A DNA stretch of 64,000 bases, from assembly GCA_963765895.1 (NCBI GenBank), contig CAVXZB010000025.1, positions 1-64,000 on the forward strand, in the 5' to 3' direction. Below, one piece after another: positions 1 to 64,000 of this stretch (positions within the stretch are counted from its first letter, which is position 1; each line of letters starts with the position of its first letter). This DNA is from an uncultured Nitrososphaeraceae archaeon. Its GTDB lineage: Archaea; Thermoproteota; Nitrososphaeria; Nitrososphaerales; Nitrososphaeraceae. The position numbers and the translations under genes were made by a program. The notes under the pieces are model-generated. The model saw only the letters and a list, made by a program, of their open reading frames with translations. It had not been told where the DNA came from and did no database searches.

Positions 1-146
1 ATCTTCACTCGTATAACGAATGATCGATCAGAGAGATCTGATCATCCGTTGTCGATTTGACAGTTAGGTTTTGTTCACATAAATTGTGGAAATGCATGAT
101 GGGCGAGGATCTATATCTTATCTTGTATTTCAAGACTACTCTCTTT

Positions 147-530
147 TTACAAGTACATAGTGTGGTATATTTGCAATAGTCGCTGGATACGAAGAGTAAA
201 ATTCCCAGCTGACGCAAAGAGGGTTCTTGCTTCATCTACATTTGTTATAGTAGCAATATCTGTCACTCTCCTTCGTCTAAAAATTGGTTTGTTGTTGTTA
301 CTGATTTGGACCTGTGCCTGTTGCGGTAAGGAGGTCTGCACGAATTTGTGTGTATGTTCAATGCCATTTTCATCAATTAGCTGGGATCTTGTTTTTCCAG
401 TCCTCAGGATCGTCACCTACCTTATCGAAGCCAATTAGTTGGTTCGGATATCCACTGCCCTGCATCCGTCTCTTACATTCTTGCATCTTTTTTGGCGGTT
501 TTGATGCTTCCGCAGGTATTGTTGTTGACA
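147..530 (-). CDS. Hypothetical protein, frameshifted
   Basis: ORF 147..416 plus an upstream frame reading MSTTIPAEASKPPKKMQECK.. and GYPNQLIGFDKVGDDP, continuing into TGKTRSQLIDENGIEHTHKF. No recognised family. Confidence 0.4.
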
Positions 531-1421
531 TTGGCCTTAATCTGCAAGATTTGCTAATAATTCATGTGACACCAATAAGAGAGGGAGAGACCATACTTAC
601 AGATTATATATTGATTAGAATATTTTTGGCGGTTCTTCTCTAAGATTTAAAATTACTCAAGGGGCTTTTCTCATGCGAAAGAAAATTTTATCTACATCCA
701 CGTGAGATTATCCTACTTCGACGGTTGTTATCTATCTAACAGCAAGCGTAATGCATTAAGGCCACCAAGAGTGGGCTTGCATTAAGGTTGGGGGCCTCTT
801 TCTCTCGTGCGACGCCGAGAATGGGTATTATCAAATTTTGGATGTTTAGGCTCATTTAAAAAAATTTTTTAGTGTGAATGTTGCCTTTGGGGAGTATGTC
901 TACACAGCTTTTCGACCCTTTCCTCCTGTAGTGGAACCTATTTATATTACGGATATTATTGTTACAGGTGTAGTCGGGCTGCATACCGACGTCAATTATA
1001 CAACTCTTAATTCTTCATTCATTTAAAGAGTTGAAACGCCATGGGCGATCTTGCTCGAATAGACGATCATGGACTTGGCAGTCAGGCTATAACTATTAAC
1101 GCGAAAATGGTCGAGAAAAGCCCGATATTTAGTAATTGAACCTTTATCTGATGTTACCACAACTTTTTCAATTCGAATGATGATCCAGAAAAAATAATAA
1201 TAAGCAAAGTTGCAAGTTTCAGAAGAGTCATGTTAGTTAGGAAGATAATGTGACAATGTAAAATATGACTCAACATCGCGATTATCAGTCCGCCGCGTCC
1301 TATCTTCACTAATTTCAAAAGGTTTAGCGAGGAAAATCATCTGGCGTCACTCACTAAATTATTGCTTGGGATAAGAAATATACGAGGACGACCGATAAGA
1401 AAAACTAGAGGATCTAGTTCA

Positions 1422-2990
1422 ATGGGATTTGAAAATGAATATACTCTCAAAAACTTCCTGAAATCAAATGATGAGAGGGTATTTCATGAGAACTATGAGA
1501 AAGCAGTAAAAGATATCAAATCTCGTTTCGGTAAAAAATACTCAATGATCATTAATGGCAAGCATTATAATTCTTCAAAGACATTTACTGACACTTCGCC
1601 AATAGACAAAAGAATAAGACTAGGTTATTTCCCTTTGGCTACTAAAAAACATGTGAGAACGGCAGTCAAAGCGAGCCAAGACCGCATTTGAGAAATGGGG
1701 GAAAGTTAATTATAAATCTCGTATTGTCATCTGCTATGCTGGAGCAGATATAATATCTGAGCGTAAATTTGAATTAGCCGCATGGATTTCTTATGAAAAT
1801 GGTAAAAAGAGGGACGAGGCCATTGCTGACGTAGATGAAGCAATTGATTTCATCAGATACTATTCTAAAGAGATGGAAAGAAATAAGGGCTTCGTAGTCC
1901 TAACTAAGAATGCAAATTCAAATGAAGTAAGCAAGAGTTTGATGAAGCCATACGGTGTTTGGGCTGTAATCAGCCCATTCAATTTTCCTTTTGCCATCTT
2001 AGCGGGAATGAGTATCGCGGTAATTGTTACTGGCAACGCAGTAGTTCTAAAACCTGCAAGTGATACTCCTATTATCGGAAGTCTATTTGCAGAAATTTTG
2101 AAAGAAGCAGGCTTACCTGATGGAGGACTAAACCTTGTGACAGGGTCTGGATCAGATTGGAAAGGTAATTGTTGCAAGTCGTGATGTTGCGGGTATTGTG
2201 TTTACAGGTTCCAAAATGGTAGGACACAGAATTATGGAAGATTCCGGCAAAGTTATACCCAGGCCAGTTATCGCAGAACTTGGGGGCAAGAATCCGGTAA
2301 TAGTTACCGAAAATGCAGATATTAATAAGGCTGGAGAGGGGATTATAAAAGCTGCATTTGGTTATTCTGGTCAAAAATGTAGCGCATGTTCCAGAGTTTA
2401 TGTTCAGAAAAACGTAAAGGAATTATTGATGCAAAAACTAGTGGAGAAGACAAGGAATCTCTATATTGGAAATCCTCTAGACCAAGATATATTTATGGGT
2501 CCATTAATTAATCTGAATGCATATACAAATTATCAAAAATTCGCAAAAATCGCCTCCAGAGATGGTAGGGTAATATTCGGTGGAGCTGTAAAACGACAAG
2601 GTAGTTTGAAGCATGGTTATTACGTAGAACCGACTATTGTTGAGGATCTGCCCAAAAGTCATATGTTATTTAAGGAAGAGCTATTTGTACCGATTCTGTG
2701 TGTGCCGATACAAAGATTTTGATGAAGCATTAAAACTATGCAATGAGTCAGAATACGGACTGACGTCGGGCATTTATAGCAAGAAAAATGAAGAAATCGA
2801 CAGGTTTCTTGATAACTCAAAATCTGGAGTAGTATACGTTAATAGGACTGCTAGTGCTACAACCGGAGCCATGGTAGGTTCTCAACCATTTGGTGGTTGG
2901 AAAGATTCTGGTACGACGGGCAAAGGATCAGGAGGACCGTACTATTTGACTCAATTTCTAAGAGAGCAGAGCCAGACTGTTGTTACCTAA
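1422..2990 (+). CDS. Aldehyde dehydrogenase family, probable delta-1-pyrroline-5-carboxylate dehydrogenase (split by frameshifts)
   Basis: Consecutive ORFs carry ALDH motifs ISPFNFP, LKPASDTP, FTGS, AELGGKN, catalytic SGQKCSACSR, EELFVP, YGLTSG and QPFGGWKDSG. Lies next to proline dehydrogenase. Confidence 0.9.
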
Positions 2991-3182
2991 TCCAAGGCTC
3001 TTTTTAGAAAGACTAGTGCGATACTACTTTTGAATATATACTACAGTAACATAGAGTAACACCATCTTAATCTCAATTTAGTAAGATTATTTTGCGTGCA
3101 CCATTTTTCTAAGGCTTTAATAATGTAATTGTTAAAAAAGAAACTTTTGACAATACTTATAACAGTAATTGCATCTGCCGTA

Positions 3183-4031
3183 TTATGGCTGAAGAATAGA
3201 CCTTGCTAGTAATAGGATGTTTCTCTTTCTCTCTCTAATCCGACGTATGGAGTATGGAAGCCATTGATTACCATACGGTATATATTCAGACGTCTTAAGC
3301 TTTCGTTTTACAAGTATTTCTTTTAACTCATTATGAATACCCATAAGTAGCTGAAATTCGAATTTCTTTCTATCGGTACCAAACTTTTCTGATAACGAGA
3401 TCGCGTTAACAATCAGTTTGGGATCATGCGTTGCGATGGCAAAAATATTATTTCTGTTCTTGTCCTCAAATAACATTTTTGTCAATTTGGAAAAATTCGA
3501 ATTGATTTCGCTCATTGATTGAAAGGCGTTCTCTTCACATTGTCTGTATGCACCTTTTACTATTCTAACATTTGCTCCTTCTTCTAACAAATGCAGCAAG
3601 TCACTTGCGCTCCTCCTAAGATAGGATTGTAGAGCCACCCCTATCAACGAATTCTCCTTAAAAAGATCAAGGTAGATAGAAATTGTATTTTGGACATATT
3701 CAAAGGATTCAATGTCGATCCACATAAATTTGCCTAGGCTTTTAGCTTTTTTAGAAATTTGCCTAAGATTATTTAAACATTCTTCATACCCTCTCTTTAA
3801 TCCGACTTGAGTTGGTTTCACAGAAATACTACCGTCTATTCCATCCTTACTCACAAAATCTAATAGTAAGCAATATTCTTCTACTGTCTGTTCAATACTC
3901 TTGTTATTGGTATTATCTTCGCCTAGAAAATTCAAAATTGCAGAGATTCCTCTCTTATTGGAATTTCTGGCTGCTGATAATGCCTCCTTAGAAGTCATAC
4001 CCGAGACCCACTTTCTGGCTCCTCGATACAA
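3183..4031 (-). CDS. Proline dehydrogenase (monofunctional, PutB-like)
   Basis: Motifs ISVKPTQVG, WIDIE, RIVKGAY, IATHD, FEFQLLMGI and YIPYG..WLPYSIRRIRER. The start may be slightly upstream. Confidence 0.92.
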   Translation of the reverse strand: MYRGARKWVSGMTSKEALSAARNSNKRGISAILNFLGEDNTNNKSIEQTVEEYCLLLDFVSKDGIDGSISVKPTQVGLKRGYEECLNNLRQISKKAKSLGKFMWIDIESFEYVQNTISIYLDLFKENSLIGVALQSYLRRSASDLLHLLEEGANVRIVKGAYRQCEENAFQSMSEINSNFSKLTKMLFEDKNRNNIFAIATHDPKLIVNAISLSEKFGTDRKKFEFQLLMGIHNELKEILVKRKLKTSEYIPYGNQWLPYSIRRIRERKRNILLLARSILQP

Positions 4032-4973
4032 CAGTCTTTCAAGTAAGGTACTGTTGTGTAATGCTGGTGGTGAGGCTAGATTTTGTGTTCTAGATATTTC
4101 AGAATACCAATTTTCAGTTACAATAATATACTTACGTTGATTACTCTATTAAATTTTCATATCGAATGGTTTTTTCAATGGACTATCGCCTAAAGTAATT
4201 CCAAGTAACTATGAAAGCATTTAACCAGACAATAGGTGGGCTGAATGATTTAACGAATTTAAGTCAATGGATATGGATCGACACAATCCACATACAGGGG
4301 GTATATTGTTAATTATTGATCGGGTCGTAGTTCTTAACAGGAATAGTTGAAGGTATAAATGAGCGGAGAAATCATGCCTTGGTCAGGCATTAATATCCAG
4401 GATTCGATCTGTACGTTTGGGTCGTTTTTCAGCATCAATGAGACCTCTACTATTACAAGATCTCTGGTAATTTAGACTATGTTAAATCTACCTCTCTCTA
4501 AAAATCAAGAATCAATCCATTGAAGCAATATGTTTGTAGGTATTACTGGTTAAAATATTGTCAATTCCTGTCTCTACTTGATTATTGATTTTGTGGTAAC
4601 TTCCGTAACAACGCCCAGTGCATTGCTAAGTTCAGGTATTAGCCATGTAGACTTAATTTTAATTTCAGTCGATATGGTAAATTATGGGGCCGAATTTACT
4701 ATGCATTATTATCTAGAGATCATCTTTGGTAAACGTACTTAACCGAAGATGATTTAATACAACATTTACGATCTGCTTATACCAATAACTGTAGCATGTA
4801 TAGAAAAAACTCGCCTCTTTTTGGGTATCAAAAATGAGTAGTATGCACTTCATATATATCGATTTTCAATCCATGTGATCTCGATATACTTTATGGTGAT
4901 CTTTTCCTTATAACAGATATCGAAAATTGGACTCATATTTCTTTCTCCTTCTCCTTCTCCTATGAGTGAACGT

Positions 4974-5466
4974 TCAAGAGATCCTTGTCCCCATGGTTTT
5001 GGATGACCAGAACGTCCCACCTAATTTTTTCCATTTCATATAATCTTCTAGAATATTTTTATGATCAAATGCAAATTTTTCATCTGGTATATCCTCTAAA
5101 TTTATCCAATATAGTTCCAAGGCATCATCAGGCAGCTGCAGTTGCTTTAACTTTCCCATTTCTACTAGTAGGAATTTTTCCTATAAATACCGTAGACATA
5201 TTGTGTCCCCTAGGATCTCTTTTAGGATCCGAATACACGCCGAGAATATCAATTAGTTCAATATCCAACGATGTTTCTTCGTTTACTTCGCGTTTTGCCG
5301 CATCTTCTACTGTTTCTCCTTCATTTACAAAACCCCCTGGGATTGCCAAATATTCTCTAAATGGTTCATTCTTTCTTTTAACTAATAAAATACGAGAAGC
5401 CATTTGTATGATGACATCTACAGTAGGAATTGGGTTCTTATGTCCCTCTTTCTTCATAACTATCAT
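4974..5466 (-). CDS. Nudix hydrolase (frameshifted)
   Basis: Nudix box GGFVNEGETVEDAAKREVNEETSL, RDPRGH, and C-terminal AFDH in the second frame. Confidence 0.9.
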
Positions 5467-6157
5467 AATAAATAGGACCGGTTAATAAGATAACTATATT
5501 CACTAATTGATAAATGATTTATTCAAAATTAATTTTTTGCATAGCCAATTACATCGATTTTGTCCCAATCTCTCAGATAGCAATTGGTATTTATGATTAT
5601 AACATCTAGTAACGTCATGTGCGCCTCTAAGAATCGAAAATGTATAATAAAGTAACATTAAGATTCCAAAATATTGTCTGTTATAGATTGTGCAGATTAG
5701 CCATAATCCGGCGAGCCAATATATTATTATATTGATAAGTGATTAAATTCCTTATTCGCATTTTGTGGGATTTCTACGATCGATCGATCCGATTCTTTTA
5801 AGGATTAATTCTAATCTTAAAATCGACAAAGTGAAGACGCTGAAGCGGATTGATTAACAACTTGATAACAAATAGCAGATCTATGCACAGTAAGGAATTT
5901 CGAAATATGTCGACTCCCGTAAGATAGTATGATCTGTCTGGTAGTTTACTACTATCATAAACGCATGGGTGAACTATTCTATTTAAAGGAAGTTCGTTAA
6001 TTATCCTACAATAGTATTAATGGTCACGAGTTTAGTGAACAGGGAATATCTCAATACCATCTAGCAACTATTTATGGGCAATATGAGCACACAGTTAGAT
6101 TATTGAATTATTTGTAGCAGGTCAATCTGAAGCAGTTGTTTTATTTCTCTGCAGTGC

Positions 6158-6343
6158 CTACATATCTGTACCTAAAACTCCTGCGTTCCCCCAGTTTTCT
6201 TTTGAAACTTCGTAAATCAAAATTCTTATCTTTTCCTCTTGAGTTTTCATGATCCTTGCCGTTTCCTTTGTCAATACTTTAATAAGTTCTCTTTTTTGCT
6301 CTACCGATCTGCCTTGGCTCATCGTTATTTGTATAACAGGCAT
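6158..6343 (-). CDS. 4-oxalocrotonate tautomerase family
   Basis: 61 aa with N-terminal Pro after Met, GRSVEQKRELI and ENWGNAG. Confidence 0.9.
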   Translation of the reverse strand: MPVIQITMSQGRSVEQKRELIKVLTKETARIMKTQEEKIRILIYEVSKENWGNAGVLGTDM

Positions 6344-7031
6344 ATTTCTTTACGGCTTTTCAGTATTATTTATTGGCTTGGAACAGATAACTTTTTTAGG
6401 TAAAATCGAGTTGATTATGTCCGCCTCCACATTGAGAGACACATTATGTTACGAATGTCAATCTTACTAAGCATCAAATGGGCGTCATTAAACACGTTGC
6501 GAAATGCGATTTCGTCTCAGATTAGTTTAATTTTAGCATTTATAGCATTAAAAATTGTAATTGAGTTCATCTCTGCTATTGACGGCACCGTTATAGAAGT
6601 ATAGTTTGTTACTGGTGTATTGTTATGTTTTACGCATAGATAACAAGTACTCTAGATACTCTGGATACTAATATAGTAGTAATTATAGCAATTGCTATAA
6701 CAACTACTGCTACCCTGCCCACATGACTTAGGTACAAAACTATTGAGCAATAGCAGGTAATACGCAGACAAATTTCGTAAGTAGTTTTTGGAGGCGATCG
6801 GTTACAGTCAAATGACCATAGGCGATATTACACTTCTTTAAATATTATCTTACAAACATATTTTGTGGGTTATCTAGTGGATTCCATTATATAGATTTCG
6901 TTATATCGGACAATTCATATTGCATTAAACACTACGAATTCAAATTCTTGATCTGATAGCACAAACCCATTCATCTATTGTAAATACATGGCTACGGCTA
7001 TGTAATGCCCTCATCTGGCGGTTATATTAGA

Positions 7032-8008
7032 CTATAGGAAAATTAGTGAGTCCGTATCACATACTGGACATATTCTTAAAAGAAATTTAGCATCCTCGGT
7101 GTATGAATCGACTACACTTTTTCTATAGTCGCGCAAATCTATTCCGATATAGATAAACCTGTCGCAATTGCTACATAAGCATTCAAGGGCAATTTTGTTA
7201 TAGTCTTCCCTAATTCAAATCGAGATTGCTCAAACTTTTCAAAGTCATGCGAAACAACTTTCATTCTTCTTTCAATATCCAACTTGAGAGCATGCAATAT
7301 TAGTTTCTGATTTTCAGGATCTGATTCATCTAGTGTATCAAGAAATATGTTATTGAAGCGAATTCTGGTGTGTACATCTTCAAAATCTAATCTCCAAATA
7401 TAATTAAATAGATCTTTAATTTTGAGAAGATTGCCTTCAGATATACCCTGTCTAAAAAGGGCAATAATATTTTTAAATTCCTTTCTGTCATTACATTTTT
7501 TAACGAACTTTGAAAGGAAGATATTGGATGCTGAAGAATGTTTTCGTATTGTAAAGATATCACTAACTAAGGTATAAATTTCATTTTGAATCAGTTCTTC
7601 ATCGCAATTTTCATCAAAACTTTCGATAATCCAGGCAAGTAAATAACCAAATTTGGTACATCGATATTCCAGAGTAGTTCCAGTTCCCTTTTTCACTGGT
7701 CTATTTCCGGAGATGCGAATCAAATCTAAATCTATTAGATCTTGCAGTTTTTTCTTGATTGTACTTTGTCGATTTTCTACTCTAACTTTAGTAGGCTTAT
7801 GGGAAGAACTGTTAGTATTCTTAGTTAGCCAATCTGTAACTTCCCACCATGTAAAAGAATGATTATTACCATTTTCAGATTGTTGATTCCGTCTGAGAAA
7901 TAAACAATATTCAAGGATATTCTGATAAGTACGCGCGCTATTGGTATACTGACCATCCTCTCTTTTTGAAAAGACAGATCCTATACTAACTGATTCGGCA
8001 GTTCTCAA
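7032..8008 (-). CDS. Putative winged-helix protein with C-terminal C4 Zn ribbon (paralog A, frameshifted)
   Basis: LQDLIDLDLIRISG..KKGTGTTLEYRCTKFG resembles a wHTH wing. An alternate frame at 7032-7208 gives ECLCSNC...ICPVC and a stop. Confidence 0.6.
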
Positions 8009-8048
8009 TTATGTAACTAGATCTCAATTTAATCGATATTTAGAAAAT

Positions 8049-9048
8049 TTACAATCTCGGAAGGATAATAGATCTTTTATGACACTCGGAACATTCTGAC
8101 TTACGTACCGGTGTATGTGGTGCAAGATTACTTTTTCTTAAATAATAGAGAATCTCGCTGTCTACCCAAAGATAGCGGTTAAGCTTTTACATCTTGCTTC
8201 TAAAACAACTCTATCTGGACATCCTCTTAATTCAAATCGTCGCTGTTCAAAATCTTTATGAATCACTTGTATCCTTCCGGACATCTCTTGTTCCAGTAAG
8301 AGCTTAATCTCATAAAAAAGTAACACTTTTACTTCTGGATCTATTTCCTTTATTGCTTGAAATAATAAGTCTGCGTATAGTAGCGCTTTTCCTGTATCAT
8401 CAAAAGATAATAATTCTAATCGCTGAACAAGGTCATCTATCGTCTTTATTTCCATACTTGAATTAAGTCTAGATATCAAAATATCAATTCCAAATTCGTC
8501 AAATAGTCCTCTATCCATATATTTTTTAAATAGTGTGCATAGAATTCATCATAAGATGAATGGTGTTCTTGGAAGTATGAGTTAAAGAGATTGTATATCC
8601 CAACTGAGATATCTGGCTGAGGCTTCTCAGATTCCATAATTTCAATTAATAATGCAATAAGATGGCCAACAAAAGTAGGCCTGTACACTGGTATAATGTC
8701 ACTAGTTCCCCGTCTTTGTTCAGCCGTTTCGAATTTAATGAGGTCCAGATCGTGCAAATCACTTAATAGATCCTTTATGCGTTGAAGAACATATTCAATC
8801 CTATTGGGCTCATTAGTTCGATTAGACGGTCTATGTTGATAACGGTCAACAAATTCAATATAGTTATCCAGTAACCATTTGGCTAAGTCTCGATCATAGA
8901 AGATCTCGTCATATTTATGAGCAGGATTATCTTTCTGAGCGACAAGCATGTAAGAAAGAATTTTTTGGGCTAATCTTGCATTCGATCTAATGTATTCACC
9001 ATCATCATCCTTTCTGAAAATATCACTTATACTTGAGATTCCGGCCAC
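8049..9048 (-). CDS. Putative winged-helix protein with C-terminal C4 Zn ribbon (paralog B, frameshifted)
   Basis: Aligns by eye with paralog A (DGEY..SNAR, LSDLHDLDLI, RGTS..YRPTFVG, FEQRRFEL). The tail frame gives ARCKS..NRY...ECSECH and a stop. Confidence 0.6.
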
Positions 9049-9107
9049 GAAAGGCTAACACCTTACAGAGAAAATCAACTTCCACGAACTGGTGAGGAAC
9101 GAAGAAG

Positions 9108-11784
9108 ATGAATGCTAAGGGTATGTTAGCAAACGATAGAGATAAATGTTTCCAAGACAAAGGAACTGACTCTAGTTTTATTAACACAGCAATCATAAAT
9201 CAAATGCTTGGATTACCAGAAGGAGAGTTCTGGAAGCTCGTTTCGATCCGTCTGAATGTGCCACAATCCAAAGCAAATCAGAAAGAATTAGAAGATGAAC
9301 ATCGCGAATATTGGTCTTGGAATTATCTGATAGAAGAGATCTTCCTGCATATTGCTTCATTAAAGGTTTTAGTTGCTCACAATGATAGGCAAATTACCAT
9401 TTACAAGTACTATAGTCAAGCTCTGCGTCTTAAAAAATGGATTCCTATAGCAAAGCCGCCAGTTGAATTTGTCATCAACGCATCAGACCTAACTGCAAGA
9501 ATATTAGCCGAACTTAAGGCATTAGGACAGGAAGAATCGCAACAGGTACTAAAATTAGCAGTCTGTACAAATTTTCGAAAATATTGTTGGTCCAAGGTAT
9601 ACTCATGGTAGTATAGTTCGAAATCTCAGTGTGAGGTTAGATGGATAATGGCAGTTGCAGCGTATCCAAGGTACTCTAGTTTCTGAGGCAAAGAAGATTA
9701 AGTCTGGACAGATAACAGTTACCGGAATCATAAGCTCTCTTTCGACTCAATACTGGGTAATATCTGATTCAAAGTGGGAATGCAATAATCCTAATTGTAA
9801 CCAAGTTGGTAGCCAGAATTATATACCGCCTCGTATGCTCCCACCAAAACGTCTGGACAATACCTCGGGTACCGAATTAAAGTGCTTTGAATGTCACAGC
9901 ACCGCGTTTACTGTCAGCCACGAATACCATACAGCCAAGACTATTCAAGTCCTTGATGCTGATAATAACCATAATGAAAATTACGATTCACTTGAAATAG
10001 TGTTATATGATGAATCATGGAGTCATGCATTTGCTGGAGAGATTGTAGACATAACAGGCGAGCTTTACGTCCAGCCAAAGACACAAAGCGTAATCAATGG
10101 CAACGGGAAGAAACTTGTCAGTGTTTTACATAGTAGTACGCTTGATTCAAAACATAGAGAAGAGATAACAATCACTTCTAAGGATATTGAAATATTTAAG
10201 AGACATAAGGCAATATGTGAAAGGACTTATCAAAATGAACTTGATGCCATAAAATGTAATCCAGAACTAGCAAAAAAGATCAAACCAATGCGATATATCG
10301 ATAGAGTAGTTGCGATGTTTGCACCCAATGTAATCGGCTATGATGACAAGAAATTAGGATTATTAAGATCCATAGTTGGCGCTAGATCGGATCATGGAAC
10401 TGATAATGGAAGGCGTGGAAGAATAAACACGTTACTGGTTGGTGAGCCTGGGACAGCAAAAAGCACATTGGCAAGGGAGGCTAGCCTTTTGTTACCTAAT
10501 TCTAGATACGTAACGGCTCAAAATGCTAGTGGCAAAAGTCTCATTGCAATCGTTGACAAGGAAAATGATAGTTTGATATGCAGATACGGAGTGGTAGTAC
10601 TAGCCAAAGGAGCAGTATGTGCGATAAATGAAATTGGCGCTATGAATCCCACTGATCAACAATTCTTACTCGATATTGCTGAGGAAGGTAGGTGTACTGT
10701 CAGACAAGTACGGGACGCATTTCGAGATAGATGCACCCACGACTATTATAGCAACGGCAAATCCATATAACCAAACTTGGAACAAAAGCTTTAACATAAG
10801 TAAAGATGAAATACCTATACTCAAACCACTTCTTGATAGATGTGACCAGGTATACGGGTTTATGGATGCCACGTCAGAAAAAGAAATTGATGAATATGTC
10901 ATACAGAAAACTAAGATAAGAAACAGGCCGCCACATAATAGTAATTTCCTGAGGAAATTTAATGTCTTTGCAAAAACTATTCAGCCCATTATGGCTGCCG
11001 GTGTGGACGACAGACTAAATCAATTTTGGAAGAATGGCAGGATTCAAGGAGTGGCCACGAACAGGACATATGACTCGATATTTAGGATTGCTCAAGCTCA
11101 AGCTCGACTTAATCTCAGTGATGAAGTTACAGATGATATCGCTACTCAAGCAATGGATTCGATAAGCCTGATGTTATCGCAGTATGGCAAAGTTGTGCAG
11201 ACAATACAAAGCCCCCGGAACGTTACATATGACATGTTTGTAAATGTCTTAAAACAGACCAAAAGTGGGATATTAATTACACAACTATGTAGGATAGCAT
11301 GCGAGGAAAACAAACAAGTATCTGAATATGTAGGCGAAAAATGGGATGTCCAACATAATCGTAAGTTAAGAACTGTAATTAAGATGCTTCTAAACCACAC
11401 AAAAATAAAACTGATAAAGGCTAAGCCTCTGGTTTTACAATACTTTGACGAGGTAACATCTGACGCATATGACATATATGACACAACTATCAAGGCCAGT
11501 CAAAATAATGTGGCACAGTCCACAACTGACCTATCTGACATATATGACCGGCAGCGACTGACACCAATAAATTGGCCGAAGCTACGATTAATGAACAAAA
11601 TAATTGGCCATCTGACCCATATGACATATCTGACACAACTACAGACCTGCAGTTTAACTCAGAGCAGGAATCACGCAATATCTTCAGACTTGGAAGATCT
11701 GATACTTGGGCTTGTGAACGGTGTAGACAGAAAGGTGATATACACTACATGAATGTACATTTGTGTAAGGGAGAGGCAAAATAA
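9108..11784 (+). CDS. Divergent MCM-family AAA+ helicase of a mobile element (split into 4 ORFs)
   Basis: Zn motif CNNPNC..CFEC, MFAPNVIG, Walker A GEPGTAKS, Walker B CAINEIGAM, IIATANP, Arg finger LLDRCD, RIAQAQARL, and a C-terminal CERC..H..HLC finger. 9108..9611 may be a separate gene. Confidence 0.85.
11461..11636 (+). repeat. Three iteron-like triplets of TGAC at 9-bp period inside the MCM 3' end
   Basis: TGACGCATATGACATATATGACAC (11461), TGACCTATCTGACATATATGAC (11527), TGACCCATATGACATATCTGACAC (11613). Confidence 0.8.
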
Positions 11785-11815
11785 CATCGAATTACTTCGA
11801 ATAAATAATAGTTAA

Positions 11816-12589
11816 ATGAAATTCTGTATAATTCAATGTAAAAAACTTAGTTATAGGATAACTTTGAATTCAGATAGTTCATTTAAATATCAGCAAGTTT
11901 CTGATGATCAAGATCATGGCTTCAGAAGCAGGACTGGTCCTCACAAACCTCGAAAAGATTTTGCCTTTTTTATTAAACCACACATAAAGTGTGGTCAGTT
12001 AATAAGCAATAGAATTAATAACATAAGGGTAACTACTCTTCGTGATGAATCGGAGGAATTTAATGGAATCGTTTGGAGTCTGCCCCTAACAAACAAGGAT
12101 TATCGAAGGAAAAGATTGTCATTTTCTAGGACTGCCGGAAATTGCGCGGCCAGGGCTAATCTGATAAGGAATAATACAACTTTTAGAAGTAAATTGCCAC
12201 TACACTGGAGATTAGGACTCGATCCACTTCCACAAGAATGTCATATTGCATCACCAAGAGGCTTCAATCATGAGGGGTTTGTAGATGCATTGCCTTTCGC
12301 TTACTTAGGTGAATTATTCTACAATAATTCAGTTACAACTATACCAAGAGATAGACAGGATGAGCTTTTTTTATTTTTTTCATTTGAGCAATCTGAGTCA
12401 ATTCATCTAATTTCTTCGTTAGGTAGAGGTATTACACAGGAGGACATGCAGAATCTAGCTCTTTCATTTAACATTGATTATGAAATCCAAATTCAATTTA
12501 AAAGCGATAAGCACGATGATCTAACAGAGAAGATGTTCAAGCTAAATGCGAGGTCATGGAACGAGATTGCCTTCAATCAGATCAGATAA
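11816..12589 (+). CDS. Hypothetical protein
   Basis: 257-aa ORF with no recognised motif. Confidence 0.55.
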   Translation: MKFCIIQCKKLSYRITLNSDSSFKYQQVSDDQDHGFRSRTGPHKPRKDFAFFIKPHIKCGQLISNRINNIRVTTLRDESEEFNGIVWSLPLTNKDYRRKRLSFSRTAGNCAARANLIRNNTTFRSKLPLHWRLGLDPLPQECHIASPRGFNHEGFVDALPFAYLGELFYNNSVTTIPRDRQDELFLFFSFEQSESIHLISSLGRGITQEDMQNLALSFNIDYEIQIQFKSDKHDDLTEKMFKLNARSWNEIAFNQIR

Positions 12590-12701
12590 ACTATATTTCA
12601 CTTTGATATCGATCATAGGCGAGCAAGCAAATCTTTCTCTCATTTCATTAATTTACAGATGACTTTTCTGATTCCAGAGACGTAATCTTTCCGGATCTAA
12701 C

Positions 12702-12875
12702 GTCATATTGGTCATATATGTCAGATGATTGAAATACACAGGCATTCACTGCTATTCAAAATTTATCACAAATGGAGTGTCATATATGTCAGATGTGTCA
12801 GATAGAGATTCAACAGAAGATATCGTAGGTGTGAAACTAGCAGTAACGAAAATATCAGATAAGCCATATAGGTCA
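12702..12875 (-). repeat. Three iteron-like triplets, same motif as 11461-11636 but inverted
   Basis: GTCA at 9-bp period starting at 12702, 12779 and 12854 (the last degenerate). Confidence 0.75.
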
Positions 12876-13033
12876 GATAGTTCTTACTTCTGGTGAGATA
12901 TAAAGATAGGAATATTAAATTGTACAGTGTGTACAAAGTTATATCATTTACAGGTAGATCGGCAACATAGAAGCATCAAGGAACTTGATTAATGGAGTTA
13001 AATTCTAGGTTAGGAATTTAGTATTTACCTTCC

Positions 13034-13294
13034 AAATTGATATCGCTGGATAATAGCAATTAGTCGATGTGAATCAACATACTAATTCCGTTAATATGCA
13101 ATACGTTTAACACATCCGGATAACACCGGATTATTAACACATTCGGCATAATCATCCCAGGAATAGGATTATAATAAGATAGGAGCAATGCCAGATTATA
13201 AATACTATCTAAAATGCTGCGTCCTAGGTGTAGACTGATATCATAGGATAGTAATATAATTTATGTATGCTGATCATGAGGCGCGTACTAAATG
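13034..13294 (+). repeat. Dispersed non-coding repeat R, copy 1
   Basis: Contains TGCCAGATTATAAATACTATCTAAAATGCTGCGTCCTAGGTGTAGACTGA ... TTTATGTATGCTG ... GAGGCGCG, shared with the other copies. Confidence 0.9.
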
Positions 13295-13363
13295 CCTTAC
13301 GAAGTGGTCTCTCCACTGTCATCAGTGTCATTTATCGATAGTCTACCAGCAGACAAACATGCC

Positions 13364-14293
13364 TTAAATGATTGGGAGTTCCCAAGTATCATTTAAGTTT
13401 ATAGAACCATCAGATCCACCGAACAGAACTATACAATTTCTCTCGCTATCATATGCCATTGAATGGAAAGCTCTGACAGAAGGACCCATATTTTGTCGTT
13501 GTGTCCATAAAGAGCCCTTCCAATCCCAAGTGTCATGGTTCAATACAACTAGATTGATACCACCAAATAGTACAGCTCGACTACCAGTATATACCATATC
13601 TCCAGCCGCAAGAGGGCCAGGTCCCATATCTTGCACCTTGACCCACACACTATTCTTCATTCGCCATGTGTCCCCAAAAAAGTTCGTAAGATCGGCACCC
13701 CCAAAAAGAAGGATCGCTTTCTTAGAAGATTCGTATACCATTGAATGATGTGCACGTACAGATGGTCCAGTATCTGCGACTTGTATCCACTCAGTTCCAT
13801 CCCACTCCCAGGTATCATTAAATATAGAAGTTAGACTGCTACCTCCAAAGAGAATTATCTTTGACCTATCTGAATCATATGCCATGGCATGAGCTCCTCT
13901 AGGTGATGGTCCAGTATCCGCTATTTGCACCCATTCATTCCCATCGTATTGCCATGTATCACCTTTGACTACACTTCCATCGAAGCCTCCAAAGAGAATC
14001 AGCTTGTCTCTATGAGAATCGTATACCATCCTATGCAATGTTCTTGGCGATGGTCCAGTATCCGCGATCTGAGTCCATGTTTGATCTATCCATTCCCAAG
14101 TATCGTTTCTAGGTCCATCATTTATCGATCTTCCTCCAAAAGCTATTGTTTTTCTTGAGGTCGAATCAAATGCCATTGAAAACATATACCTTGGCGATGG
14201 TCCAATATCTTGTTTTTGGACCCATCTCCAAATTTCTGAAACCAATGTTATACAAGTATATTCTATATACTTATGAATTCTGGTTTTCTCCAC
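13364..14293 (-). CDS. Kelch-repeat beta-propeller protein
   Basis: Six repeats of GPSPR..MAYDS....ILFGG.......DTWEW. Confidence 0.9.
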   Translation of the reverse strand: MEKTRIHKYIEYTCITLVSEIWRWVQKQDIGPSPRYMFSMAFDSTSRKTIAFGGRSINDGPRNDTWEWIDQTWTQIADTGPSPRTLHRMVYDSHRDKLILFGGFDGSVVKGDTWQYDGNEWVQIADTGPSPRGAHAMAYDSDRSKIILFGGSSLTSIFNDTWEWDGTEWIQVADTGPSVRAHHSMVYESSKKAILLFGGADLTNFFGDTWRMKNSVWVKVQDMGPGPLAAGDMVYTGSRAVLFGGINLVVLNHDTWDWKGSLWTQRQNMGPSVRAFHSMAYDSERNCIVLFGGSDGSINLNDTWELPII

Positions 14294-14952
14294 TGATAAA
14301 GTATGAGTATATTTTTATTCTAAATGTGGCACGACCTCGAGTAAAGCAAACCTGTTTCATACTATAGTAAAGCTTATTAATATTGAGATCAGACATCCAA
14401 ACATGACGGATTGTGATGCTAATCGCTGTCATATATCATGCGATCCTGGACAGGGATGTAGATGCGTATATATTTACCAGTGCAGGCTTCACCAAATGGA
14501 CAATGCATATGTGAATGCTATGATCCCGAGGATAAGACTGGAAAGGTAACAGTAACGATAGGAGACGTTGTAAAATCTATACCAATTCGTAAATTCAAAC
14601 CAGGATTCAAAACAACTACCAGAACAAAAATGGATATCTGTACAGTAATTTTCTGGCATCAGCGCTTGCTGAAATCCTAGATAGAATCCTTCTGATAAAA
14701 TATTTGTTCCGGCAAACAATGCAGATGTCAGAATTAAATTGAGATCAAGAAAGAGTACGGTATCTCAGATAGTTAAATCTGCAGGTTTCATTCTAAAAAG
14801 ATAGTTAGTGGGCGTGCTAAATGATGTGCTGTATATAGACGATCCAAGTAATGATCGATACTAAAATGTCAGTCAATACTAAGAAAAGACCTTTTGAGAG
14901 ATTAAGATTTGTTATGAGATTAAAAGATAATTGACATACCTGCTTTGTACTA

Positions 14953-15393
14953 ATGAAAGTGCTTCCACATGTCATGAGAAATATCAACGAATTCAACATA
15001 TCTACTAGAAATTCTCTAGGATATGAAATATTGTACTCTGGTGTAAATCTCATACTCATGTTTGATTATAGACTAGCTTTTGATGTAGAGGTAACAAATT
15101 CAGATAAAGAAATCGAAGTTCTAATCGTGAGTAGAAAAGATGTACTGGCGTGGAAGGAAAATAGTGAAAGTAAAAGGCATGAAATTAACTCCTACTACAG
15201 CAGAAGTGGATTAAAAATTAATGATGTCTTTAAGCCTACTACAAGTGACGCATATGCATTTGTTCTAAACAATCGAAGATCTTCTATCAGCCAAGAAGTA
15301 AAAACAGTTGAAGTTATGTTGATTCATAATTGGCAACAGGAGGTAAAGGAGTCTCAATTAAAGGATCGCCCTAAAGAACAACAGATTAAATAA
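14953..15393 (+). CDS. Hypothetical protein
   Basis: 146-aa beta-rich ORF (YAFVLNNR). Confidence 0.5.
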   Translation: MKVLPHVMRNINEFNISTRNSLGYEILYSGVNLILMFDYRLAFDVEVTNSDKEIEVLIVSRKDVLAWKENSESKRHEINSYYSRSGLKINDVFKPTTSDAYAFVLNNRRSSISQEVKTVEVMLIHNWQQEVKESQLKDRPKEQQIK

Positions 15394-16089
15394 CGATATC
15401 GAAGTTATGTCTTCATTTCAAGAGACATCAAACTACTCATTCTTCTAAGATGATATTTCTGGAAAGTTATATTTTTCTATACTGCTGAAGCGACCAAAAT
15501 CGGCATTATAGAAAAATAGATTTTCAAGAATCTATATTTACCATTATTAGTTAAAATTGCTAACTTGATTCTTTAAAAAGATGTCTATTCGGTGTGCGCC
15601 ACCGACTATCCCCTATCTTATAATCAGGCTGAAGAAAAGACCAAATATAACCATAGAGAATCCTCTTCATTTATCCGAGGTTCAATGGCATATAGGGATT
15701 TCATATTTAAATTGTTAAAGTATTATTGTAGCGTGACCAATTGATCGCTCTGTTTCCATCATATGAGATATAATTATCTTATGTTATTAGTTGCCCTTTA
15801 TCGTCCTGGTCATCATTTTCAGTTGCAGTAGTTTCGTAGTTATCTTTTTGTAAAAAAATTTCGCATATCTGTTATTCCCCTGAAATGCATATAGTTTTGC
15901 CATGCCTTCCGTATTTTTTTATAACTTCCACGAAATTGTTTAGTAGAAGTATTGACCACTTGCCTTTTCAGAACTGGTTTGCAAGAGTACCTCTTACGGA
16001 TGTTAAGGGTATGCTAACAGAAACATCCCTATTCCACTAAAAATATATCGAACGGGAACGGAAGTCTATTATCGTAGTCGATGTTGTAG

Positions 16090-16668
16090 TCAATTGAATT
16101 CACAATTGCCGGAAGGTACCTCATGAAATGCGCAATGTCCAACGGCAATTACATAGAATCCTACTCTAGTCAATTGCGATTTCCATAAAGCTGCAATATC
16201 GGCCTTTAAGGTAAGTTGCTTTGTATTACTATCAAACTCTGCTGGCAATACACTATCGACTCCCATTCCGTTTGGTGTATCTTGAGAAGTTATAGTATTT
16301 GTGGTCATAGATGTGATTGCAGCTGGTTTTTCCTTCCAAATTGGACCTATATTTCTGATAACTAGTTGATCTCTCGCCCATTGCCTAAAATTACCATCCG
16401 GACCGTTAAAATGTATTAATGCTACTCCTGAACGAATTACCATGTCTTTGCCATCACCAGTTTTTATTGTCAACTGTTGTGGGTGATCAATTGCAAATGG
16501 AGTTATTATCGCGTTTGCGCTATGGTGCTCGATGCTGAGTATTAGTATTATCAAGAATAAGATTACTGCTGGATACGCTATTATGAGAATTTTTGGAAAA
16601 TCTCTCATTATATCTGATTTATCAGTTGTTTTTTGATTATTTATATGTACTCTTGCCAAATTTTTCAT
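16090..16668 (-). CDS. Secreted or membrane-anchored hypothetical protein
   Basis: N-terminal hydrophobic helix followed by SANA. Confidence 0.6.
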   Translation of the reverse strand: MKNLARVHINNQKTTDKSDIMRDFPKILIIAYPAVILFLIILILSIEHHSANAIITPFAIDHPQQLTIKTGDGKDMVIRSGVALIHFNGPDGNFRQWARDQLVIRNIGPIWKEKPAAITSMTTNTITSQDTPNGMGVDSVLPAEFDSNTKQLTLKADIAALWKSQLTRVGFYVIAVGHCAFHEVPSGNCEFN

Positions 16669-17039
16669 ATCTACTATGTCTTATAGGAAACTTTTATTTA
16701 AAAGATCTTTTATGAACTGAGGACAGGATTGATCATTAAGATGAGATGCAATCAATAATTGTATATGCTAACAGAAAAAACTTACCTACGACGAAAAAAA
16801 TAACCAAAAAAAGAATGTACAGTTAAGTGACATATTGCTACCCGAGATAAACAGTACAATATTTGTTGGTTTATTCCTTTTATCTATCGGATTAATTTTC
16901 TTTTCTATTTTTGAGCATAATAACTTTGTGAAAGAAGTTTATGGTGCCACATCTGCAGGCTCCGAAGTTCTTAACCTTCTAATGTTCATTCATAAACAGT
17001 TTTAGTTCTCTCACTGACAATTTATCATTCAACATTGCA

Positions 17040-17321
17040 TTGTATTCATGTAGACCATCTGGGGAGATTACTTTAAACCCTCATGAGGTCAAAACTATCT
17101 ATTGTCCAGTAAATGCACTAAGTACAGATAGGGTAATAGTTACAAGCAATGACCCAATAATTGAAGTATTAGGTGCACGACCTTTTGGTAATGTAATAAT
17201 ATGGATAAAAAATGACAGGGAGGATAGAATGTCATGGAATTTCGGCACTAATGGATTTTCCATTATGGTTTTCACGGGAGAAGTTAAAGGATATGAGGGT
17301 ACGCCCGGCCCATTTTGTTAA
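17040..17321 (+). CDS. Hypothetical protein, probably the 3' part of a frameshifted secreted protein starting near 16815
   Basis: 93-aa ORF with hydrophobic coding-like sequence upstream. Confidence 0.4.
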   Translation: MYSCRPSGEITLNPHEVKTIYCPVNALSTDRVIVTSNDPIIEVLGARPFGNVIIWIKNDREDRMSWNFGTNGFSIMVFTGEVKGYEGTPGPFC

Positions 17322-17648
17322 TATTACACTGTTTTCAGGAACTGCTGCACATTATGCTGCCAGAGTTAATGTAATAAATTACTACTTACCTTTTTAGAGA
17401 TGAGATCCTATTGCACTGTAGAATAGAAAAGGATCCGCTACAAAGAGATCGTTATGCTAGCTCACTGCAAAGCCTCGACCATAATGAATTTGTAACTGCA
17501 CTCCATTTTAGTTATGATAACCTGGTTACAATTATACAAGCGGCAGGCATGGCAACTTTTATTATATTTCTCGTTTGAGAATTGTGGGTCGATTTATATA
17601 ATCTGTTCATTAACCTGGATATTATATTTTTTCTAATAGAAATTGAAG

Positions 17649-18118
17649 GGAAGTTCTGGCAAGATCCTAAAGAAGCAGTTTAAATTCGAAGATGGAAGGG
17701 AAGCATCAGGTGCTAGAAGGACGATATGGAAAGGAGTGAAGTTAACTGGTATACATTCTAGAAGATGAACAGCAAATGTTGGCAGCCTAACTTAAGTATC
17801 AAGAGTTTCAGACTTACTGGTTTCTTATACTAAAGATACTTTTACTATAGATAGACAACAATCATTTTTGTTTTTCGATATAGATTGCATTGTTGATGTT
17901 TAGAAAACCAACCCTGACGGATTAGATTTGCTAGTTATTCTCATGGAATTTTCACGCTCAGACCACTAGTAATATTCTATCCGTCAGGGTATCCATAGTA
18001 ACCATAGTACATATTCAATTCTATGTAACAAAATTAATTAATTTCTATAAGGAATAGCACGTATTCATAATATGGAAAACCAATATAGTACTATGGATAC
18101 ACTGACATCTCTGACGGC
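17649..18118 (+). pseudogene. Remnant of a primase/helicase 3' end with an iteron cluster
   Basis: One frame reads GKILKKQFKFEDGREASGARRTIWKGVKL, resembling a D5/P4-type C-terminal wHTH. It is followed by inverted ACCCTGACGG/CCGTCAGGGT and GTATCCATAGTA/TACTATGGATAC repeats. Confidence 0.45.
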
Positions 18119-18311
18119 CTAATTTTTGCGAGTACACCAAAAAGCTAAAAGAGCCAGCTACTTATCGAAGAATTGGGGGCCACACATAGGAACACCTGCC
18201 CACAATAAGCCCTCTACTGAAACTTTATGGTCTGATTATAAGTTTTGGGTATTTTCCTTACTAATTTATATAATATTTCTTAAGCAGACTGTCTAGTAAT
18301 ACCTCAGTATC

Positions 18312-19263
18312 GGCTATGTAGAAAACATCATCAATATTACAAGATTAGTCAGTCTATGCATATTGTAGGTGATACATCTAAATGATAACTCTCTGTTCTG
18401 CATTCTAGTCAATCTAGACATAAGATTCTCTCCAAATAGTCGTTTTATAACTGATATTATGGTTTCATCTTTGTTTCGTTGATTGTACAGCAATTTGGAG
18501 TAACCACGCTTCATCTGCTTTCTGTACTTACCATGTGTTCTCCACATCGGTACATGTTCATATCGAGCAGGAATAATACTGAATGCATGTAAGTCCTCTC
18601 TTACGAGAAGGTGATTATCTTCACTATCGTAACCCTTATCAGCTGTAACTACAGATAATGGAAGAATATTTGATGTCCTTGTTATAATTGGCCTGAAATC
18701 TACATTATCATGCCTTGTTGGAGCTCGTCTTATCTTAATTGTACATATGATTTGTTGTAATACATCTACTCCAATAGATAATTTCGCATATTTTCTTCTC
18801 AATTCTGTTCGATCAGTATAATATTGTGATGCATGAGTTATCTTAAATCCTGTTGAATCTATTCCTGCAAAGATATGCTTGGTACCACTAATTACAATGA
18901 ATGACGAAATTATCTTTTCAAGCAATGAATTATTAATTCTATCTATCTGTAAACTTTTGCAATGTTGTAAAATGAGGAATACGTGACAACCGTAGAAATG
19001 ACCTTAGGTAATAGGCTTCAATTAACCACTCGACAAACATTCTATAACTCTTACCTTCATACTGTCGTATAGCAACTAGAACTATGTGCTGCCATATTGT
19101 AAATATGTGATTACTTTTCCTGTTAGAAAATAGAGGAATCCTTGCATGCTTCAAAACACGGAACATAGTACCTGCAAGTCTGACGTACATTGATTCTTTC
19201 AATAGACTATTGGTATTATACTCTTACAAAGCTTTGACTGTATGAGATGGTTTCTACACAGCC
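18312..19263 (-). mobile_element. IS5-like insertion sequence, 952 bp
   Basis: 18-bp TIRs GGCTATGTAGAAAACATC and GATGGTTTCTACACAGCC (16/18 match). 8-bp TSD TCAGTATC at 18304-18311 and 19264-19271. Confidence 0.92.
18314..19202 (-). CDS. IS5-like DDE transposase, frameshifted by a 4-bp ATAG duplication near 18940
   Basis: IPHFTTLQKF, GIDSTG, TADKGYDSE and YNQRNKDETIISVIKR motifs. Confidence 0.9.
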
Positions 19264-19475
19264 TCAGTATCATCAACATCAAATATCTTCGTGGTTCCTC
19301 CCTGACTCATGCATTCCTCAGTGAATTCATAGATATGCCTTGTCAGCGCTTTGATTGCCCCTGATACTATAAGCGGCATCATGCTGTAGTGACCAACTGC
19401 CCCAGGAGGATGCCCGTTCAGGATTGCTGCCGTTTCTATATCACTCTTCGTTGTTACTTTGAATGGATATCCCAT
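19264..19475 (-). pseudogene. Hypothetical gene interrupted by the IS
   Basis: With the IS removed, the frame continues DTEVLLDSLLKKYYIN* on the other side. Confidence 0.45.
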
Positions 19476-19762
19476 TTCTACTGAAATATCGTCTGATTCC
19501 GATGCTTCCCCCTTTCAAACTTTCATCATCGTTGAGTGTTAGGCTCGGCGGGACCATCCACGAGTTCTTCTTAGACATTACTAAGCTGAATTGTACCAAT
19601 AGTGGAGTAAATACTCGGAAGTATCAAATATTGAGATACTATTTCCGCAGGTATTCCTAAATCTTTGATAAGACGATTGATATCCGTAATATTCAAGCTA
19701 TTAACAATGCAGTGCCGCTTCCTGACAATAATAAATATACGAGATGATGTGAATAGGATTTT

Positions 19763-21259
19763 ATGAATTCCAGTATCAACAGAGCATTAATATTTCAAGG
19801 AGGCGGTTCGCTTGGTGCATACGAAGCTGGTGCCTATAAAGCTATTAATGAAGAACTTTCAGCATACTTTAGATCAGTAGGCAGAGGAAACGAGCCAATA
19901 TTTCATATCGTATCCGGAACGTCAATAGGTGCAATAAATGCTCCTTTACTAGTAAGCTATGTAAAGGAAAATAAAACATGGGAAGGATCAGGCGAAAGGC
20001 TTGTCGAGTTTTGGGAATATCTGTCTACTCAGTCGTCTGTTGAAAACATACCATACTTTACAAACTATTGGGATTCTTGGCGTAGATTAGATAGACGAAT
20101 TGCTTCAGGAGAATCTGCCAGAAGATACTTTAGCACTAAGGAATTTATTTTTAGAGGAGTTCCCCATGTGTTTATACCAAAGACACCCTTGCCAGACAAT
20201 AGATTTTTTGATCCTTCAAATACGTGGTATGTCTATGACAATAGACCATTAAAAGAAAGCTTGGAAAAGTTTGCCAAGTTTCCTATTTCCACAAGCTTCG
20301 AGAATAATGAACCAAGACTCTTGCTAGTTGCTGTGGATGTACAAGAGGCTACTCCTGTGGTTTTCGATAGCTACGAAAAAGAGGATGGAACAAGGAAGAC
20401 TGAATATGGCAAATATGGTAGAGTTAAATTTATAGATTCAGCGAAGAATCAGAATGAGAATCAGGAGAAAGAGGCATTTGAGCACGTTATAAGATACGAT
20501 GATGGCATAAAGTCAGATTTCGTTTTGGCCAGCTGTTCAGTTCCAGTTAATTATGACTATACTAGGATAAATGTGGAAACCCGAAACCTGGCCTTGGGAG
20601 AAGGACGAGACGAGAAAAATGTAGCCATGGAGATTAATAATCGGCCTTCAAATGATGAAAGTAATAGCGACTTACGCATCTTCTGGGACGGTGGACTATT
20701 AGCTAATACACCTCTAAGACAGACCTACCTTGCTCACAAGCATTATTGGCAGCGAGTTAGAAAATTAGAAGATAATATACCAAGTCTCAAATTTGGTATA
20801 ATAAATCTCCATCCGATTAAACAAGAATATCCTTCTTATGATTATGATGGCGTTATTGACAGGAAGAACGATATCATATACCATGATAGAACAGAATTTG
20901 ATGAATATGTTGCAGTTCTTATATCTGATTATGCAACACTCGCAGACCAGCTAATTAAATTAGCCGAAGGGAATGGTATGAGTAAAGAAGCACTCCAAAC
21001 AATTTTGAATAGAAAAGCTAAGGCTACTTTTTTAGCCACGGGCAAGCATGGGAGATATATTGATTTAGTAAAGGGTAGAGTAGATATTGATTTTGTTGCT
21101 CGCTTGGAACGAAAGAACGACAGTCATACTATTTCAAATAAGACATTTGACTTTTCAAAAACTACGGTCCGACAGCTAATTCAAGACGGATATGACGAGA
21201 GTAAGGAACAGATGAAAGCAATAGTTGCTAGTTTAAAGAGGGAATTGTCTGGCACATAG
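19763..21259 (+). CDS. Patatin-like phospholipase
   Basis: QGGGSLGAYEAG, GTSIG nucleophile elbow and WDGG catalytic Asp. Confidence 0.9.
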   Translation: MNSSINRALIFQGGGSLGAYEAGAYKAINEELSAYFRSVGRGNEPIFHIVSGTSIGAINAPLLVSYVKENKTWEGSGERLVEFWEYLSTQSSVENIPYFTNYWDSWRRLDRRIASGESARRYFSTKEFIFRGVPHVFIPKTPLPDNRFFDPSNTWYVYDNRPLKESLEKFAKFPISTSFENNEPRLLLVAVDVQEATPVVFDSYEKEDGTRKTEYGKYGRVKFIDSAKNQNENQEKEAFEHVIRYDDGIKSDFVLASCSVPVNYDYTRINVETRNLALGEGRDEKNVAMEINNRPSNDESNSDLRIFWDGGLLANTPLRQTYLAHKHYWQRVRKLEDNIPSLKFGIINLHPIKQEYPSYDYDGVIDRKNDIIYHDRTEFDEYVAVLISDYATLADQLIKLAEGNGMSKEALQTILNRKAKATFLATGKHGRYIDLVKGRVDIDFVARLERKNDSHTISNKTFDFSKTTVRQLIQDGYDESKEQMKAIVASLKRELSGT

Positions 21260-21360
21260 TCACTTTTCAGAATCTAAAATTCCTGTTTTGTTGATATCCT
21301 CTTCTATAACGACCTTATGAGAGGCCTGAGAATAGGGCAAGCCATACCAAGAGCATTATA

Positions 21361-21972
21361 TTGATAAAGCAAGATGTTCGCAACGGGGAACCGGAAACTA
21401 TGCCATTAGAAAGTTTCCCGGTGAGTTCCCCGTCTGAAAATGGTCCAATTCACGCTCAATTTGAGCACAAACTGGGAACCGGGAAACTCGGGGACTTGCC
21501 TTCATCTGTGGCAGGTGAAAATGAAAATGAAGTGGCATCATCTAATGGGCTAGAAGTACCGGTAAGTTCCCCGACTTTCCAGAGTTCCCGTTCTGGCGAA
21601 AATCACGCTCAATTCGCTAGCGATACAAACGGGAACCTGGCGGGGAAGTCGACGGGGTACGCGAGTTCATGTTCCCCATTACACCACGCTTCGTTATCAA
21701 GTACAAACAGCGAGGCAGCCAAAGTCATCTCTGTAACCGACTTCTTTTATGATGATCCAACTATGCCTTACGTAGCGCTACCAGACCATGAATTGGACCA
21801 GAGCCCATGTTGTCATATTATATCTATAAAGGATGGATACTATTACTGTAGGTTGCATCCTGAAATAAAGAACGTACATCTGGAATCCATAGAGCACCAC
21901 ATCAAGCACAAAGATCCAGCGACGCATAAATCAGAGTTATTAAAATTGTCCAAACTTACTCATAACAGCTGA
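21361..21972 (+). pseudogene. 3' remnant of a replication-type protein: iteron-coded low-complexity linker plus Cys/His Zn-finger-like tail
   Basis: GGGAAC/GTTCCC clusters at 21384-21676. Tail YYYCRLHPEIKNVHLESIEHHIKHKDP is duplicated at 27077-27340 and degenerate near 63420. Confidence 0.55.
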
Positions 21973-22111
21973 GATCCTATTGATAGGTAAAAATATCAGG
22001 ATTTGATGAACTTAATATCTTCGACTTTCCAAATCGATGGATTAGGGCTAGCCCTTACAGAAAACCACAATGAGTTCATCTTGTTATACTGTGATGAAAG
22101 AGCTCACAATC

Positions 22112-23132
22112 TTATAGCCGACCGATCAATTGCATGAGTCGCGTCTGCTCATCATCATCATCACCATCATCATCATCACCATCATCATCATCACCATCAT
22201 CACCTGCACCTGTTGTGTGCACTAGCGATACCATTAGCTCGTCAAGTCCCGCCGCCAGAAGTTCGGTAAGCCGAGCAACCACTATTGATTCATTTCCAGA
22301 AATAACCAAGCTATCTACAAGAGCATCGGGTACCGCCTGGTCTGATGTCAATGAAAAACCTGCATTAGAGAACATGGCAGCATAGAAAGGGATCTTAGCA
22401 TAAAAGTCAAGCATTTGATGTCCTGCGGCTAGGACAGCATGCCGATCTTCGGTAACTGCTACCGGTACATATGCCACCAATGGAGGCGGTGATCGTCCAA
22501 CTGCAGCTGCTGATGTACGTAAAGCTGGAATTCCAGTATTAAGCAGATACGGAACAGGACATACCCATGTAAGGGCTCCATCGGCAATTTGTCCAGCTAA
22601 TTGAAATGCTGATTTTCCTAGCGTTGAAATAAGTATGGGAATCTGCGACGTGCGGGGTAATGTGGCTTTAACGTTAAAGAAGTGTCCATGATGATCGACC
22701 TTCCCATGCCAGAGTGCAGCACGCAGGTACTTCCAGATATTCGCGCAGATGGGCTAACGGCGTTTTCTGTTGCAGACCATAAATATCTTCTATAATAAAG
22801 CGGTGACTGGGGCCTATTCCAAGACGCAATCGACCAGGTGCAAGATCGTATAAAGCTAGAAGCTCCTGAGCTAGGACCAAGGGATGACGTGGATAGGTTG
22901 GTGTGATCGAGGTTCCTAGGCGTACTGTAGATGTTCTTGTTGCTGCAGCTGCAAACATCGTTAATACATCTGGCCAAACAGGTGGTTGGGCCATCCATAT
23001 CTGTCGCACTCCGGCAGCTTCTGCTGCAACAATAGTTTTGACCGCAATCGCCGCGTTAGAACCATGTACAATGAGTCCGACGCGTTCTCGTGTCGGCGGA
23101 AGACTTGAAACTTGAAGACTCTGATCCTCCAT
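22112..23132 (-). CDS. LLM-class flavin-dependent oxidoreductase (frameshifted)
   Basis: AEAAGVRQIW, AAAATRTSTVRLGTSI..TYPRHP, GRLRLGIG and AGLDE motifs. Confidence 0.85.
22150..22203 (+). repeat. 15-bp tandem repeat (ATCATCATCATCACC)n encoding a GDDDD tract
   Basis: About 3.5 units visible directly. Confidence 0.85.
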
Positions 23133-23423
23133 TAAAGATTCACCTCGAAGTGTAACCGTTTATTCTCTCAGGGTAGGATATCATGCTGAAGTTTCATTCA
23201 AAATCTACTATTTCAACTTTTAAACAGTACAGTTCGGTTTAACTGGTTTGATAGGTGGCGTAATTTAATGCAACTAGATTTTGGTTCTAACTACGTCAGG
23301 ACGAATAGATTCCTCTAGTTAATCTTAGATGATAGATTGGTAGCAACTGTAGTAAATGACCATGAGTAATTTGAAGTCATTGATGAGCCATCTGTAGCTT
23401 TAACTATGGCCGTATCGACCCAT

Positions 23424-23686
23424 CAAATTGATAATATCTATAGATAGTAGCAGTTAGCAGATTTGAGTCAGCTTATTAGTTCTGTTAATATCCAAATTTA
23501 TAATAAATTGGACAATGTCGGATTCATATGAAGTACAGCAAAATCATACCGGAAAAGCTGGCATTCAATACAGATATGCGGCGTGCCAGATTATAAATAC
23601 TTCTAAAAAAGACAGATCAGATGTATAGATCTGTGCCTCTGGGTCAAGACAAAAAATTTATGTACATTTGTCTAGAGGCGCGCGCC
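23424..23686 (+). repeat. Repeat R, copy 2 (diverged)
   Basis: ATATCTATAGATAGTAGCA, GTGCCAGATTATAAATAC, AAATTTATGTA and GAGGCGCGCGCC in the same order and similar spacing. Confidence 0.8.
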
Positions 23687-24320
23687 TACCACACCAAAAA
23701 GTAAAAAGGAAAGTTAGGATAATAATAATAAAGAGGTGGCTAAGTTACGGTTACGGTCATAACTGCTCCCATTGAAGCACTGTTAGTGATAACGCTGCCC
23801 TACTTTATAGCAGCCATCGCAACGATCATTTATACAAATAAAGAAACCAGAAAAGCAAAAGCAATCACGATATCAATAACAGTAAAGACATAGTCAACGA
23901 TAACAATGATGACCAAATATTACTGCACAGACTTGGAAAAAGCCATAGATTATGATGATATTCGGTACTATAAGCTAGAAGACGATAAGTTTAATGCAGT
24001 CAAAAAGCCTGGTTGGTATATACGTGTAATTTTTCCAAATTAAGAGATCAAATGTATAGATGATGGGCCAGGTATAACGATAAAAAGTAGATACATGTCT
24101 ATCATGAGGCGTGCCAAATAAATGTTGTAAAGATAACAATTCTTTAGTGGAGCGCCCGGCCCATTTCATTCAGTTTACGACGTCTTTTGCGATCATGTTT
24201 CTATGATGTTGGAGAATTGGTGGTGGATCTGCTGTTCAGACATTTTTCAGCAATTTATCTGAAGACTTGGCAGAACCTAGCAGAGGAATATTGAAATAAT
24301 TTGGATATCCCACTATAAGA

Positions 24321-24916
24321 ATGAGTACATTAAGACATAATCAATCTGTATTTGTATCAGGTCTTCTGGTTCTTATCATCGTTATGTTATACAATTATTC
24401 AACAAATATTGACACATTAGTGGTAATATCGGTCTCGGACCATCAAGCCAATGCAGCAAATAATTCTATAGATCAGATTATAAAGCAAAGGAACATTACT
24501 TCAAACCAATCATCTGATCTAAGAGACATTAGAAAGCTAACCTCAGAAGAAGTTCAGCTCCTTAGGGAGCTAGGCCAAGGATTTAACAGAACGACCACAC
24601 AGAGTCAATTTGCAGCTTTAGGTATCTTCCTTTTAGGCATTTCCTTGATTATTTATGGATTAAGATTAACTGTGAAGGCAACAGACAAACAAACAAGCAG
24701 GTATTTAAAGCCATGATATGGGCATTAATTGTCCCTGTTGTTTCACTTATTGGGATTTATCAAATTGGAATATTGTTGGGGAGCCCCATACTTCTTTATA
24801 AATTGAACGAGCCATTTTTCTTCGTATCTCTCCTACTCTTAATTCCCGCAGTTATAATCATAATCCTGTTACTAGCTGAGAAGAAATTGGTAGGTAGTTT
24901 ACATCGAAAGGATTAA
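24321..24916 (+). CDS. Membrane protein (frameshifted)
   Basis: Overlapping ORFs with about 4 hydrophobic segments. Confidence 0.6.
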
Positions 24917-25162
24917 CAACATCAATCAACCCGAATAGAAATACATGTTGCAATAATGACACGATAATGCGTAGCAAGATATTGATACAAATATTCTGCT
25001 AAGCGACTGCCGGAACGCGCATCATGTGGTTTACTTTACCTCTTGTTATTTGTGCAGCGAATTGTAAAGGATTACTTCTATGGTGCCTTAAAGCAAATCT
25101 ATATCACGAGTCGAGTTTAGTGATAGTAATGAGCCACTTATCAAAATTGTTTAAATCGTAGA

Positions 25163-25447
25163 TTGGCTATTTTTAGTATAATGGAAAGTCAGGGCAGCAG
25201 TTGCGATTCTCGTATCCATGCGTATAAGAATGGCAAAACAATGGAGCAGTGTAGACAGGAAGCGAGAAAAACTACAGAGTTACTATCAGAGGAAATTTCG
25301 AAGAATGGAGCAGTATCATGGAAAAGAGTATTAGAAATAACAGACTATGATGAACTAGTCTATAAATTAACTTTAAAGTATCTTCGACAAAAAGGGTGCG
25401 ATATTGGCAATAACACTATTCCACGTGTAAAAAACAGCAAATTATAA
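25163..25447 (+). CDS. Hypothetical protein
   Basis: 94-aa ORF, probable start at MESQG. Confidence 0.55.
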   Translation: MAIFSIMESQGSSCDSRIHAYKNGKTMEQCRQEARKTTELLSEEISKNGAVSWKRVLEITDYDELVYKLTLKYLRQKGCDIGNNTIPRVKNSKL

Positions 25448-25478
25448 ATTAATTAGATCTGATGGTTCATCTACCACT

Positions 25479-26237
25479 CTATCTAGATTTGTCGAAAGTA
25501 CGTGTACTAGGATAATGATTTTGTTGCTCATCTATGTAGGCATCTATTGTTGGTATCATCTTATGACTACTCCTTCTCTTATGTCTGACCATACATAAAC
25601 TAAATACAGTGACAGATCCAATTACAGACAAAACTATAATATTACCCAAATATGAAACAGGGTTAAATAACAGCTCATTATTTTTAGGTACAAGACCGAT
25701 GCTACTTCTTAGTGAATCTGATGAGTATCCTGTTATTGGGCCTTTCTGGACATTAATAAGGTATGGTTCACTCTTTATTTGTACAATTCCTTTGGATGAG
25801 GAAGATGGTAAGACATCCAACGTGGCAACTATTGCATATGGATTGGAGGCAGTTGCGGAATCATATTTATGATATAAAGGGCCCCATTTACCCTCACTAG
25901 ATGAAGGGATTCTAGCTATTTCGGACTGGCTAGTAGTTCCGTCGCCCCAGGATACGGTTAAAATTTTCTGTTCAACATTATTACTGCTAGTCTCTGCATT
26001 ATAGGTAGCAATACCTGCAACTGATACATGATCTATACCGGCTATGGGTGAAGTATTACCTACAAAAGCTATAGTTACATGAGGAGTAGCGGTAGTAGCA
26101 GTAGTACCCAATCTTGCTTGGGCATATAGTGTTGCTCCCGTCATTATTGCTATTAACACAAATATCATCATCACAAATACAACTAAGGTTAAAAGTAAAA
26201 TCAAATATGGAACACCCATATTCCTATGGGTCATCAT
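25479..26237 (-). CDS. Membrane-anchored protein with a PKD/Ig-like domain
   Basis: Signal helix, VSWGDGT..H.Y motif, and a C-terminal TM followed by a basic stretch. Confidence 0.6.
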   Translation of the reverse strand: MMTHRNMGVPYLILLLTLVVFVMMIFVLIAIMTGATLYAQARLGTTATTATPHVTIAFVGNTSPIAGIDHVSVAGIATYNAETSSNNVEQKILTVSWGDGTTSQSEIARIPSSSEGKWGPLYHKYDSATASNPYAIVATLDVLPSSSSKGIVQIKSEPYLINVQKGPITGYSSDSLRSSIGLVPKNNELLFNPVSYLGNIIVLSVIGSVTVFSLCMVRHKRRSSHKMIPTIDAYIDEQQNHYPSTRTFDKSR

Positions 26238-26509
26238 TAACTACTACCAACAGCACATGTAGCCATAACTGCATTGAATTGTGCTGCTCCGTCTTTATAG
26301 TAGCCTAGTTGTTCATACTTTAATGCATTATCCTTACATATATCACCAAAACTCGGTTGGGATGAGAATTTAGCATTCATAGTAGGAAATCCTATAATAC
26401 TAATCAGCGGAATGAGAACTGCGATCGCTGCAACTCCCACGAACATTAGTGTCAACACCAGCTGTTGTTCTTTTCTCTTCCTGTTACCAGATAGTAACGT
26501 TGTACTCAA
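26237..26509 (-). CDS. Small membrane-anchored protein
   Basis: TM helix and two Cys. Abuts the next gene. Confidence 0.55.
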   Translation of the reverse strand: MSTTLLSGNRKRKEQQLVLTLMFVGVAAIAVLIPLISIIGFPTMNAKFSSQPSFGDICKDNALKYEQLGYYKDGAAQFNAVMATCAVGSS

Positions 26510-26702
26510 TTAAATTTAACTCCGAGTGACGATTTCTGCGATAGGGTTCCAAGCTCAGATATGTATTGCTTCATGTCTTACTTTATTTGTCTGATTCACT
26601 TATATCCTCATGTGACTCACTTGATACTTATAACAAGAGATTAGTATTAGTAATATCTACGGTTGTGTAGAAACTTATTCCCAAAGTTCAACAAGTCTTT
26701 CG

Positions 26703-26935
26703 CGCATTCTAGCGCCTTACCTTATCAATATTAGAAAATGCTCTGATGATGAGGCTACCAATATAATTAGAAATTGGCTTGACAGATGTCGAAATCTGAG
26801 GCAATTGACTTTACTCCGAATTACATAATCAAATATAATATCAATTCTGCAAAGATGGGTGGATATCTACCAATAAGTCTAGAAAAACTAAAGATAGAAA
26901 ATATGTACTTGTATAGTTTGTTGACTAAATCATAG
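26703..26935 (+). pseudogene. PriX-like primase C-terminal domain remnant
   Basis: Manual translation across one indel gives RILAPYLINIRKCSDDEATNIIRNWLDRC..L(D)FTPNYIIKYNINSAKMGGYLPISLEKLKIENMYLYSLLTKS*. Confidence 0.7.
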
Positions 26936-27076
26936 ACTTCCATAGTCTAAATTCAATTAGATTATATCGGGCATTCAATCAAAGCAGGAATAATTTATCC
27001 GACCCGCTCTGGTTCATGTTCCCCCGTTACACGACGTTTTACCAAGTGGTATAGGACGCTAGAATCAGCTCGAGAG

Positions 27077-27309
27077 CCGACTTCTTTTATGATGATCCAA
27101 CTATGCCTTACGCAGCACTACCAGACCATAAATTAGACCAGAGCCTATGCTGCCCTATTATAACAATGAAGGATAGATACTATTACTGTAGGTTGCATCC
27201 TGAAATAAAGAACGTACATCTGGAATCCATAGAGCATCATATCAAGTATAAAGATCCAGCGACGCATAAATCAGAGTTATTAAGATTGTCCAAACTTACT
27301 CATAACTAG
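27077..27309 (+). pseudogene. Second copy of the Zn-finger-like tail
   Basis: Near-identical DNA to 21737-21970. Confidence 0.8.
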
Positions 27310-27310
27310 T

Positions 27311-27624
27311 GGATCCTATTCATAGGTAAAATTATCAGGAATTGTGGACCTAGCAGGAATTGCCTATTCTATGGACTGACATCCATAGATAGTAGCATAC
27401 TAGTCAATGTGAATCAAATTCTGTTAATAGATAATATCACACACATCGGACAATATCGGATTTTTTAATACGTCCAACATAATTATACCGGAAATAGCGT
27501 TATAATAAGATAGGAGTGGTGCCAGATTATAAATATTATCAAATGCTGCGTCCTATGTGTAGACCGACGTCCCAGGATAGTGATAAAATTTATGTGTGCT
27601 GTATATTATGAGGCGCGCTAAATG
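27311..27624 (+). repeat. Repeat R, copy 3 (longest form)
   Basis: Runs from GATCCTATTCATAGGTAAAATTATCAGG to TTATGAGGCGCGCTAAATG. Confidence 0.9.
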
Positions 27625-27812
27625 ATTCGCTCTATAGATAAGAATTATGTTGGAAAAGCTTGTAAATTTGACTTGAGGCTAGCGCAGATCTGAATGTATT
27701 ACCATCAAATAGGATATTCCTAGCAAATCCAACCATAGGAAAGAGCGTCGAGAGTTATTTCATTTAATCATGGATGGATGATAACGAGTTATTTTCAACT
27801 TGATTTCTTAGA

Positions 27813-29463
27813 TTAATCAAGGCCTGTTCTCGCTGCCTGTTCTCCTGCCGAGGAAGTAGGGGATGCTGTTTCTTGATCATTATTATTGGCAGTAGTTAAT
27901 GTGGTTGCTGATGATGAACATCCTAAACTGGTTTCTATGGCTGTTGCTTGTTGTCTTAAGTCTGCAGCTTGGTGTGATGTTAATCGTCCATTAGCCTCAT
28001 CTGCATTAACCTGATGTAAGAAGGCATTCAATGTGTTACAGGCAGCTACACCATTATTGCGATTCAATTGACTTAGTGCAGTATTTAATGGAGCTTCCAA
28101 GCTTGTTGTAGTGCCCTTTGGAAGATGCATATGCTCTATTGTGTTTATAATATTCTGTACTGCTTGCTGTGGTGTAATTATAGTCCAGGTAAAGGTAGCA
28201 GGTGTAGGATCTTTATTTCCTTGAGTATCTACTGCTCTTACCTTAAATGTATGCTGCTGTCCCGCTGCCAAGTTGTTATAGCTAACTGTAGTGGGGTTAG
28301 TATTAGTATCACATGTAGAGAATTGGCTTGAATCTGAACTACATTCAAAGCCTGCTATAGGATTGCCGCCTGGAGTAGCTGAAACCTGGAATGTAATAGA
28401 CGTTGAAACTGTTGAACCACTATTTTGAACTGGGTTGTTGTTTCCATCGATAGCAGAAGTTATTAGAGTATTTGGAGGAGCCAGAGGTGTAGTAGATATC
28501 ACGGAAACAGTATTTCCTGGTGCCTCATTTGAATGAAAATTGGTCACATAAACATTATGGTGTACTGGGTCATATACTGGAGTGACTGGTCCTGAACCCA
28601 CAGTAACAGTACCTATAACTTGATTACTGGAACCATCAATTAATGAAACATAATTAGATCCTTGATTACCCACATAAATAATACCATTATCTGCGTCAAA
28701 TCCAACACCTGTCGGATCCGGACCTACGGTAATTGTTTTAGTCACGCTATTTGTAGAACTGTCTATAACAGAGACAAACTGGGTATCATGATTTGCCGCA
28801 TATATGTTACCGCTGGCCGAGTCATATGTAAGAAATACAGGGTTTGGTACATTTGTTACAGTAGCTCACCACAGATTCTAGACGCTCCGTCTATTACCGA
28901 GGTGGGTCCAGAACCTGTATTAGGAATGTATGTAAGCCCGTTGCCTGGGTTAAAGACTCCTTGTAGTGGTTGTCCTCCAACTGTTATGGTATCAATTACG
29001 CTCTGGTTGCTCCATCTATTACTGAAACAGTTCCACTGCCTGCATTAGTCTGCATATATGTAGTCATTAACAGGGTCATAAATCACGCCATCTACTATCG
29101 AGCCATTGCTTTGTATAGTGCCAATTACATTGTTAGTTGCTGCATCTATTACGGATAACGTATTTGAAAAAACATTAGCTGTATAGATGTAATTACGCTT
29201 TGTATCAACAGCAAGTTCACGTGGAGTATAATTATTTGGTAGGTGAATAGTTGCAAGTAACGCTATTAGATACATGTATCAATTACAGACACTGTACTTG
29301 AAGCAATATCTGCAGTATACACATGACCAGTAATTGGATTAAAAAGCGCGCCATAAGGACCAGTACCTACTGTTATTGTAGCAACTACAGAATCTGCATG
29401 CACAATAGAAGACACCAAGGGTGCAATTGCCGATATAATGGTAGCTAATACACATAAAATCAT
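27813..29463 (-). CDS. Secreted YVTN/YncE beta-propeller with an FN3-like domain and a helical C-terminal domain (frameshifted)
   Basis: Signal peptide, repeats VATITVG.GP...IYV.N..SNTVSVID, and HTFKVRAVDTQGNKDPTPA. Confidence 0.85.
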
Positions 29464-30435
29464 AGCAACAGTTGGCGCTTTTAGGCACCATAGTCAAAAG
29501 AAAACTTACGATAATGTATTTAACATAAAGGTAGCACCATTATATAAAATTCCAGATTAAATATGTGTTAATCACAATTATTGATAAGAACTTACATGAT
29601 TGAAGTAACGACTAATTCTCTGATTTATCTTCGTATACGAGATCAATGCGATTTATGCGTCTTACCTATGATGTGGAACATCTTTTCATGATGTCCCACA
29701 ATGTGATGCCCTCATTAGTAATCCCATATAACATTTTATTATACAAATGAATATCATCCATTAATCTCAATCGGTCTTTGGTCGTGTGAATTCAAAAATT
29801 AGGGAGACTTAGAGAATACTTGAGGGAATGAAAGTGTATTGAAACCTTAGGTAATAGCATTGACACTTGGGACGCTTGGGACACTTACTGGACTTGCGAA
29901 GGCGGTCATGATCTATAGAAAGATTGGTTTCCAAAGACCTGCCATAAATTATCTATTTCACGATTTCACAAGACGGCGCAAAGATGAAAAGCTCGAACAA
30001 TATAAGTGACCGAAAAGGGCGACGGACTCAAACCGCAAATCGATTTTTGGTCAATTCGGATATCATACTGATTTCAACCTAGTTGAATGAGATCTACAGT
30101 AGATAGCAGATATCAAGCAAAAATCCAGTTATTATCAGTTATGGTTTACAAGTTAAGTTTCTGATCCCCATTGCTATAATGAAGTCTGATGCTGTTTTTA
30201 GATAACTTTCAGTAATATCATCATGCTATTAATTCCTACGGTGATTCTCTTGAAGCACACACAGCATTATTATTTTTTCCATAGTTTACTCTGTAAAACA
30301 ATGCTGAGATAGAACAGTAAAGGCTCACACAGTTATGACTACTTTGCTACTTGGATGTACATCTTTCAGGTAGTCTAGCGCCCTAGTAAGTTAATCCAGC
30401 GAGAAGGTGTTTTCTAAATTCACTTTTATATAACT

Positions 30436-30745
30436 TTAATCTACCCATTGTACCAATTTAAGTTGGCTATTATCTTCTAAACTTTTAATTGTTGCTCCTT
30501 TCCTATAATCGAAGAATTTCTCAAGCTGCTTATATACATAGCCATCAAGTAACTTTCCTACAGGACTATATGGAATTTCAAAGTCAACCTCATCTATTAT
30601 TTCAGTTTGCTTTTGATCCTCATTGATACAAATATCATCGAATTTGTGTAAGTGCCTCCACTTTTTAATGGGCCGGTTAACATTTCATCTAAATATTGAT
30701 ATGGTTTTATGGATCTTATTATTGAGTGCCATCTTCTCTTGAAAA
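30436..30745 (-). pseudogene. SRPBCC-family fragment
   Basis: WHSIIRSIKPYQYLDEMLTGP..WRHLHKF...TEIIDEVDFEIPYSPVGKLL...LEKFFDYR read across a frameshift. Confidence 0.6.
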
Positions 30746-30759
30746 TCATTAACTTACCC

Positions 30760-31180
30760 TCAAGTTGTCGTTCCTGCAATAAATAGTAATCATGTATATG
30801 TTTATGATTTAAATGTTCATGAGAAGCACCCCATCCTCCAATACCACCAGTATATTCTCCAGTAACCTCTAAAACGTCTTCAGAATCAGATATTTCTTCG
30901 AGCATCTCTAGTGTTAATTTTTGATTTGTTACATAATGAATGCCATTGTCATATATTGCAGGTATCATTCCGTCTTATTAAATATGAAATCCTTAGCTTT
31001 TTGAGAATCAATTCCTTCTTTGGTAAAGACTTCTAGTATAGACTGGTATGACTAGAGGATTTTCTCGATGACGAATTGGTAGATCACTTATAAGGTCTGC
31101 ATCAACTTCGGAAGAGATTCTTCATACTTGTTTTGCAATTTAGACAATTTTGGATATAACTCTCCTACGTTGTATTGCCC
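30760..31180 (-). pseudogene. Hypothetical protein fragment
   Basis: GMIPAIYDNGIHYVTNQKLTLEMLEEISDSEDVLEVTGEYTG with broken upstream frames. Confidence 0.45.
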
Positions 31181-31241
31181 TCAGTGGTACACGCTGATCC
31201 CATTATTACATATCCCATTGCACATGCTGTCAATATTGTCG

Positions 31242-31570
31242 CTATCCCTTTGCCATATCAATCACCGATACTCCTAACGCGGTTGTTCCGATAAGTGCAC
31301 CACCCATTATAAGGAGAGCCGTTGTTACACTTGATCGGTTCTTTTCTAGTATATCAATCCCAAAAGCTAGGAAAAACAGGATTATTGATGAGATACCAAA
31401 GTTAGATATCCCAAACGGTCTCTTATCTATACTCGTTGGTAAAAATCCATGTTTGATAACTCGTTCCATAGAGCCATCTGCTATATGGATCAGTAATAAA
31501 GTCGTGGTCGGCCATGGCAAGCATTTCAGATATTTGGTGCCTGTGAGTCCTTGTCTGAATCTGTGTCATT
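31242..31570 (-). pseudogene. Membrane protein fragment
   Basis: Hydrophobic ORF 31242..31520 with a frameshifted N-terminus. Confidence 0.4.
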
Positions 31571-32007
31571 TCAATTAAGTCGTCTCTAATTGTTATAATA
31601 TCATATATAAGTAGGGTGCTAAATTTCAGTTCTGGAATCCAAATTAGAAATTCAACGTCGGAATTTGTCTCCTTGATTATAAGCATAAGAACTTAAAATA
31701 CTTTTATTGAAAAAATTGAATCACAAAAAAATAACGGTAGGAATAACAAGAAAAAAGACACATTCGACAATAATGCAGCGGCGACAACTATAGTTCCAGT
31801 GTTTGCATCTGCTGCTGGGATTCTTAGAATACAAGAGCAAAGATCGCAACAGACGATTGAAAGGAAAAGAATCAGGAATAAAAAGATTTATCTTTACTAT
31901 TTGGCTGGAACTATGATCGCAATAGCCGGAATATTGCATTTAGTAGTTGTGTAAACATTTTAGGAGGACTGGAGGGAATAATAGGTTCATTAGTAGGCCC
32001 TGGTCTA

Positions 32008-32325
32008 TTGACTGCAACCTTCAGTATAGCTAAATTGGGATTCTTCTTTTTGGTAGCTGGGATGGCACAACTTTTTTGGTCGATACCAATGACAAAAAGA
32101 TGGGGAAGGAAATGGTATTATATAGGGATATGTGGAACAATAGTATTAGTCGCACTATATTCTGCAACCAAAGGTCCTAACCCAATCACCGCGGGTGGAA
32201 TTAATATACCAATATATGATATACCAACAGAGATATTCCAAATTACATATATTGCAATCGCGACCGTCATAATGATAGTAGAAAGGAAGCAAAAATCCGA
32301 AATAAAGCTAAGGGAGTTTGAGTAG
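32008..32325 (+). CDS. Membrane protein, probably the 3' part of a frameshifted gene
   Basis: FFLVAGMAQLFW..RWGRKWYYIGI; about 3 TM segments. Confidence 0.6.
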   Translation: MTATFSIAKLGFFFLVAGMAQLFWSIPMTKRWGRKWYYIGICGTIVLVALYSATKGPNPITAGGINIPIYDIPTEIFQITYIAIATVIMIVERKQKSEIKLREFE

Positions 32326-32734
32326 TCTATATGAGGCTTCACAATATATTTAACATATTTGGCAGAGTGCAAAGGAACAGAAAAAATGAATTAAGCAAAA
32401 GGAGTTACTAAGATAGCGGTATCTAGCTAGTACGAGCAGTATCTGAAACCAGTTTCCTTACCTTTTTTGTAGTCGCAGGAGAATTGAATATTTTTACGTC
32501 AGCTAAACCAGTCTCTAAGCTTTTAAGTCTTAGTTTGAATCATTTTCTGAGTAGGTTACATTAGATTTCATTTTACTTACAGTAAATTCCTTGATAACGA
32601 AAGTAACCGTTTTGCTGGCCACATCTACAATAGAGCTCAATGTTGACACACTATTCAGGCAATGTCCCCAAAGATAGAACAATAAACTGGACAAACAAGA
32701 ATAACATCCACTACATACTGAGTATTGCAGAAAT

Positions 32735-32776
32735 AAGCAAGCATAAGGCCTAAGAAAGCAAGCATAAGGCCTAAGA
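32735..32776 (+). repeat. 21-bp tandem duplication AAGCAAGCATAAGGCCTAAGA
   Basis: Two adjacent copies. Confidence 0.8.
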
Positions 32777-33219
32777 ACCAATCCCAAAAATAGACAAACA
32801 TATAGCTTGAGAATATCCTGTTCAAAAGTGTGGCTCACAAGATTCAAGTATATTCCAAGCCTCACGTGAATCCCAGATGAATTATGGGATGAGATTAGGT
32901 TCCCCCTTTCTCCTGAAAAACCTAATTGATATTAAATGTATTTAATTTTCTATACTAACAGTCGACTGAAATGTTCAAGAGCAATGTCATAAATTGGTTG
33001 GGTTCGTCTGGAGATATACAAAATAGAAAGATTATGGAAAGGATTGTTAAGTGGGCAGAGCATCTAATAAAAAATATATTTTCATTGTAGGTGGTAATAT
33101 CATCACTAACGTTTTCGCAGTTTATGAAACGACAATTAAATTATCTATTGCTATCATCTACTTTAGCAGCTGAAGCTTTAATCAAGCCTTGCACTTAGTA
33201 TAAAGGATTTCAGCATACT

Positions 33220-33710
33220 TTACTTAATGTGTTCAATCCACTCAGACCAACTAACAATTCCTAGGTCCGGTCTTCGCTCCTTATCATCTAGCATTGTAAG
33301 AAATTCAATCAAGTGGCCATCGGGATCTCTGAAGTAAATGGCTGCCTGCTGGCATCCATCCAATCACACTAGGCTCCATACACTCTATGCCAAAGAATGA
33401 TAATGGAATGATCCCTTGATCTTTAAGTCGTTTTGGTGCATCCAAGAGGTCATTAATTGCTGCCACCTCAAAGGCTACATGTAGAGTAAAACCTATTGGC
33501 GCCGTACCGATTGACCATAGGCCGAGCATGGAGCGCCGAGAAGAAGGAGAATCTGAGATCCCCGATCCAGAAGAACGCCGCACTACTGTCGGATATCTCG
33601 AGTGCGAGATGAAGGCCTACTATATCACGGTAGAATCTGATAGACCGCTGGAGATTACTTACAGTCAGGTGCGTCTCAAAGAGTCCTCGTAGTGGAACCA
33701 GTTCAATCAT
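33220..33710 (-). CDS. VOC/glyoxalase family protein (frameshifted)
   Basis: LFETHLTVSNLQRSIRFY, HVAF, and YFRDPDGHLIEF in successive frames. Confidence 0.8.
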
Positions 33711-33769
33711 TGCCAGATAGTTGTACTGTTATGTACCTAAACTCCTACTCTGCCAGGACAAGCACAATC

Positions 33770-33938
33770 AGAACACGTAGATAATGAAGGGAAGACCAGT
33801 ACACTATCTCAACCAAATAATCAATTACTCATATCCATAGCTGATGAATTATCCAAACTTGCAAAGTTACGAGATCAAGGAGTGATAACAGTGGCAGAGT
33901 TTGTAAAGATAAAAGGCAATCTAATAAATGGAACATAG
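33770..33938 (+). pseudogene. SHOCT-domain fragment
   Basis: SIADELSKLAKLRDQGVITVAEFVKIKGNLI*. Confidence 0.7.
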
Positions 33939-33964
33939 ACATGAGCGCATACATCAAGCAGTAT

Positions 33965-34099
33965 ATCATACGATACCGGATTTTTCATCAATTCGGGATA
34001 ATTATATCGGAAAAAGCGTTATAATAAGATATGAAAAGTGCCAGATTATTAATATTATCAAAAATGCTGAGTCCTATGTGTAGACTGACGTCCCAGGAC
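33965..34099 (+). repeat. Repeat R, copy 4 (truncated at both ends)
   Basis: CGTTATAATAAGAT..GTGCCAGATTATTAATATTATCAAAAATGCTGAGTCCTATGTGTAGACTGACGTCCCAGGA. Confidence 0.85.
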
Positions 34100-34122
34100 G
34101 TCACGGGCCCTGGAGGACCTAG

Positions 34123-34269
34123 TGCTTAGAGTTACCTGGAGCCATTTCTGAGGGAGAAACCATGGAAGAACTTAGAGCAAACATGATAGAAGCAATCTTG
34201 TTAGTCCAAGAGTCTATCAAGGAAGAGGCAGAACTAAGGCATGAGCAGATAACCGAAGTAATTGTCTAA
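34123..34269 (+). pseudogene. hicB: HicB antitoxin, 5'-truncated
   Basis: CLELPGAISEGETMEELRANMIEAI, preceded in frame by TAG. The N-terminal strands are missing. Confidence 0.75.
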
Positions 34270-34292
34270 CAAAGTAATTATTGACTGACTAA

Positions 34293-34508
34293 TTGAGTCT
34301 ACGAAATCATAACTGGCGTGAGGTAGTTAGAGTTCAAAGTCGTCATGGTTTTGATATGGAAAGGCAGCGTGGTAGCCATATCCTACTAAAACATGTAGAT
34401 GGAAGAAGGATAACGGTACCAAAACACGACACACTAAAACAGGGTACGTTAAGGGCTATTCTTGACCAGGCTGATATTTCAAGAGAGCAGTTTCTTAGCG
34501 AACTGTAG
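34293..34508 (+). CDS. hicA: HicA mRNA interferase toxin
   Basis: GF..RQRGSHILL..ITVPKH..LKQGTLRAILDQA. Confidence 0.9.
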   Translation: MSLRNHNWREVVRVQSRHGFDMERQRGSHILLKHVDGRRITVPKHDTLKQGTLRAILDQADISREQFLSEL

Positions 34509-34753
34509 CGTAGAACTAGGTTCAGTGTCGCAGATGGCACATGCGGTGTTTACAACGAACTAACTGACACTATTATTCCTTTTCTATATTTTTTATGTTA
34601 AAGAGGCTTTACCTCCAGTAAGTAGGCGTTATTACGTTATTGCTGGATTGTAATCCGCATCTGGCAAGTTCTCGTCACTAATATTACCAAATAATGAAAC
34701 AAGCCATAATTTGTGTCCAGTTAATTATATATTTTCCTTAGGTATAATTATAA

Positions 34754-34981
34754 ATGAATAAAATATTCTATGTAGTAGGTTTGGTTCTGCTAATTATAGG
34801 AACTACCGCAGCGACTACAATCTTGACAAATCAGCCAGCGCAGGCACAGCACCATCATCACTGTAGCTTGCCGAACGGGAACCACTTCCCAGGCCAAGGG
34901 GGAGCAAACTCAAATCCAGATAGCAACGGCGGAGGATGTCCTAACGGATTAACTGACGAGTTCGGCAACGGTAACAACTAA
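34754..34981 (+). CDS. Small secreted Gly/Asn/His-rich protein
   Basis: Signal peptide ending PAQA; AT-rich TATA-like sequence upstream and a T-tract downstream. Confidence 0.7.
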   Translation: MNKIFYVVGLVLLIIGTTAATTILTNQPAQAQHHHHCSLPNGNHFPGQGGANSNPDSNGGGCPNGLTDEFGNGNN

Positions 34982-35616
34982 CCCCCATATCTTTTTTCTT
35001 TATTTTATACTGTCTTCAATTGCGTATTATCTAGACAAATATGTTTTGATAGAAAAGGTTCACAGATTAACAGACGATTAGGTGTATAATCGCGGAAACG
35101 TTGTCGATTTATACGATTATAGTGGTACAACTTTTCGGGAGTCTACGGAGAAATTGAGATAGACGAGAGGGACTTTACCTATTGATAACCAATTACAGGC
35201 AGGAAACTGGGTGATTAAGTAGGAAACTAGGTGACTGAGTTACGATCATAATTGTTCCATCCGAAGTTTCGCCCGAAATGGCAATATTGATAATGCTACC
35301 TTACTTTATAGCAGTTGTCGCAACAATCATTTATACAAATAAAGAGACCAGAAAGAGCAATAATTATGTTGACAATAAAAGCGAGTCATAACCAGCCCAT
35401 AACAATAATGACTGATTATTGTGCTGGAGAATAGAAAAAAGTGTTGACTATGACGATTTTTGTTATTATAGGGCTAAAGAGGAATCCTATAATGCAATAA
35501 CAAAAGACGGCTGGTACATAAGAGACACACAGTTTGATAGACCAACTGCTAGTCTGGAATCCTTCAAATACTGCCCTTGGTGTTCAAAGAAGTTAAAGAA
35601 AAAGAAGTATGGGCTT

Positions 35617-36051
35617 CTATTTGAGAATCTCTATACTCTCTACTGGATGAATTTCATTCCATTGGACATGCTCTGGCTTTGGATATCCTATATCTTGAAC
35701 CCATTTGCCGGTAATACGTACATGGGCACCCTGCTGAAGTTGAGTAAGAGTGGGCAGATGTGGTTTTGGATCAACGTCTTTGCAAAACTGGCCCCATTCA
35801 TCTGTATAACTTTTGGTTGGTGTTCCCCAGCAGATGACTTCTGTAATCAACCCTTTGGTATTGTTCCGGTTCAAAAGATCCCAATTGTCATTAGGCTTTG
35901 TGCCGTCAGATGTTAGATCGATATGTAAATCACCATCACTACCTCCTTTACTATCTCTGTCGATCGTGGGCGTGCCTCTCACAACCCCATCAAAAACAAC
36001 ACATTCGGGCGAATGCTCTTTAAGCCTACTGGTTTGCCCATGTACTAGCAA
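35617..36051 (-). CDS. Putative OB-fold protein, probably secreted (N-terminus frameshifted)
   Basis: DGDLHIDL, LITEVIC, VRITGKWVQD and WNEIHPV. Confidence 0.6.
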   Translation of the reverse strand: MLVHGQTSRLKEHSPECVVFDGVVRGTPTIDRDSKGGSDGDLHIDLTSDGTKPNDNWDLLNRNNTKGLITEVICWGTPTKSYTDEWGQFCKDVDPKPHLPTLTQLQQGAHVRITGKWVQDIGYPKPEHVQWNEIHPVESIEILK

Positions 36052-36249
36052 ACCAGCTCCATAAGTGTGATGCCAGAGAGATTTCAGAGTAGTGGGATTG
36101 CACTACCTGTTTTTATAGCATATGTGTTTTGAGATTGATTTAAAGGAACGGTCTCAACTAGCCCGATTTAAAGTACGCTACTTATAACAGAGATTAAGAA
36201 AATTCTTATCATCGGCTTTACTGTAAAGTGTGTAATATTTAACCATATT

Positions 36250-36361
36250 TGGCAACCCTGCTACAGGCAAAACATATGTTGCAACAGGTTTTGATCTCTT
36301 CCGTATTTCAAATGGCAGAACTAAGGAGCTTTGGCAGCAATATGACTTTGCTAATTGGTGA
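36250..36361 (+). pseudogene. SnoaL/ester cyclase 3' fragment
   Basis: FGNPATGKTYVATGFDLFRISNGRTKELWQQYD. Confidence 0.55.
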
Positions 36362-36662
36362 TGAAGAATATTTCGAGCTCCAGACTTGACTTATAACACG
36401 TAGATAGTTCAGTTCCTGAAGTATTCCTGTGATTCAATCTCTTTGGCTAAGATATGGACGTTGCCATTTCCATTTAGTTCATCTTGGGACATTTCCATTA
36501 TGATCTTGAGTTTACATTCTTTTTAGCAATAGATCCGCAAAGGGTGAAGCAGAGGGTTCCAGATCATGTCTGACATTCTATCCGATGCAAGATAAGCATA
36601 TTGAAAGTTAGTCGTTTTCAAATTACTTTTAATATTAGAATTCAATTGCTAGTAATTTGTAA

Positions 36663-37524
36663 ATGAATTTAATTATTCGGCCCATTGAACAGAAGGATGT
36701 AGAGACTCCGGCAAGATTGGGTACGAAGCACACAAGACCATTTCTTCGGCTCATGGTTATCCCTCCGAGCAGCCTTCTGAAGAGTTTGGTATAGGGCTTA
36801 TCAGAATGCTTCTTGGTAATCCAAATTCATGGGGCGTTCTAGCAGAGCGACAAGGCAAGATATTGGGAAGTGTATTCCTCCATGAATTTCCACCTTCGCC
36901 TGTGGCAGTAATAGGCCCACTTACAGTCCATCCTTCTGCGGAAGGCGGCATAGGTAGAAAATTAATGGACGCTGCTGTAATTCAGGCTCATAAACATAAC
37001 CATGACCAGATTAGATTAGTACAATCGCCAAGTCATATTCGTTCCTTCGTATTGTATACAAAGTGCGGGTTCACTCTACGTGAGCCTTTATTTTTAATGC
37101 AAGGCCAACCACTAAAATGTGACAATAATCATAGCGCACGCCTAGTTCTAGGTGATAATGATATTTCATTGTGCAACGAGCTTTTGCAAGTCGGCTTATG
37201 GATTTTCACGGGATATGGAATTACGTCAAGCAATAGACCAGGGAGTAGCAGTTATGATAGAACAAGACGGTATAGTTACGGGCTATGCAGCAGGTATAGG
37301 AATACTATGCCACGCGGTTGCTAAATCAAATGAGGTCCTAAAGGCATTGATTGGTAATGCATCTACAATTCTTGGTCCAGGCTTCTTTGTACCTGGCCGG
37401 AATCATGAAATAATCAAATGGTTGCTTGAAAATCGCTTTAAAATTGGTTGGCCTGCAAATCTGATGACGATTGGTCCTTACCAAGAACCACTGACGCCCT
37501 TTCTTCCGTCTTTTGGCATACTGA
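36663..37524 (+). CDS. GNAT N-acetyltransferase (frameshifted)
   Basis: IGPLTVHPSAEGGIGRKLM and LYTKCGF. Confidence 0.8.
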
Positions 37525-37711
37525 CATCTAGAATAGAATTAGAATTGAAATCCTCGTCAGTAGCCGACACAGAACGCAACTAAACTCTATCAGTTTGGTG
37601 ACCTTTGACATGGATTAATATCAGTAATTATTTCTCATAATGCATACATGAGCTGGCGAGTGCGCTAGATATGCTTGTATCACTAAATACTATTTGGTCT
37701 AGTGCTAATCA

Positions 37712-38365
37712 ATGAAACGTAAAGCAAATACTGCAGGGCTTCGCAATGCCGCATTAATAGTTTTAATTACTACTGCCCTCATGATTGGACTAATTGCTAC
37801 ACCATCAAAAATAGTTGCTCAAGCACCACCCTTACCAGGAATGATGACGACAACCAATGCAACAATAGCCAAAAGTAATATCACTAAGCCTGTGGATGGC
37901 TACAATACTCCACAAGGCCACCTGTCAGCCATAAGACATGTATTTGATGATCCGGCTCTACGAGTACAGCATTACTGTAAGCCAAATGATAAGATAGTCT
38001 TGGTATGCCAGCTATATGACAGTGACTCAAAGAATGCTACGCTCATAGGAGTAGAATATATAATTACGACAGAACAATACAACTCACTACCAAACAGGGA
38101 AAAGCCAAACTGGCATGCGCATAAAATGGAGTTTGCACCTAATAGAGCTGCCCCAATGTTTCCAGAACTTCCTAAGACTAAAATCGCTCCTTTGATGGGT
38201 AAGTTAATGGATACGTATGGTAAAGTTACAATTACCTGGAATCCAAAAGATAAACTGCCTGCTTTTCCAGCACAAGTAGAACACGTACAGCATCCATTTA
38301 TGGTCAATGCAACTGTAAAGCCCGAATCTCATGCAGGTAGTTTTAATCAGACACTAAAGTACTAG
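37712..38365 (+). CDS. Secreted DUF1264/OBAP-like protein
   Basis: Signal peptide; HYC, CQLYD, LIGVEYII, WHAH and TYGK motifs. Confidence 0.75.
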   Translation: MKRKANTAGLRNAALIVLITTALMIGLIATPSKIVAQAPPLPGMMTTTNATIAKSNITKPVDGYNTPQGHLSAIRHVFDDPALRVQHYCKPNDKIVLVCQLYDSDSKNATLIGVEYIITTEQYNSLPNREKPNWHAHKMEFAPNRAAPMFPELPKTKIAPLMGKLMDTYGKVTITWNPKDKLPAFPAQVEHVQHPFMVNATVKPESHAGSFNQTLKY

Positions 38366-38526
38366 CATTAGCATCACACTCATCATACGACCTTGATTAT
38401 TTTTTCCATTACAAATCGAATAATTTAAGGTCCCGAGCTTATATTAAGATCTTTATATAGGACGTCTTGAACGTAAGAACTAATAGGAATCTACTCAGAA
38501 GAAGAAAATGAAGCTCTAGCTCTTCG

Positions 38527-38808
38527 TTATTTTATTTTAATCTCTTGTCCTGTGCTGGGTTTTAGAGTCGTTCGACCGTTATTATGATTACTGCATCTCT
38601 TTCTTCGATTTTCTTCGTCCAATATCATTGCATATATTTGCTGCATGGCTTCTGCCTCTGCTAGATTGTCCTCAACGATTCGCATGTTGAACTTTTCCGG
38701 GTCTACAGACTTTTGCTTCTTCTGAATTGCTTTGTATATCATATCTTTAACCTCCTTAACCGTTAAGTCATTCCTTTTTTGTTTCGTTTTTTGTTTTGTG
38801 TTGGGCAA
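38527..38808 (-). CDS. Hypothetical protein
   Basis: 93-aa basic ORF. Confidence 0.45.
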   Translation of the reverse strand: MPNTKQKTKQKRNDLTVKEVKDMIYKAIQKKQKSVDPEKFNMRIVEDNLAEAEAMQQIYAMILDEENRRKRCSNHNNGRTTLKPSTGQEIKIK

Positions 38809-39013
38809 TATTATAAATTAATAGTGGATAAGATTTGTATTCTGTAGAACTGTAGGTAGAGGGAGGCCTACTTATTTTGCTTTTTCCTTAACTTACATAG
38901 GATCCTTCACATGAACAGCTACTCACTAGCCGTTATCTCCAGTGGAAACATCCTATAAAATGGCCGGTTCTTATTCACTAAATTGGTCTTCAGGGATGAT
39001 AATCTTGATTGCA

Positions 39014-39583
39014 TTATGGCCCAAAAGTTGTTTTTGAATTAATCTGTTGACGTCTTCCCATTACTCCTGATGTAATCATCTGAATTCCCACTATTAACAA
39101 GGTCAGCCCTATCATGATCGCTGCAAGAATCACTCCAAATAATGGTGATACCAATACAAGTGTAGCTATAATAACATTTAACACACCCACACCTATGTGA
39201 AATCCTCTAACCCACTTCCTGTCAAATCTGTTTGTTACTCCATCTATTATTCTTGCAAATCCATCAAACATCAGGGCAAAACCAAGAAAATATATGATAA
39301 CTAGGGCCGCTGCCGTTGGAAATGCCAGAGCAAGGCCTGCTAGAATGATAGTCAGTATTCCTAATCCTATGGTGGCAAAACGTGATCTATGCGCTATAAA
39401 TATACCACTAACAATTTTCTCGATACCTACAAAAAGTAAAACCACAGAAATTAGAAGAACAACAGATAGGAAAGTAATACCAGGAAATGCAATAGCCACA
39501 CCAGATAATATTATCGCTAATATACCTAACCCAATCTGTGCAAAACGCATCCATCCTGTTGATGTAGCTGTTTGAAATCTCAT
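39014..39583 (-). CDS. HdeD/DUF308 membrane protein
   Basis: Repeated GILAIIL..G..A..P helical hairpins, about 6 TM segments. Confidence 0.85.
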   Translation of the reverse strand: MRFQTATSTGWMRFAQIGLGILAIILSGVAIAFPGITFLSVVLLISVVLLFVGIEKIVSGIFIAHRSRFATIGLGILTIILAGLALAFPTAAALVIIYFLGFALMFDGFARIIDGVTNRFDRKWVRGFHIGVGVLNVIIATLVLVSPLFGVILAAIMIGLTLLIVGIQMITSGVMGRRQQINSKTTFGP

Positions 39584-40787
39584 ACAGATGCAATTACATA
39601 GAATTCTTAATACTTAAACAAACTGCAATTTTATCCCCGGATAACAATTACTTACTTACCGACCTGGACGAGTTCCAGCAATTATTTCTCTCGGTTCTTC
39701 TCCATCTGTAATTAACACATTTTTATACAGATTACTCAATGGGTTGACTAGTATACACGAATACTGCATCCAGACGTCGTATGGTGGTGGTGTTGAATCG
39801 CACTATTTATGACTCCTCTTTCTTCTTTCTTTAACCACTGATAGATCATAGTTAGTTTTGTGTGTGCTCAGAGCAAGGTTATTACCTGACTAATGCGCTA
39901 TTATATATACCAGCAAGCAAAAGGATACATTCACGCCATAAGTCTAGGACAGATCCAAACTGGACAAAAGCATGAGAGGGTTTTTAACAGCCATGGTATT
40001 AGAGGTCTTGTTGCTACTAGTACACGGCTGCGATTTTGTCCCTTTGTTTGATTCCTTTGCTTGCTGGAACATTCTTCTGTGTATTTATTAACAGTTAGTT
40101 AGCAACTGATCACTTATAAATAGTAGAAAAATGTTGCGCGATAAATATTATAGAAAAGGCTCTCTAATGGGTATATATTCTTCAGCTATCTCAGTATCTC
40201 TCGATTCAAAATTGCGTCAATTAGTTCGAATAGTCGCAGAAAGAGAATCAAAATTTGAGTCCATTGGAACTGCGCAAATGGAGCACGAAACGATTACGAA
40301 AGTAATTTAGAAATGTAAGATATGGCTCAATCTTACGAAATATCTCTGCTTTTTCAGAATCCGTTTTGCACCCAAGAGAGTGTGCTTGCTTATATTCCCG
40401 GTTACCAATCGAATCATCTATACAAGATAAAACCAGTCTGCTCAATAAATACAAAAACTGTCAGCGCTTGTGATGGACTTAATAATCTGTCGACATTACA
40501 AATTGAAGTTATCTATAGACAGTAGCACATTATTTGAAATGAACATGTATTTAGTTCTGTTATTACAGATGGGTTATTCATGCCACAGCGATTACCTTTA
40601 TTATGGCAAGATTGTCCATTAATACCGCAGTTCCAGTAGTAACAGCGGCAAGTCCTGTTCTGCTGCTTCTTAGGGTAGTCATGAATCAAGTCTGTTTTTC
40701 TCCCTTCCTTGTACTCCAGCGGTATCCACTTATCAGGCGTGGGATACCCTACTGAGGAATGAGCATCGAAGTAAACATCATCGTCGG

Positions 40788-41111
40788 ATGGTGTGGATGC
40801 GGCACATGCGGCTGGGTGTAGAACTAGACAGACACCTTAACGGAGAGTCTATAGACAATAAAATTTATGATTCTGACCAAGAAAATCAAAGTCTTCATCA
40901 TAAAACTACCGAAAATACTGAAGATATTACGTCAGAACAGAATGATAAAACTCCAGGCATTTTCCTACAAGCGGCGCATACGCCGCGCGAGCCGTGGCAT
41001 TGCAAAAATTGCGAATTTGAGACTGCCAGCCAAGTTGAGTATAACAGGCACACTGTACAAAGACATCCACGTATGGCTGGCTACCCGGAGAAGAACGGCA
41101 GGACATCATAA
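40788..41111 (+). CDS. C2H2 Zn-finger protein, possibly a 3' remnant
   Basis: WHCKNCEFETASQVEYNRHTVQRHP. Confidence 0.55.
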   Translation: MVWMRHMRLGVELDRHLNGESIDNKIYDSDQENQSLHHKTTENTEDITSEQNDKTPGIFLQAAHTPREPWHCKNCEFETASQVEYNRHTVQRHPRMAGYPEKNGRTS

Positions 41112-41556
41112 GAAAAGAAATGAAGTAAACAACAACGACTATATCCAGGCCAGGTCAGAGCCCAGACCAATCTAATTTTGTTCTTATTTGTGTCCCTCAT
41201 AATGCTTCAGCATTTCTTATGACAACCACATTTTACATCTTGGAACATGTCCTGTAAGCTTTGTAATGGATCATTATCAGTCATATACCATGCTTAACTA
41301 TCATAATACGCCAGCTCTATGGGATTCGAGATTATCTGCTATGGACGTGTCATATAGGTCACATATGTCAGTTACATCTAATTTCATGGTCTAAAACATG
41401 ACTGTAACATTATCTCGGCCTTTTGATGAGCCATTATAAATTCAAAGACTGAATTGTTGCAGTAAAACTGAAGTTATGCATAGAATGATCACTGTCTTTG
41501 CAACCTCTGTAAACACGGTAAAGAAAATAAACTCATCGGCGCGCAAGTCCATTCCT

Positions 41557-41617
41557 CTGCTGTGGCCTAGGTATAGAGACTGACGTCCCAGGATGGCGAT
41601 ATACAATTATGTGTACC
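41557..41617 (+). repeat. Repeat R internal fragment
   Basis: TGCTGTGGCCTAGGTATAGAGACTGACGTCCCAGGATGGCGATATACAATTATGTGT matches the R core. Confidence 0.75.
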
Positions 41618-42272
41618 TCACTCACGCCATGTCTCATTTGTGCACGATAATATCCTTTACTACCCTTTATAGGCATAAAATTTGTAGTGATAATCAACAT
41701 ATCTCCTTTACGCGGTTTTAAAACAATTGCTTTTGATTGTGCCCTTGGAATTTGCTGTGTTAATACAAATTCTCCACCAGTATAATCAACATCGGGCTCA
41801 TTTAGGAAGAACACCACTTGAAAAGGAAAAAATATAGCACCATATAGGTCTTGGTGCAATGTATTATGTCCTCCTTTACCATATTTAGAATAAGCACTGT
41901 AGGCTGCTTCTGATTATTTTCATGGCAAAGAGTTTTAAGATCATCAAATCTGTCTGGAAATTCTGTCTTCATGTTTAGCATCTTCATCCATGTATTTGCA
42001 ATAGGTGAAAGCTTTGGGTAAATCTCATGCCTGAGGATCTGAATTATTTCAGGCAAAGGATATTTGAAATATTTGTATTCGCCTAATCCAAAACGATACT
42101 TTTCCATCGTTATTGTCTTTCGATACAGATTGGAGTTATCATATTCGACAATAAGTTCATTGCAATTTTGAATCGGTAAAAATTGTGACACCGCGGTGTA
42201 TCCCTTTTCATCTAGGATTTCTGTTACAGCTTGCCAATCAATATTTGCAATTCTCTGCAGTAAATCATTCAT
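41610..42272 (-). pseudogene. 2OG-Fe(II) oxygenase (DUF2086-like), frameshifted and 3'-truncated
   Basis: FGLGEYKYF, HQDLYG, YTGGEFVL..Q.PRAQS and MRHGVSEVH, then sequence from repeat R. Confidence 0.8.
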
Positions 42273-42861
42273 TAGTTATTATCACTCTTTCTTAGATAGT
42301 CTCCCTACTTTTTAGTTCAGACCAGTATTCTAATTATATTGACGATACATACTATAGTTCTGTTGTGAATCACTCCTATCTATCAGTAGCATTAAATAAA
42401 TCTATCTTACCACACGGGTGCCCGGGGATACTTTATTTTCCTGTTCTTGAGTGATTATTTGTCCGTCTCCAACATCCAAAATATCTCCAAGTGGACCAAA
42501 TGCCTGTTGAAATCCACCTGCTTTTTCTGCTTCGTTAGCAAACGCTACTAGTTGACCATTCACTACCTTGGCCTTACCCACTGCCCCGACACTGTTAGAA
42601 ACCTGATTCAATACTTATAGTTAGTCTATAAAGGGTATAATCCTTGTAGATTTACAAATCATACCGTGCTACCGCCATGCGCGCCTGGGAACTACTGGCG
42701 ATAAATTTGAAATCACTTGGGAAGATGGACAAAAGAGAGCTCAGGAATATCCTAATAAAAGATTCGATGAGGCAATAGATGAAAAACTACCTACTGTAAT
42801 TAAGATGCGCGCGGCGCATAAAGATGCCTAGACAACTTGTTAACCGTGAGAGCTAGGCAGA

Positions 42862-43062
42862 TTGATAGTTCAAACAAATGGTGCTATTTCGATGATTGAT
42901 GAATCAAACTGTAGTGTCAGGTCAAGACTGGCCACAATGTACAACGTCATTATAAATGAATCTGGAATGATTAGTTCGTGTCCGGATTATGTTTGTCATA
43001 ATGCCAAATGCAAGCATGTATATGCAGTCGAATTTTACCATAGTCAAAATACAATATTTTAG
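42862..43062 (+). pseudogene. SWIM Zn-finger fragment, possibly a transposase N-terminus
   Basis: SSCPDY....KCKHVYAV. The first SWIM Cys is absent. Confidence 0.6.
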
Positions 43063-43454
43063 CTCGTTGAATTATATGAGTTATTTGTAATTATTATTTT
43101 TACTATTATCATCACCCATGACGTACAAAGATGTCCTGGTTTCTAGATTGGATTGACTAAGGCAATACGCATAGAGAATGGATTATAAAGACAGCATATC
43201 TGGGAAAGATGCAAGCTTTACCAAAAAGCATTAGGCTTTTAATATTATCAGGATACTGTAATGTTTTAAAATGTCTAGACGCCAAGACAGAAGTTGTGAA
43301 CTGTCACCCGTAATCGTAATAAAAAAGTGCGAATCGTATTTACAGAACGCGAGTTGATCCCGCTAAATATTTTTCTTCTATGAATGAATGACATCTACTT
43401 TTGGCTCCTAAAAATAGAAGTAGAATTGCGTAATATCGTGCCCCATATCCTTCT

Positions 43455-43700
43455 CTAAAATCTAGATGTAGTTTTATGGCTGCCTGCTTCAGTTAGACCA
43501 CTTGGTTGTAACATTAGATCAAACGGTGCAGATTGGCCAGCAGGGATGTCTGTTGGCGTGGTGAATGTCGTACCAGTACCAACAGTTTGATTATTAGCAT
43601 CATAAACAGTTGCAATTATCTGTGCGAACTTGATTCCTGTAGACCCAGTATTTTTAACCTCACCCACTAAATGAGTAGTATCTATCGAATCCTTATGCTG
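43455..43700 (-). pseudogene. FxLYD-domain fragment
   Basis: VGEVKNTG...AQIIATVYDANNQTVG...DIPAGQSAPF. Confidence 0.75.
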
Positions 43701-43957
43701 ACTGACACCGTTGTAATGTTAATAGAATAAGTGGTGAGTATGCACCACATAAGTTCACTTTGGTTAACTATTGAAAGAGTGTATCAATTTTCTCAATCAA
43801 GCAAATTCTTACTTGAATTGATCAATTCGACACGCGCCGGTCTAGACGCAATGCAACTACTTATAGTGTTCTCATAATTTATGATTAATCATTTATTTAA
43901 TCGATAGAAATAAGTTTTCATGTGGAGAACAACTTTTGTTTTACATAAGATTAACCA

Positions 43958-45510
43958 ATGGCAATGTATGACAAGATCATGTTACCAACCGCGCTGCTCT
44001 GTTAAATAAGTATGGCAATAGCGGCTTTGGAGTTGATCGGAAAAGCCATCGAGAAATTGGTCGACGCAGACAAGAAGAGAGGAATTAAGAGTGGTATTGT
44101 GTACCTTGATGATAGGCCAGATATGGAAAAGGTAAGTGGCAACACCGTGACGAATGCCTCTGACCCTCACGAAAACAAGGATGCCATTGATAGCGTATTC
44201 AAGTTTTATAATCCACACTATCTCATGATTTTAGGTGCCCCAGATGTGGTTCCGCACCAAGATCTCCATAACCCAGCCTATCTTTTAGATGGAGATGGTG
44301 ATGATGACGATCGCGCGTTTGGTGACTTGCCCTATGCATGTGACGCACCATATTCGCAAGACCCAGCACGATTTGTCGGTCCAACACGTGTTGTGGGAAG
44401 GCTACCGGATCTGTTTGGAGCCAACAAACCATCATATCTCGTTTCATTATTAAAAATTGCGCGAAGAGTACAAGACACGGTCTCTAGATGAATACACTGA
44501 CTATTTTGGCCTATCTGCAGGTATATGGGAAGGTTGATCGTGGATTAGTCTAGATAACATTTTCGGTAATGCAAACAAATTACTTCTAATACCTCCTTCT
44601 GGTCCTAACTATCCAAACAGCGAATTAAATAATCGGATGCAGTTCATCAATTGTCACGGTGGTAAGGAGAAACCAGCATTTTATGGCCAACGGGATAGAA
44701 ATGATTTAGTTTTCCAGAAGCTTCAACTACAATGAACAAAAGGTATGATTGTGATGGCACAGTCGCAAATTGTAGAATGTTGTTACGGTGCACAACTTTA
44801 TGATTCTATCACACTTGACATAGATATACCTATTTGTCAGAGCTATCTACAACAAGGAGCCTATGGTTATTTTGGGAGTACCACTATTGCCTACGGCGAG
44901 CTTAATACAAATGCTGAAGCCGATTTTATATGCCAATATTTTCTGCTAAAAGTGCTTGACGGCGCTTCACTGGGACATGCTCTCTGATGGCACGCCAGTT
45001 ATTCGTACGAGATAATACACAAATGGATTCGTTTTGATCTCAAGACCCTGGCCCAATATTGCCTGCTTGGTGACCCTGCTTGCATTGTATCTCAAGTACA
45101 GAGCCCTACCAGTGTGCCTACTGGTGTTTCTGAAAACTGATTCTGATCGCTTCTTTCGTGCTGAACGTAGACAGAAAATGAAGATGGCTGGCGATTTTCT
45201 GATGAGACCAAACCTGCCGATTCCAACGTGCAGCAGCACTCGAACTGTCCAACTCTACAAAAAATGTGTTATCCGACATTGCTAGAAATGTTGGACTTCA
45301 CGAGGAGCAAACATTTGTGGCATTTCGATGTAGAAGAACCACCAGAATCCAAAGGTCACTCCCCAGAGACAACAATTGCACCGCTGCGTTACCTTTATTG
45401 CTATCGGAACACCAGAAAGACATGTGAGTGAAAGTGTAAAGCGTGGTATCGCCATAGTTGCCAAAGAATCACTGGGCGCATTATGGGTTATCGTATATAT
45501 CACCAACGCT
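43958..45510 (+). CDS. Peptidase C25 (gingipain-like) family protein, multiply frameshifted
   Basis: YLMILGAPDVVP, DLPYA, VGRLP, FINCHG, ECCYGA, YFGSTTIAYG and LLGDP across frames. Confidence 0.7.
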
Positions 45511-45522
45511 AATCTACTCTTA

Positions 45523-45783
45523 ATGAGCTCAGAACGACTAAAGCGGGTTACTTCTCTCCGAGGCCATGTTTCAACTGGTCTATACGCCAAGGGAAGCAAG
45601 AGCGAACATGAGTCTATATTTGTCGAAACCGCGGAGCGCCGTTATGTCCTACGTCGTAAAACCGGTCCTGTATTTATTGTATCATCCTAAATTGACACAG
45701 TATATTGGACATCAAGTCGAGTGCGACGGTTTTTCTTGGTTGGTAACACGCTTTTAGCAGAACGAATTGTAATAATAGAGTAA
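45523..45783 (+). CDS. Small beta-rich protein downstream of C25 (frameshifted)
   Basis: GSKSEHESIFVET..RYVLRR...IGHQVECDG. Confidence 0.55.
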
Positions 45784-45889
45784 ATGAGCTCATGATCTTC
45801 TGAGTAGCATTAGACATTTAATATAGTGCTCACTAGGCTTTTGGCTTTGCGAAGACTTTTGAATTTCCTTGTAAATCATTTTTTTGACT

Positions 45890-46767
45890 TCGGTTACTGT
45901 TAGTGCTTTTGATTTTGACCCTGGCAATCATAACATTCTATCAGCATTGGCTTGGCCTATTAATTGTCATTCCCCAGAATACACCCTTTGGCAGTAACCG
46001 AACGGCAGTTGTCGTGGTTTCCCTTCCATTAGCCATTGGTCGTCGATGGAGTTACTATTGGAACTATAGCTGAGGTATACATCGGCAACCCTCCGAACCT
46101 AGGCGTTGTAGCACACGAATTGACACATTTGTTCCTTCACCACGGAGACATATATTTTACTTTCCCAATCCTTATGCTGCTGGTAACTATTCTTTTAATG
46201 GACGGAACATATAGAGGAACTCATATTGACCCATTCGCTAAACTCAAATTCGGTTGGTTACGACCTAACTTATAGTTCGTAGTGGCCACTACTCACTTCC
46301 ATCGATAGAAACAGAACGGTTTGTATGGATACTTATGGACCCTGCACATATGTAGACGAATACTATATAGTAGAAAATCGTTGGAGAGGTTCCTCCTATG
46401 ATAAACAGATGCCTGATGTTGGTTGTCTAGCAATATGGCACATAATGGAGGACCCAGTAGTCTTTGGTTCCGTACCCTCCTTTTCCGCCAGGAGTAATAG
46501 CCTGAACAATGGAAATGGTTAGTAAGAGTGATGGGGCACGTCGTGCTATTCGAATGCTACGCCCTTTGGTTCTTACCCCTATCGATGATACTATTGCTCT
46601 CAGAGATGGAATCCGATCCTACTACAGGTTTTGATGTGCTTTCAGACGATCCGAATCCCCAGCATTCCAGTCTAAAGTGGGCTAATGGAACTCCTAGTGG
46701 ATTCGCAATTAAGAATATCTCTCCAGCTGGACAAGTAATATTCGCAGACGTTCTTGTTCCTCATTAA
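45890..46767 (+). pseudogene. M6 (InhA-like) metalloprotease fragment
   Basis: AHELTH zincin motif, HIDPFAKLKFGW, EYYIVENR and LAIWHI. Confidence 0.7.
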
Positions 46768-47038
46768 GAGATAACTAACGAGAAGACTTTCCTAAATGGA
46801 TTAAACATATCAATTTGAAAACTATCTTGTCTGAGATAATGTCTTCTAATCCAGTTGTGCGGGAGCCAGATTAAAACATTATGTGATACTGCAGATTTGA
46901 TGTATAGAGTGACAATTTCGTGTGATTAGTCCATTTCTATCCTGAGGCGCGCCAGATTTTAAACAATCTCTAAGTGTAATGCAGATGTATAGACTAAGCC
47001 TAGATGTTGTGGCCAAATTTATATTTTCTTTGTTAATG

Positions 47039-48118
47039 TTAAACAGACTCCAATAGGCCAGCGTTGACATCGATGACAATTTGTTTCATTTCTTTCCACA
47101 TAGGATGAAAAGATGTTGCTTCTGATGATTTGTGATGTTCTCCCCATTCTAGTGTAAACGCAAGCACCTTAGTTTTGCCAGGCATGGAGAAGTGTCGACT
47201 ATAAGCATAGTCATCACCAGCTCCCGATGTAGGATAAAGGTGAAATCCTGGTTTTACAGCATATTTCTTACCACGGACTGCCTCTATACCATCTCTAATA
47301 CTCTTGGCAAGGGCTACTGCATTAGTAAGGTCAGCATTCGGAATGTATTCTTCATAAGACTTGTCATTTTCTACTCCGCGTTTAGAGTTATACAAAGGAT
47401 CGATAAAGTTCATGCTTGGATTGTCTGATTGATTCTCGTCATCGCCCCAACTGTAGAGAATATCCTCACCATAAGAGTGTATATCAACGTACCATTTTAT
47501 TATAGGGTAGTTATGGAATAGCCATTTTACATTTTGTGTCTCTGGTTCTGAGAACGGAGCAGATCCTCTATAAGTCTGACTTTGATCGCATGGATTATCA
47601 GATGTATGTACCTTTGACTTGGGAGAAAAATGTTTATGAAAATCCCAAAGAAAGTCATAATTCCTATTGATGTCTACTCCAACACACTTTGGGTTACCAC
47701 TGCTTTCAGATGGATTTCTATTACGACGCCATAATGGATGTGCTGTCTGACTATAATGTCTTCCATCTGGATTAACGCAAGGAAAGATCAATATGTTAAG
47801 ATTTTCCATTATAGATTTGATATCATCTGCCTCAAAATATTTTGTTCCGTATTTTAGTCCAGTATTACGTGAGTATGCCTCGAGCAAATCAGCGGCAAGA
47901 TATACGCAAATTTCTGATGATCCCCATTCTCTTGCATGTACGCCACCAGTAAAAAATACAGTGTGTTTAGAACCCAGTTCTTTGCCAATATTCAATGCAT
48001 GGCTAATTCGTCCTTCTATCGTCGGATTTGCTAGAGTGATAAGTCGGCAAAGATCCTGATACTTGGCTGATAAATTAATAATTGCAGATTCAACTTCTTC
48101 TACGTTAAGATATGTCAA
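47039..48118 (-). CDS. M14 zinc carboxypeptidase
   Basis: GVHAREW, NPDG, WRRNR, GVDINRNY, FSEPET, DIHSY, YPTSG and FTLE. Confidence 0.92.
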   Translation of the reverse strand: MTYLNVEEVESAIINLSAKYQDLCRLITLANPTIEGRISHALNIGKELGSKHTVFFTGGVHAREWGSSEICVYLAADLLEAYSRNTGLKYGTKYFEADDIKSIMENLNILIFPCVNPDGRHYSQTAHPLWRRNRNPSESSGNPKCVGVDINRNYDFLWDFHKHFSPKSKVHTSDNPCDQSQTYRGSAPFSEPETQNVKWLFHNYPIIKWYVDIHSYGEDILYSWGDDENQSDNPSMNFIDPLYNSKRGVENDKSYEEYIPNADLTNAVALAKSIRDGIEAVRGKKYAVKPGFHLYPTSGAGDDYAYSRHFSMPGKTKVLAFTLEWGEHHKSSEATSFHPMWKEMKQIVIDVNAGLLESV

Positions 48119-48139
48119 GATTATTCACTCACACCGTAC

Positions 48140-48445
48140 TTATTCTTTTATACCAAAACCGCTAGGAATTTCTTTCAAATCAGCAAATCTATTTCCTTTG
48201 CCAACTTCCTTTTGCCGCTTTTGGCCACTACTAACTGCGTCACCTAAAACTTCTATTTCAATATTTAATTTTCGCAATTGCTCCATAGTACTTGACGGTA
48301 CATATCCTTGAACAACAAATCTTCCATCGTCTTGCTGTCGAATTCCTCCGGTACAGCCTATGTCGACATGATATTCTTGCAATACGTTAGTAAGAGTTTG
48401 TTTATTCGGTACACTAATTATTACCATGAATAGTTTTTGTTCCAT
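48140..48445 (-). CDS. Small protein upstream of M14, possibly a propeptide-like domain
   Basis: 101 aa, co-oriented, 21 bp from the M14 start. Confidence 0.65.
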   Translation of the reverse strand: MEQKLFMVIISVPNKQTLTNVLQEYHVDIGCTGGIRQQDDGRFVVQGYVPSSTMEQLRKLNIEIEVLGDAVSSGQKRQKEVGKGNRFADLKEIPSGFGIKE

Positions 48446-49214
48446 GTTGTATTACTTGGTGATATGATTTATTTACTTTATCTTAGGGATTGTTAAGAAT
48501 ACAAATGGCTTTTGATAGAAATAGTGTTATACTATACTCGACATACCACATCTTATGTTGTTAAAAAGACCAAAGTCTTTGGACAATAATACATGTAACT
48601 ATGATATGGAAGTGTTCAACAATGTGAGACAATAAGATATCTATACCCCTAATGCAATGGGCCTAACAATGGTCTATCATTGATAAAGAATAATGAAACT
48701 ATGTTAAGGATATTAACTCGTATCCTTTCTAAAGATACATACAATTGCCAACGTTCTTGGACGTCCATTCTATTGGAACATTGACTGAGGATGGTCTCAT
48801 AAAAGAGCAGAATGCACTAAGAGATGATCTAGGAGTAAAGACTGTAAAATATTCTATACAATTTTGAAGTTGGAACAATTTATTGTTTATTAGACGCACC
48901 AAATAAGGAGGCAGTTGAACAGCATCATGGCAAGTTAGGTGTGACGTGTGACTGGATCATGGAAGTAAAAACTACACAGAAAACGTGATAGGCGCGCCAA
49001 ATAATTCTCACGAAGATAGCAATTCTTTAGATGAGCTAGAACTAATTCAGCTGAGGATGAGTTTTGTGGTTATAAAACAATTTATTAGAATATTAGAACA
49101 TTTTATACGACTTTATCAATGTGGAGAATTCGTTAAAAGAGCTTTACGTTTCATTTAGGAGTAGGCGCAATACCTTGCGGCCTCTGGCTTAAATGCAGAG
49201 GCTAAGCAAGGCGT

Positions 49215-49424
49215 ATGTGCAGGTTACCATTAATCACCATTCCAATGATGAAACCAATGACTGATATAGAAAATGAGAAAATCATACCACCACCATTAAA
49301 GTTAATGACCAAAAGTGAGGTAGTAAATGACTTGCTTAGACTCCTAGATCTAGTCCAGAAACATGCTGATAAAGAAGGGTGTCACCACTGCCTTGACCTA
49401 CTAGAATCTGTTTTTGAGCACTAA
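49215..49424 (+). CDS. Small hypothetical protein with CHHC
   Basis: Short ORF directly upstream of R copy 5. Start uncertain. Confidence 0.4.
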   Translation: MCRLPLITIPMMKPMTDIENEKIIPPPLKLMTKSEVVNDLLRLLDLVQKHADKEGCHHCLDLLESVFEH

Positions 49425-49503
49425 AATAAAATAAGACTTTTGGCCGGTCGGGGGTATGCTAGTTCAATATAAATGCAATATTTAATGTGCTATAAGGTGT
49501 TCA

Positions 49504-49761
49504 AAAATTGATATCTATAGGTAGTAGCAATTAATGAATGTAAACCAATTGTTTAATTCAGTCAATCACTAGTAAGTTTTATCATATCGGATAACATCGG
49601 ATTTTTTAACATATCCGGCCTAACTATCTGGAAATAACGTTATAGTAAGATAGGTGGCATACCAGATTATAAATATTATCAAAAATGCTGCTTCCTAGGT
49701 GTAGACTAAGAACCCAGGATGATGAAAAATTTATGTATGCTGTCTATCTGCAGGCGCGCAC
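49504..49761 (+). repeat. Repeat R, copy 5
   Basis: AAATTGATATCTATAGGTAGTAGCAAT ... CCAGATTATAAATATTATCAAAAATGCTGCTTCCTAGGTGTAGACT ... CAGGCGCGCAC. Confidence 0.9.
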
Positions 49762-49886
49762 GCACCCCAAACGGGTTTAATGTGTCATCGATGATAATAA
49801 TAATAATAATATACAGTTCACTTCGAAGAGGGACACACATGCTTTTCTAATAAATAATACCAGATTTTATTGGAGCATTATGTTTT

Positions 49887-50087
49887 TCATCGAATATGTT
49901 GCTCCTGTTCTTCCCTTATGAATTTAGAGCAATCACATTCTAAACAAAATTCAACTGGAGTGATTTTTCTGGTTTCTATACTTGTAATTGTTGAAGACAA
50001 ATGATAGAGTTTGGGATGTTTGCATTTGCAAATTGCTGCCTCGTTTAATTTGATTTGATTGCCACACCCTCTTGTCAATAGGTCCAA
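49887..50087 (-). CDS. Small Cys/His Zn-binding protein
   Basis: CKCKH...H...CLECDCSKF. Confidence 0.5.
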   Translation of the reverse strand: MDLLTRGCGNQIKLNEAAICKCKHPKLYHLSSTITSIETRKITPVEFCLECDCSKFIREEQEQHIR

Positions 50088-51058
50088 GTACGCTATAGAT
50101 TAGCTGAATGGATAATAATTTTTGCTATGTATTTATCAATACCAAGTATTTGTGCCAGATCATTTAATGATGTACTTTGCAATAGTTTCAATGTAAAGTC
50201 ATGGGCTATCAGTAGTTCCTTCAAGCCCTCTGCTATGTCAAGCTCGATCAAAAATACCTTTATTATTTGTCAGTGATCGTTGCTGCTGCATTGAATTAAG
50301 TAATGAATTAAAAGGCTTTGAGGGCTGAACTATTTCCTTCTCAGTTTTAATCGCGATACTCATATTTGCCTATAGACTTCACATTATTTAACATCATCTT
50401 TAAATAAAGTAACAAAAAAATATGATGTTATGTGATATGATTCGTTAAAAACATTTATTTTGATTTTATGAATCATTTAAAATGTTTGCGTGATTGATAT
50501 AGTTGAAATAGCAACTTCATGCGATAGTGATAGAATTTTGAGTGTGATAACTAGTCGTTCGAGTTTAAAACTGAAAATTGAGTCTTTTAGAAGTTCCATC
50601 TAATTAGCTGCGATTTATAGTCTTTGTTGTCACAATTCCTTCATCAATAAATCTGTTAAGTAAGTTAAAACTTGCACATAATGTCATGTTACGGAATTAA
50701 TTATAAAGTCTTAAACCTGATATTCAATTAGCGCTGGCCAGAGATTTGAACCAACATAGATCATTATGTTTGCTTTTGTAACTTTTCAGATTCAGATACT
50801 TTGGCAATCTATTCATTTATCATCTTTTACTGCTGCAATATCAAGAGCATGAATAATGATTCAGATGAATAGTTTTCTCCTTTGGAGGTAATAGCTCTGC
50901 TATAGTCCTCATTTTGTCCACATTATCATGCGTTTATCAGAAATGTTCAGAGCATTAATATGCATATGATTGCTGATGTAAGAAAGATCTATCTTGTTGT
51001 AAGAGATAATATGAGTGCTCCAGTTATTGCTAATATATTTCTCATTTCTGTCATCCAC

Positions 51059-51157
51059 CTAGTTCAACGTTGCACCAGCATGTGCCGCTTGTGGTATCAG
51101 ACTAACACCAATACCGCCCGCAATGAGTGCTCCAGTTATTGCTAATATTTTTCTCAT
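51059..51157 (-). CDS. 32-aa signal-peptide precursor MRKILAITGALIAGGIGVSLIPQAAHA|GATLN
   Basis: Manual translation. GAGGCG lies 3 nt upstream of the ATG; basic N-region, hydrophobic core, Pro at -6, AHA cleavage motif. Confidence 0.6.
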   Translation of the reverse strand: MRKILAITGALIAGGIGVSLIPQAAHAGATLN

Positions 51158-51352
51158 TTTCGCCTCATGATAGAAATGCATTCCTTTATCGCTCTCTCTT
51201 TCTTTCTGCTACGAAAACTTGACTAACCCAATAAGTGATACATCTATAAGTTAGTAACTAACCATCTCATTGTTGTTAAACAAGCTCTCCTTCTGATGAT
51301 TGTTTCATATATTGGAGTCTTGTGATCTCTGATATGGCAATGAACCGGTACT

Positions 51353-51865
51353 TTGAAGCTGATTGTAGATATGTCTGAACCATCCATAAAGTATACAATA
51401 CGTGAAATAGAAGAAACTGATATTGAAAGTGGTGAATTATTAGAGGTACTAGAGAATTTGGCTCCAGTTGGAGGTCTAACTAAACCAGCCGCGACCGAGA
51501 TATTGAAGGAGATAAATCAAATCCACTTCACAGAATATATGTTGCAGTAGTTAATGAGGGCATAGATAGAAGCATGGTAATAGGAACAACAACGCTACTT
51601 GTCGAACCAAAATTCATCTTCAGTGGAGGACGAGTAGGTCACATCGAAGATGTGGCTGTTAGGACTGGTTATCAGAGGAGAGGCATTGGATTTAAGCTAG
51701 TAAAGTACGCTACCGAACAAGCAGAGCTAATGGGATGCGTAAGAACCGGTACTAGATTGTTCAGATGAGAATATCCCTTTCTATGAAAAAATTGGTTATT
51801 CATATCATAGTAATACTATGAAAATTCAGCATGATAAAGATATGGTACATAAGCGTAACTTATGA
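51353..51865 (+). CDS. GNAT acetyltransferase, glucosamine-6-phosphate N-acetyltransferase-like (frameshifted)
   Basis: TLLVEPKFI..GGRVGHIEDVAV, YQRRGIG, and LDCSDENIPFYEKIG in the last frame. Confidence 0.85.
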
Positions 51866-52161
51866 ATTTCAAATTCCAAATTTCCCATTGTACTTTTCCT
51901 TACCTATAAGAAACGTTTTCTTCTAGTAGGAAATGCAACTAATGGCTTACGAAAAGTTACAAACTGGAACCAAACTGCATATCTCTACTCTTTTATCTGG
52001 GCTCTGACGTCGTAATATATGGAATCCTAAATTATTAATTGGATTATGCCGTTGATGCACATGCATTGAATTCATTATTCTCATCAATAGTGTGAAGTCA
52101 CACGTAATGTTTATAGATATTATGAACGAATGAAATAATTGCATTGGGGGGATAACTATAA

Positions 52162-53049
52162 TTGGGATTATTTAATGACTACACTGACATAGAACATAAG
52201 GTGAAAACAGAACCATGTAAGCATGAGTTATCTCTTAGCGTAGTTATTCCCTTTCACGCTGGAAGTGATATGCTTGCAAAAACTGTCATAAGTCTGACTC
52301 AACAAACTTATCCAAAAGATCGAACTGAGGTCATTATAGCAGTTGATGCCAATTATGACGATGCAAAATTGATCACAAAACAGTACAAAGAGAAATAGAC
52401 ATAAAATTGGTAACACTTTCTAACAATGGCTGGGGGGCCGCAGAGCTCTAGAAATGCTGGGATTTATGTATCTAGGAATGATGTTATTGTCTCTCTTGAC
52501 TGCGGACATGATATGTCCTCCAAATTTCCTAGAGTCGCACATGGTCTGGTTTCATAAATCAACTAAAATTGCAACGATTGGACCTAAGAAATTTGTGGAA
52601 GCTAGCGAAATAGAACCTCGGAGATTGTTCGCAACTTCACATTGATATCGTCACTCCCAGAGATCCATAGTGTTTCAAATAATTTAATAGGTTCTCGTAA
52701 AGACAAGAGAATCCCCGAACTTGAACAACTAAAGATTCACCCTTTCCCAAGCAATTGTTTTCATGGAGGAAATGTAGCATATTGGCGTGAAGACGCTCTC
52801 GATGTTGGACTGTGGGATGAAACTTTCAACGGTAATTATGGTTACGAAGACATTGAATTTGGACAGCGTCTGTTTGAAAAAGGTAGAAAGCTAGTTCTCG
52901 CATGCGATGCGATAACATATCATCAGGAGAGTAATTTTGTTTCACGTAATGAACGACGTAAGGGTTTGTCTATTAATAGAACAAAACTTTATGAATGTTA
53001 TCCTGCACTTGGAAGATTCCGAAGAGATATTCTAGGGTCAACCCAGTGA
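52162..53049 (+). CDS. GT2 glycosyltransferase (frameshifted)
   Basis: SVVIP, QQTYP, ARNAG and LD.D across frames; GLWDETF..YGYEDIEFG. Confidence 0.85.
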
Positions 53050-53475
53050 CTTTATGAATGAATCTTTTCAGTTACTCGAATAACCACTTATTTTTTGAAA
53101 AGTCGAGGCAAGTGTAAATTATTGTTTATTGAAAGGACCACTTATAGAAATGTACAGTTAAGATGGACTGAACTTATTCACAAATACTACTACAAATGAA
53201 AACAGATATCCAATTATCTCTACTATCGTCAAAAATGGATCAAAAGAAAAATCCTTAATGTCCATATTCCACATAGCTTTAATTCAAGTACATTCATGAC
53301 TTTCCTTGGATAATGTATCTGTCTTGCTCCCAATTTTCTCTCTTTTCTCTCGATATGGTGGCAGCTGTAGCAAAAAACAGCAATTATGTATGTAGTAAAT
53401 AGATTTCTGTTATTACACAGCTGTTACAGTCTTGGAGAGGTTCGTAGTAGAATAACTTCTGTTATACTGGTTAAA

Positions 53476-54081
53476 TTATTCTCCTTCTACCGTTGCAATA
53501 GAAGCTTCAATTTCAGGCCAAAGTTGTGCAACCATATCAGGCATATTTGTTTTAATCCAATCAGCCATAGATCTTTCTTCTGATAGGCTTTGTAATAGAA
53601 TATCAATTGCATTAGTTGCATTCATTCTCTCTGCTAAATGCATAAGCATATCATAGAATATAATCTCAGCATTCTCTACTATTGCATCCTCCTTAACTGA
53701 GCTTAGCTCCGACTCTGCATCGGTCATCGTTCTTCCGAATATGTTTGTTAATGATTTGGGAGGAGTAGAAATTGGCAATCGTGCTTTATCCTTTGTAGGT
53801 GCATTTTTTTGACCATTACCAAGATCTAAAATCAATTGCTTTAGTCTATCCTGCTGCCCTTTTGTCTCGTCTAAGTGCACTTGAAGTCGTTGTCTTACAT
53901 TTTCTATCCTGGTCTGTTTAATTCGTGACTGGAGTCTTTGTACTGCAGCATTTTCTATAGCTAAAGCTTCATTTAAGTGTAAAATAAGTTTCTGACTGGG
54001 CGTAAGTCTTTTTCCTTTCCTTTTTGTGAATGTGGGAGCATTACTTTTTTTTCTCGTTTTAGAGGTTCCTTTTTTCGCCAT
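53476..54081 (-). CDS. Ferritin-like DUF892/YciF family protein
   Basis: ALAIENAA, HLDETKGQ, ENAEIIFY and SLSEER. Confidence 0.8.
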   Translation of the reverse strand: MAKKGTSKTRKKSNAPTFTKRKGKRLTPSQKLILHLNEALAIENAAVQRLQSRIKQTRIENVRQRLQVHLDETKGQQDRLKQLILDLGNGQKNAPTKDKARLPISTPPKSLTNIFGRTMTDAESELSSVKEDAIVENAEIIFYDMLMHLAERMNATNAIDILLQSLSEERSMADWIKTNMPDMVAQLWPEIEASIATVEGE

Positions 54082-54450
54082 CTGGCTATTATTGGCCTTG
54101 CCTGCATATATTGATTACATTTAATGGAACACTGCTATTGTTAATAGTTACTTCTGTGTTGTCGCCATGTGAGTAATGCCTTCCACAAGAATTTTTTTCC
54201 CGATAATTTCTATAAGTCTAGGACATTTCTAACAGAAAGTGAACTAAAAGATAGTGATGACCGGACAAAGAAATTGTATTCAGACAATGACTAAATATGG
54301 TTTAGCATTCTGCTAAAATAGAGCAATGTTCAGCACCAGAATCATATTTTCTTGCTCAAGTATTTGGTGCGACTACTTATAGTATCCATGGATCAGAACA
54401 ATAATGACATCGCTAATGATTTCAGATGTAGGAGTTGTAAACTCATTACG

Positions 54451-54508
54451 AATTATTTGGTGCGCACCTCATGATAAACAGCATACATAAATTTTATAAT
54501 CATTCTCT
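54451..54508 (-). repeat. Repeat R terminal part, inverted
   Basis: Reverse complement reads AAAATTTATGTATGCTGTTTATCATGAGGTGCGCACCAAATAATT. Confidence 0.75.
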
Positions 54509-54605
54509 ATGTATACCGAGAGACCAGTTGGAGGAGTATTGAAATCTTCTTTTTTCACTTGATCCTGTAGTATGTCCACAAACAGATATAATACTATTAG
54601 TTCTT

Positions 54606-54962
54606 CTAGCTAATCACTTCTGATGCTGTTTCTAATTTTTGACCCAATAGCATTCCAGTATATGCAAAATTATCATTCATTATTGCATCAGTATATTTTG
54701 GAAAGGCAGAACTATCAATACAAGAACTATGCATTGGAAACACCATCTTAGGAGAGAGAATAATAAGTCTCTTGGTTGTTTGTCTTACTGGTTCTTCGCT
54801 TGCAAATATTCCTGCTCCTCTATAAAGGTTAACCATATGCTTTGAGAGATCGTCAGATGTCACGATGACGTCCCCATCCTTGCACTTTTTATCATCAAAT
54901 TCACATAATTTTACCATGGATATTGAATAATATAATTTGATGATAACTGAACGGTGTGACAC
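54606..54962 (-). CDS. Hypothetical protein
   Basis: 118-aa ORF, probable start at MVKLC. Confidence 0.45.
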   Translation of the reverse strand: MSHRSVIIKLYYSISMVKLCEFDDKKCKDGDVIVTSDDLSKHMVNLYRGAGIFASEEPVRQTTKRLIILSPKMVFPMHSSCIDSSAFPKYTDAIMNDNFAYTGMLLGQKLETASEVIS

Positions 54963-55123
54963 TGTTTCACATTGTGAAATGACAGAATTTTCTTCTGGAC
55001 GTCTTAGTAAGAATGTTCAAAGCTTATCTATCTTAGATATATTAGGTTGGAACGAAGAAAATATGTAGCACTTGTAGTCCTTTACTTTGATTTCATCACC
55101 AAAGTTTTGCACGGTGAAGTGAA

Positions 55124-55260
55124 ATGAAAACCATAATAGCCACAGCAATCAGTCTTGTGCCCTTGCTAGTAGCGCTCTCTGCATTTCAACACACGAGCTT
55201 GAATGTCTTTGCACTATCTGCATATCAATCGGGATTCAATCATGGAGTAACTGATGGACC
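55124..55260 (+). pseudogene. Secreted YxxG[FY]xxG-family protein, truncated
   Basis: Signal peptide followed by AYQSGFNHGVTDG. Confidence 0.55.
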
Positions 55261-55639
55261 TATTGTTGCTGTCAAAATAAGTAATGACATTAGCGAAAAT
55301 GATAATGCCACGATATTCGCGTCCATCTTGATCATCGATTCCAACTATCTGATATCCTATTTTACAATAAAATTATATTTAGCCTTTTTAGAAGAAGATT
55401 CTAACTGTAGATTTCTTATTATTCTCTAACCTTCGGAAGTCTTTAATTATTTTCGCTATTCTTTACCAACATATTTCTATTGATAACGGTATCACATTGT
55501 CCTACATTATCGAATACTGTTTCGCATTATAGGTACACGTCTTGACAACGAAATGGCACTTTGTTTCTAATGAACAGCAATTAGAATCTTTTTCCATATG
55601 GAAGATGCAGTAAATTCAATTACTAGCGTCAACACTATG

Positions 55640-55833
55640 TTAGTAGATGTGATAAACAGATTTGCTTATGTTTCAACGGCAGTTACTAGGGATATGAAAC
55701 CGGTCGCAACGGGCCATTTAGTCAGGACAGGTTTGCGAAGTGTGGCGATGCTTATGAACGCGGCTTTATGGCTGGGTGTCTATCGGTAGTAGGAAATGAT
55801 AAAGAGGTATGTAACTTGGCGGAGGATGCGTGA
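55640..55833 (+). pseudogene. YxxG[FY]xxG-family fragment
   Basis: Alternate frame reads GYETGRNGPFSQDRFAKCGDAYERGFMAGCLSVVGNDKEVCNLAEDA*. Confidence 0.5.
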
Positions 55834-55839
55834 GAGTAA

Positions 55840-56215
55840 ATGAAAGTTTTGTTAAGCGCAGTTGTAATACTAGTGCTAGTGATAGGCGCGCCCTTAGTAT
55901 ATGCAAATCAGGCAGTTGTATAAGCAAGAAGCCGCTATCCCTAGTGACTCTAATGGTGTGCCTTGTACATTCGGTCCGAATCACGATGAATGTAAAGACA
56001 CTGACTTGCAAGGCAGACCGTGTACAGGTATTGTCGGCAGTTCAAATTATAGTGACTGTGTCTATGCCCAAGGATTCAAAACCGGCTATGACGACGCAAT
56101 AAATGGCCGATATGATAAAAATGCATATGATCCTGACACAACTCTGGCCGAAGGATATTTCGCTGGCTGGCATCAAGGCTGCCTAGATTCCGGAAGAAGT
56201 GATTGCAACAAATGA
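55840..56215 (+). CDS. Secreted Cys-rich YxxG[FY]xxG protein (frameshift after the signal peptide)
   Basis: MKVLLSAVVILVLVIGAPLVYA, then YAQGFKTGY and EGYFAGWHQGC. Confidence 0.65.
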
Positions 56216-56547
56216 AAGTTTTGTTAACCGCATTGGCTGTTCTGATACTAATGATAGGCGCGCCCTTACTGTATGCAGAAACAGAGTATCAGGCAGGATT
56301 TAAAGAAGGACAAAGGTTTTCCAATGACAAATTCACTGGTAAAAACTTAGGAAAAGAGTATGATATAATCACCCAACATCCACATCAGTTTTACCTAGGA
56401 TGGCTGGACGGATTCTGTATCCTAAATCCGCACACGGGAAGTGATGCAGATGAATTTACATTCAGTTGCTCTGATTCAAGATTTGGAGCACATATTGGTG
56501 ATCCCCAGGCACGCCATCCCTCGAACTTAGGCACAGAGGTTCGGTAA
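56212..56547 (+). CDS. Secreted YxxG[FY]xxG protein
   Basis: MKVLLTALAVLILMIGAPLLYA|ETEYQAGFKEG; FYLGWLDGFC. Confidence 0.7.
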   Translation: MKVLLTALAVLILMIGAPLLYAETEYQAGFKEGQRFSNDKFTGKNLGKEYDIITQHPHQFYLGWLDGFCILNPHTGSDADEFTFSCSDSRFGAHIGDPQARHPSNLGTEVR

Positions 56548-56552
56548 AGGAA

Positions 56553-56933
56553 ATGAAAAAAGTAATTAGCTTAATGGTGATCGTGGTTCTAATGATAGGC
56601 GCGCCATTAGCATATGCAGAAACGGCCTATCAGTCAGGATTTAAACATGGGGTGGCTGACGCGAATCATAAAGCTCCCGAATGTGCGCCTCATAAATTCC
56701 CATGTTCTCGCCCTACCGATTATATACACCAGCCAGGTAATGGTTTTGACCACCACACAACCGCATTTGTTAACGGCTATATAAAGGGCTGGTGTTTAGC
56801 GCATCATGGCGGTGGAATAGACGGAAATGATGATAATACATACTTTCCTGTTAGTTTCGACTGTGATGATGGTCCAATCTCTGCATACCCTCTACCAATG
56901 GACTGGAATACTAGCCTAAGTTCGGCGAACTAA
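56553..56933 (+). CDS. Secreted YxxG[FY]xxG protein
   Basis: MIGAPLAYA|ETAYQSGFKHG; FVNGYIKGWC. Confidence 0.7.
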   Translation: MKKVISLMVIVVLMIGAPLAYAETAYQSGFKHGVADANHKAPECAPHKFPCSRPTDYIHQPGNGFDHHTTAFVNGYIKGWCLAHHGGGIDGNDDNTYFPVSFDCDDGPISAYPLPMDWNTSLSSAN

Positions 56934-57816
56934 CAGAGATGGCATACTTAGTGTCAGTACCCTCCGGCTCCGGCCAATTATCTATACGCAGTTGATCTAT
57001 TGCTGGACATTTTGAATTAACACCTTTCCGTGGTACTAAACCAGGTGAATCAAGATATGAGCAATGTGGTTTACCGTCTACATATGTCTGTAGTTGGACA
57101 CCACCATTTACATTCGTTCTAGTCATCCTGAGTGTGTGTTGCTCACCTGCCCTCAGAGTAGGAATGGATGAATCACACTTTGCAGGCAATAGTCCACCAT
57201 AGTTTTTCTCAGCTCCTGTTTCAGTTTCGAATCCGTTCTTGTCACCATTTATACCGACGTAGCCCTTATAGCCAGTTGTATCACACCCTCCCTTATGTTC
57301 GGCGCCACCTACCTGTAATGTTGCCGTCTCTTTTGCGACATAATTTTCAGGTATTTTGACTGTAACAGTAAAGTCTACATTGGTTGAACCATTATATACT
57401 CCGTACTGGAGACGTGGAGCATTTTTACTACGACAGCCAAGTCTATTCTGACAGCCACCACATCCAGTATGACATCTAATTTCTTTGAAGCGCTTCCCAT
57501 CATCAATAAAGCCGCCACAACCGCCACCACCTTTGGATTTTTTCTGATTTCCCCCACCACTTGACGTATCCGAACTTGGGTCCGTAGTAGTTGCCGGCTG
57601 CGTATTGTTAGTACCCTTCACTGCTTTGTTTAGCGCATCTAGGGACGATTTCCATGTGTCAAGGACCGGATCAGAAACCTTCTTTACTTGATCGTTCTGT
57701 AATTTGCCCGTTGAGGCTGGTTTAGGAGCCTTGGACTTTGTAACTGGTAGCGGGTTTTTCTTCTGGAAATCAGTAAACCGTGATGTTAATACTGCGGGTT
57801 TAGGCTTGGGGGCCAC
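56911..57816 (-). CDS. Hypothetical Pro/Lys-rich protein with a Cys-rich beta-sandwich C-terminus
   Basis: 301-aa ORF whose N-terminus probably extends upstream via a frameshift; LQTYVDG and QLRIDN. Confidence 0.55.
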   Translation of the reverse strand: MAPKPKPAVLTSRFTDFQKKNPLPVTKSKAPKPASTGKLQNDQVKKVSDPVLDTWKSSLDALNKAVKGTNNTQPATTTDPSSDTSSGGGNQKKSKGGGGCGGFIDDGKRFKEIRCHTGCGGCQNRLGCRSKNAPRLQYGVYNGSTNVDFTVTVKIPENYVAKETATLQVGGAEHKGGCDTTGYKGYVGINGDKNGFETETGAEKNYGGLLPAKCDSSIPTLRAGEQHTLRMTRTNVNGGVQLQTYVDGKPHCSYLDSPGLVPRKGVNSKCPAIDQLRIDNWPEPEGTDTKYAISVSSPNLG

Positions 57817-58431
57817 AACTGGTTTTGGTTTTGGCTTCGCCCACTGTCGCCGTTACCGCCATGTTGCTTACAGCATGTAGCATAAGTCGCTGGGGAGTTT
57901 TTAATGGAGTGCATCAGCAGCACAGGTCATAACGGCACAAGCTCGCGCTGTCCTTAGGCTAACGATGTGATATACTCCTGTCCTAAAACGAACGTGCCAG
58001 TACTTGTCATAGGCTAAGAATCAGCTGAAATAGGAACAGTGATTAGTCAATCTCATACAGAGAATATAATTAAGGTTCCAAAAGAATTTGTTGAATTACT
58101 AATGATAGTATCACATCGTGGGACATTGTTCAACTATGTTTCATAGTACAGGTGCAATTGTTGATCTAAATCCTAAATGAATCAGATTTTGTTACTGTTC
58201 AATATAGATTAGAATCTTCTTCTATAAGGAATAGCACAATGTTCAATAATATCGTCAACTACAATTGTGACAGTTGAGCAATGTCAGATCAACTATCGTA
58301 ATGACACCAGCCATGATGACAATAGTGTTAAATTCTGTGATTGTAGAGTTAAGAAATGCTGGATATAAGGCCGTAACGGGTTTCGTGGAGGAACCAAAGA
58401 AGGGTTTACCACCAAGGGCTGAAAGTAAATA

Positions 58432-59106
58432 ATGAATAAATTTATTATTTTATTTTTGATTGTTGGCTTGGCAGCTTCTATGGTTTCGGCCAGTGGTTTT
58501 ACTGTGAGTCTGGTCGAGGCTAAGGATTCAGATAGTGGCGGCGGAGGCAGAGATAGTGGCGGCGGAGGCAGAGGATAGTGGCGGCGGAGGCAGAGATAGT
58601 GTCGCGGCGGAGGCAGAGATAGTGGCGGCGGAGGCAGAGATAGTGGCGGCGGAGGGAGTGATTCGGGGTCAGACTCCGGCTCAGGTTCAGGTTCTGATAA
58701 TAGTAACAGTGATAATTCTAATAGTGATACTGGAAGCGATAATAACAACGACGTAAATACACAAGACCAACCAGATCAACAACCACAGACGCCAGAAGAT
58801 ACAAATCAAAATCCAGATACATCATCATCATCATCAATAACACCGACAGAACCAAAGCAAATCTTCCCAAATGTAATGGTTCGTTTCAAGACTTGTGCAA
58901 CTAAGAATGGTGATGTCTGCAAGGCTGGTTCGACAGATGATAAATGTGAATGTTCTGACAGTATGAGCGACTGTCCTAAGAGTCCAGCCCTAGAGAAAAC
59001 AGCAGTAAAAGGAGAACCAGATAAGAATTGTTTATTCCATCCAGAGTTAAGTAAATGTAAGTCAGATAATGGTAAATGTCCTAAGGGCTTTTTCCAGAAT
59101 GGATAA
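58432..59106 (+). CDS. Secreted low-complexity protein with a Cys-rich C-terminus (frameshifted)
   Basis: MNKFIILFLIVGLAASMVSA..VEA, then Gly/Ser/Asp repeats and CLFHP..KC..GKCPKGF. Confidence 0.65.
58531..58654 (+). repeat. 21-bp tandem repeat GATAGTGGCGGCGGAGGCAGA, about 6 units
   Basis: Directly visible; encodes DSGGGGR. Confidence 0.9.
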
Positions 59107-59145
59107 CTTTCCAGAGCCGATATAAATATTATATATATAAATATT

Positions 59146-59475
59146 ATGTGGATTATTCATAACAAGATATTATTCTATTTGACACTAGATGATCCTTTAC
59201 GTATAAAAAATATTCTAAGTAACAAAACAACAACATCATCATCAAAACATTATCGTGAATCTGCATTAATGACGGCAGTCCACATTTTGATTTGTCTGAC
59301 TAAAGGTAAAAGTCGTGAAGAGATCGCTAGAGATTTTGATGATAATTTGGAATTGGTACGTGTTTGGATAGATTATATGATTGCAATAAATTGGGTGTAT
59401 AAGAACGCAGTCGACGGCACTTGGGTGGCTTCAGATAATGGAAAAATGTGGATAGAAAAATATTATACTATGTGA
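59146..59475 (+). CDS. Putative winged-helix protein
   Basis: GKSREEIARDF..LVRVWIDYM...WV...WVASDNG. Confidence 0.55.
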   Translation: MWIIHNKILFYLTLDDPLRIKNILSNKTTTSSSKHYRESALMTAVHILICLTKGKSREEIARDFDDNLELVRVWIDYMIAINWVYKNAVDGTWVASDNGKMWIEKYYTM

Positions 59476-60007
59476 AACCACTTGCTGCTTGAGTGGTGAA
59501 TATAGTAGTGTATTCAAGTATATTCAATCACGTCAGCCTTATCGATTGTTTTATATGTCATTATAAACCATTTTTTTAACGCCTAATATAAAATGGAGGT
59601 AAATTTGTAATTAACTATGATCTTAAAATCAATAGATACGCATAATCGCTCATTATCACAGCCATTATTCATATTATGTACTAAATGCTACTGGTGTGCA
59701 ACGTTACTTTGATAAGACAAGGATACCAATTGACAATATCTGCCCATGTTGCAAGACTGATAATATTGAATTAACAAGCCTTCCAATTATGTTAAATGAT
59801 TCAATTACTATTGATTATAATGAATGTGTAGAGTAGAATTAGAATTCAATTCAACATCCGTATAGACTGACGGGCCTATGTACATAGACATCCAGTAGAG
59901 AAGATTGTATGAGATGTCAATCATAGGAGCCGCGCCTCTGCATAATTATCGATAGTGGTTTAGATGTGTAATTGTCAAATTTCCGTAGAATTAAACAGAG
60001 GTTATCA

Positions 60008-60120
60008 ACACCCGGGATACCCGGGTTATTTCCAACCCTAGAGAAGAATTTGGATGTGTATATAAAATGTATGATAAGGAAATATTGTAACAGAATTCAA
60101 AACTATCCCGGGTAGCCTGT
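60008..60120 (+). repeat. CCCGGG inverted-repeat element, copy a
   Basis: ACACCCGGGATACCCGGG ... CCCGGGTAGCCTGT. The interior is homologous to the copies at 62792 and 63141. Confidence 0.8.
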
Positions 60121-60199
60121 CGTTTTGTTCTAATTCTGGGTGATTAGTCGTAATGGTAGTCCAGATATTATCAACTTTAAATCTAAAGCGTATATCGTG

Positions 60200-60470
60200 T
60201 AATGCGCGTTTGTCTGTTGGTAGACTATCGATAAATGATAGCGATACACAGACGAGTCTACAGTACGGTGTTTGGAGCGCTATTTGTTGGTAGACATGCG
60301 GATAAATCTTTTATTGCGAGATGTCAATTTATACATTGGATGTAGCATTTTCCATAATATTTATAATCCCCCGTGTGGCACATTTATATTAGAAGTCACT
60401 TTTTCCGGAATACTTATCCCGGATCTGATGGAATTTCCGATATAATCTGATTTGGATTACAAGAGACAAT
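60200..60470 (-). repeat. Repeat R, inverted diverged copy plus downstream motif
   Basis: TAGCATTTTCCATAATATTTATAATC and TTCCGGAATACTTATCCCGGA match the reverse complement of R. 60200-60245 matches the reverse complement of 13320-13365. Confidence 0.7.
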
Positions 60471-60474
60471 TAAT

Positions 60475-60710
60475 TACATGACTTATCCAACACACTGTAC
60501 AGGTACGTATTTTCTTTCTTTAAGTTCTCCAAACTTATCGGTAAATAGCCCTTCTTCTTTGCAGAATTAATGTTATACCTGATCATATAATTAGGATCGA
60601 AGTCCAATTGCCTTAACGGATTGCATCTATCAAACCACTCTTTAATATATCAGAAGCCTCTTCTGGTGAATATTTTCTAATATTAATAAGGTAAGGTGCC
60701 AGAACACATT
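60475..60710 (-). pseudogene. Second PriX-like primase C-terminal remnant
   Basis: VLAPYLINIRKYSPEEASDI..EWFDRCNPLRQLDFDPNYMIRYNINSAKKKGYLPISLENLKKENTYLYSVLDK. Confidence 0.7.
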
Positions 60711-60896
60711 GCGAAAGGGGAAGGAATATAGATACTCAAATTAGATTTAATCCAGTTCACTGCAAAAATATTCTTTTATATCTGTAATTTCATATCGAGA
60801 GTTGACATTTTCCGAACTTGTTTCTTAAACCTGTAACCTTAGTCATGAAACATTTTAAAAGAAATAGGTTATGCTCAATTACGAGCATAATTACGA

Positions 60897-61269
60897 CTAT
60901 GTTGATGTATGGTTACCAATGATTTCTATAAATCTGCTTTCTGGACCAACTAAAACAGTCAATACTCTGTCAGTATTCGTATTGTAAGTTTCTTTAAAGC
61001 TATTAAGGATGTTAGGACAAGTTCCAACACATATACCGCTTGGTTCTCCACTAATCCTGGTTACCGTCAATCTTGACAATGAATGGTGCATCCTGACCTG
61101 CAGCATTTTTGGAATCTATGACATGTCTAGGCAAGTTAACTTCTAATGCTCCTCCATTTGATTTGGGATTAACGGCGAGATCCAAGCTCTTTCTAGAAGG
61201 ATCTGACAATATTCCAACAAGTGAACCGTCTAGTATACTATACTTGATAGGAATAGTCTTTCCATTCAT
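60897..61269 (-). CDS. Thaumarchaeal surface-protein (PEFG-type) domain, frameshifted
   Basis: IKYSI..G, GALEVNLPRHVIDSK..DAPFIVKIDG, and RVLTV...SRFIEIIG. Confidence 0.6.
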
Positions 61270-62226
61270 TGTGAGATTGTATTGATTAGTAAATCCGGTC
61301 TTAAAAAAGTACCAATTATACGACTACTAACCTCGTCGTTATCGGGCCCTCCATGTTCGCCACAAACTGTGCGTTTGCAGTTTGAATGGTCAATATCGCA
61401 GTTTGTACTAACTAAGGTTATACCTAGGAACGAAGACAGGACCAAAAATGACGTCATATTTTTTGTTTTATTTTTCGGACAAAAATGTATAGACATTTAT
61501 GCAATAACAGAGTTCTAAACTATATATGCATATCTATATTACTCTTGAGAAAAAGAAATTCATAAAACTTTCAAAAATACTGATCATATTTGAAGGAACT
61601 GCATTAAGTCATCTGATTCAACCTCCAGAATCTGAGACTGGCACATTCGTTTGCGTATACTCGATACGCCGATGATATTTGCAGAGCTAATTAATCTTCT
61701 ATTAAATAGAGAGAAAAAGATAACATTAACGTATTCCTCAAGCGATGAAGAATATTATAAGAAGGATTAGGAAGAAGAAACTATGGAAGTAGTAAATCGC
61801 GCAAATCCAATTAAGCTCCATGCCATCAATAAAGAGGGAAGTACTATACCCAAGTAGATTCGTATTATTCGGTATAGGCTGGGTCCGATTAGAGCGATTT
61901 ATGTGTCCAGAACTTAGGATGAGCAATGCCAAGACATAGACTAGGTCAAGTCACATTGCTGATACTATTAAGGGGGAGTTTTTCTTTCATCGCGCGCTCC
62001 CCCTGCTACCACAGAAAGAAATTTTTCCCCTTATCCACTAAAATTATTTTTATGAGATCATCATGCCTTCAAAGCTTTCGTCAGTCTAGATATCCAAATC
62101 TAATTAAATTAGCCTTAATTTGCTTATCTGTTTTCAATTAGAATCAAGGCTTGAATAACGTCGTATCAATGCATCAAAACAGTGTATATATATACCTACA
62201 TGCGCTTTCTTTGTTCTGAAAAAAGA

Positions 62227-62520
62227 ATGTCAAAGTATACATTACTTATAAATTGGACAGAACAGGGAATAAGAAATGTCAAGGATACTATAAAACGAGC
62301 TAAATCATTTAAAGGTGCAGTAGAAAAAGCAGGTGGTAAATCTCTTGGTTTTTATTATACAATCGGAAGATATGACATGGTAGCGATGGTTGAAGCTCCG
62401 ACTGATGAGGCAATGGCATCAATATTATTCAGTCTTGGAAGTCTAGGCAATGTACGTACTGAAACACTTAAAACATTTTCAACGGATGAAACAGCTAACA
62501 TAATTGAAAAGTTGTCTTAG
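62227..62520 (+). CDS. GYD-domain protein
   Basis: WTEQG.RNVK, YTIGRYD and GNVRTETL. Confidence 0.9.
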   Translation: MSKYTLLINWTEQGIRNVKDTIKRAKSFKGAVEKAGGKSLGFYYTIGRYDMVAMVEAPTDEAMASILFSLGSLGNVRTETLKTFSTDETANIIEKLS

Positions 62521-62791
62521 GACATAGTGTATCCCATTTTTTTTTGTAAAAAGTCAGTTAAAGATTTTATTAGTTTTTTTATTGCATTGCCAATCAGAAT
62601 CGCAGCAGAATGAAAAATAGCTTATACAGGACTGATCTTGTCTTGCACAGCTGATTTGATTAGTAACGTCGAACACAAGCAGGCGCGCCCCTCAATCCAT
62701 CTCATATGTCCAGTTTGAATCGCCAGTGAAGGAAATCAGAGGCATATACAATTGTGTGATTTATCTGAAGCTTAAATCTGATCTCATATTA

Positions 62792-62915
62792 ACACCCAGG
62801 ATACCCGGATTATTTTCAACTCTTGAGAAGAATTTAACTTATCAATGGAATTAGATATTACATATATCAATGAAGTGTAGTTAGAATACAAAATTATCTC
62901 GGGTATCTCGGGTGC
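62792..62915 (+). repeat. CCCGGG inverted-repeat element, copy b
   Basis: ACACCCAGGATACCCGGA ... CTCGGGTATCTCGGGTGC. Confidence 0.8.
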
Positions 62916-63140
62916 AACTCTACGGAATATATCTGAAAGTCAAGTGCTCTTCTAATTATATTATGTTGGTATGACCTAAATAAATGGACAAGTTTGGAGC
63001 GGGCCCGTCGGTGTGTGAATCAAATTTGACCTAATGGAAGGCCCTTTTGATTGCCGGGCATAATGATGAGAACAAAAATACGATTGATACCAGCGGTTTG
63101 ACTGCCACGTTAAGATTGACTTGATGTGTAGATATTTATT

Positions 63141-63263
63141 ACACCCGGGATACCCGGGATAATCTTGTATTCTGATGGTCCTCTATATTCCCTCTTGTAC
63201 TGTACTTTTAATATATCTTGAACTCTTCCTTAGGTAGGAAAATAACCCGGGTATCCCGGGTGT
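63141..63263 (-). repeat. CCCGGG inverted-repeat element, copy c (perfect 18-bp IR)
   Basis: ACACCCGGGATACCCGGG and CCCGGGTATCCCGGGTGT. The interior is reversed relative to copies a and b. Confidence 0.9.
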
Positions 63264-63541
63264 GATGACTTTTTTTATCCAATTCTACAACGGATCTTAT
63301 GATTACACACCAAACCTCTACAACAATTACGTATTCTTGACTTCAATGCTGAAGGGCATGGGCATTTGCTCAGGCAATGTTATACAATAACTGCATAAGG
63401 GCAGGAACATCTACCTAGCAATTACATCCTGAATTAGGGAGCGTACATCTCGAATCAAAAGAGCTTCCCATCAATACAAGGATCCGACTGTGCATAGACT
63501 AGAGTTATTATTAAAGTCCCCAAACTGATTCACGACTATTT
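63264..63541 (+). pseudogene. Third, degenerate Zn-finger-like tail
   Basis: GATGACTTTTTTTAT (DDFFY) and TTACATCCTGAATTAGGGAGCGTACATCTCGAATC (LHPELGSVHLES) match 21737-21970. Confidence 0.65.
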
Positions 63542-63830
63542 GATTCTATTGATAGGTAAAACTATCAGACTTAGTGAATTTTCCAGAATTGCCTATTCCA
63601 TAGACTGATATCTATAGATAGTAGCAACTAGTCGATACAAATCAACATACTAATTCCGTTAATATGCAATAAGTTTAACACATTGGACAACATCGGATTT
63701 TTAACACATCCGGCATAATTATCCCGAAAATAACGTTATAATACAGATATGAGAGATGCCAGATTATAAGTATTATCAAAAATGCTGCATGCTACGTGTA
63801 GGTATACTGATTATGAGGCGCGCACCAAAT
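63542..63830 (+). repeat. Repeat R, copy 6
   Basis: GATTCTATTGATAGGTAAAACTATCAG ... TGCCAGATTATAAGTATTATCAAAAATGCTG ... TTATGAGGCGCGCACCAAAT. Confidence 0.9.
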
Positions 63831-64000
63831 AGGTAGGTATTATGGATAAGATCTATCTCGTAACACGACTACATTTTAAGCCGTAAGGGTGACGCCTCAA
63901 TTAATGGCTGATTATCAGTCAAGAATCATAATACATAGAGAGAATGAAATGAAAGAAAAGAGATATGGAATATGAAATCTACTATCATCCAAAACTACAT

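Follow-up and report, generated by a model that had tools for sequence, protein, structure and literature searches.

What is the non-coding repeat, here called R, that recurs along a 64,000-nucleotide window (the whole stretch of DNA that was analysed) from an uncultured Nitrososphaeraceae archaeon? Our tentative answer, to which we give a little less than an even chance, is that R is a conserved cis-acting backbone region of integrative plasmid-like elements, possibly their origin or replication-control region. On our best reading, the element family carrying R is restricted to the genus and is of the thaumarchaeal 'cryptic integrated elements' kind. The sequence-only reading had taken R for a non-coding cis-acting part of a mobile-element family. 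This much is upheld by its position near integrase and replicase genes and by one insertion at a tRNA gene.

R is a family of 215 to 265 bp. With an HMM built from five window copies, nhmmer gave 107 matches at E<1e-3 in the 4.9 Mb genome, spread over 36 of its 88 contigs and eight of them on the window's contig; the assembly holds near-duplicate contigs, so these counts are not all independent. The family lies far above chance expectation. R was found in all six other genomes of the genus but in none of 34 from other genera; of 53 soil-metagenome contigs with the R core word, 43 contain it. The 5′ boundary (TTGATATC...) is the sharpest, with 704 of 1967 in-register pairwise alignments beginning within 20 nt of it. 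The 3′ ends fall into two classes, near model position 160 to 220 or 240 to 280, and the GAGGCGCGC end is restricted to the long class. The 'one fixed end' proposed earlier does not hold, as both ends are defined and the junctions of paralogous segments are scattered through R (positions 0, 29, 55, 66, 85 to 94, 101 to 144, 176 to 188, 225 to 261, and 304). The conservation profile is blocky rather than uniform. Within R are two palindromes, one of 12 bp and one reading TCCGG-N10-CCGGA; ATCGGA-type words spaced by one helical turn; and an AT-rich stretch of 50 to 60 bp.

Every copy named in the sequence-only reading was recovered, by repeat finding (at 13.0, 23.4, 27.4, 34.0, 49.5, and 63.6 kb) and by nhmmer. 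The order of its motifs also stood, with the ATCGGA spacing corrected from 10 to 11 bp; the starts proposed at 27311 and 63542 did not, since about 60 nt there are a spacer common to one subfamily only. Full-length copies lie on the plus strand at 13035..13295 (model 6-265, long 3′ class, E 2.1e-75), 23428..23692 (model 5-265, E 6.3e-65), 27372..27619 (model 4-259, E 2e-68), and 49505..49768 (model 5-265, E 2.6e-69). The 4.5 kb ending 35 nt past the 3′ end of R23428 is 96 to 98% identical to C59 and C26 and unrelated beyond. A further plus-strand copy at 63601..63830 (model 4-263, E 5e-63) shows in alignments an internal deletion in its 3′ third, and that at 33962..34098 (plus strand, model 77-218, E 4e-27) is without the first ~76 positions, carrying instead another upstream sequence common to the C42 and C48 copies. 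On the minus strand, an inverted partial copy at 60317..60460 (model 76-215, E 1.6e-13, also seen in inverted-repeat pairs) is preceded by a second repeat family, S. A solitary 3′-terminal piece occupies 54455..54506 of the same strand (model 215-263, E 3.1e-5; inverted pair 27574-27618 / 54462-54506), and C84 holds the same piece plus 1.8 kb of common flank. A weak plus-strand fragment at 41558..41616 (model 185-240) came up only in a window-only nhmmer search (E 1.2e-4), and additional weak pieces were detected at 24033-24115, 40509-40566, and 46843-47025 (E 0.001 to 0.007).

Replication genes lie among the neighbours of these copies. The earlier reading had allowed that R might be unconnected with genes of replication or recombination; the window itself contains a frameshifted gene for an MCM-type replicative helicase and two C-terminal remnants of a replicase. 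The helicase gene (9655..11752, plus strand; Pfam MCM E 6.4e-23, MCM_lid E 1.7e-8) is split into two overlapping ORFs and lies 1.3 kb upstream of the R at 13035..13295, in the same orientation. The replicase is a P-loop protein of ~790 aa related to PrimPol-helicase replicases. One remnant, a 203 aa fragment at 21361..21972 (plus strand), matches P0001 residues 572-788 at 71% identity, and R does not follow until 1.46 kb downstream. The other, at 27076..27306 (plus strand; 87% identity by tblastn, and alignments), is an orphan: the last ~77 codons, a Cys/His-rich tail, have kept their reading frame, the remainder of the gene is missing, and R27372 begins 66 nt 3′ of it.

This arrangement recurs. 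A same-strand R lies 62 to 162 nt downstream of the last ~75 replicase codons in 17 of 21 loci, and three more tail loci, which are mutual paralogs, have R at ~1.45 kb. Six further loci with the tail followed by R were found in relatives and metagenomes. The tail forms the upstream context of 26 of the 68 R copies with an intact 5′ end (38%), and each of the seven PrimPol/MCM loci that have an R no more than 8 kb away shares the orientation of that R; two of these loci are near-duplicates. On C75, a 398 aa ORF stops 63 nt before an R; it corresponds to the C-terminal half of 786 to 788 aa proteins (72 to 73% identity, 96 to 100% coverage) and is related to PF09250 Prim-Pol proteins in Nitrososphaera and Nitrosocosmicus records. 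The tail has a dN/dS of 0.25 with dS 0.81 (45 pairs), and R in nine of the ten tail loci used shows a JC distance of 0.37. By this comparison, R changes at a lower rate than the synonymous sites next to it (0.37 versus 0.81).

R also clusters. Another R lies within 10 kb of 70% of the copies, compared with 32% when copies are placed at random (at most 50% in 200 trials), and an integrase or replicase match lies within 5 kb of 29%, compared with 11.7% (maximum 24% in 500 trials). Of 51 pairs of neighbouring copies no more than 20 kb apart, 41 share their orientation (10 opposite, p=1.5e-5; median spacing 4.7 kb); R thus punctuates co-oriented blocks of accessory genes, in agreement with the earlier claim that it punctuates blocks of cargo. 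In four loci, an integrase stop codon faces R convergently at 45 to 61 nt. In one element with an intact PrimPol-MCM gene of 881 aa, R precedes an integrase-like gene, also intact and 496 aa long, by 362 nt; the C42 and C47 copies have in common with this R the 0.4 to 0.66 kb downstream of it. One block of 1,982 bp, with R and a hydrolase gene, is missing from a 91 to 95% identical locus in the sister genome G004, which thus shows the empty site. A direct repeat of 12 nt flanks this block, which lies at the 3′ end of a tRNA-Arg gene (Rfam tRNA, 32 bits) and is a demonstrable insertion.

Which function, then, accounts for R? A structured non-coding RNA gene, one of the options raised earlier, would suit its length, its conservation, and some local inverted repeats. 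Nevertheless, Rfam gave no matches at gathering thresholds over the window and none at E<=1 over R13034. RNAalifold returned zero pairs and zero energy on both strands for 26 non-redundant genome copies, and zero pairs for 19 copies drawn from three sources. Fold energies are no better than shuffles (z-scores -0.67 and -1.35), pairing in three local inverted repeats is 78.8% versus 78.9% in shuffles, and the covariation score of 0.209 compares with 0.199 when shuffled, 100 of 500 shuffles being as high. Together, these nulls speak against R as a structured RNA, and we consider an RNA gene hardly credible. A coding role fares no better: as stated earlier, R has no conserved ORF, and across 26 non-redundant copies the longest stretch free of stops measures 34 to 66 aa. 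That R is a non-autonomous transposable element spreading by itself, whether MITE-like or some other small mobile sequence, is very improbable. R is indeed small, multicopy, intergenic, genus-restricted, and defined at its ends. However, as the sequence-only reading had noted, terminal inverted repeats are absent (five window copies), as is target-site duplication (31 copies; common word 5.06 nt versus 4.96 in mismatched pairs). R-only matches are old, with no recent burst: their best identity is 81% at the median and 86.7% at the 90th percentile, against 99% for copies of a true IS in the window. Furthermore, the copies are clumped in islands, no site empty of R alone was found in the genome, and no partner transposase with R's ends was found: Y1 and RT family searches of the genome gave no matches to a HUH transposase or reverse transcriptase, and its one TnpB is decayed. 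The one-ended rolling-circle element proposed earlier also finds no counterpart, with zero genome matches to Y1, Y2, and Helitron-like families, the controls being silent for the latter two.

Two DNA-based alternatives deserve more attention. R could be the arm region of an attachment site for the elements' tyrosine integrases, with integrase-less units of R plus cargo mobilized in trans and accreted side by side in the manner of CIMEs or integron cassettes, a proposal that we find rather doubtful. The co-oriented arrays, the sharp ends with unrelated flanks, and the two geometries in which R abuts integrase genes would fit it, as would the several short direct and inverted words in ~250 bp, likewise a property of complex attP sites such as that of lambda. 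GGCGCGC, at the stop codon of one integrase subgroup, is the word that ends long-class R and occurs 260 times in the genome compared with ~70 expected, and the tRNA-Arg unit lacks an integrase and has its R 159 nt from the junction. On the other hand, breakpoints at many positions in R give no single crossover, no collinear direct repeat of at least 12 nt brackets the C57 or C24 element, and the repeat at the tRNA insertion is made of tRNA sequence, not of R. Moreover, GGCGCGC marks the left border of the orfB54 unit in just 2 of ~14 loci examined, only 7 of 107 R copies adjoin an integrase or share their context with one that does, and the same gene end upstream in 38% of copies is unlike cassette arrays. 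R could otherwise be a portable promoter/operator, transcription-factor sites followed by TATA boxes that would drive the downstream gene or an antisense control RNA; this we judge unlikely. Three boxes of R resemble the TATA-like hexamers of the host (TTATAA, TAAATA, and ATTTAT), which in the genome are most frequent at -35 to -26 relative to start codons, and similarity in both 3′ classes fades a few tens of bases past such a box. A same-strand gene begins ~50 to 60 nt after R in C59 and C26, and the hydrolase gene of the tRNA insertion 371 nt after it; short R-core pieces also occur in RNA-library contigs, where DNA carry-over is possible. Such words are, however, easily matched by AT-rich DNA, and R often sits between convergent gene ends (replicase tail or orfB54 versus integrase or cargo). 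Downstream of the 49 copies whose 3′ end is intact, the next called gene runs against R in 27 cases and with it in 22, at 97 to 1140 nt and in no register; these, like our other statements on R neighbours, are approximate because ORF calling was crude, with only 60% of the genome assigned to genes and at least one gene adjoining an R missed.

We return to an origin or replication-control region as our tentative reading. Ancestrally, R would have stood directly after the replicase stop codon, with the last ~75 codons travelling with it, and between the replicase side and the integrase where the latter survives. R would act as double-stranded DNA, not as RNA; its palindromes, ATCGGA-type words, and AT-rich stretch suggest the layout of an origin, or of a region controlling replication, to which proteins bind. 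The replicase, perhaps via its tail, may bind the repeats and open the AT-rich part, as in pRN1. The ~100 chromosomal copies would be relics of many integrations, of which the tRNA-Arg case is the one shown, and of segmental duplications. Since R is the best-conserved stretch common to different element lineages, recombination between copies could shuffle flanks and build co-oriented arrays. Several observations count against an origin. The 107 copies are far more numerous than the 21 replicase-tail, 13 PrimPol/MCM, and 47 integrase loci. Of the 68 copies whose 5′ end is intact, 42 follow something other than the tail, in some cases a small ORF in which hhalign detected no similarity to it (probability 0.15%). 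A conserved ORF of 54 to 55 aa, orfB54 (49257..49421, plus strand; alignment and genome loci), precedes R49505 by 84 nt and is followed by R at 77 to 86 nt in 7 of its 14 genome loci. In the C57 element, R does not directly follow the replicase but lies 3.7 kb away from it, upstream of the integrase; in the tRNA-Arg insertion, 159 nt separate R from the att side and no replicase is present; and the TATA-like boxes would fit a promoter equally well.

Among known systems, MITEs and small intergenic mobile repeats of prokaryotes resemble R in size, copy number, and intergenic site, but R is without their TIRs, TSDs, recent near-identical copies, and partner IS. In systems with the attP arms of tyrosine-recombinase elements, in CIME, and in integron attC arrays, co-oriented repeats part blocks of accessory genes, integrases lie near, and integrase-less units can be flanked by att repeats. 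R islands resemble these in their co-oriented repeats between accessory blocks and nearby integrases. However, R has no fixed crossover and is not spanned by a hairpin-forming imperfect palindrome, its upstream gene end is often the same, and no R-derived direct repeats bracket the blocks. Tandem and tRNA-targeted integration are documented for thaumarchaeal elements, and the cryptic integrated elements of Krupovic et al. 2019 carry integrase and PrimPol/MCM/helicase genes, often at tRNA genes and with short direct repeats, and in some cases in tandem (PMC6563490, in part). In the available text of that paper, the passages on these elements describe no shared non-coding repeat, and the terms 'MITE' and 'origin of replication' are absent (PMC6563490). 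R islands share this gene set and, in one case, a tRNA-Arg insertion with a 12 nt repeat. For pRN1, the available part of PMC4234260 places the replication element within 166 bp downstream of orf904, as a ~100 nt stem-loop acting in cis. R has no long stem-loop or significant fold, and its components are short repeats and palindromes together with an AT-rich stretch; unlike the pRN1 origin, it is present in ~100 chromosomal copies, and its own role in cis is putative. Both are nevertheless alike in being a short non-coding region directly 3′ of a primase/helicase-type replicase gene (PMC4234260, in part).

The evidence places R, a non-coding repeat of ~215 to 265 bp, as a backbone part of integrative plasmid-like elements, fixed beside the 3′ end of the replicase gene and constrained as double-stranded DNA. 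Repeat detection in the window recovered it as the direct repeat families D1, D3, D5, and D8 and the inverted piece I4, and its six plus-strand copies align in the constant motif order that the sequence-only reading had described. At E<1e-3, an HMM of five window copies gave 107 nhmmer matches, spread over 36 of the assembly's 88 contigs (G000; 4.9 Mb, 88% complete, 2.4% contamination, fragmented, and partly redundant); eight of the matches are on the window's contig. A window-only nhmmer search adds a weak fragment at 41558-41616 and three other weak pieces. The 107 matches are not all independent, because some contigs are near-duplicates (C13/C44, C26/C59, C42/C60, C52/C7/C63, and C40/C76), and this inflates the copy counts. 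Contig pairs, including the C15/C84 end, share 92 to 99.9% identity over kilobases; such near-duplication may reflect a strain mixture or large recent duplications.

To set the boundaries of R, copies with 1.5 kb flanks were aligned pairwise by BLAST, which gave 1967 in-register alignments. Of these, 704 start within 20 nt of one point, TTGATATC..., the 5′ start of R, and the right ends cluster at model positions 160 to 220 (1117 alignments) and 240 to 280 (225 alignments). Thus, both ends are defined, and the single fixed end claimed earlier is not borne out. The 3′ ends form a short and a long class, with GAGGCGCGC as the end of the long one. On average, 25 to 29 other copies align within R, 8.4 at positions 200 to 250, and 2.7 at 250 to 300; upstream, the mean declines gradually (11.5, 9.2, and 6.7) over the first 150 nt. 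The lack of terminal inverted repeats and of a target-site duplication noted earlier holds: no repeat pair links the two termini in five window copies, and in 31 full-length copies the longest word shared across the ends averaged 5.06 nt versus 4.96 nt in mismatched pairs. Nor was any conserved ORF found in R, as had been stated, and a called ORF overlaps it in 4 of 107 cases.

By upstream context, the 68 copies whose 5′ end is intact divide into groups of 26, then 7, 6, 4, 3, 3, 2, 2, and 2 copies, with 13 singletons. In the commonest context, R comes after a gene whose conserved, Cys/His-rich 3′-terminal tail of ~75 codons stops 62 to 162 nt before it. Searches with tblastn located 21 such tail loci. 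A same-strand R follows at 62 to 162 nt in 17 of them; in three mutual paralogs, one of which is window 21736-21966, the distance to R is ~1.45 kb, and the contig of the remaining locus lacks R. The same order recurs at six further loci in relatives and metagenome contigs. The sole nearly whole tail gene, on contig C75, carries one internal TGA. In this gene and in two full-length metagenomic proteins of 786 to 788 aa, the tail follows a P-loop domain, and more distant relatives of the tail-bearing protein contain the Prim-Pol domain PF09250; therefore, the tail gene is the elements' replicase. The sequence-only reading would have been refuted had genome-wide copies shared no breakpoint and shown no link to replication or recombination genes; such a link is seen in the 17 of 21 replicase-tail loci with adjacent R. 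Genus-wide, matches to the tail far outnumber those to the remainder of the replicase, and no loci related to the full-length replicase were found among the genome contigs searched. Pfam returned no family in the replicase half and its neighbours, and an AlphaFold2 model of the tail (6-row alignment; mean pLDDT 45.6) was unusable. The second upstream context is orfB54, a small ORF of 54 to 55 aa found at 14 loci, 7 of which then have R at 77 to 86 nt. A kinship of orfB54 with the replicase tail was rejected (hhalign probability 0.15%).

With segmental duplicates set aside, the closest R-only match of each copy is 81% identical at the median and 86.7% at the 90th percentile, about equal to the best identities to other species (80 to 84%). 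By this measure, the copies are old, in contrast to the 99% identical copies of the IS at window 18312-19263. The ten tail copies compared gave a dN/dS of 0.25 and a dS of 0.81, and R in nine of these ten loci a JC distance of 0.37, with 0.45 for the spacer; the gap between 0.37 and 0.81 is indicative only, as distances are easily underestimated when non-coding DNA is aligned. R is conserved in blocks. Taken together, old divergence and blocky conservation argue for constraint on R in many element lineages and against a burst from one master copy.

The sequence-only reading had also offered a structured ncRNA as an alternative. Rfam gave no match over the window at gathering thresholds and none over one R copy at E≤1. 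RNAalifold predicted no pairs either for 26 non-redundant genome copies on either strand or for 19 copies drawn from the window, from relatives, and from metagenomes, and single-copy folds were not better than dinucleotide shuffles (z-scores −0.67 and −1.35). One R copy contains three local inverted repeats that do fold; across 19 sequences these were 78.8% paired versus 78.9% in shuffles, and covariation was 0.209 versus 0.199, with 100 of 500 shuffles at least as high. Since both pairing and covariation stay at shuffle level, these inverted repeats represent conserved DNA words, not helices. The ncRNA alternative thus fails, and as an explanation of R it is poorly supported and scarcely credible.

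By BLAST against 41 genomes, R was present in all six other genomes of the genus, at no more than 19 scored matches per genome, and in none of the 34 genomes from outside it, of which 18 belong to the same family and 16 to different families within the order. A 20-nt core word of R occurred in 53 metagenome contigs, 43 of them with nhmmer-detectable R and none of them circular. The sequencing runs containing the stretch carry the label soil metagenome, and the protein relatives have source names that indicate Nitrososphaeraceae. In low-depth soil-metagenome contigs, no transcription of R and no empty sites were seen, and the apparent R "joints" were other R copies. Two R words had no exact match in viral contigs, and R had no blastn match in plasmid and phage collections. 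Searches of the freely accessible literature, at the level of main articles, found no such repeat for Nitrososphaerales or ammonia-oxidising archaea.

The neighbourhood of R is rich in mobile-element genes: tyrosine integrases (47 tblastn loci, mostly fragments), a second integrase-like family of 496 aa, PrimPol-MCM and MCM replicases, and DDE transposases, together with many accessory or truncated genes. An integrase or replicase match lies within 5 kb of 29% of R copies versus 11.7% of random positions, and another R within 10 kb of 70% versus 32%. With near-duplicate contigs dropped, 41 of the 51 adjacent R pairs within 20 kb are co-oriented (p=1.5e-5; median spacing 4.7 kb), and R within 8 kb of PrimPol/MCM loci is co-oriented with them in 7 of 7 cases. 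At four loci, a short-class R converges with the stop codon of an integrase 45 to 61 nt away, and the integrase subgroup concerned ends in GGCGCGC. A core of the GGCGCGC type flanking the orfB54 unit was confined to two loci. On contig C57, an apparently intact element has R, then after 362 nt an integrase-like gene of 496 aa, followed by small ORFs, a PrimPol-MCM gene of 881 aa, and a DNA methylase; the sequence downstream of its R is common to two more copies, on C42 and C47. Copies that adjoin an integrase or share the C57 context thus number 7 of 107.

One insertion could be read from both its filled and its empty site. Around the R region at 144.5 kb of contig C19, the sister genome G004 is collinear on both sides at 91 to 95% identity and lacks 1,982 bp. 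In the junction alignment, a 12 nt exact direct repeat flanks the insert in G000 and is single copy in G004 (contig C161). This repeat overlaps the 3′ end of a tRNA gene on the minus strand (locus L075, 4881-4939; C19, ~144.88 kb), which the Rfam tRNA model scores at 32 bits against a threshold of 29; ARAGORN misses the gene, and its anticodon loop was read as CCU, that is, Arg. The insert carries R, 159 nt from the tRNA half, and on the same strand an alpha/beta-hydrolase-like gene, itself multi-copy, and no integrase. The empty site and the direct repeat in the tRNA show that R-bearing blocks enter by site-specific integration. Clean empty sites for R were not found within the genome, and genus searches around 451 kb of C84 and around window 19300-30000 yielded only mosaics of multi-copy segments. 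Degenerate tRNA-like remnants beside integrases were sought with the tRNA-Arg 3′ half, and nhmmer found only that half itself and two other tRNA-like sites.

Gene calls came from a home-made ORF scorer, by which coding density is low, at 60% of the genome and 53% of the window's contig. The window region looks like a decaying accessory island, with many gene fragments, among them those of a luciferase-like monooxygenase (22674-23132), a GNAT protein (36806-37324), an oxygenase (41802-42272), and a glycosyltransferase (52642-53049). An IS of ~950 bp with a DDE transposase gene (18312-19263; Pfam DDE_Tnp_1) has 99% identical copies on at least five other contigs, and its insertion here is recent, because C59 and C26 lack it in a paralogous segment of 98 to 99% identity. 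A second dispersed repeat family, of ~230 to 300 bp (26702-27000, plus strand; 60478-60704, minus strand), lies immediately upstream of some R units and has at least 25 matches at 75 to 82% identity in all seven genus genomes. An MCM-type replicative helicase gene (9655-11752) is frameshifted into two overlapping ORFs; the two ORFs before it, of an unknown family, are likewise found ahead of other replicase genes. Three tandem small genes (55830-56933) share their first ~68 nt at 72 to 81% identity (family D7), and their products have signal-peptide-like N-termini with GGCGCGCC. On both strands, low-complexity ORFs contain six copies of a 21 to 23 bp tandem repeat (58530-58679, family D6). The 144 bp units of a gene for a Kelch-repeat protein (13364-14293, minus strand) form DNA family D4 (13698-14225), and a Kelch-related remnant lies past the inverted R, at 60194-60245 (pair I3).

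What R does is best read, tentatively and at somewhat under even odds, as a putative origin or replication-control region, because it adjoins the replicase 3′ end, for which the crenarchaeal plasmid pRN1 is the nearest worked example. A live rival, if an unlikely one, is that R is an att arm of the elements' integrases, as its position beside the integrase in the four convergent loci and in C57 would suggest. However, the sole proven insertion is bracketed by tRNA sequence, not by R, and there is no single crossover: in pairs of loci with 250 nt or more of common flank on one side, similarity ends at many different points within R or shortly beyond it, so that a fixed crossover point was rejected. 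Such scattered breakpoints fit truncation and recombination between dispersed copies. A promoter or operator is also a live rival, of lower probability again. TATA-like hexamers peak 26 to 35 nt before start codons in this genome and R has three boxes of the same words; moreover, a same-strand gene begins ~50 to 60 nt past R in C59 and C26. Against this as the main role, R keeps no register with downstream genes and often lies between convergent gene ends, and by a crude ORF caller the next gene is on the opposite strand in 27 and on the same strand in 22 of 49 copies with an intact 3′ end. Origin, att, and promoter roles could coexist in one intergenic region.

The co-oriented arrays might conceivably represent cassette accretion, in which small integrase-less units of R and one or a few accessory genes, such as the 1,982 bp R-hydrolase unit at tRNA-Arg, are captured and reshuffled site-specifically by the islands' tyrosine integrases with R as the recognition module; we consider this doubtful. 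If true, Thaumarchaeota would have a functional counterpart to integron cassettes or CIMEs. To our knowledge, no genetic system exists for ammonia-oxidising archaea, nor has a replication origin or att site been defined for their plasmid-like elements. If R and the adjacent replicase form a minimal replicon, they would be a concrete basis on which to build a shuttle vector for soil Nitrososphaeraceae. As a marker, R at ~100 copies per genome traces the integrated elements, relics, and accessory genes that inflate these gene-poor genomes of 3.4 to 4.9 Mb, and its copies also mark where recombination reshuffles islands.

Among known systems, a MITE would have terminal inverted repeats, absent in five window copies of R, a target-site duplication, absent in 31 full-length copies, and recent amplification, at odds with the median best identity of 81%; the window IS at 18312-19263, a potential partner, shares nothing with R. 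A MITE is therefore poorly supported and very improbable. A rolling-circle or retro-element is poorly supported as well. For IS200/IS605 and REP/RAYT systems, the Y1 HUH family PF01797 had no match in this 88%-complete genome while control genomes were positive, and the hairpins of R, unlike their subterminal ones, are no better than shuffles. For IS91/ISCR/Helitron, PF04986 and PF14214 had no matches here and were likewise silent in every control genome, and for retro-copied elements the reverse transcriptase PF00078 had no match in the genome, with controls positive. Whereas integron attC combines a spanning hairpin palindrome with a fixed core crossover, R has no fold signal and scattered breakpoints. 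An attP of a tyrosine recombinase has core repeats that bracket the element; in contrast, no collinear direct repeat of at least 12 nt from R brackets the C57 or the C24 element, where the search gave two chance 12-13-mers, not collinear and without R. The long stem-loop required for replication from a pRN1-type origin differs from R, which has neither a long inverted repeat nor a fold signal. In pRN1, an element needed for replication lies within the 166 bp that follow the primase-helicase gene (PMC4234260). In position R is alike: a pRN1-type origin lies directly downstream of the replicase gene, as R does in 17 of the 21 tail loci.

What the first reader, a model, noticed from the sequence alone, without database searches (positions are those of the whole stretch)
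26640..27624. Recurrent architecture: PriX-like primase tail, iterons, Zn-finger tail, then repeat R
Seen: 26703-26935 (PriX-like), 27011-27025 (GTTCATGTTCCCC, as at 21665), 27077-27309 (Zn-finger tail) and R copy 3 lie in series. Sub-blocks recur elsewhere. 21361-22000 has iterons, the same tail and the first ~28 bp of R. 63141-63830 has CCCGGG iterons, a degenerate tail and R. 60710 to 60300 on - has a PriX-like tail then R. 12702-13294 has iterons, a CTVC..H..H remnant and R, just behind the MCM. Established: thaumarchaeal integrated elements are reported to carry MCM helicases and primases. Inference: at least five eroded members of one element family sit within 55 kb. They preferentially keep the R-proximal end and differ in helicase and iteron type, as in a modular replicon with a shared terminus.
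Basis: partly seen in the sequence, partly recalled or inferred. Interest (0 to 1): 0.82.

Follow-up and report, generated by a model that had tools for sequence, protein, structure and literature searches.

The report
Decayed integrated replicons sharing one terminus
This part of a soil ammonia-oxidising archaeon's genome is a graveyard of small integrated plasmid-like elements, whose broken primase and helicase genes are each followed by the same roughly 300-base non-coding end piece that occurs about a hundred times in the genome.

Summary
At 26634-27637 lie, in series: the last ~85 codons of an AEP/PriX primase (two frames); ~50 nt of the spacer that normally follows that primase; one GTTCCC repeat; the last 84 codons of a ~788-aa helicase-like protein (the 'Zn-finger tail', open as a 68-aa ORF); a 60-nt linker L; and a full copy of repeat R. 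R is a real ~270-nt family. It has 102 profile hits in this 4.9-Mb genome, 9 of them in the window. It was found in 7 of 7 genomes of the genus and in 0 of 34 genomes from 33 other genera.

The tail-to-R link is far beyond chance: 28 of 36 tail copies have R 15-122 nt downstream. Relatives show the whole layout. One element in a sister species reads integrase, 851-aa helicase-like ORF, intact primase, R', tail, L, R. Own-genome contig C75 has a near-full 788-aa-type gene followed by L and R. One R-bearing 2-kb insert sits at a tRNA 3' end between 12-nt direct repeats and is absent from a sister species.

What R does (promoter/control module, origin, or independently mobile unit) is not settled. 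Assembly indels mean that single frameshifts do not prove decay.

The parts
9649..11752 (+). MCM-type helicase gene, read in two overlapping frames (9649-10770, 10646-11752)
   Evidence: Pfam MCM 6.6e-23 and 3.3e-5, MCM_lid 1.8e-8. 78-80% identical paralogues on C59 and C26.
11457..11634 (-). Cluster of four GTCAGATR repeats inside the 3' part of the MCM gene
   Evidence: 8 of 11 window matches fall in this cluster and the one at 12720-12879, in opposite orientation.
12720..12879 (+). Cluster of four GTCAGATR repeats upstream of R copy 1
13035..13297 (+). R copy (profile positions 6-271)
   Evidence: nhmmer E 3.8e-69. Downstream flank is unique.
21310..21972 (+). Last ~203-220 codons of a P0033-type (~788 aa) helicase-like gene: low-complexity linker plus Cys/His tail (P0001)
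   Evidence: 71% identical to P0033 residues 572-788, open frame 220 aa. Translation.
21386..21676 (.). GTTCCC/GGGAAC repeat cluster (4 on +, 3 on -) within that coding linker
   Evidence: 7 of 18 window matches.
21973..22005 (+). First half of linker L, directly after the tail's stop codon. No R follows here.
23429..23692 (+). R copy (profile 5-270). A weak PriX-like remnant lies at about 23230-23330.
   Evidence: nhmmer E 4.2e-29. The remnant 'NWFDRWRNLMQLDFGSNY' was read by eye and was not found by tblastn.
26634..26932 (+). C-terminal ~85 codons of an AEP/PriX primase, in two frames (26634-26825, 26783-26932)
   Evidence: tblastn to C7 primase E 7e-21 and 61-73% to the L027 primase. PriX E 0.037, sub-threshold.
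26955..27001 (+). Remnant of the R' spacer that follows this primase type
   Evidence: 77% complementary to 60406-60452, which lies inside the R hit at 60454-60318. Colinear with L027.
27011..27076 (+). Last ~65 nt of the helicase linker, with one GTTCCC
   Evidence: Alignment with five paralogues..
27077..27309 (+). Cys/His tail of the P0033-type protein. Open as a 68-aa ORF, 27103-27309.
   Evidence: 80% identical to P0033 residues 707-788. 45 homologues in all, none with a Pfam domain.
27310..27369 (+). Linker L
   Evidence: Conserved after the tail's stop codon in the paralogues.
27370..27637 (+). R copy 3, full length, with a BRE/TATA-like CCAGATTATAAATATTATC at 27522-27540
   Evidence: nhmmer E 8e-72, profile 2-281. 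Sequence.
33963..34098 (+). Partial R (profile 84-220)
41558..41618 (+). R fragment (profile 187-244)
   Evidence: E 1e-6.
49506..49768 (+). R copy (profile 6-270), preceded by a different ~450-nt repeated module
54447..54506 (-). R 3'-end fragment (profile 217-275)
   Evidence: Inverted pair I4.
60010..60113 (.). ACCCGGG repeat cluster
60318..60454 (-). Partial R (profile 83-216), 28 nt after the primase stop
60473..60735 (-). PriX tail of a second primase remnant
   Evidence: tblastn E 4e-20. PriX E 0.018, sub-threshold.
63143..63261 (.). ACCCGGG repeat cluster upstream of a degenerate tail
   Evidence: A paralogous layout on C23 was seen.
63377..63568 (+). Degenerate Cys/His tail plus L
   Evidence: Tail profile positions 69-260, E 1e-21.
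63599..63826 (+). R copy (profile 2-264, with an internal deletion)

Best explanation
The finding is one of at least seven stubs, in this window, of a family of small (about 7-10 kb) integrative, plasmid-like elements. They are 'cryptic integrated elements' of a soil ammonia-oxidising archaeal genus.

A whole element carries four things:
- a tyrosine integrase at one end;
- a large helicase-like protein (MCM, the 788-aa P0033 type, or an 851-aa type), whose 3' coding end holds an array of short type-specific repeats and a Cys/His tail;
- a separate AEP primase with a PriX-like C-terminal domain;
- at the integrase-distal side, a shared non-coding module (linker L plus repeat R, about 330 nt) with a BRE/TATA-like box pointing away from the replication genes.

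Shown here: the gene order in intact relatives; the identity of the tails; the tight tail-L-R and primase-R junctions; genus-wide spread; and site-specific insertion of one R-bearing segment at a tRNA 3' end.

Inferred: the elements enter by integrase-mediated recombination, pile up in islands, and lose their integrase-side genes by deletion and rearrangement, leaving R-side stubs. The type-specific repeat arrays are the initiator-binding (origin) sites. R is the family's common promoter/control cassette. It is placed after the last replication gene and, in some copies, in front of small ORFs or cargo genes.

The locus 26634-27637 is a truncated copy of a composite layout (primase, R', tail, L, R) that is colinear in a sister species.
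For: R family:
- 102 nhmmer hits in the genome.
- Found in 7 of 41 related genomes, all 7 of the genus, and in 0 of 34 genomes from 33 other genera.
- The exact 21-nt core occurs in 82 metagenome contigs.

Junctions:
- 28 of 36 tail hits have R 15-122 nt downstream.
- Primase stop, then ~15-36 nt, then R from profile position ~52-83, at C7, C22, C25:60454, C32, C48:41944 and C25:65706.

Whole layouts:
- L027: integrase (PF00589, 2e-10), 851-aa ORF, primase (PriX 1.6e-11), R' with a TATA box, 69-aa tail ORF, L, R.
- C22: integrase, helicase (61%), primase (72%), R 80-275.
- L028: integrase, primase, R.
- C75: P0033-type gene (72% over residues 142-788), then L and R.

Tail: P0033 and P0039 end in the same linker plus tail.

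Colinearity: window P tail and tail-L-R against G002:C49. Primase-tail adjacency is also seen in G005:C6.

Repeat arrays, in both orientations, in the 3' part of all three helicase types.

Insertion: a 1.98-kb R-bearing insert between 12-nt direct repeats at a tRNA 3' end (Rfam tRNA, 32 bits). It is absent from G004, whose flanks are 91-95% identical.

Promoter reading:
- TTATAAAT (at most 1 mismatch) in 70 of 97 distinct R hits.
- ORFs follow R in L027, in the C19 insert (73-aa ORF plus an Abhydrolase_1 protein, 1.3e-22) and in L070.

Known class: thaumarchaeal integrated elements with MCM, primpol or S3H genes, short att sites and tRNA targets (PMC6563490, passages read).
Against: - No integrase lies on the window's contig (0 of 21 PF00589 hits are on C25).
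- No att direct repeat of 11 nt or more was found for L027, L028 or C22.
- R copies (102) far outnumber integrase hits (21) and C-terminal primase loci (13 counted).
- Of 80 metagenome loci holding 110 R hits, only 5 protein hits to integrase, primase or the small ORF o114 were found.
- In the C19 insert R lies at the tRNA-proximal end and faces inward, so R is not always terminal.
- There is no transcript evidence for R.
- Most R copies are not followed by an ORF.
- Conservation is even along R (0.97-1.42 bits per 20-nt block) rather than peaked at the TATA box.
- 0 of 102 R hits lie within 3 kb of an ARAGORN-called tRNA, although only 27 tRNAs were called.
- Assembly indels blur which genes are really broken.
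Confidence: 0.7

Rival explanations
1. R (with L) is a non-autonomous mobile unit in its own right. It would be a miniature element moved in trans by the elements' integrases or by a transposase, and it only often lands beside, or is carried by, the replicons.
For: Copy excess: 102 R hits against 21 integrase hits. The 37 full-length copies in metagenome contigs form 12 distinct loci, mostly with no replication gene within up to 9 kb. A 2-kb integrase-less R-bearing insert has att-like direct repeats. The right boundary is sharp, with unique downstream flanks.
Against: No terminal inverted repeats were seen. The 'CAAAT' I first took for a target duplication is part of the conserved sequence. 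Upstream homology usually runs on into L and tail remnants, even at the 'solo' L070 copy. No filled/empty pair for R alone was found among own-genome paralogues. The one insert with direct repeats is 2 kb long and carries genes.
Confidence: 0.13
2. R is the replication origin of the elements, like the essential non-coding region directly downstream of the replicase gene in plasmid pRN1.
For: R lies immediately after the last replication gene. It holds two direct repeats (TTAACACATCGGA / TTAACACATCCGG) and several short palindromes. pRN1's minimal replicon needs 166 bp downstream of orf904 (PMC4234260; I saw only the search listing and the start of the abstract).
Against: R is shared by three unrelated helicase types, whereas each type has its own repeat array elsewhere. 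That fits type-specific origins better. R' and R both occur in one element (L027). There is no experimental handle.
Confidence: 0.12
3. R encodes a small non-coding RNA, transcribed from its internal TATA box over the last ~70-90 nt.
For: There is a BRE/TATA-like box. Downstream lies a conserved ~85-nt segment. Sub-families with different downstream segments keep a common word pattern: TATAGAC, then TGATGAG or TGATAA, then TTCATGTGT or TTTATGTAT, then CATGGGCGCGC or CATGAGGCGCGC.
Against: No Rfam family matches: 0 hits at gathering score, and the best hit has E 0.4. The fold is not unusual, z = -1.46, and 12 of 200 shuffles fold as well. RNAalifold gave no consensus structure on 30 copies. Single-sequence folds share no architecture.
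Confidence: 0.05

Closest known systems
Cryptic integrated elements (CIE) of Thaumarchaeota (Krupovic et al. 2019, PMC6563490; passages read)
   Same: Tyrosine-integrase elements with MGE-type replication genes (MCM, primpol, S3H). Short att sites (median 17 bp, as short as 8). tRNA genes are frequent targets. Arrays form by re-use of a site.
   Different: Here the primase (AEP+PriX) and the helicase-like protein are separate genes. Two of the three helicase types have no Pfam or PDB sequence match. A ~330-nt non-coding module is shared across replicon types and present ~100 times per genome. That paper has 0 occurrences of 'MITE' and, in the passages I saw, no mention of such a module.
pRN1-type plasmids of Sulfolobales (PMC4234260, PMC3869888; search listing and abstract starts only)
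   Same: A primase/helicase replication gene is followed directly by an essential non-coding region taken to be the origin.
   Different: pRN1 fuses primpol and SF3 helicase in one protein and is not integrative. R has not been tested as an origin, and it is shared by unrelated helicases.
MGE-encoded AEP primases with PriCT/PriX-like helical domains (Kazlauskas et al. 2018, PMC5862659; passages read)
   Same: An AEP domain with a fused helical domain related to PriX/PriL, encoded on integrated mobile elements.
   Different: The domain here matches Pfam PriX itself (PF18689), not PriCT-1 or PriCT-2. The AEP half gets no Pfam hit at E below 0.1. This family was found in 40 of 61 genomes searched in the host family, often in several copies.
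Solo LTRs, MITEs and other short non-coding relics of mobile elements (recalled general knowledge)
   Same: Many short, diverged, non-coding copies that outnumber the coding elements and cluster in islands.
   Different: No inverted or direct terminal repeats and no target duplications were seen. R occurs once per element end, not at both ends.

Membership tests
Thaumarchaeal cryptic integrated element (integrase-type iMGE) | Tyrosine recombinase gene in the element | tested here: inconclusive
   Met in relatives L027, L028, L031 and own contig C22. Not met for any stub in the window: 0 of 21 PF00589 hits are on contig C25.
Thaumarchaeal cryptic integrated element (integrase-type iMGE) | Flanking att direct repeats, with the insertion absent from a related genome | tested here: inconclusive
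   Met for one R-bearing 1.98-kb insert: 12-nt repeat at a tRNA 3' end, empty site in G004. Not found for L027, L028 or C22, nor for the window's stubs.
Thaumarchaeal cryptic integrated element (integrase-type iMGE) | MGE-type replication genes, and no virion or conjugation genes | tested here: met
   MCM, AEP/PriX primase and helicase-like ORFs. No capsid or conjugation family appeared among the Pfam hits.
AEP primase with PriX-like domain | PriX (PF18689) match above the gathering score | tested here: met
   Paralogues and orthologues score 3e-12, 4e-11, 1.6e-11, 4e-10 and 1.7e-7. The window fragments themselves score only 0.037 and 0.018, so their membership rests on tblastn to those paralogues.
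AEP primase with PriX-like domain | AEP catalytic domain | tested here: inconclusive
   No Pfam AEP family at E below 0.1 for the N-terminal halves. The motifs hhhDhD, GNGYH and PGTINSK in the C7 copy were read by eye. These motif names are recalled.
MCM helicase | MCM P-loop domain and AAA-lid | tested here: met
   PF00493 at 6.6e-23 and PF17855 at 1.8e-8 on 9649-11752, split over two frames.
SF3 / D5-like helicase (for the P0033-type protein) | Match to a D5/DUF5906/VapE-type NTPase domain by sequence or fold | tested here: inconclusive
   Pfam: 0 families at E up to 1. PDB sequences: 0. Atlas feature search: clusters with DUF5906, VapE or Pox_D5 at 0.92-0.93. Foldseek on a poor model (pLDDT 57, core below 50): best hits are poxvirus D5/E5, but at E 0.28.
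C2H2-type zinc finger (for the tail) | Invariant Cys2/His2 ligands and a zinc-finger fold | tested here: inconclusive
   H32 and H45 are invariant. C29 and H46 are at least 90% conserved. The first Cys is replaced in several homologues. There is no Pfam family. The AlphaFold model is unusable, pLDDT 48.7.
MITE | Terminal inverted repeats and target-site duplication | tested here: not met
   Neither was seen in alignments of the ends of 60+ copies.
Iteron-type origin | Clustered short repeats specific to the initiator type | tested here: met
   GTTCCC, GTCAGATR, ACCCGGG and (in L027) GTGTCGCA clusters, in both orientations, each with a different helicase or tail type.
Iteron-type origin | Initiator binding and origin activity | not testable with these tools
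   Needs binding or replication assays.
Known RNA families (Rfam 15) | Covariance-model match at the gathering score | tested here: not met
   0 matches in the window. The best hit in 27250-27750 is a fungal snoRNA model at E 0.4.

The most novel reading that the evidence does not exclude
R (with L) is a portable promoter-bearing cassette that the elements' integrases can move or leave behind on its own. On this reading a single soil archaeal genus has seeded about a hundred outward-firing promoters through its genomes. That would rewire neighbouring host genes and contribute to the unusual growth of these genomes to nearly 5 Mb. The helicase-embedded repeat arrays plus Cys/His tails would form a new self-recognising origin/initiator system written inside coding sequence.
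Probability: 0.15. Interest if true: 0.75.

Novelty: new variant of a known kind. Interest (0 to 1): 0.5.

Why it matters
Mobile elements of ammonia-oxidising archaea are known from few genomes and almost no experiments. This locus and its relatives give three things.

First, a concrete, testable element plan: integrase, a helicase with built-in repeat array and Cys/His tail, a PriX-type primase, and a shared non-coding end.

Second, two large helicase-like protein families that current domain libraries do not recognise.

Third, a genus-specific sequence tag (R) that marks where such elements have been. Such a tag could be used to map integration hot spots, to look for excised circles in soil DNA, and to ask whether element-derived promoters drive host genes.

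It also warns that this assembly carries indel errors, so pseudogene counts taken from it are unsafe.

Tried and rejected
- RNA evidence: four runs were laid on window 20000-29900. The three RNA runs are contigs of related populations and cover neighbouring genes. Over 26620-27612 they give only one 42-nt match. No conclusion on transcription of R.
- RNA structure: RNAalifold on 30 full copies gave no structure on either strand. Single folds of 29 downstream segments share no architecture. z = -1.46. A C/D-box reading of the downstream segment was considered by eye and dropped, because the box order and the putative C box do not fit.
- Tail structure: AlphaFold pLDDT 48.7, so no fold search was made.
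- P0033-type core: model pLDDT 57.3, and Foldseek found nothing at E <= 0.001.
- The search for related loci with P0033 in genome contigs confirmed no relative.
- The 21-nt R core gave 0 matches in viral contigs.
- Empty-site search among own-genome paralogues returned only duplicate contigs.
- Empty-site search for the solo R on C84 gave no clear pair.
- The search with window 24000-31000 found only mosaic matches and no syntenic orthologue.
- att search found no shared word of 11 nt or more between the ends of L027, L028 or C22.
- The region upstream of the integrase genes has its own conserved TATA-like motif but no R similarity (nhmmer E >= 0.64).
- tRNA proximity: 0 of 102 R hits lie within 3 kb of an ARAGORN tRNA. 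Only 27 tRNAs were called, and the Rfam-confirmed one on C19 was missed.
- 'CAAAT' as a target-site duplication was rejected.
- The search of earlier findings returned nothing for this genome.
- Literature: searches found no description of this repeat or of MITE-like elements in ammonia-oxidising archaea. Supplements were not opened.

Full report
**Setting.** The window is the first 64 kb of a 67-kb contig (C25) of a 4.9-Mb, 88-contig genome, 88% complete. Long-ORF cover is low: 33% of C25 and 49% genome-wide lie in ORFs of 150 aa or more. Many genes read in two or three frames: aldehyde dehydrogenase, MCM, a luciferase-like oxygenase and a 2OG oxygenase. Even amoA is split over three frames within 550 nt. 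I therefore treat single frameshifts as possible assembly indels. Only truncations, in-frame stops and deep divergence count as decay.

**The observation.**
- 26634-26932 encodes, in two frames, the last ~85 residues of a primase.
- 27077-27309 is 89% identical over 254 nt to 21713-21966.
- A repeat follows.

A profile built from 18 copies finds 102 hits for this repeat (R, ~270 nt) in the genome, 9 of them in the window. R is in all 7 genomes of the genus and in none of 34 genomes from 33 other genera of the same family and order. Its 21-nt core occurs in 82 metagenome contigs and in no IMG/VR contig. R hits cluster: 72 of 102 have another within 10 kb (random mean 31.9, maximum 50 of 500). 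Downstream of R's right end (...GAGGCGCGCCAAAT) the flanks are unique. Upstream, homology usually continues.

**What the coding pieces are.** The primase tail has about 20 paralogous loci. Fuller copies are C7 (three frames) and C41 (two frames). Intact 350-400-aa orthologues were found in 40 of 61 genomes searched in the family (this tally includes one genome flagged unpublished, G054). These proteins hit Pfam PriX at 3e-12 to 1.7e-7. The window's own fragments are sub-threshold.

The 'Zn-finger tail' is a true tail. Of 45 homologues in 5.8 billion clustered proteins (23 short and 22 long), the long ones include P0033 (788 aa) and P0039 (786 aa). Both end in the same low-complexity linker plus Cys/His tail. 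The ORF at 21361-21972 (P0001) is the last 203 residues of such a protein, 71% identical to P0033 residues 572-788.

The P0033 core has no Pfam or PDB sequence match. A language-model search points to DUF5906, VapE or D5 helicases. A weak fold search puts poxvirus D5/E5 on top at E 0.28. These are leads only. The family was found in 31 of 61 genomes searched in the host family. The tail's zinc binding is untested: H32 and H45 are invariant, C29 and H46 nearly so, and the first Cys is not.

**The 'iterons'.** The short repeats are real clusters. At 21.4-21.7 kb they lie inside the coding linker of the P0033-type gene, and the frame is kept in homologues from other samples. The same pattern holds for the other two helicase types, which carry arrays of a type-specific short word, in both orientations, in or near the 3' part of the gene. 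GTCAGATR lies in the MCM 3' end and again 1 kb downstream, inverted. GTGTCGCA lies in the 851-aa ORF of L027. Copies in both orientations are hard to explain by coding alone. I read them as DNA-level binding sites, probably origins, that co-vary with the helicase. This is an inference.

**Junctions.** Two junctions recur.
- (A) Tail stop codon, then a ~60-nt linker L, then R from position 1: 28 of 36 tail hits.
- (B) Primase stop, then ~15-36 nt, then R from about position 52-83: six loci.

The window's 26634-27637 joins both. After the primase stop come ~50 nt of the type-B spacer (26955-27001). These are followed by the last GTTCCC unit of the linker, the tail, L and a full R.

**Whole elements.**
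- In a sister species (L027): flanking host genes, tyrosine integrase, two small ORFs, an 851-aa helicase-like ORF ending in its own C-x2-C...H...HH tail, an intact 357-aa primase, R' (profile 75-187, with the TATA box), a 69-aa tail ORF, L, R, then host genes. It is colinear with the window's stub.
- Own contig C22: integrase, the same helicase type (61%), primase (72%), R 80-275. Its left host flank matches other genomes up to ~60 nt before the integrase start.
- C75: a P0033-type gene (one frameshift, one TGA) followed by L and R.
- The MCM type recurs with R on C59 and C26.

**Integration.** On C19 a 1.98-kb segment is absent from G004, whose flanks are 91-95% identical. It carries R, a 73-aa ORF and an alpha/beta hydrolase (Abhydrolase_1, 1.3e-22). 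It is bounded by a 12-nt direct repeat that overlaps the 3' end of a tRNA gene (Rfam tRNA, 32 bits). This is the signature of integrase-type insertion described for thaumarchaeal elements (PMC6563490). Here, however, R lies next to the tRNA and faces the cargo genes, so it is not always the far terminus.

**What R does.** R has a BRE/TATA-like CCAGATTATAAATATTATC, kept (TTATAAAT with at most 1 mismatch) in 70 of 97 distinct hits. Upstream of it lie two direct repeats and several palindromes. ORFs follow it in L027 (tail ORF), in the C19 insert and in L070. Most copies have no ORF behind them. Conservation is even along R. I found no sign of a structured RNA and no usable transcript data.

My best reading is a shared promoter/control cassette of the element family (about 0.4-0.45 within the overall model). 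Origin, independently mobile cassette and ncRNA are the rivals.

The excess of R over element genes, and 'solo' copies in metagenome contigs (12 distinct loci), keep the mobile-cassette idea alive. Against it, the 'solo' copy I read still has decayed L and tail sequence upstream, and there are no terminal repeats or target duplications.

**Verdict.** The locus is a stub of a modular integrative replicon family, a new variant of the known thaumarchaeal cryptic integrated elements. Three points are not in the literature I could search:
- the genus-wide non-coding module R;
- helicase genes with embedded type-specific repeat arrays and Cys/His tails;
- two large helicase-like families unknown to Pfam.

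Noticed in passing
window 18309-19263: A ~955-bp insertion sequence (Pfam DDE_Tnp_1, 7.5e-14) with about 35 further copies at 98.6% identity or more across the genome, plus older copies at ~80-86%. It interrupts a segment that is contiguous in the 98%-identical duplicates on C59 and C26.
   Followed up: partly
G000:C24:168102-168652 (outside the window): The only amoA locus found reads in three frames within 550 nt. This points to indel errors in the assembly (or a broken key gene), so frameshifted genes in this genome are unsafe as evidence of decay.
   Followed up: partly
window 22112-23159 (-): A luciferase-like monooxygenase is split over two frames. DNA and RNA contigs of related populations lack one base at 22726, exactly in the frame overlap.
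   Followed up: no
window 1-6915: 99.1% identical to C88:175501-182416 and 96.7% identical to C43:26899-33809. This is either a large recent duplication or strain redundancy in the assembly.
   Followed up: no
window 55838-56933: Three tandem small ORFs share a 68-nt start region (81% and 72% identical) that encodes a signal-peptide-like N-terminus (family D7).
   Followed up: no
G000:C41:110706-111811 (L011/L015): One primase/PriX copy has 68-80% identical intact orthologues (363-404 aa) across several genera of the family. It may be a conserved chromosomal gene rather than an element gene. In this assembly it reads in two frames.
   Followed up: partly
window 19757-21259 and G000:C64:135222-136628: A patatin-like phospholipase gene lies next to a tail-L-R stub in both places. 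Paralogues at 77-85% identity lie on C61, C12, C38 and C84. It may be a recurrent cargo gene.
   Followed up: no
window 25431-26657: A repeated module with two minus-strand ORFs (253 and 90 aa, no Pfam family). Its matches in six genomes all end at the same point, about 40 nt before the primase tail. RNA contigs of related populations cover it.
   Followed up: no
G000:C64:125700-132472 (L040 3701-10472): A different, apparently intact element: integrase (400 aa), a 670-aa Prim-Pol protein (PF09250, 4.2e-9) and small ORFs, with no R of its own.
   Followed up: no
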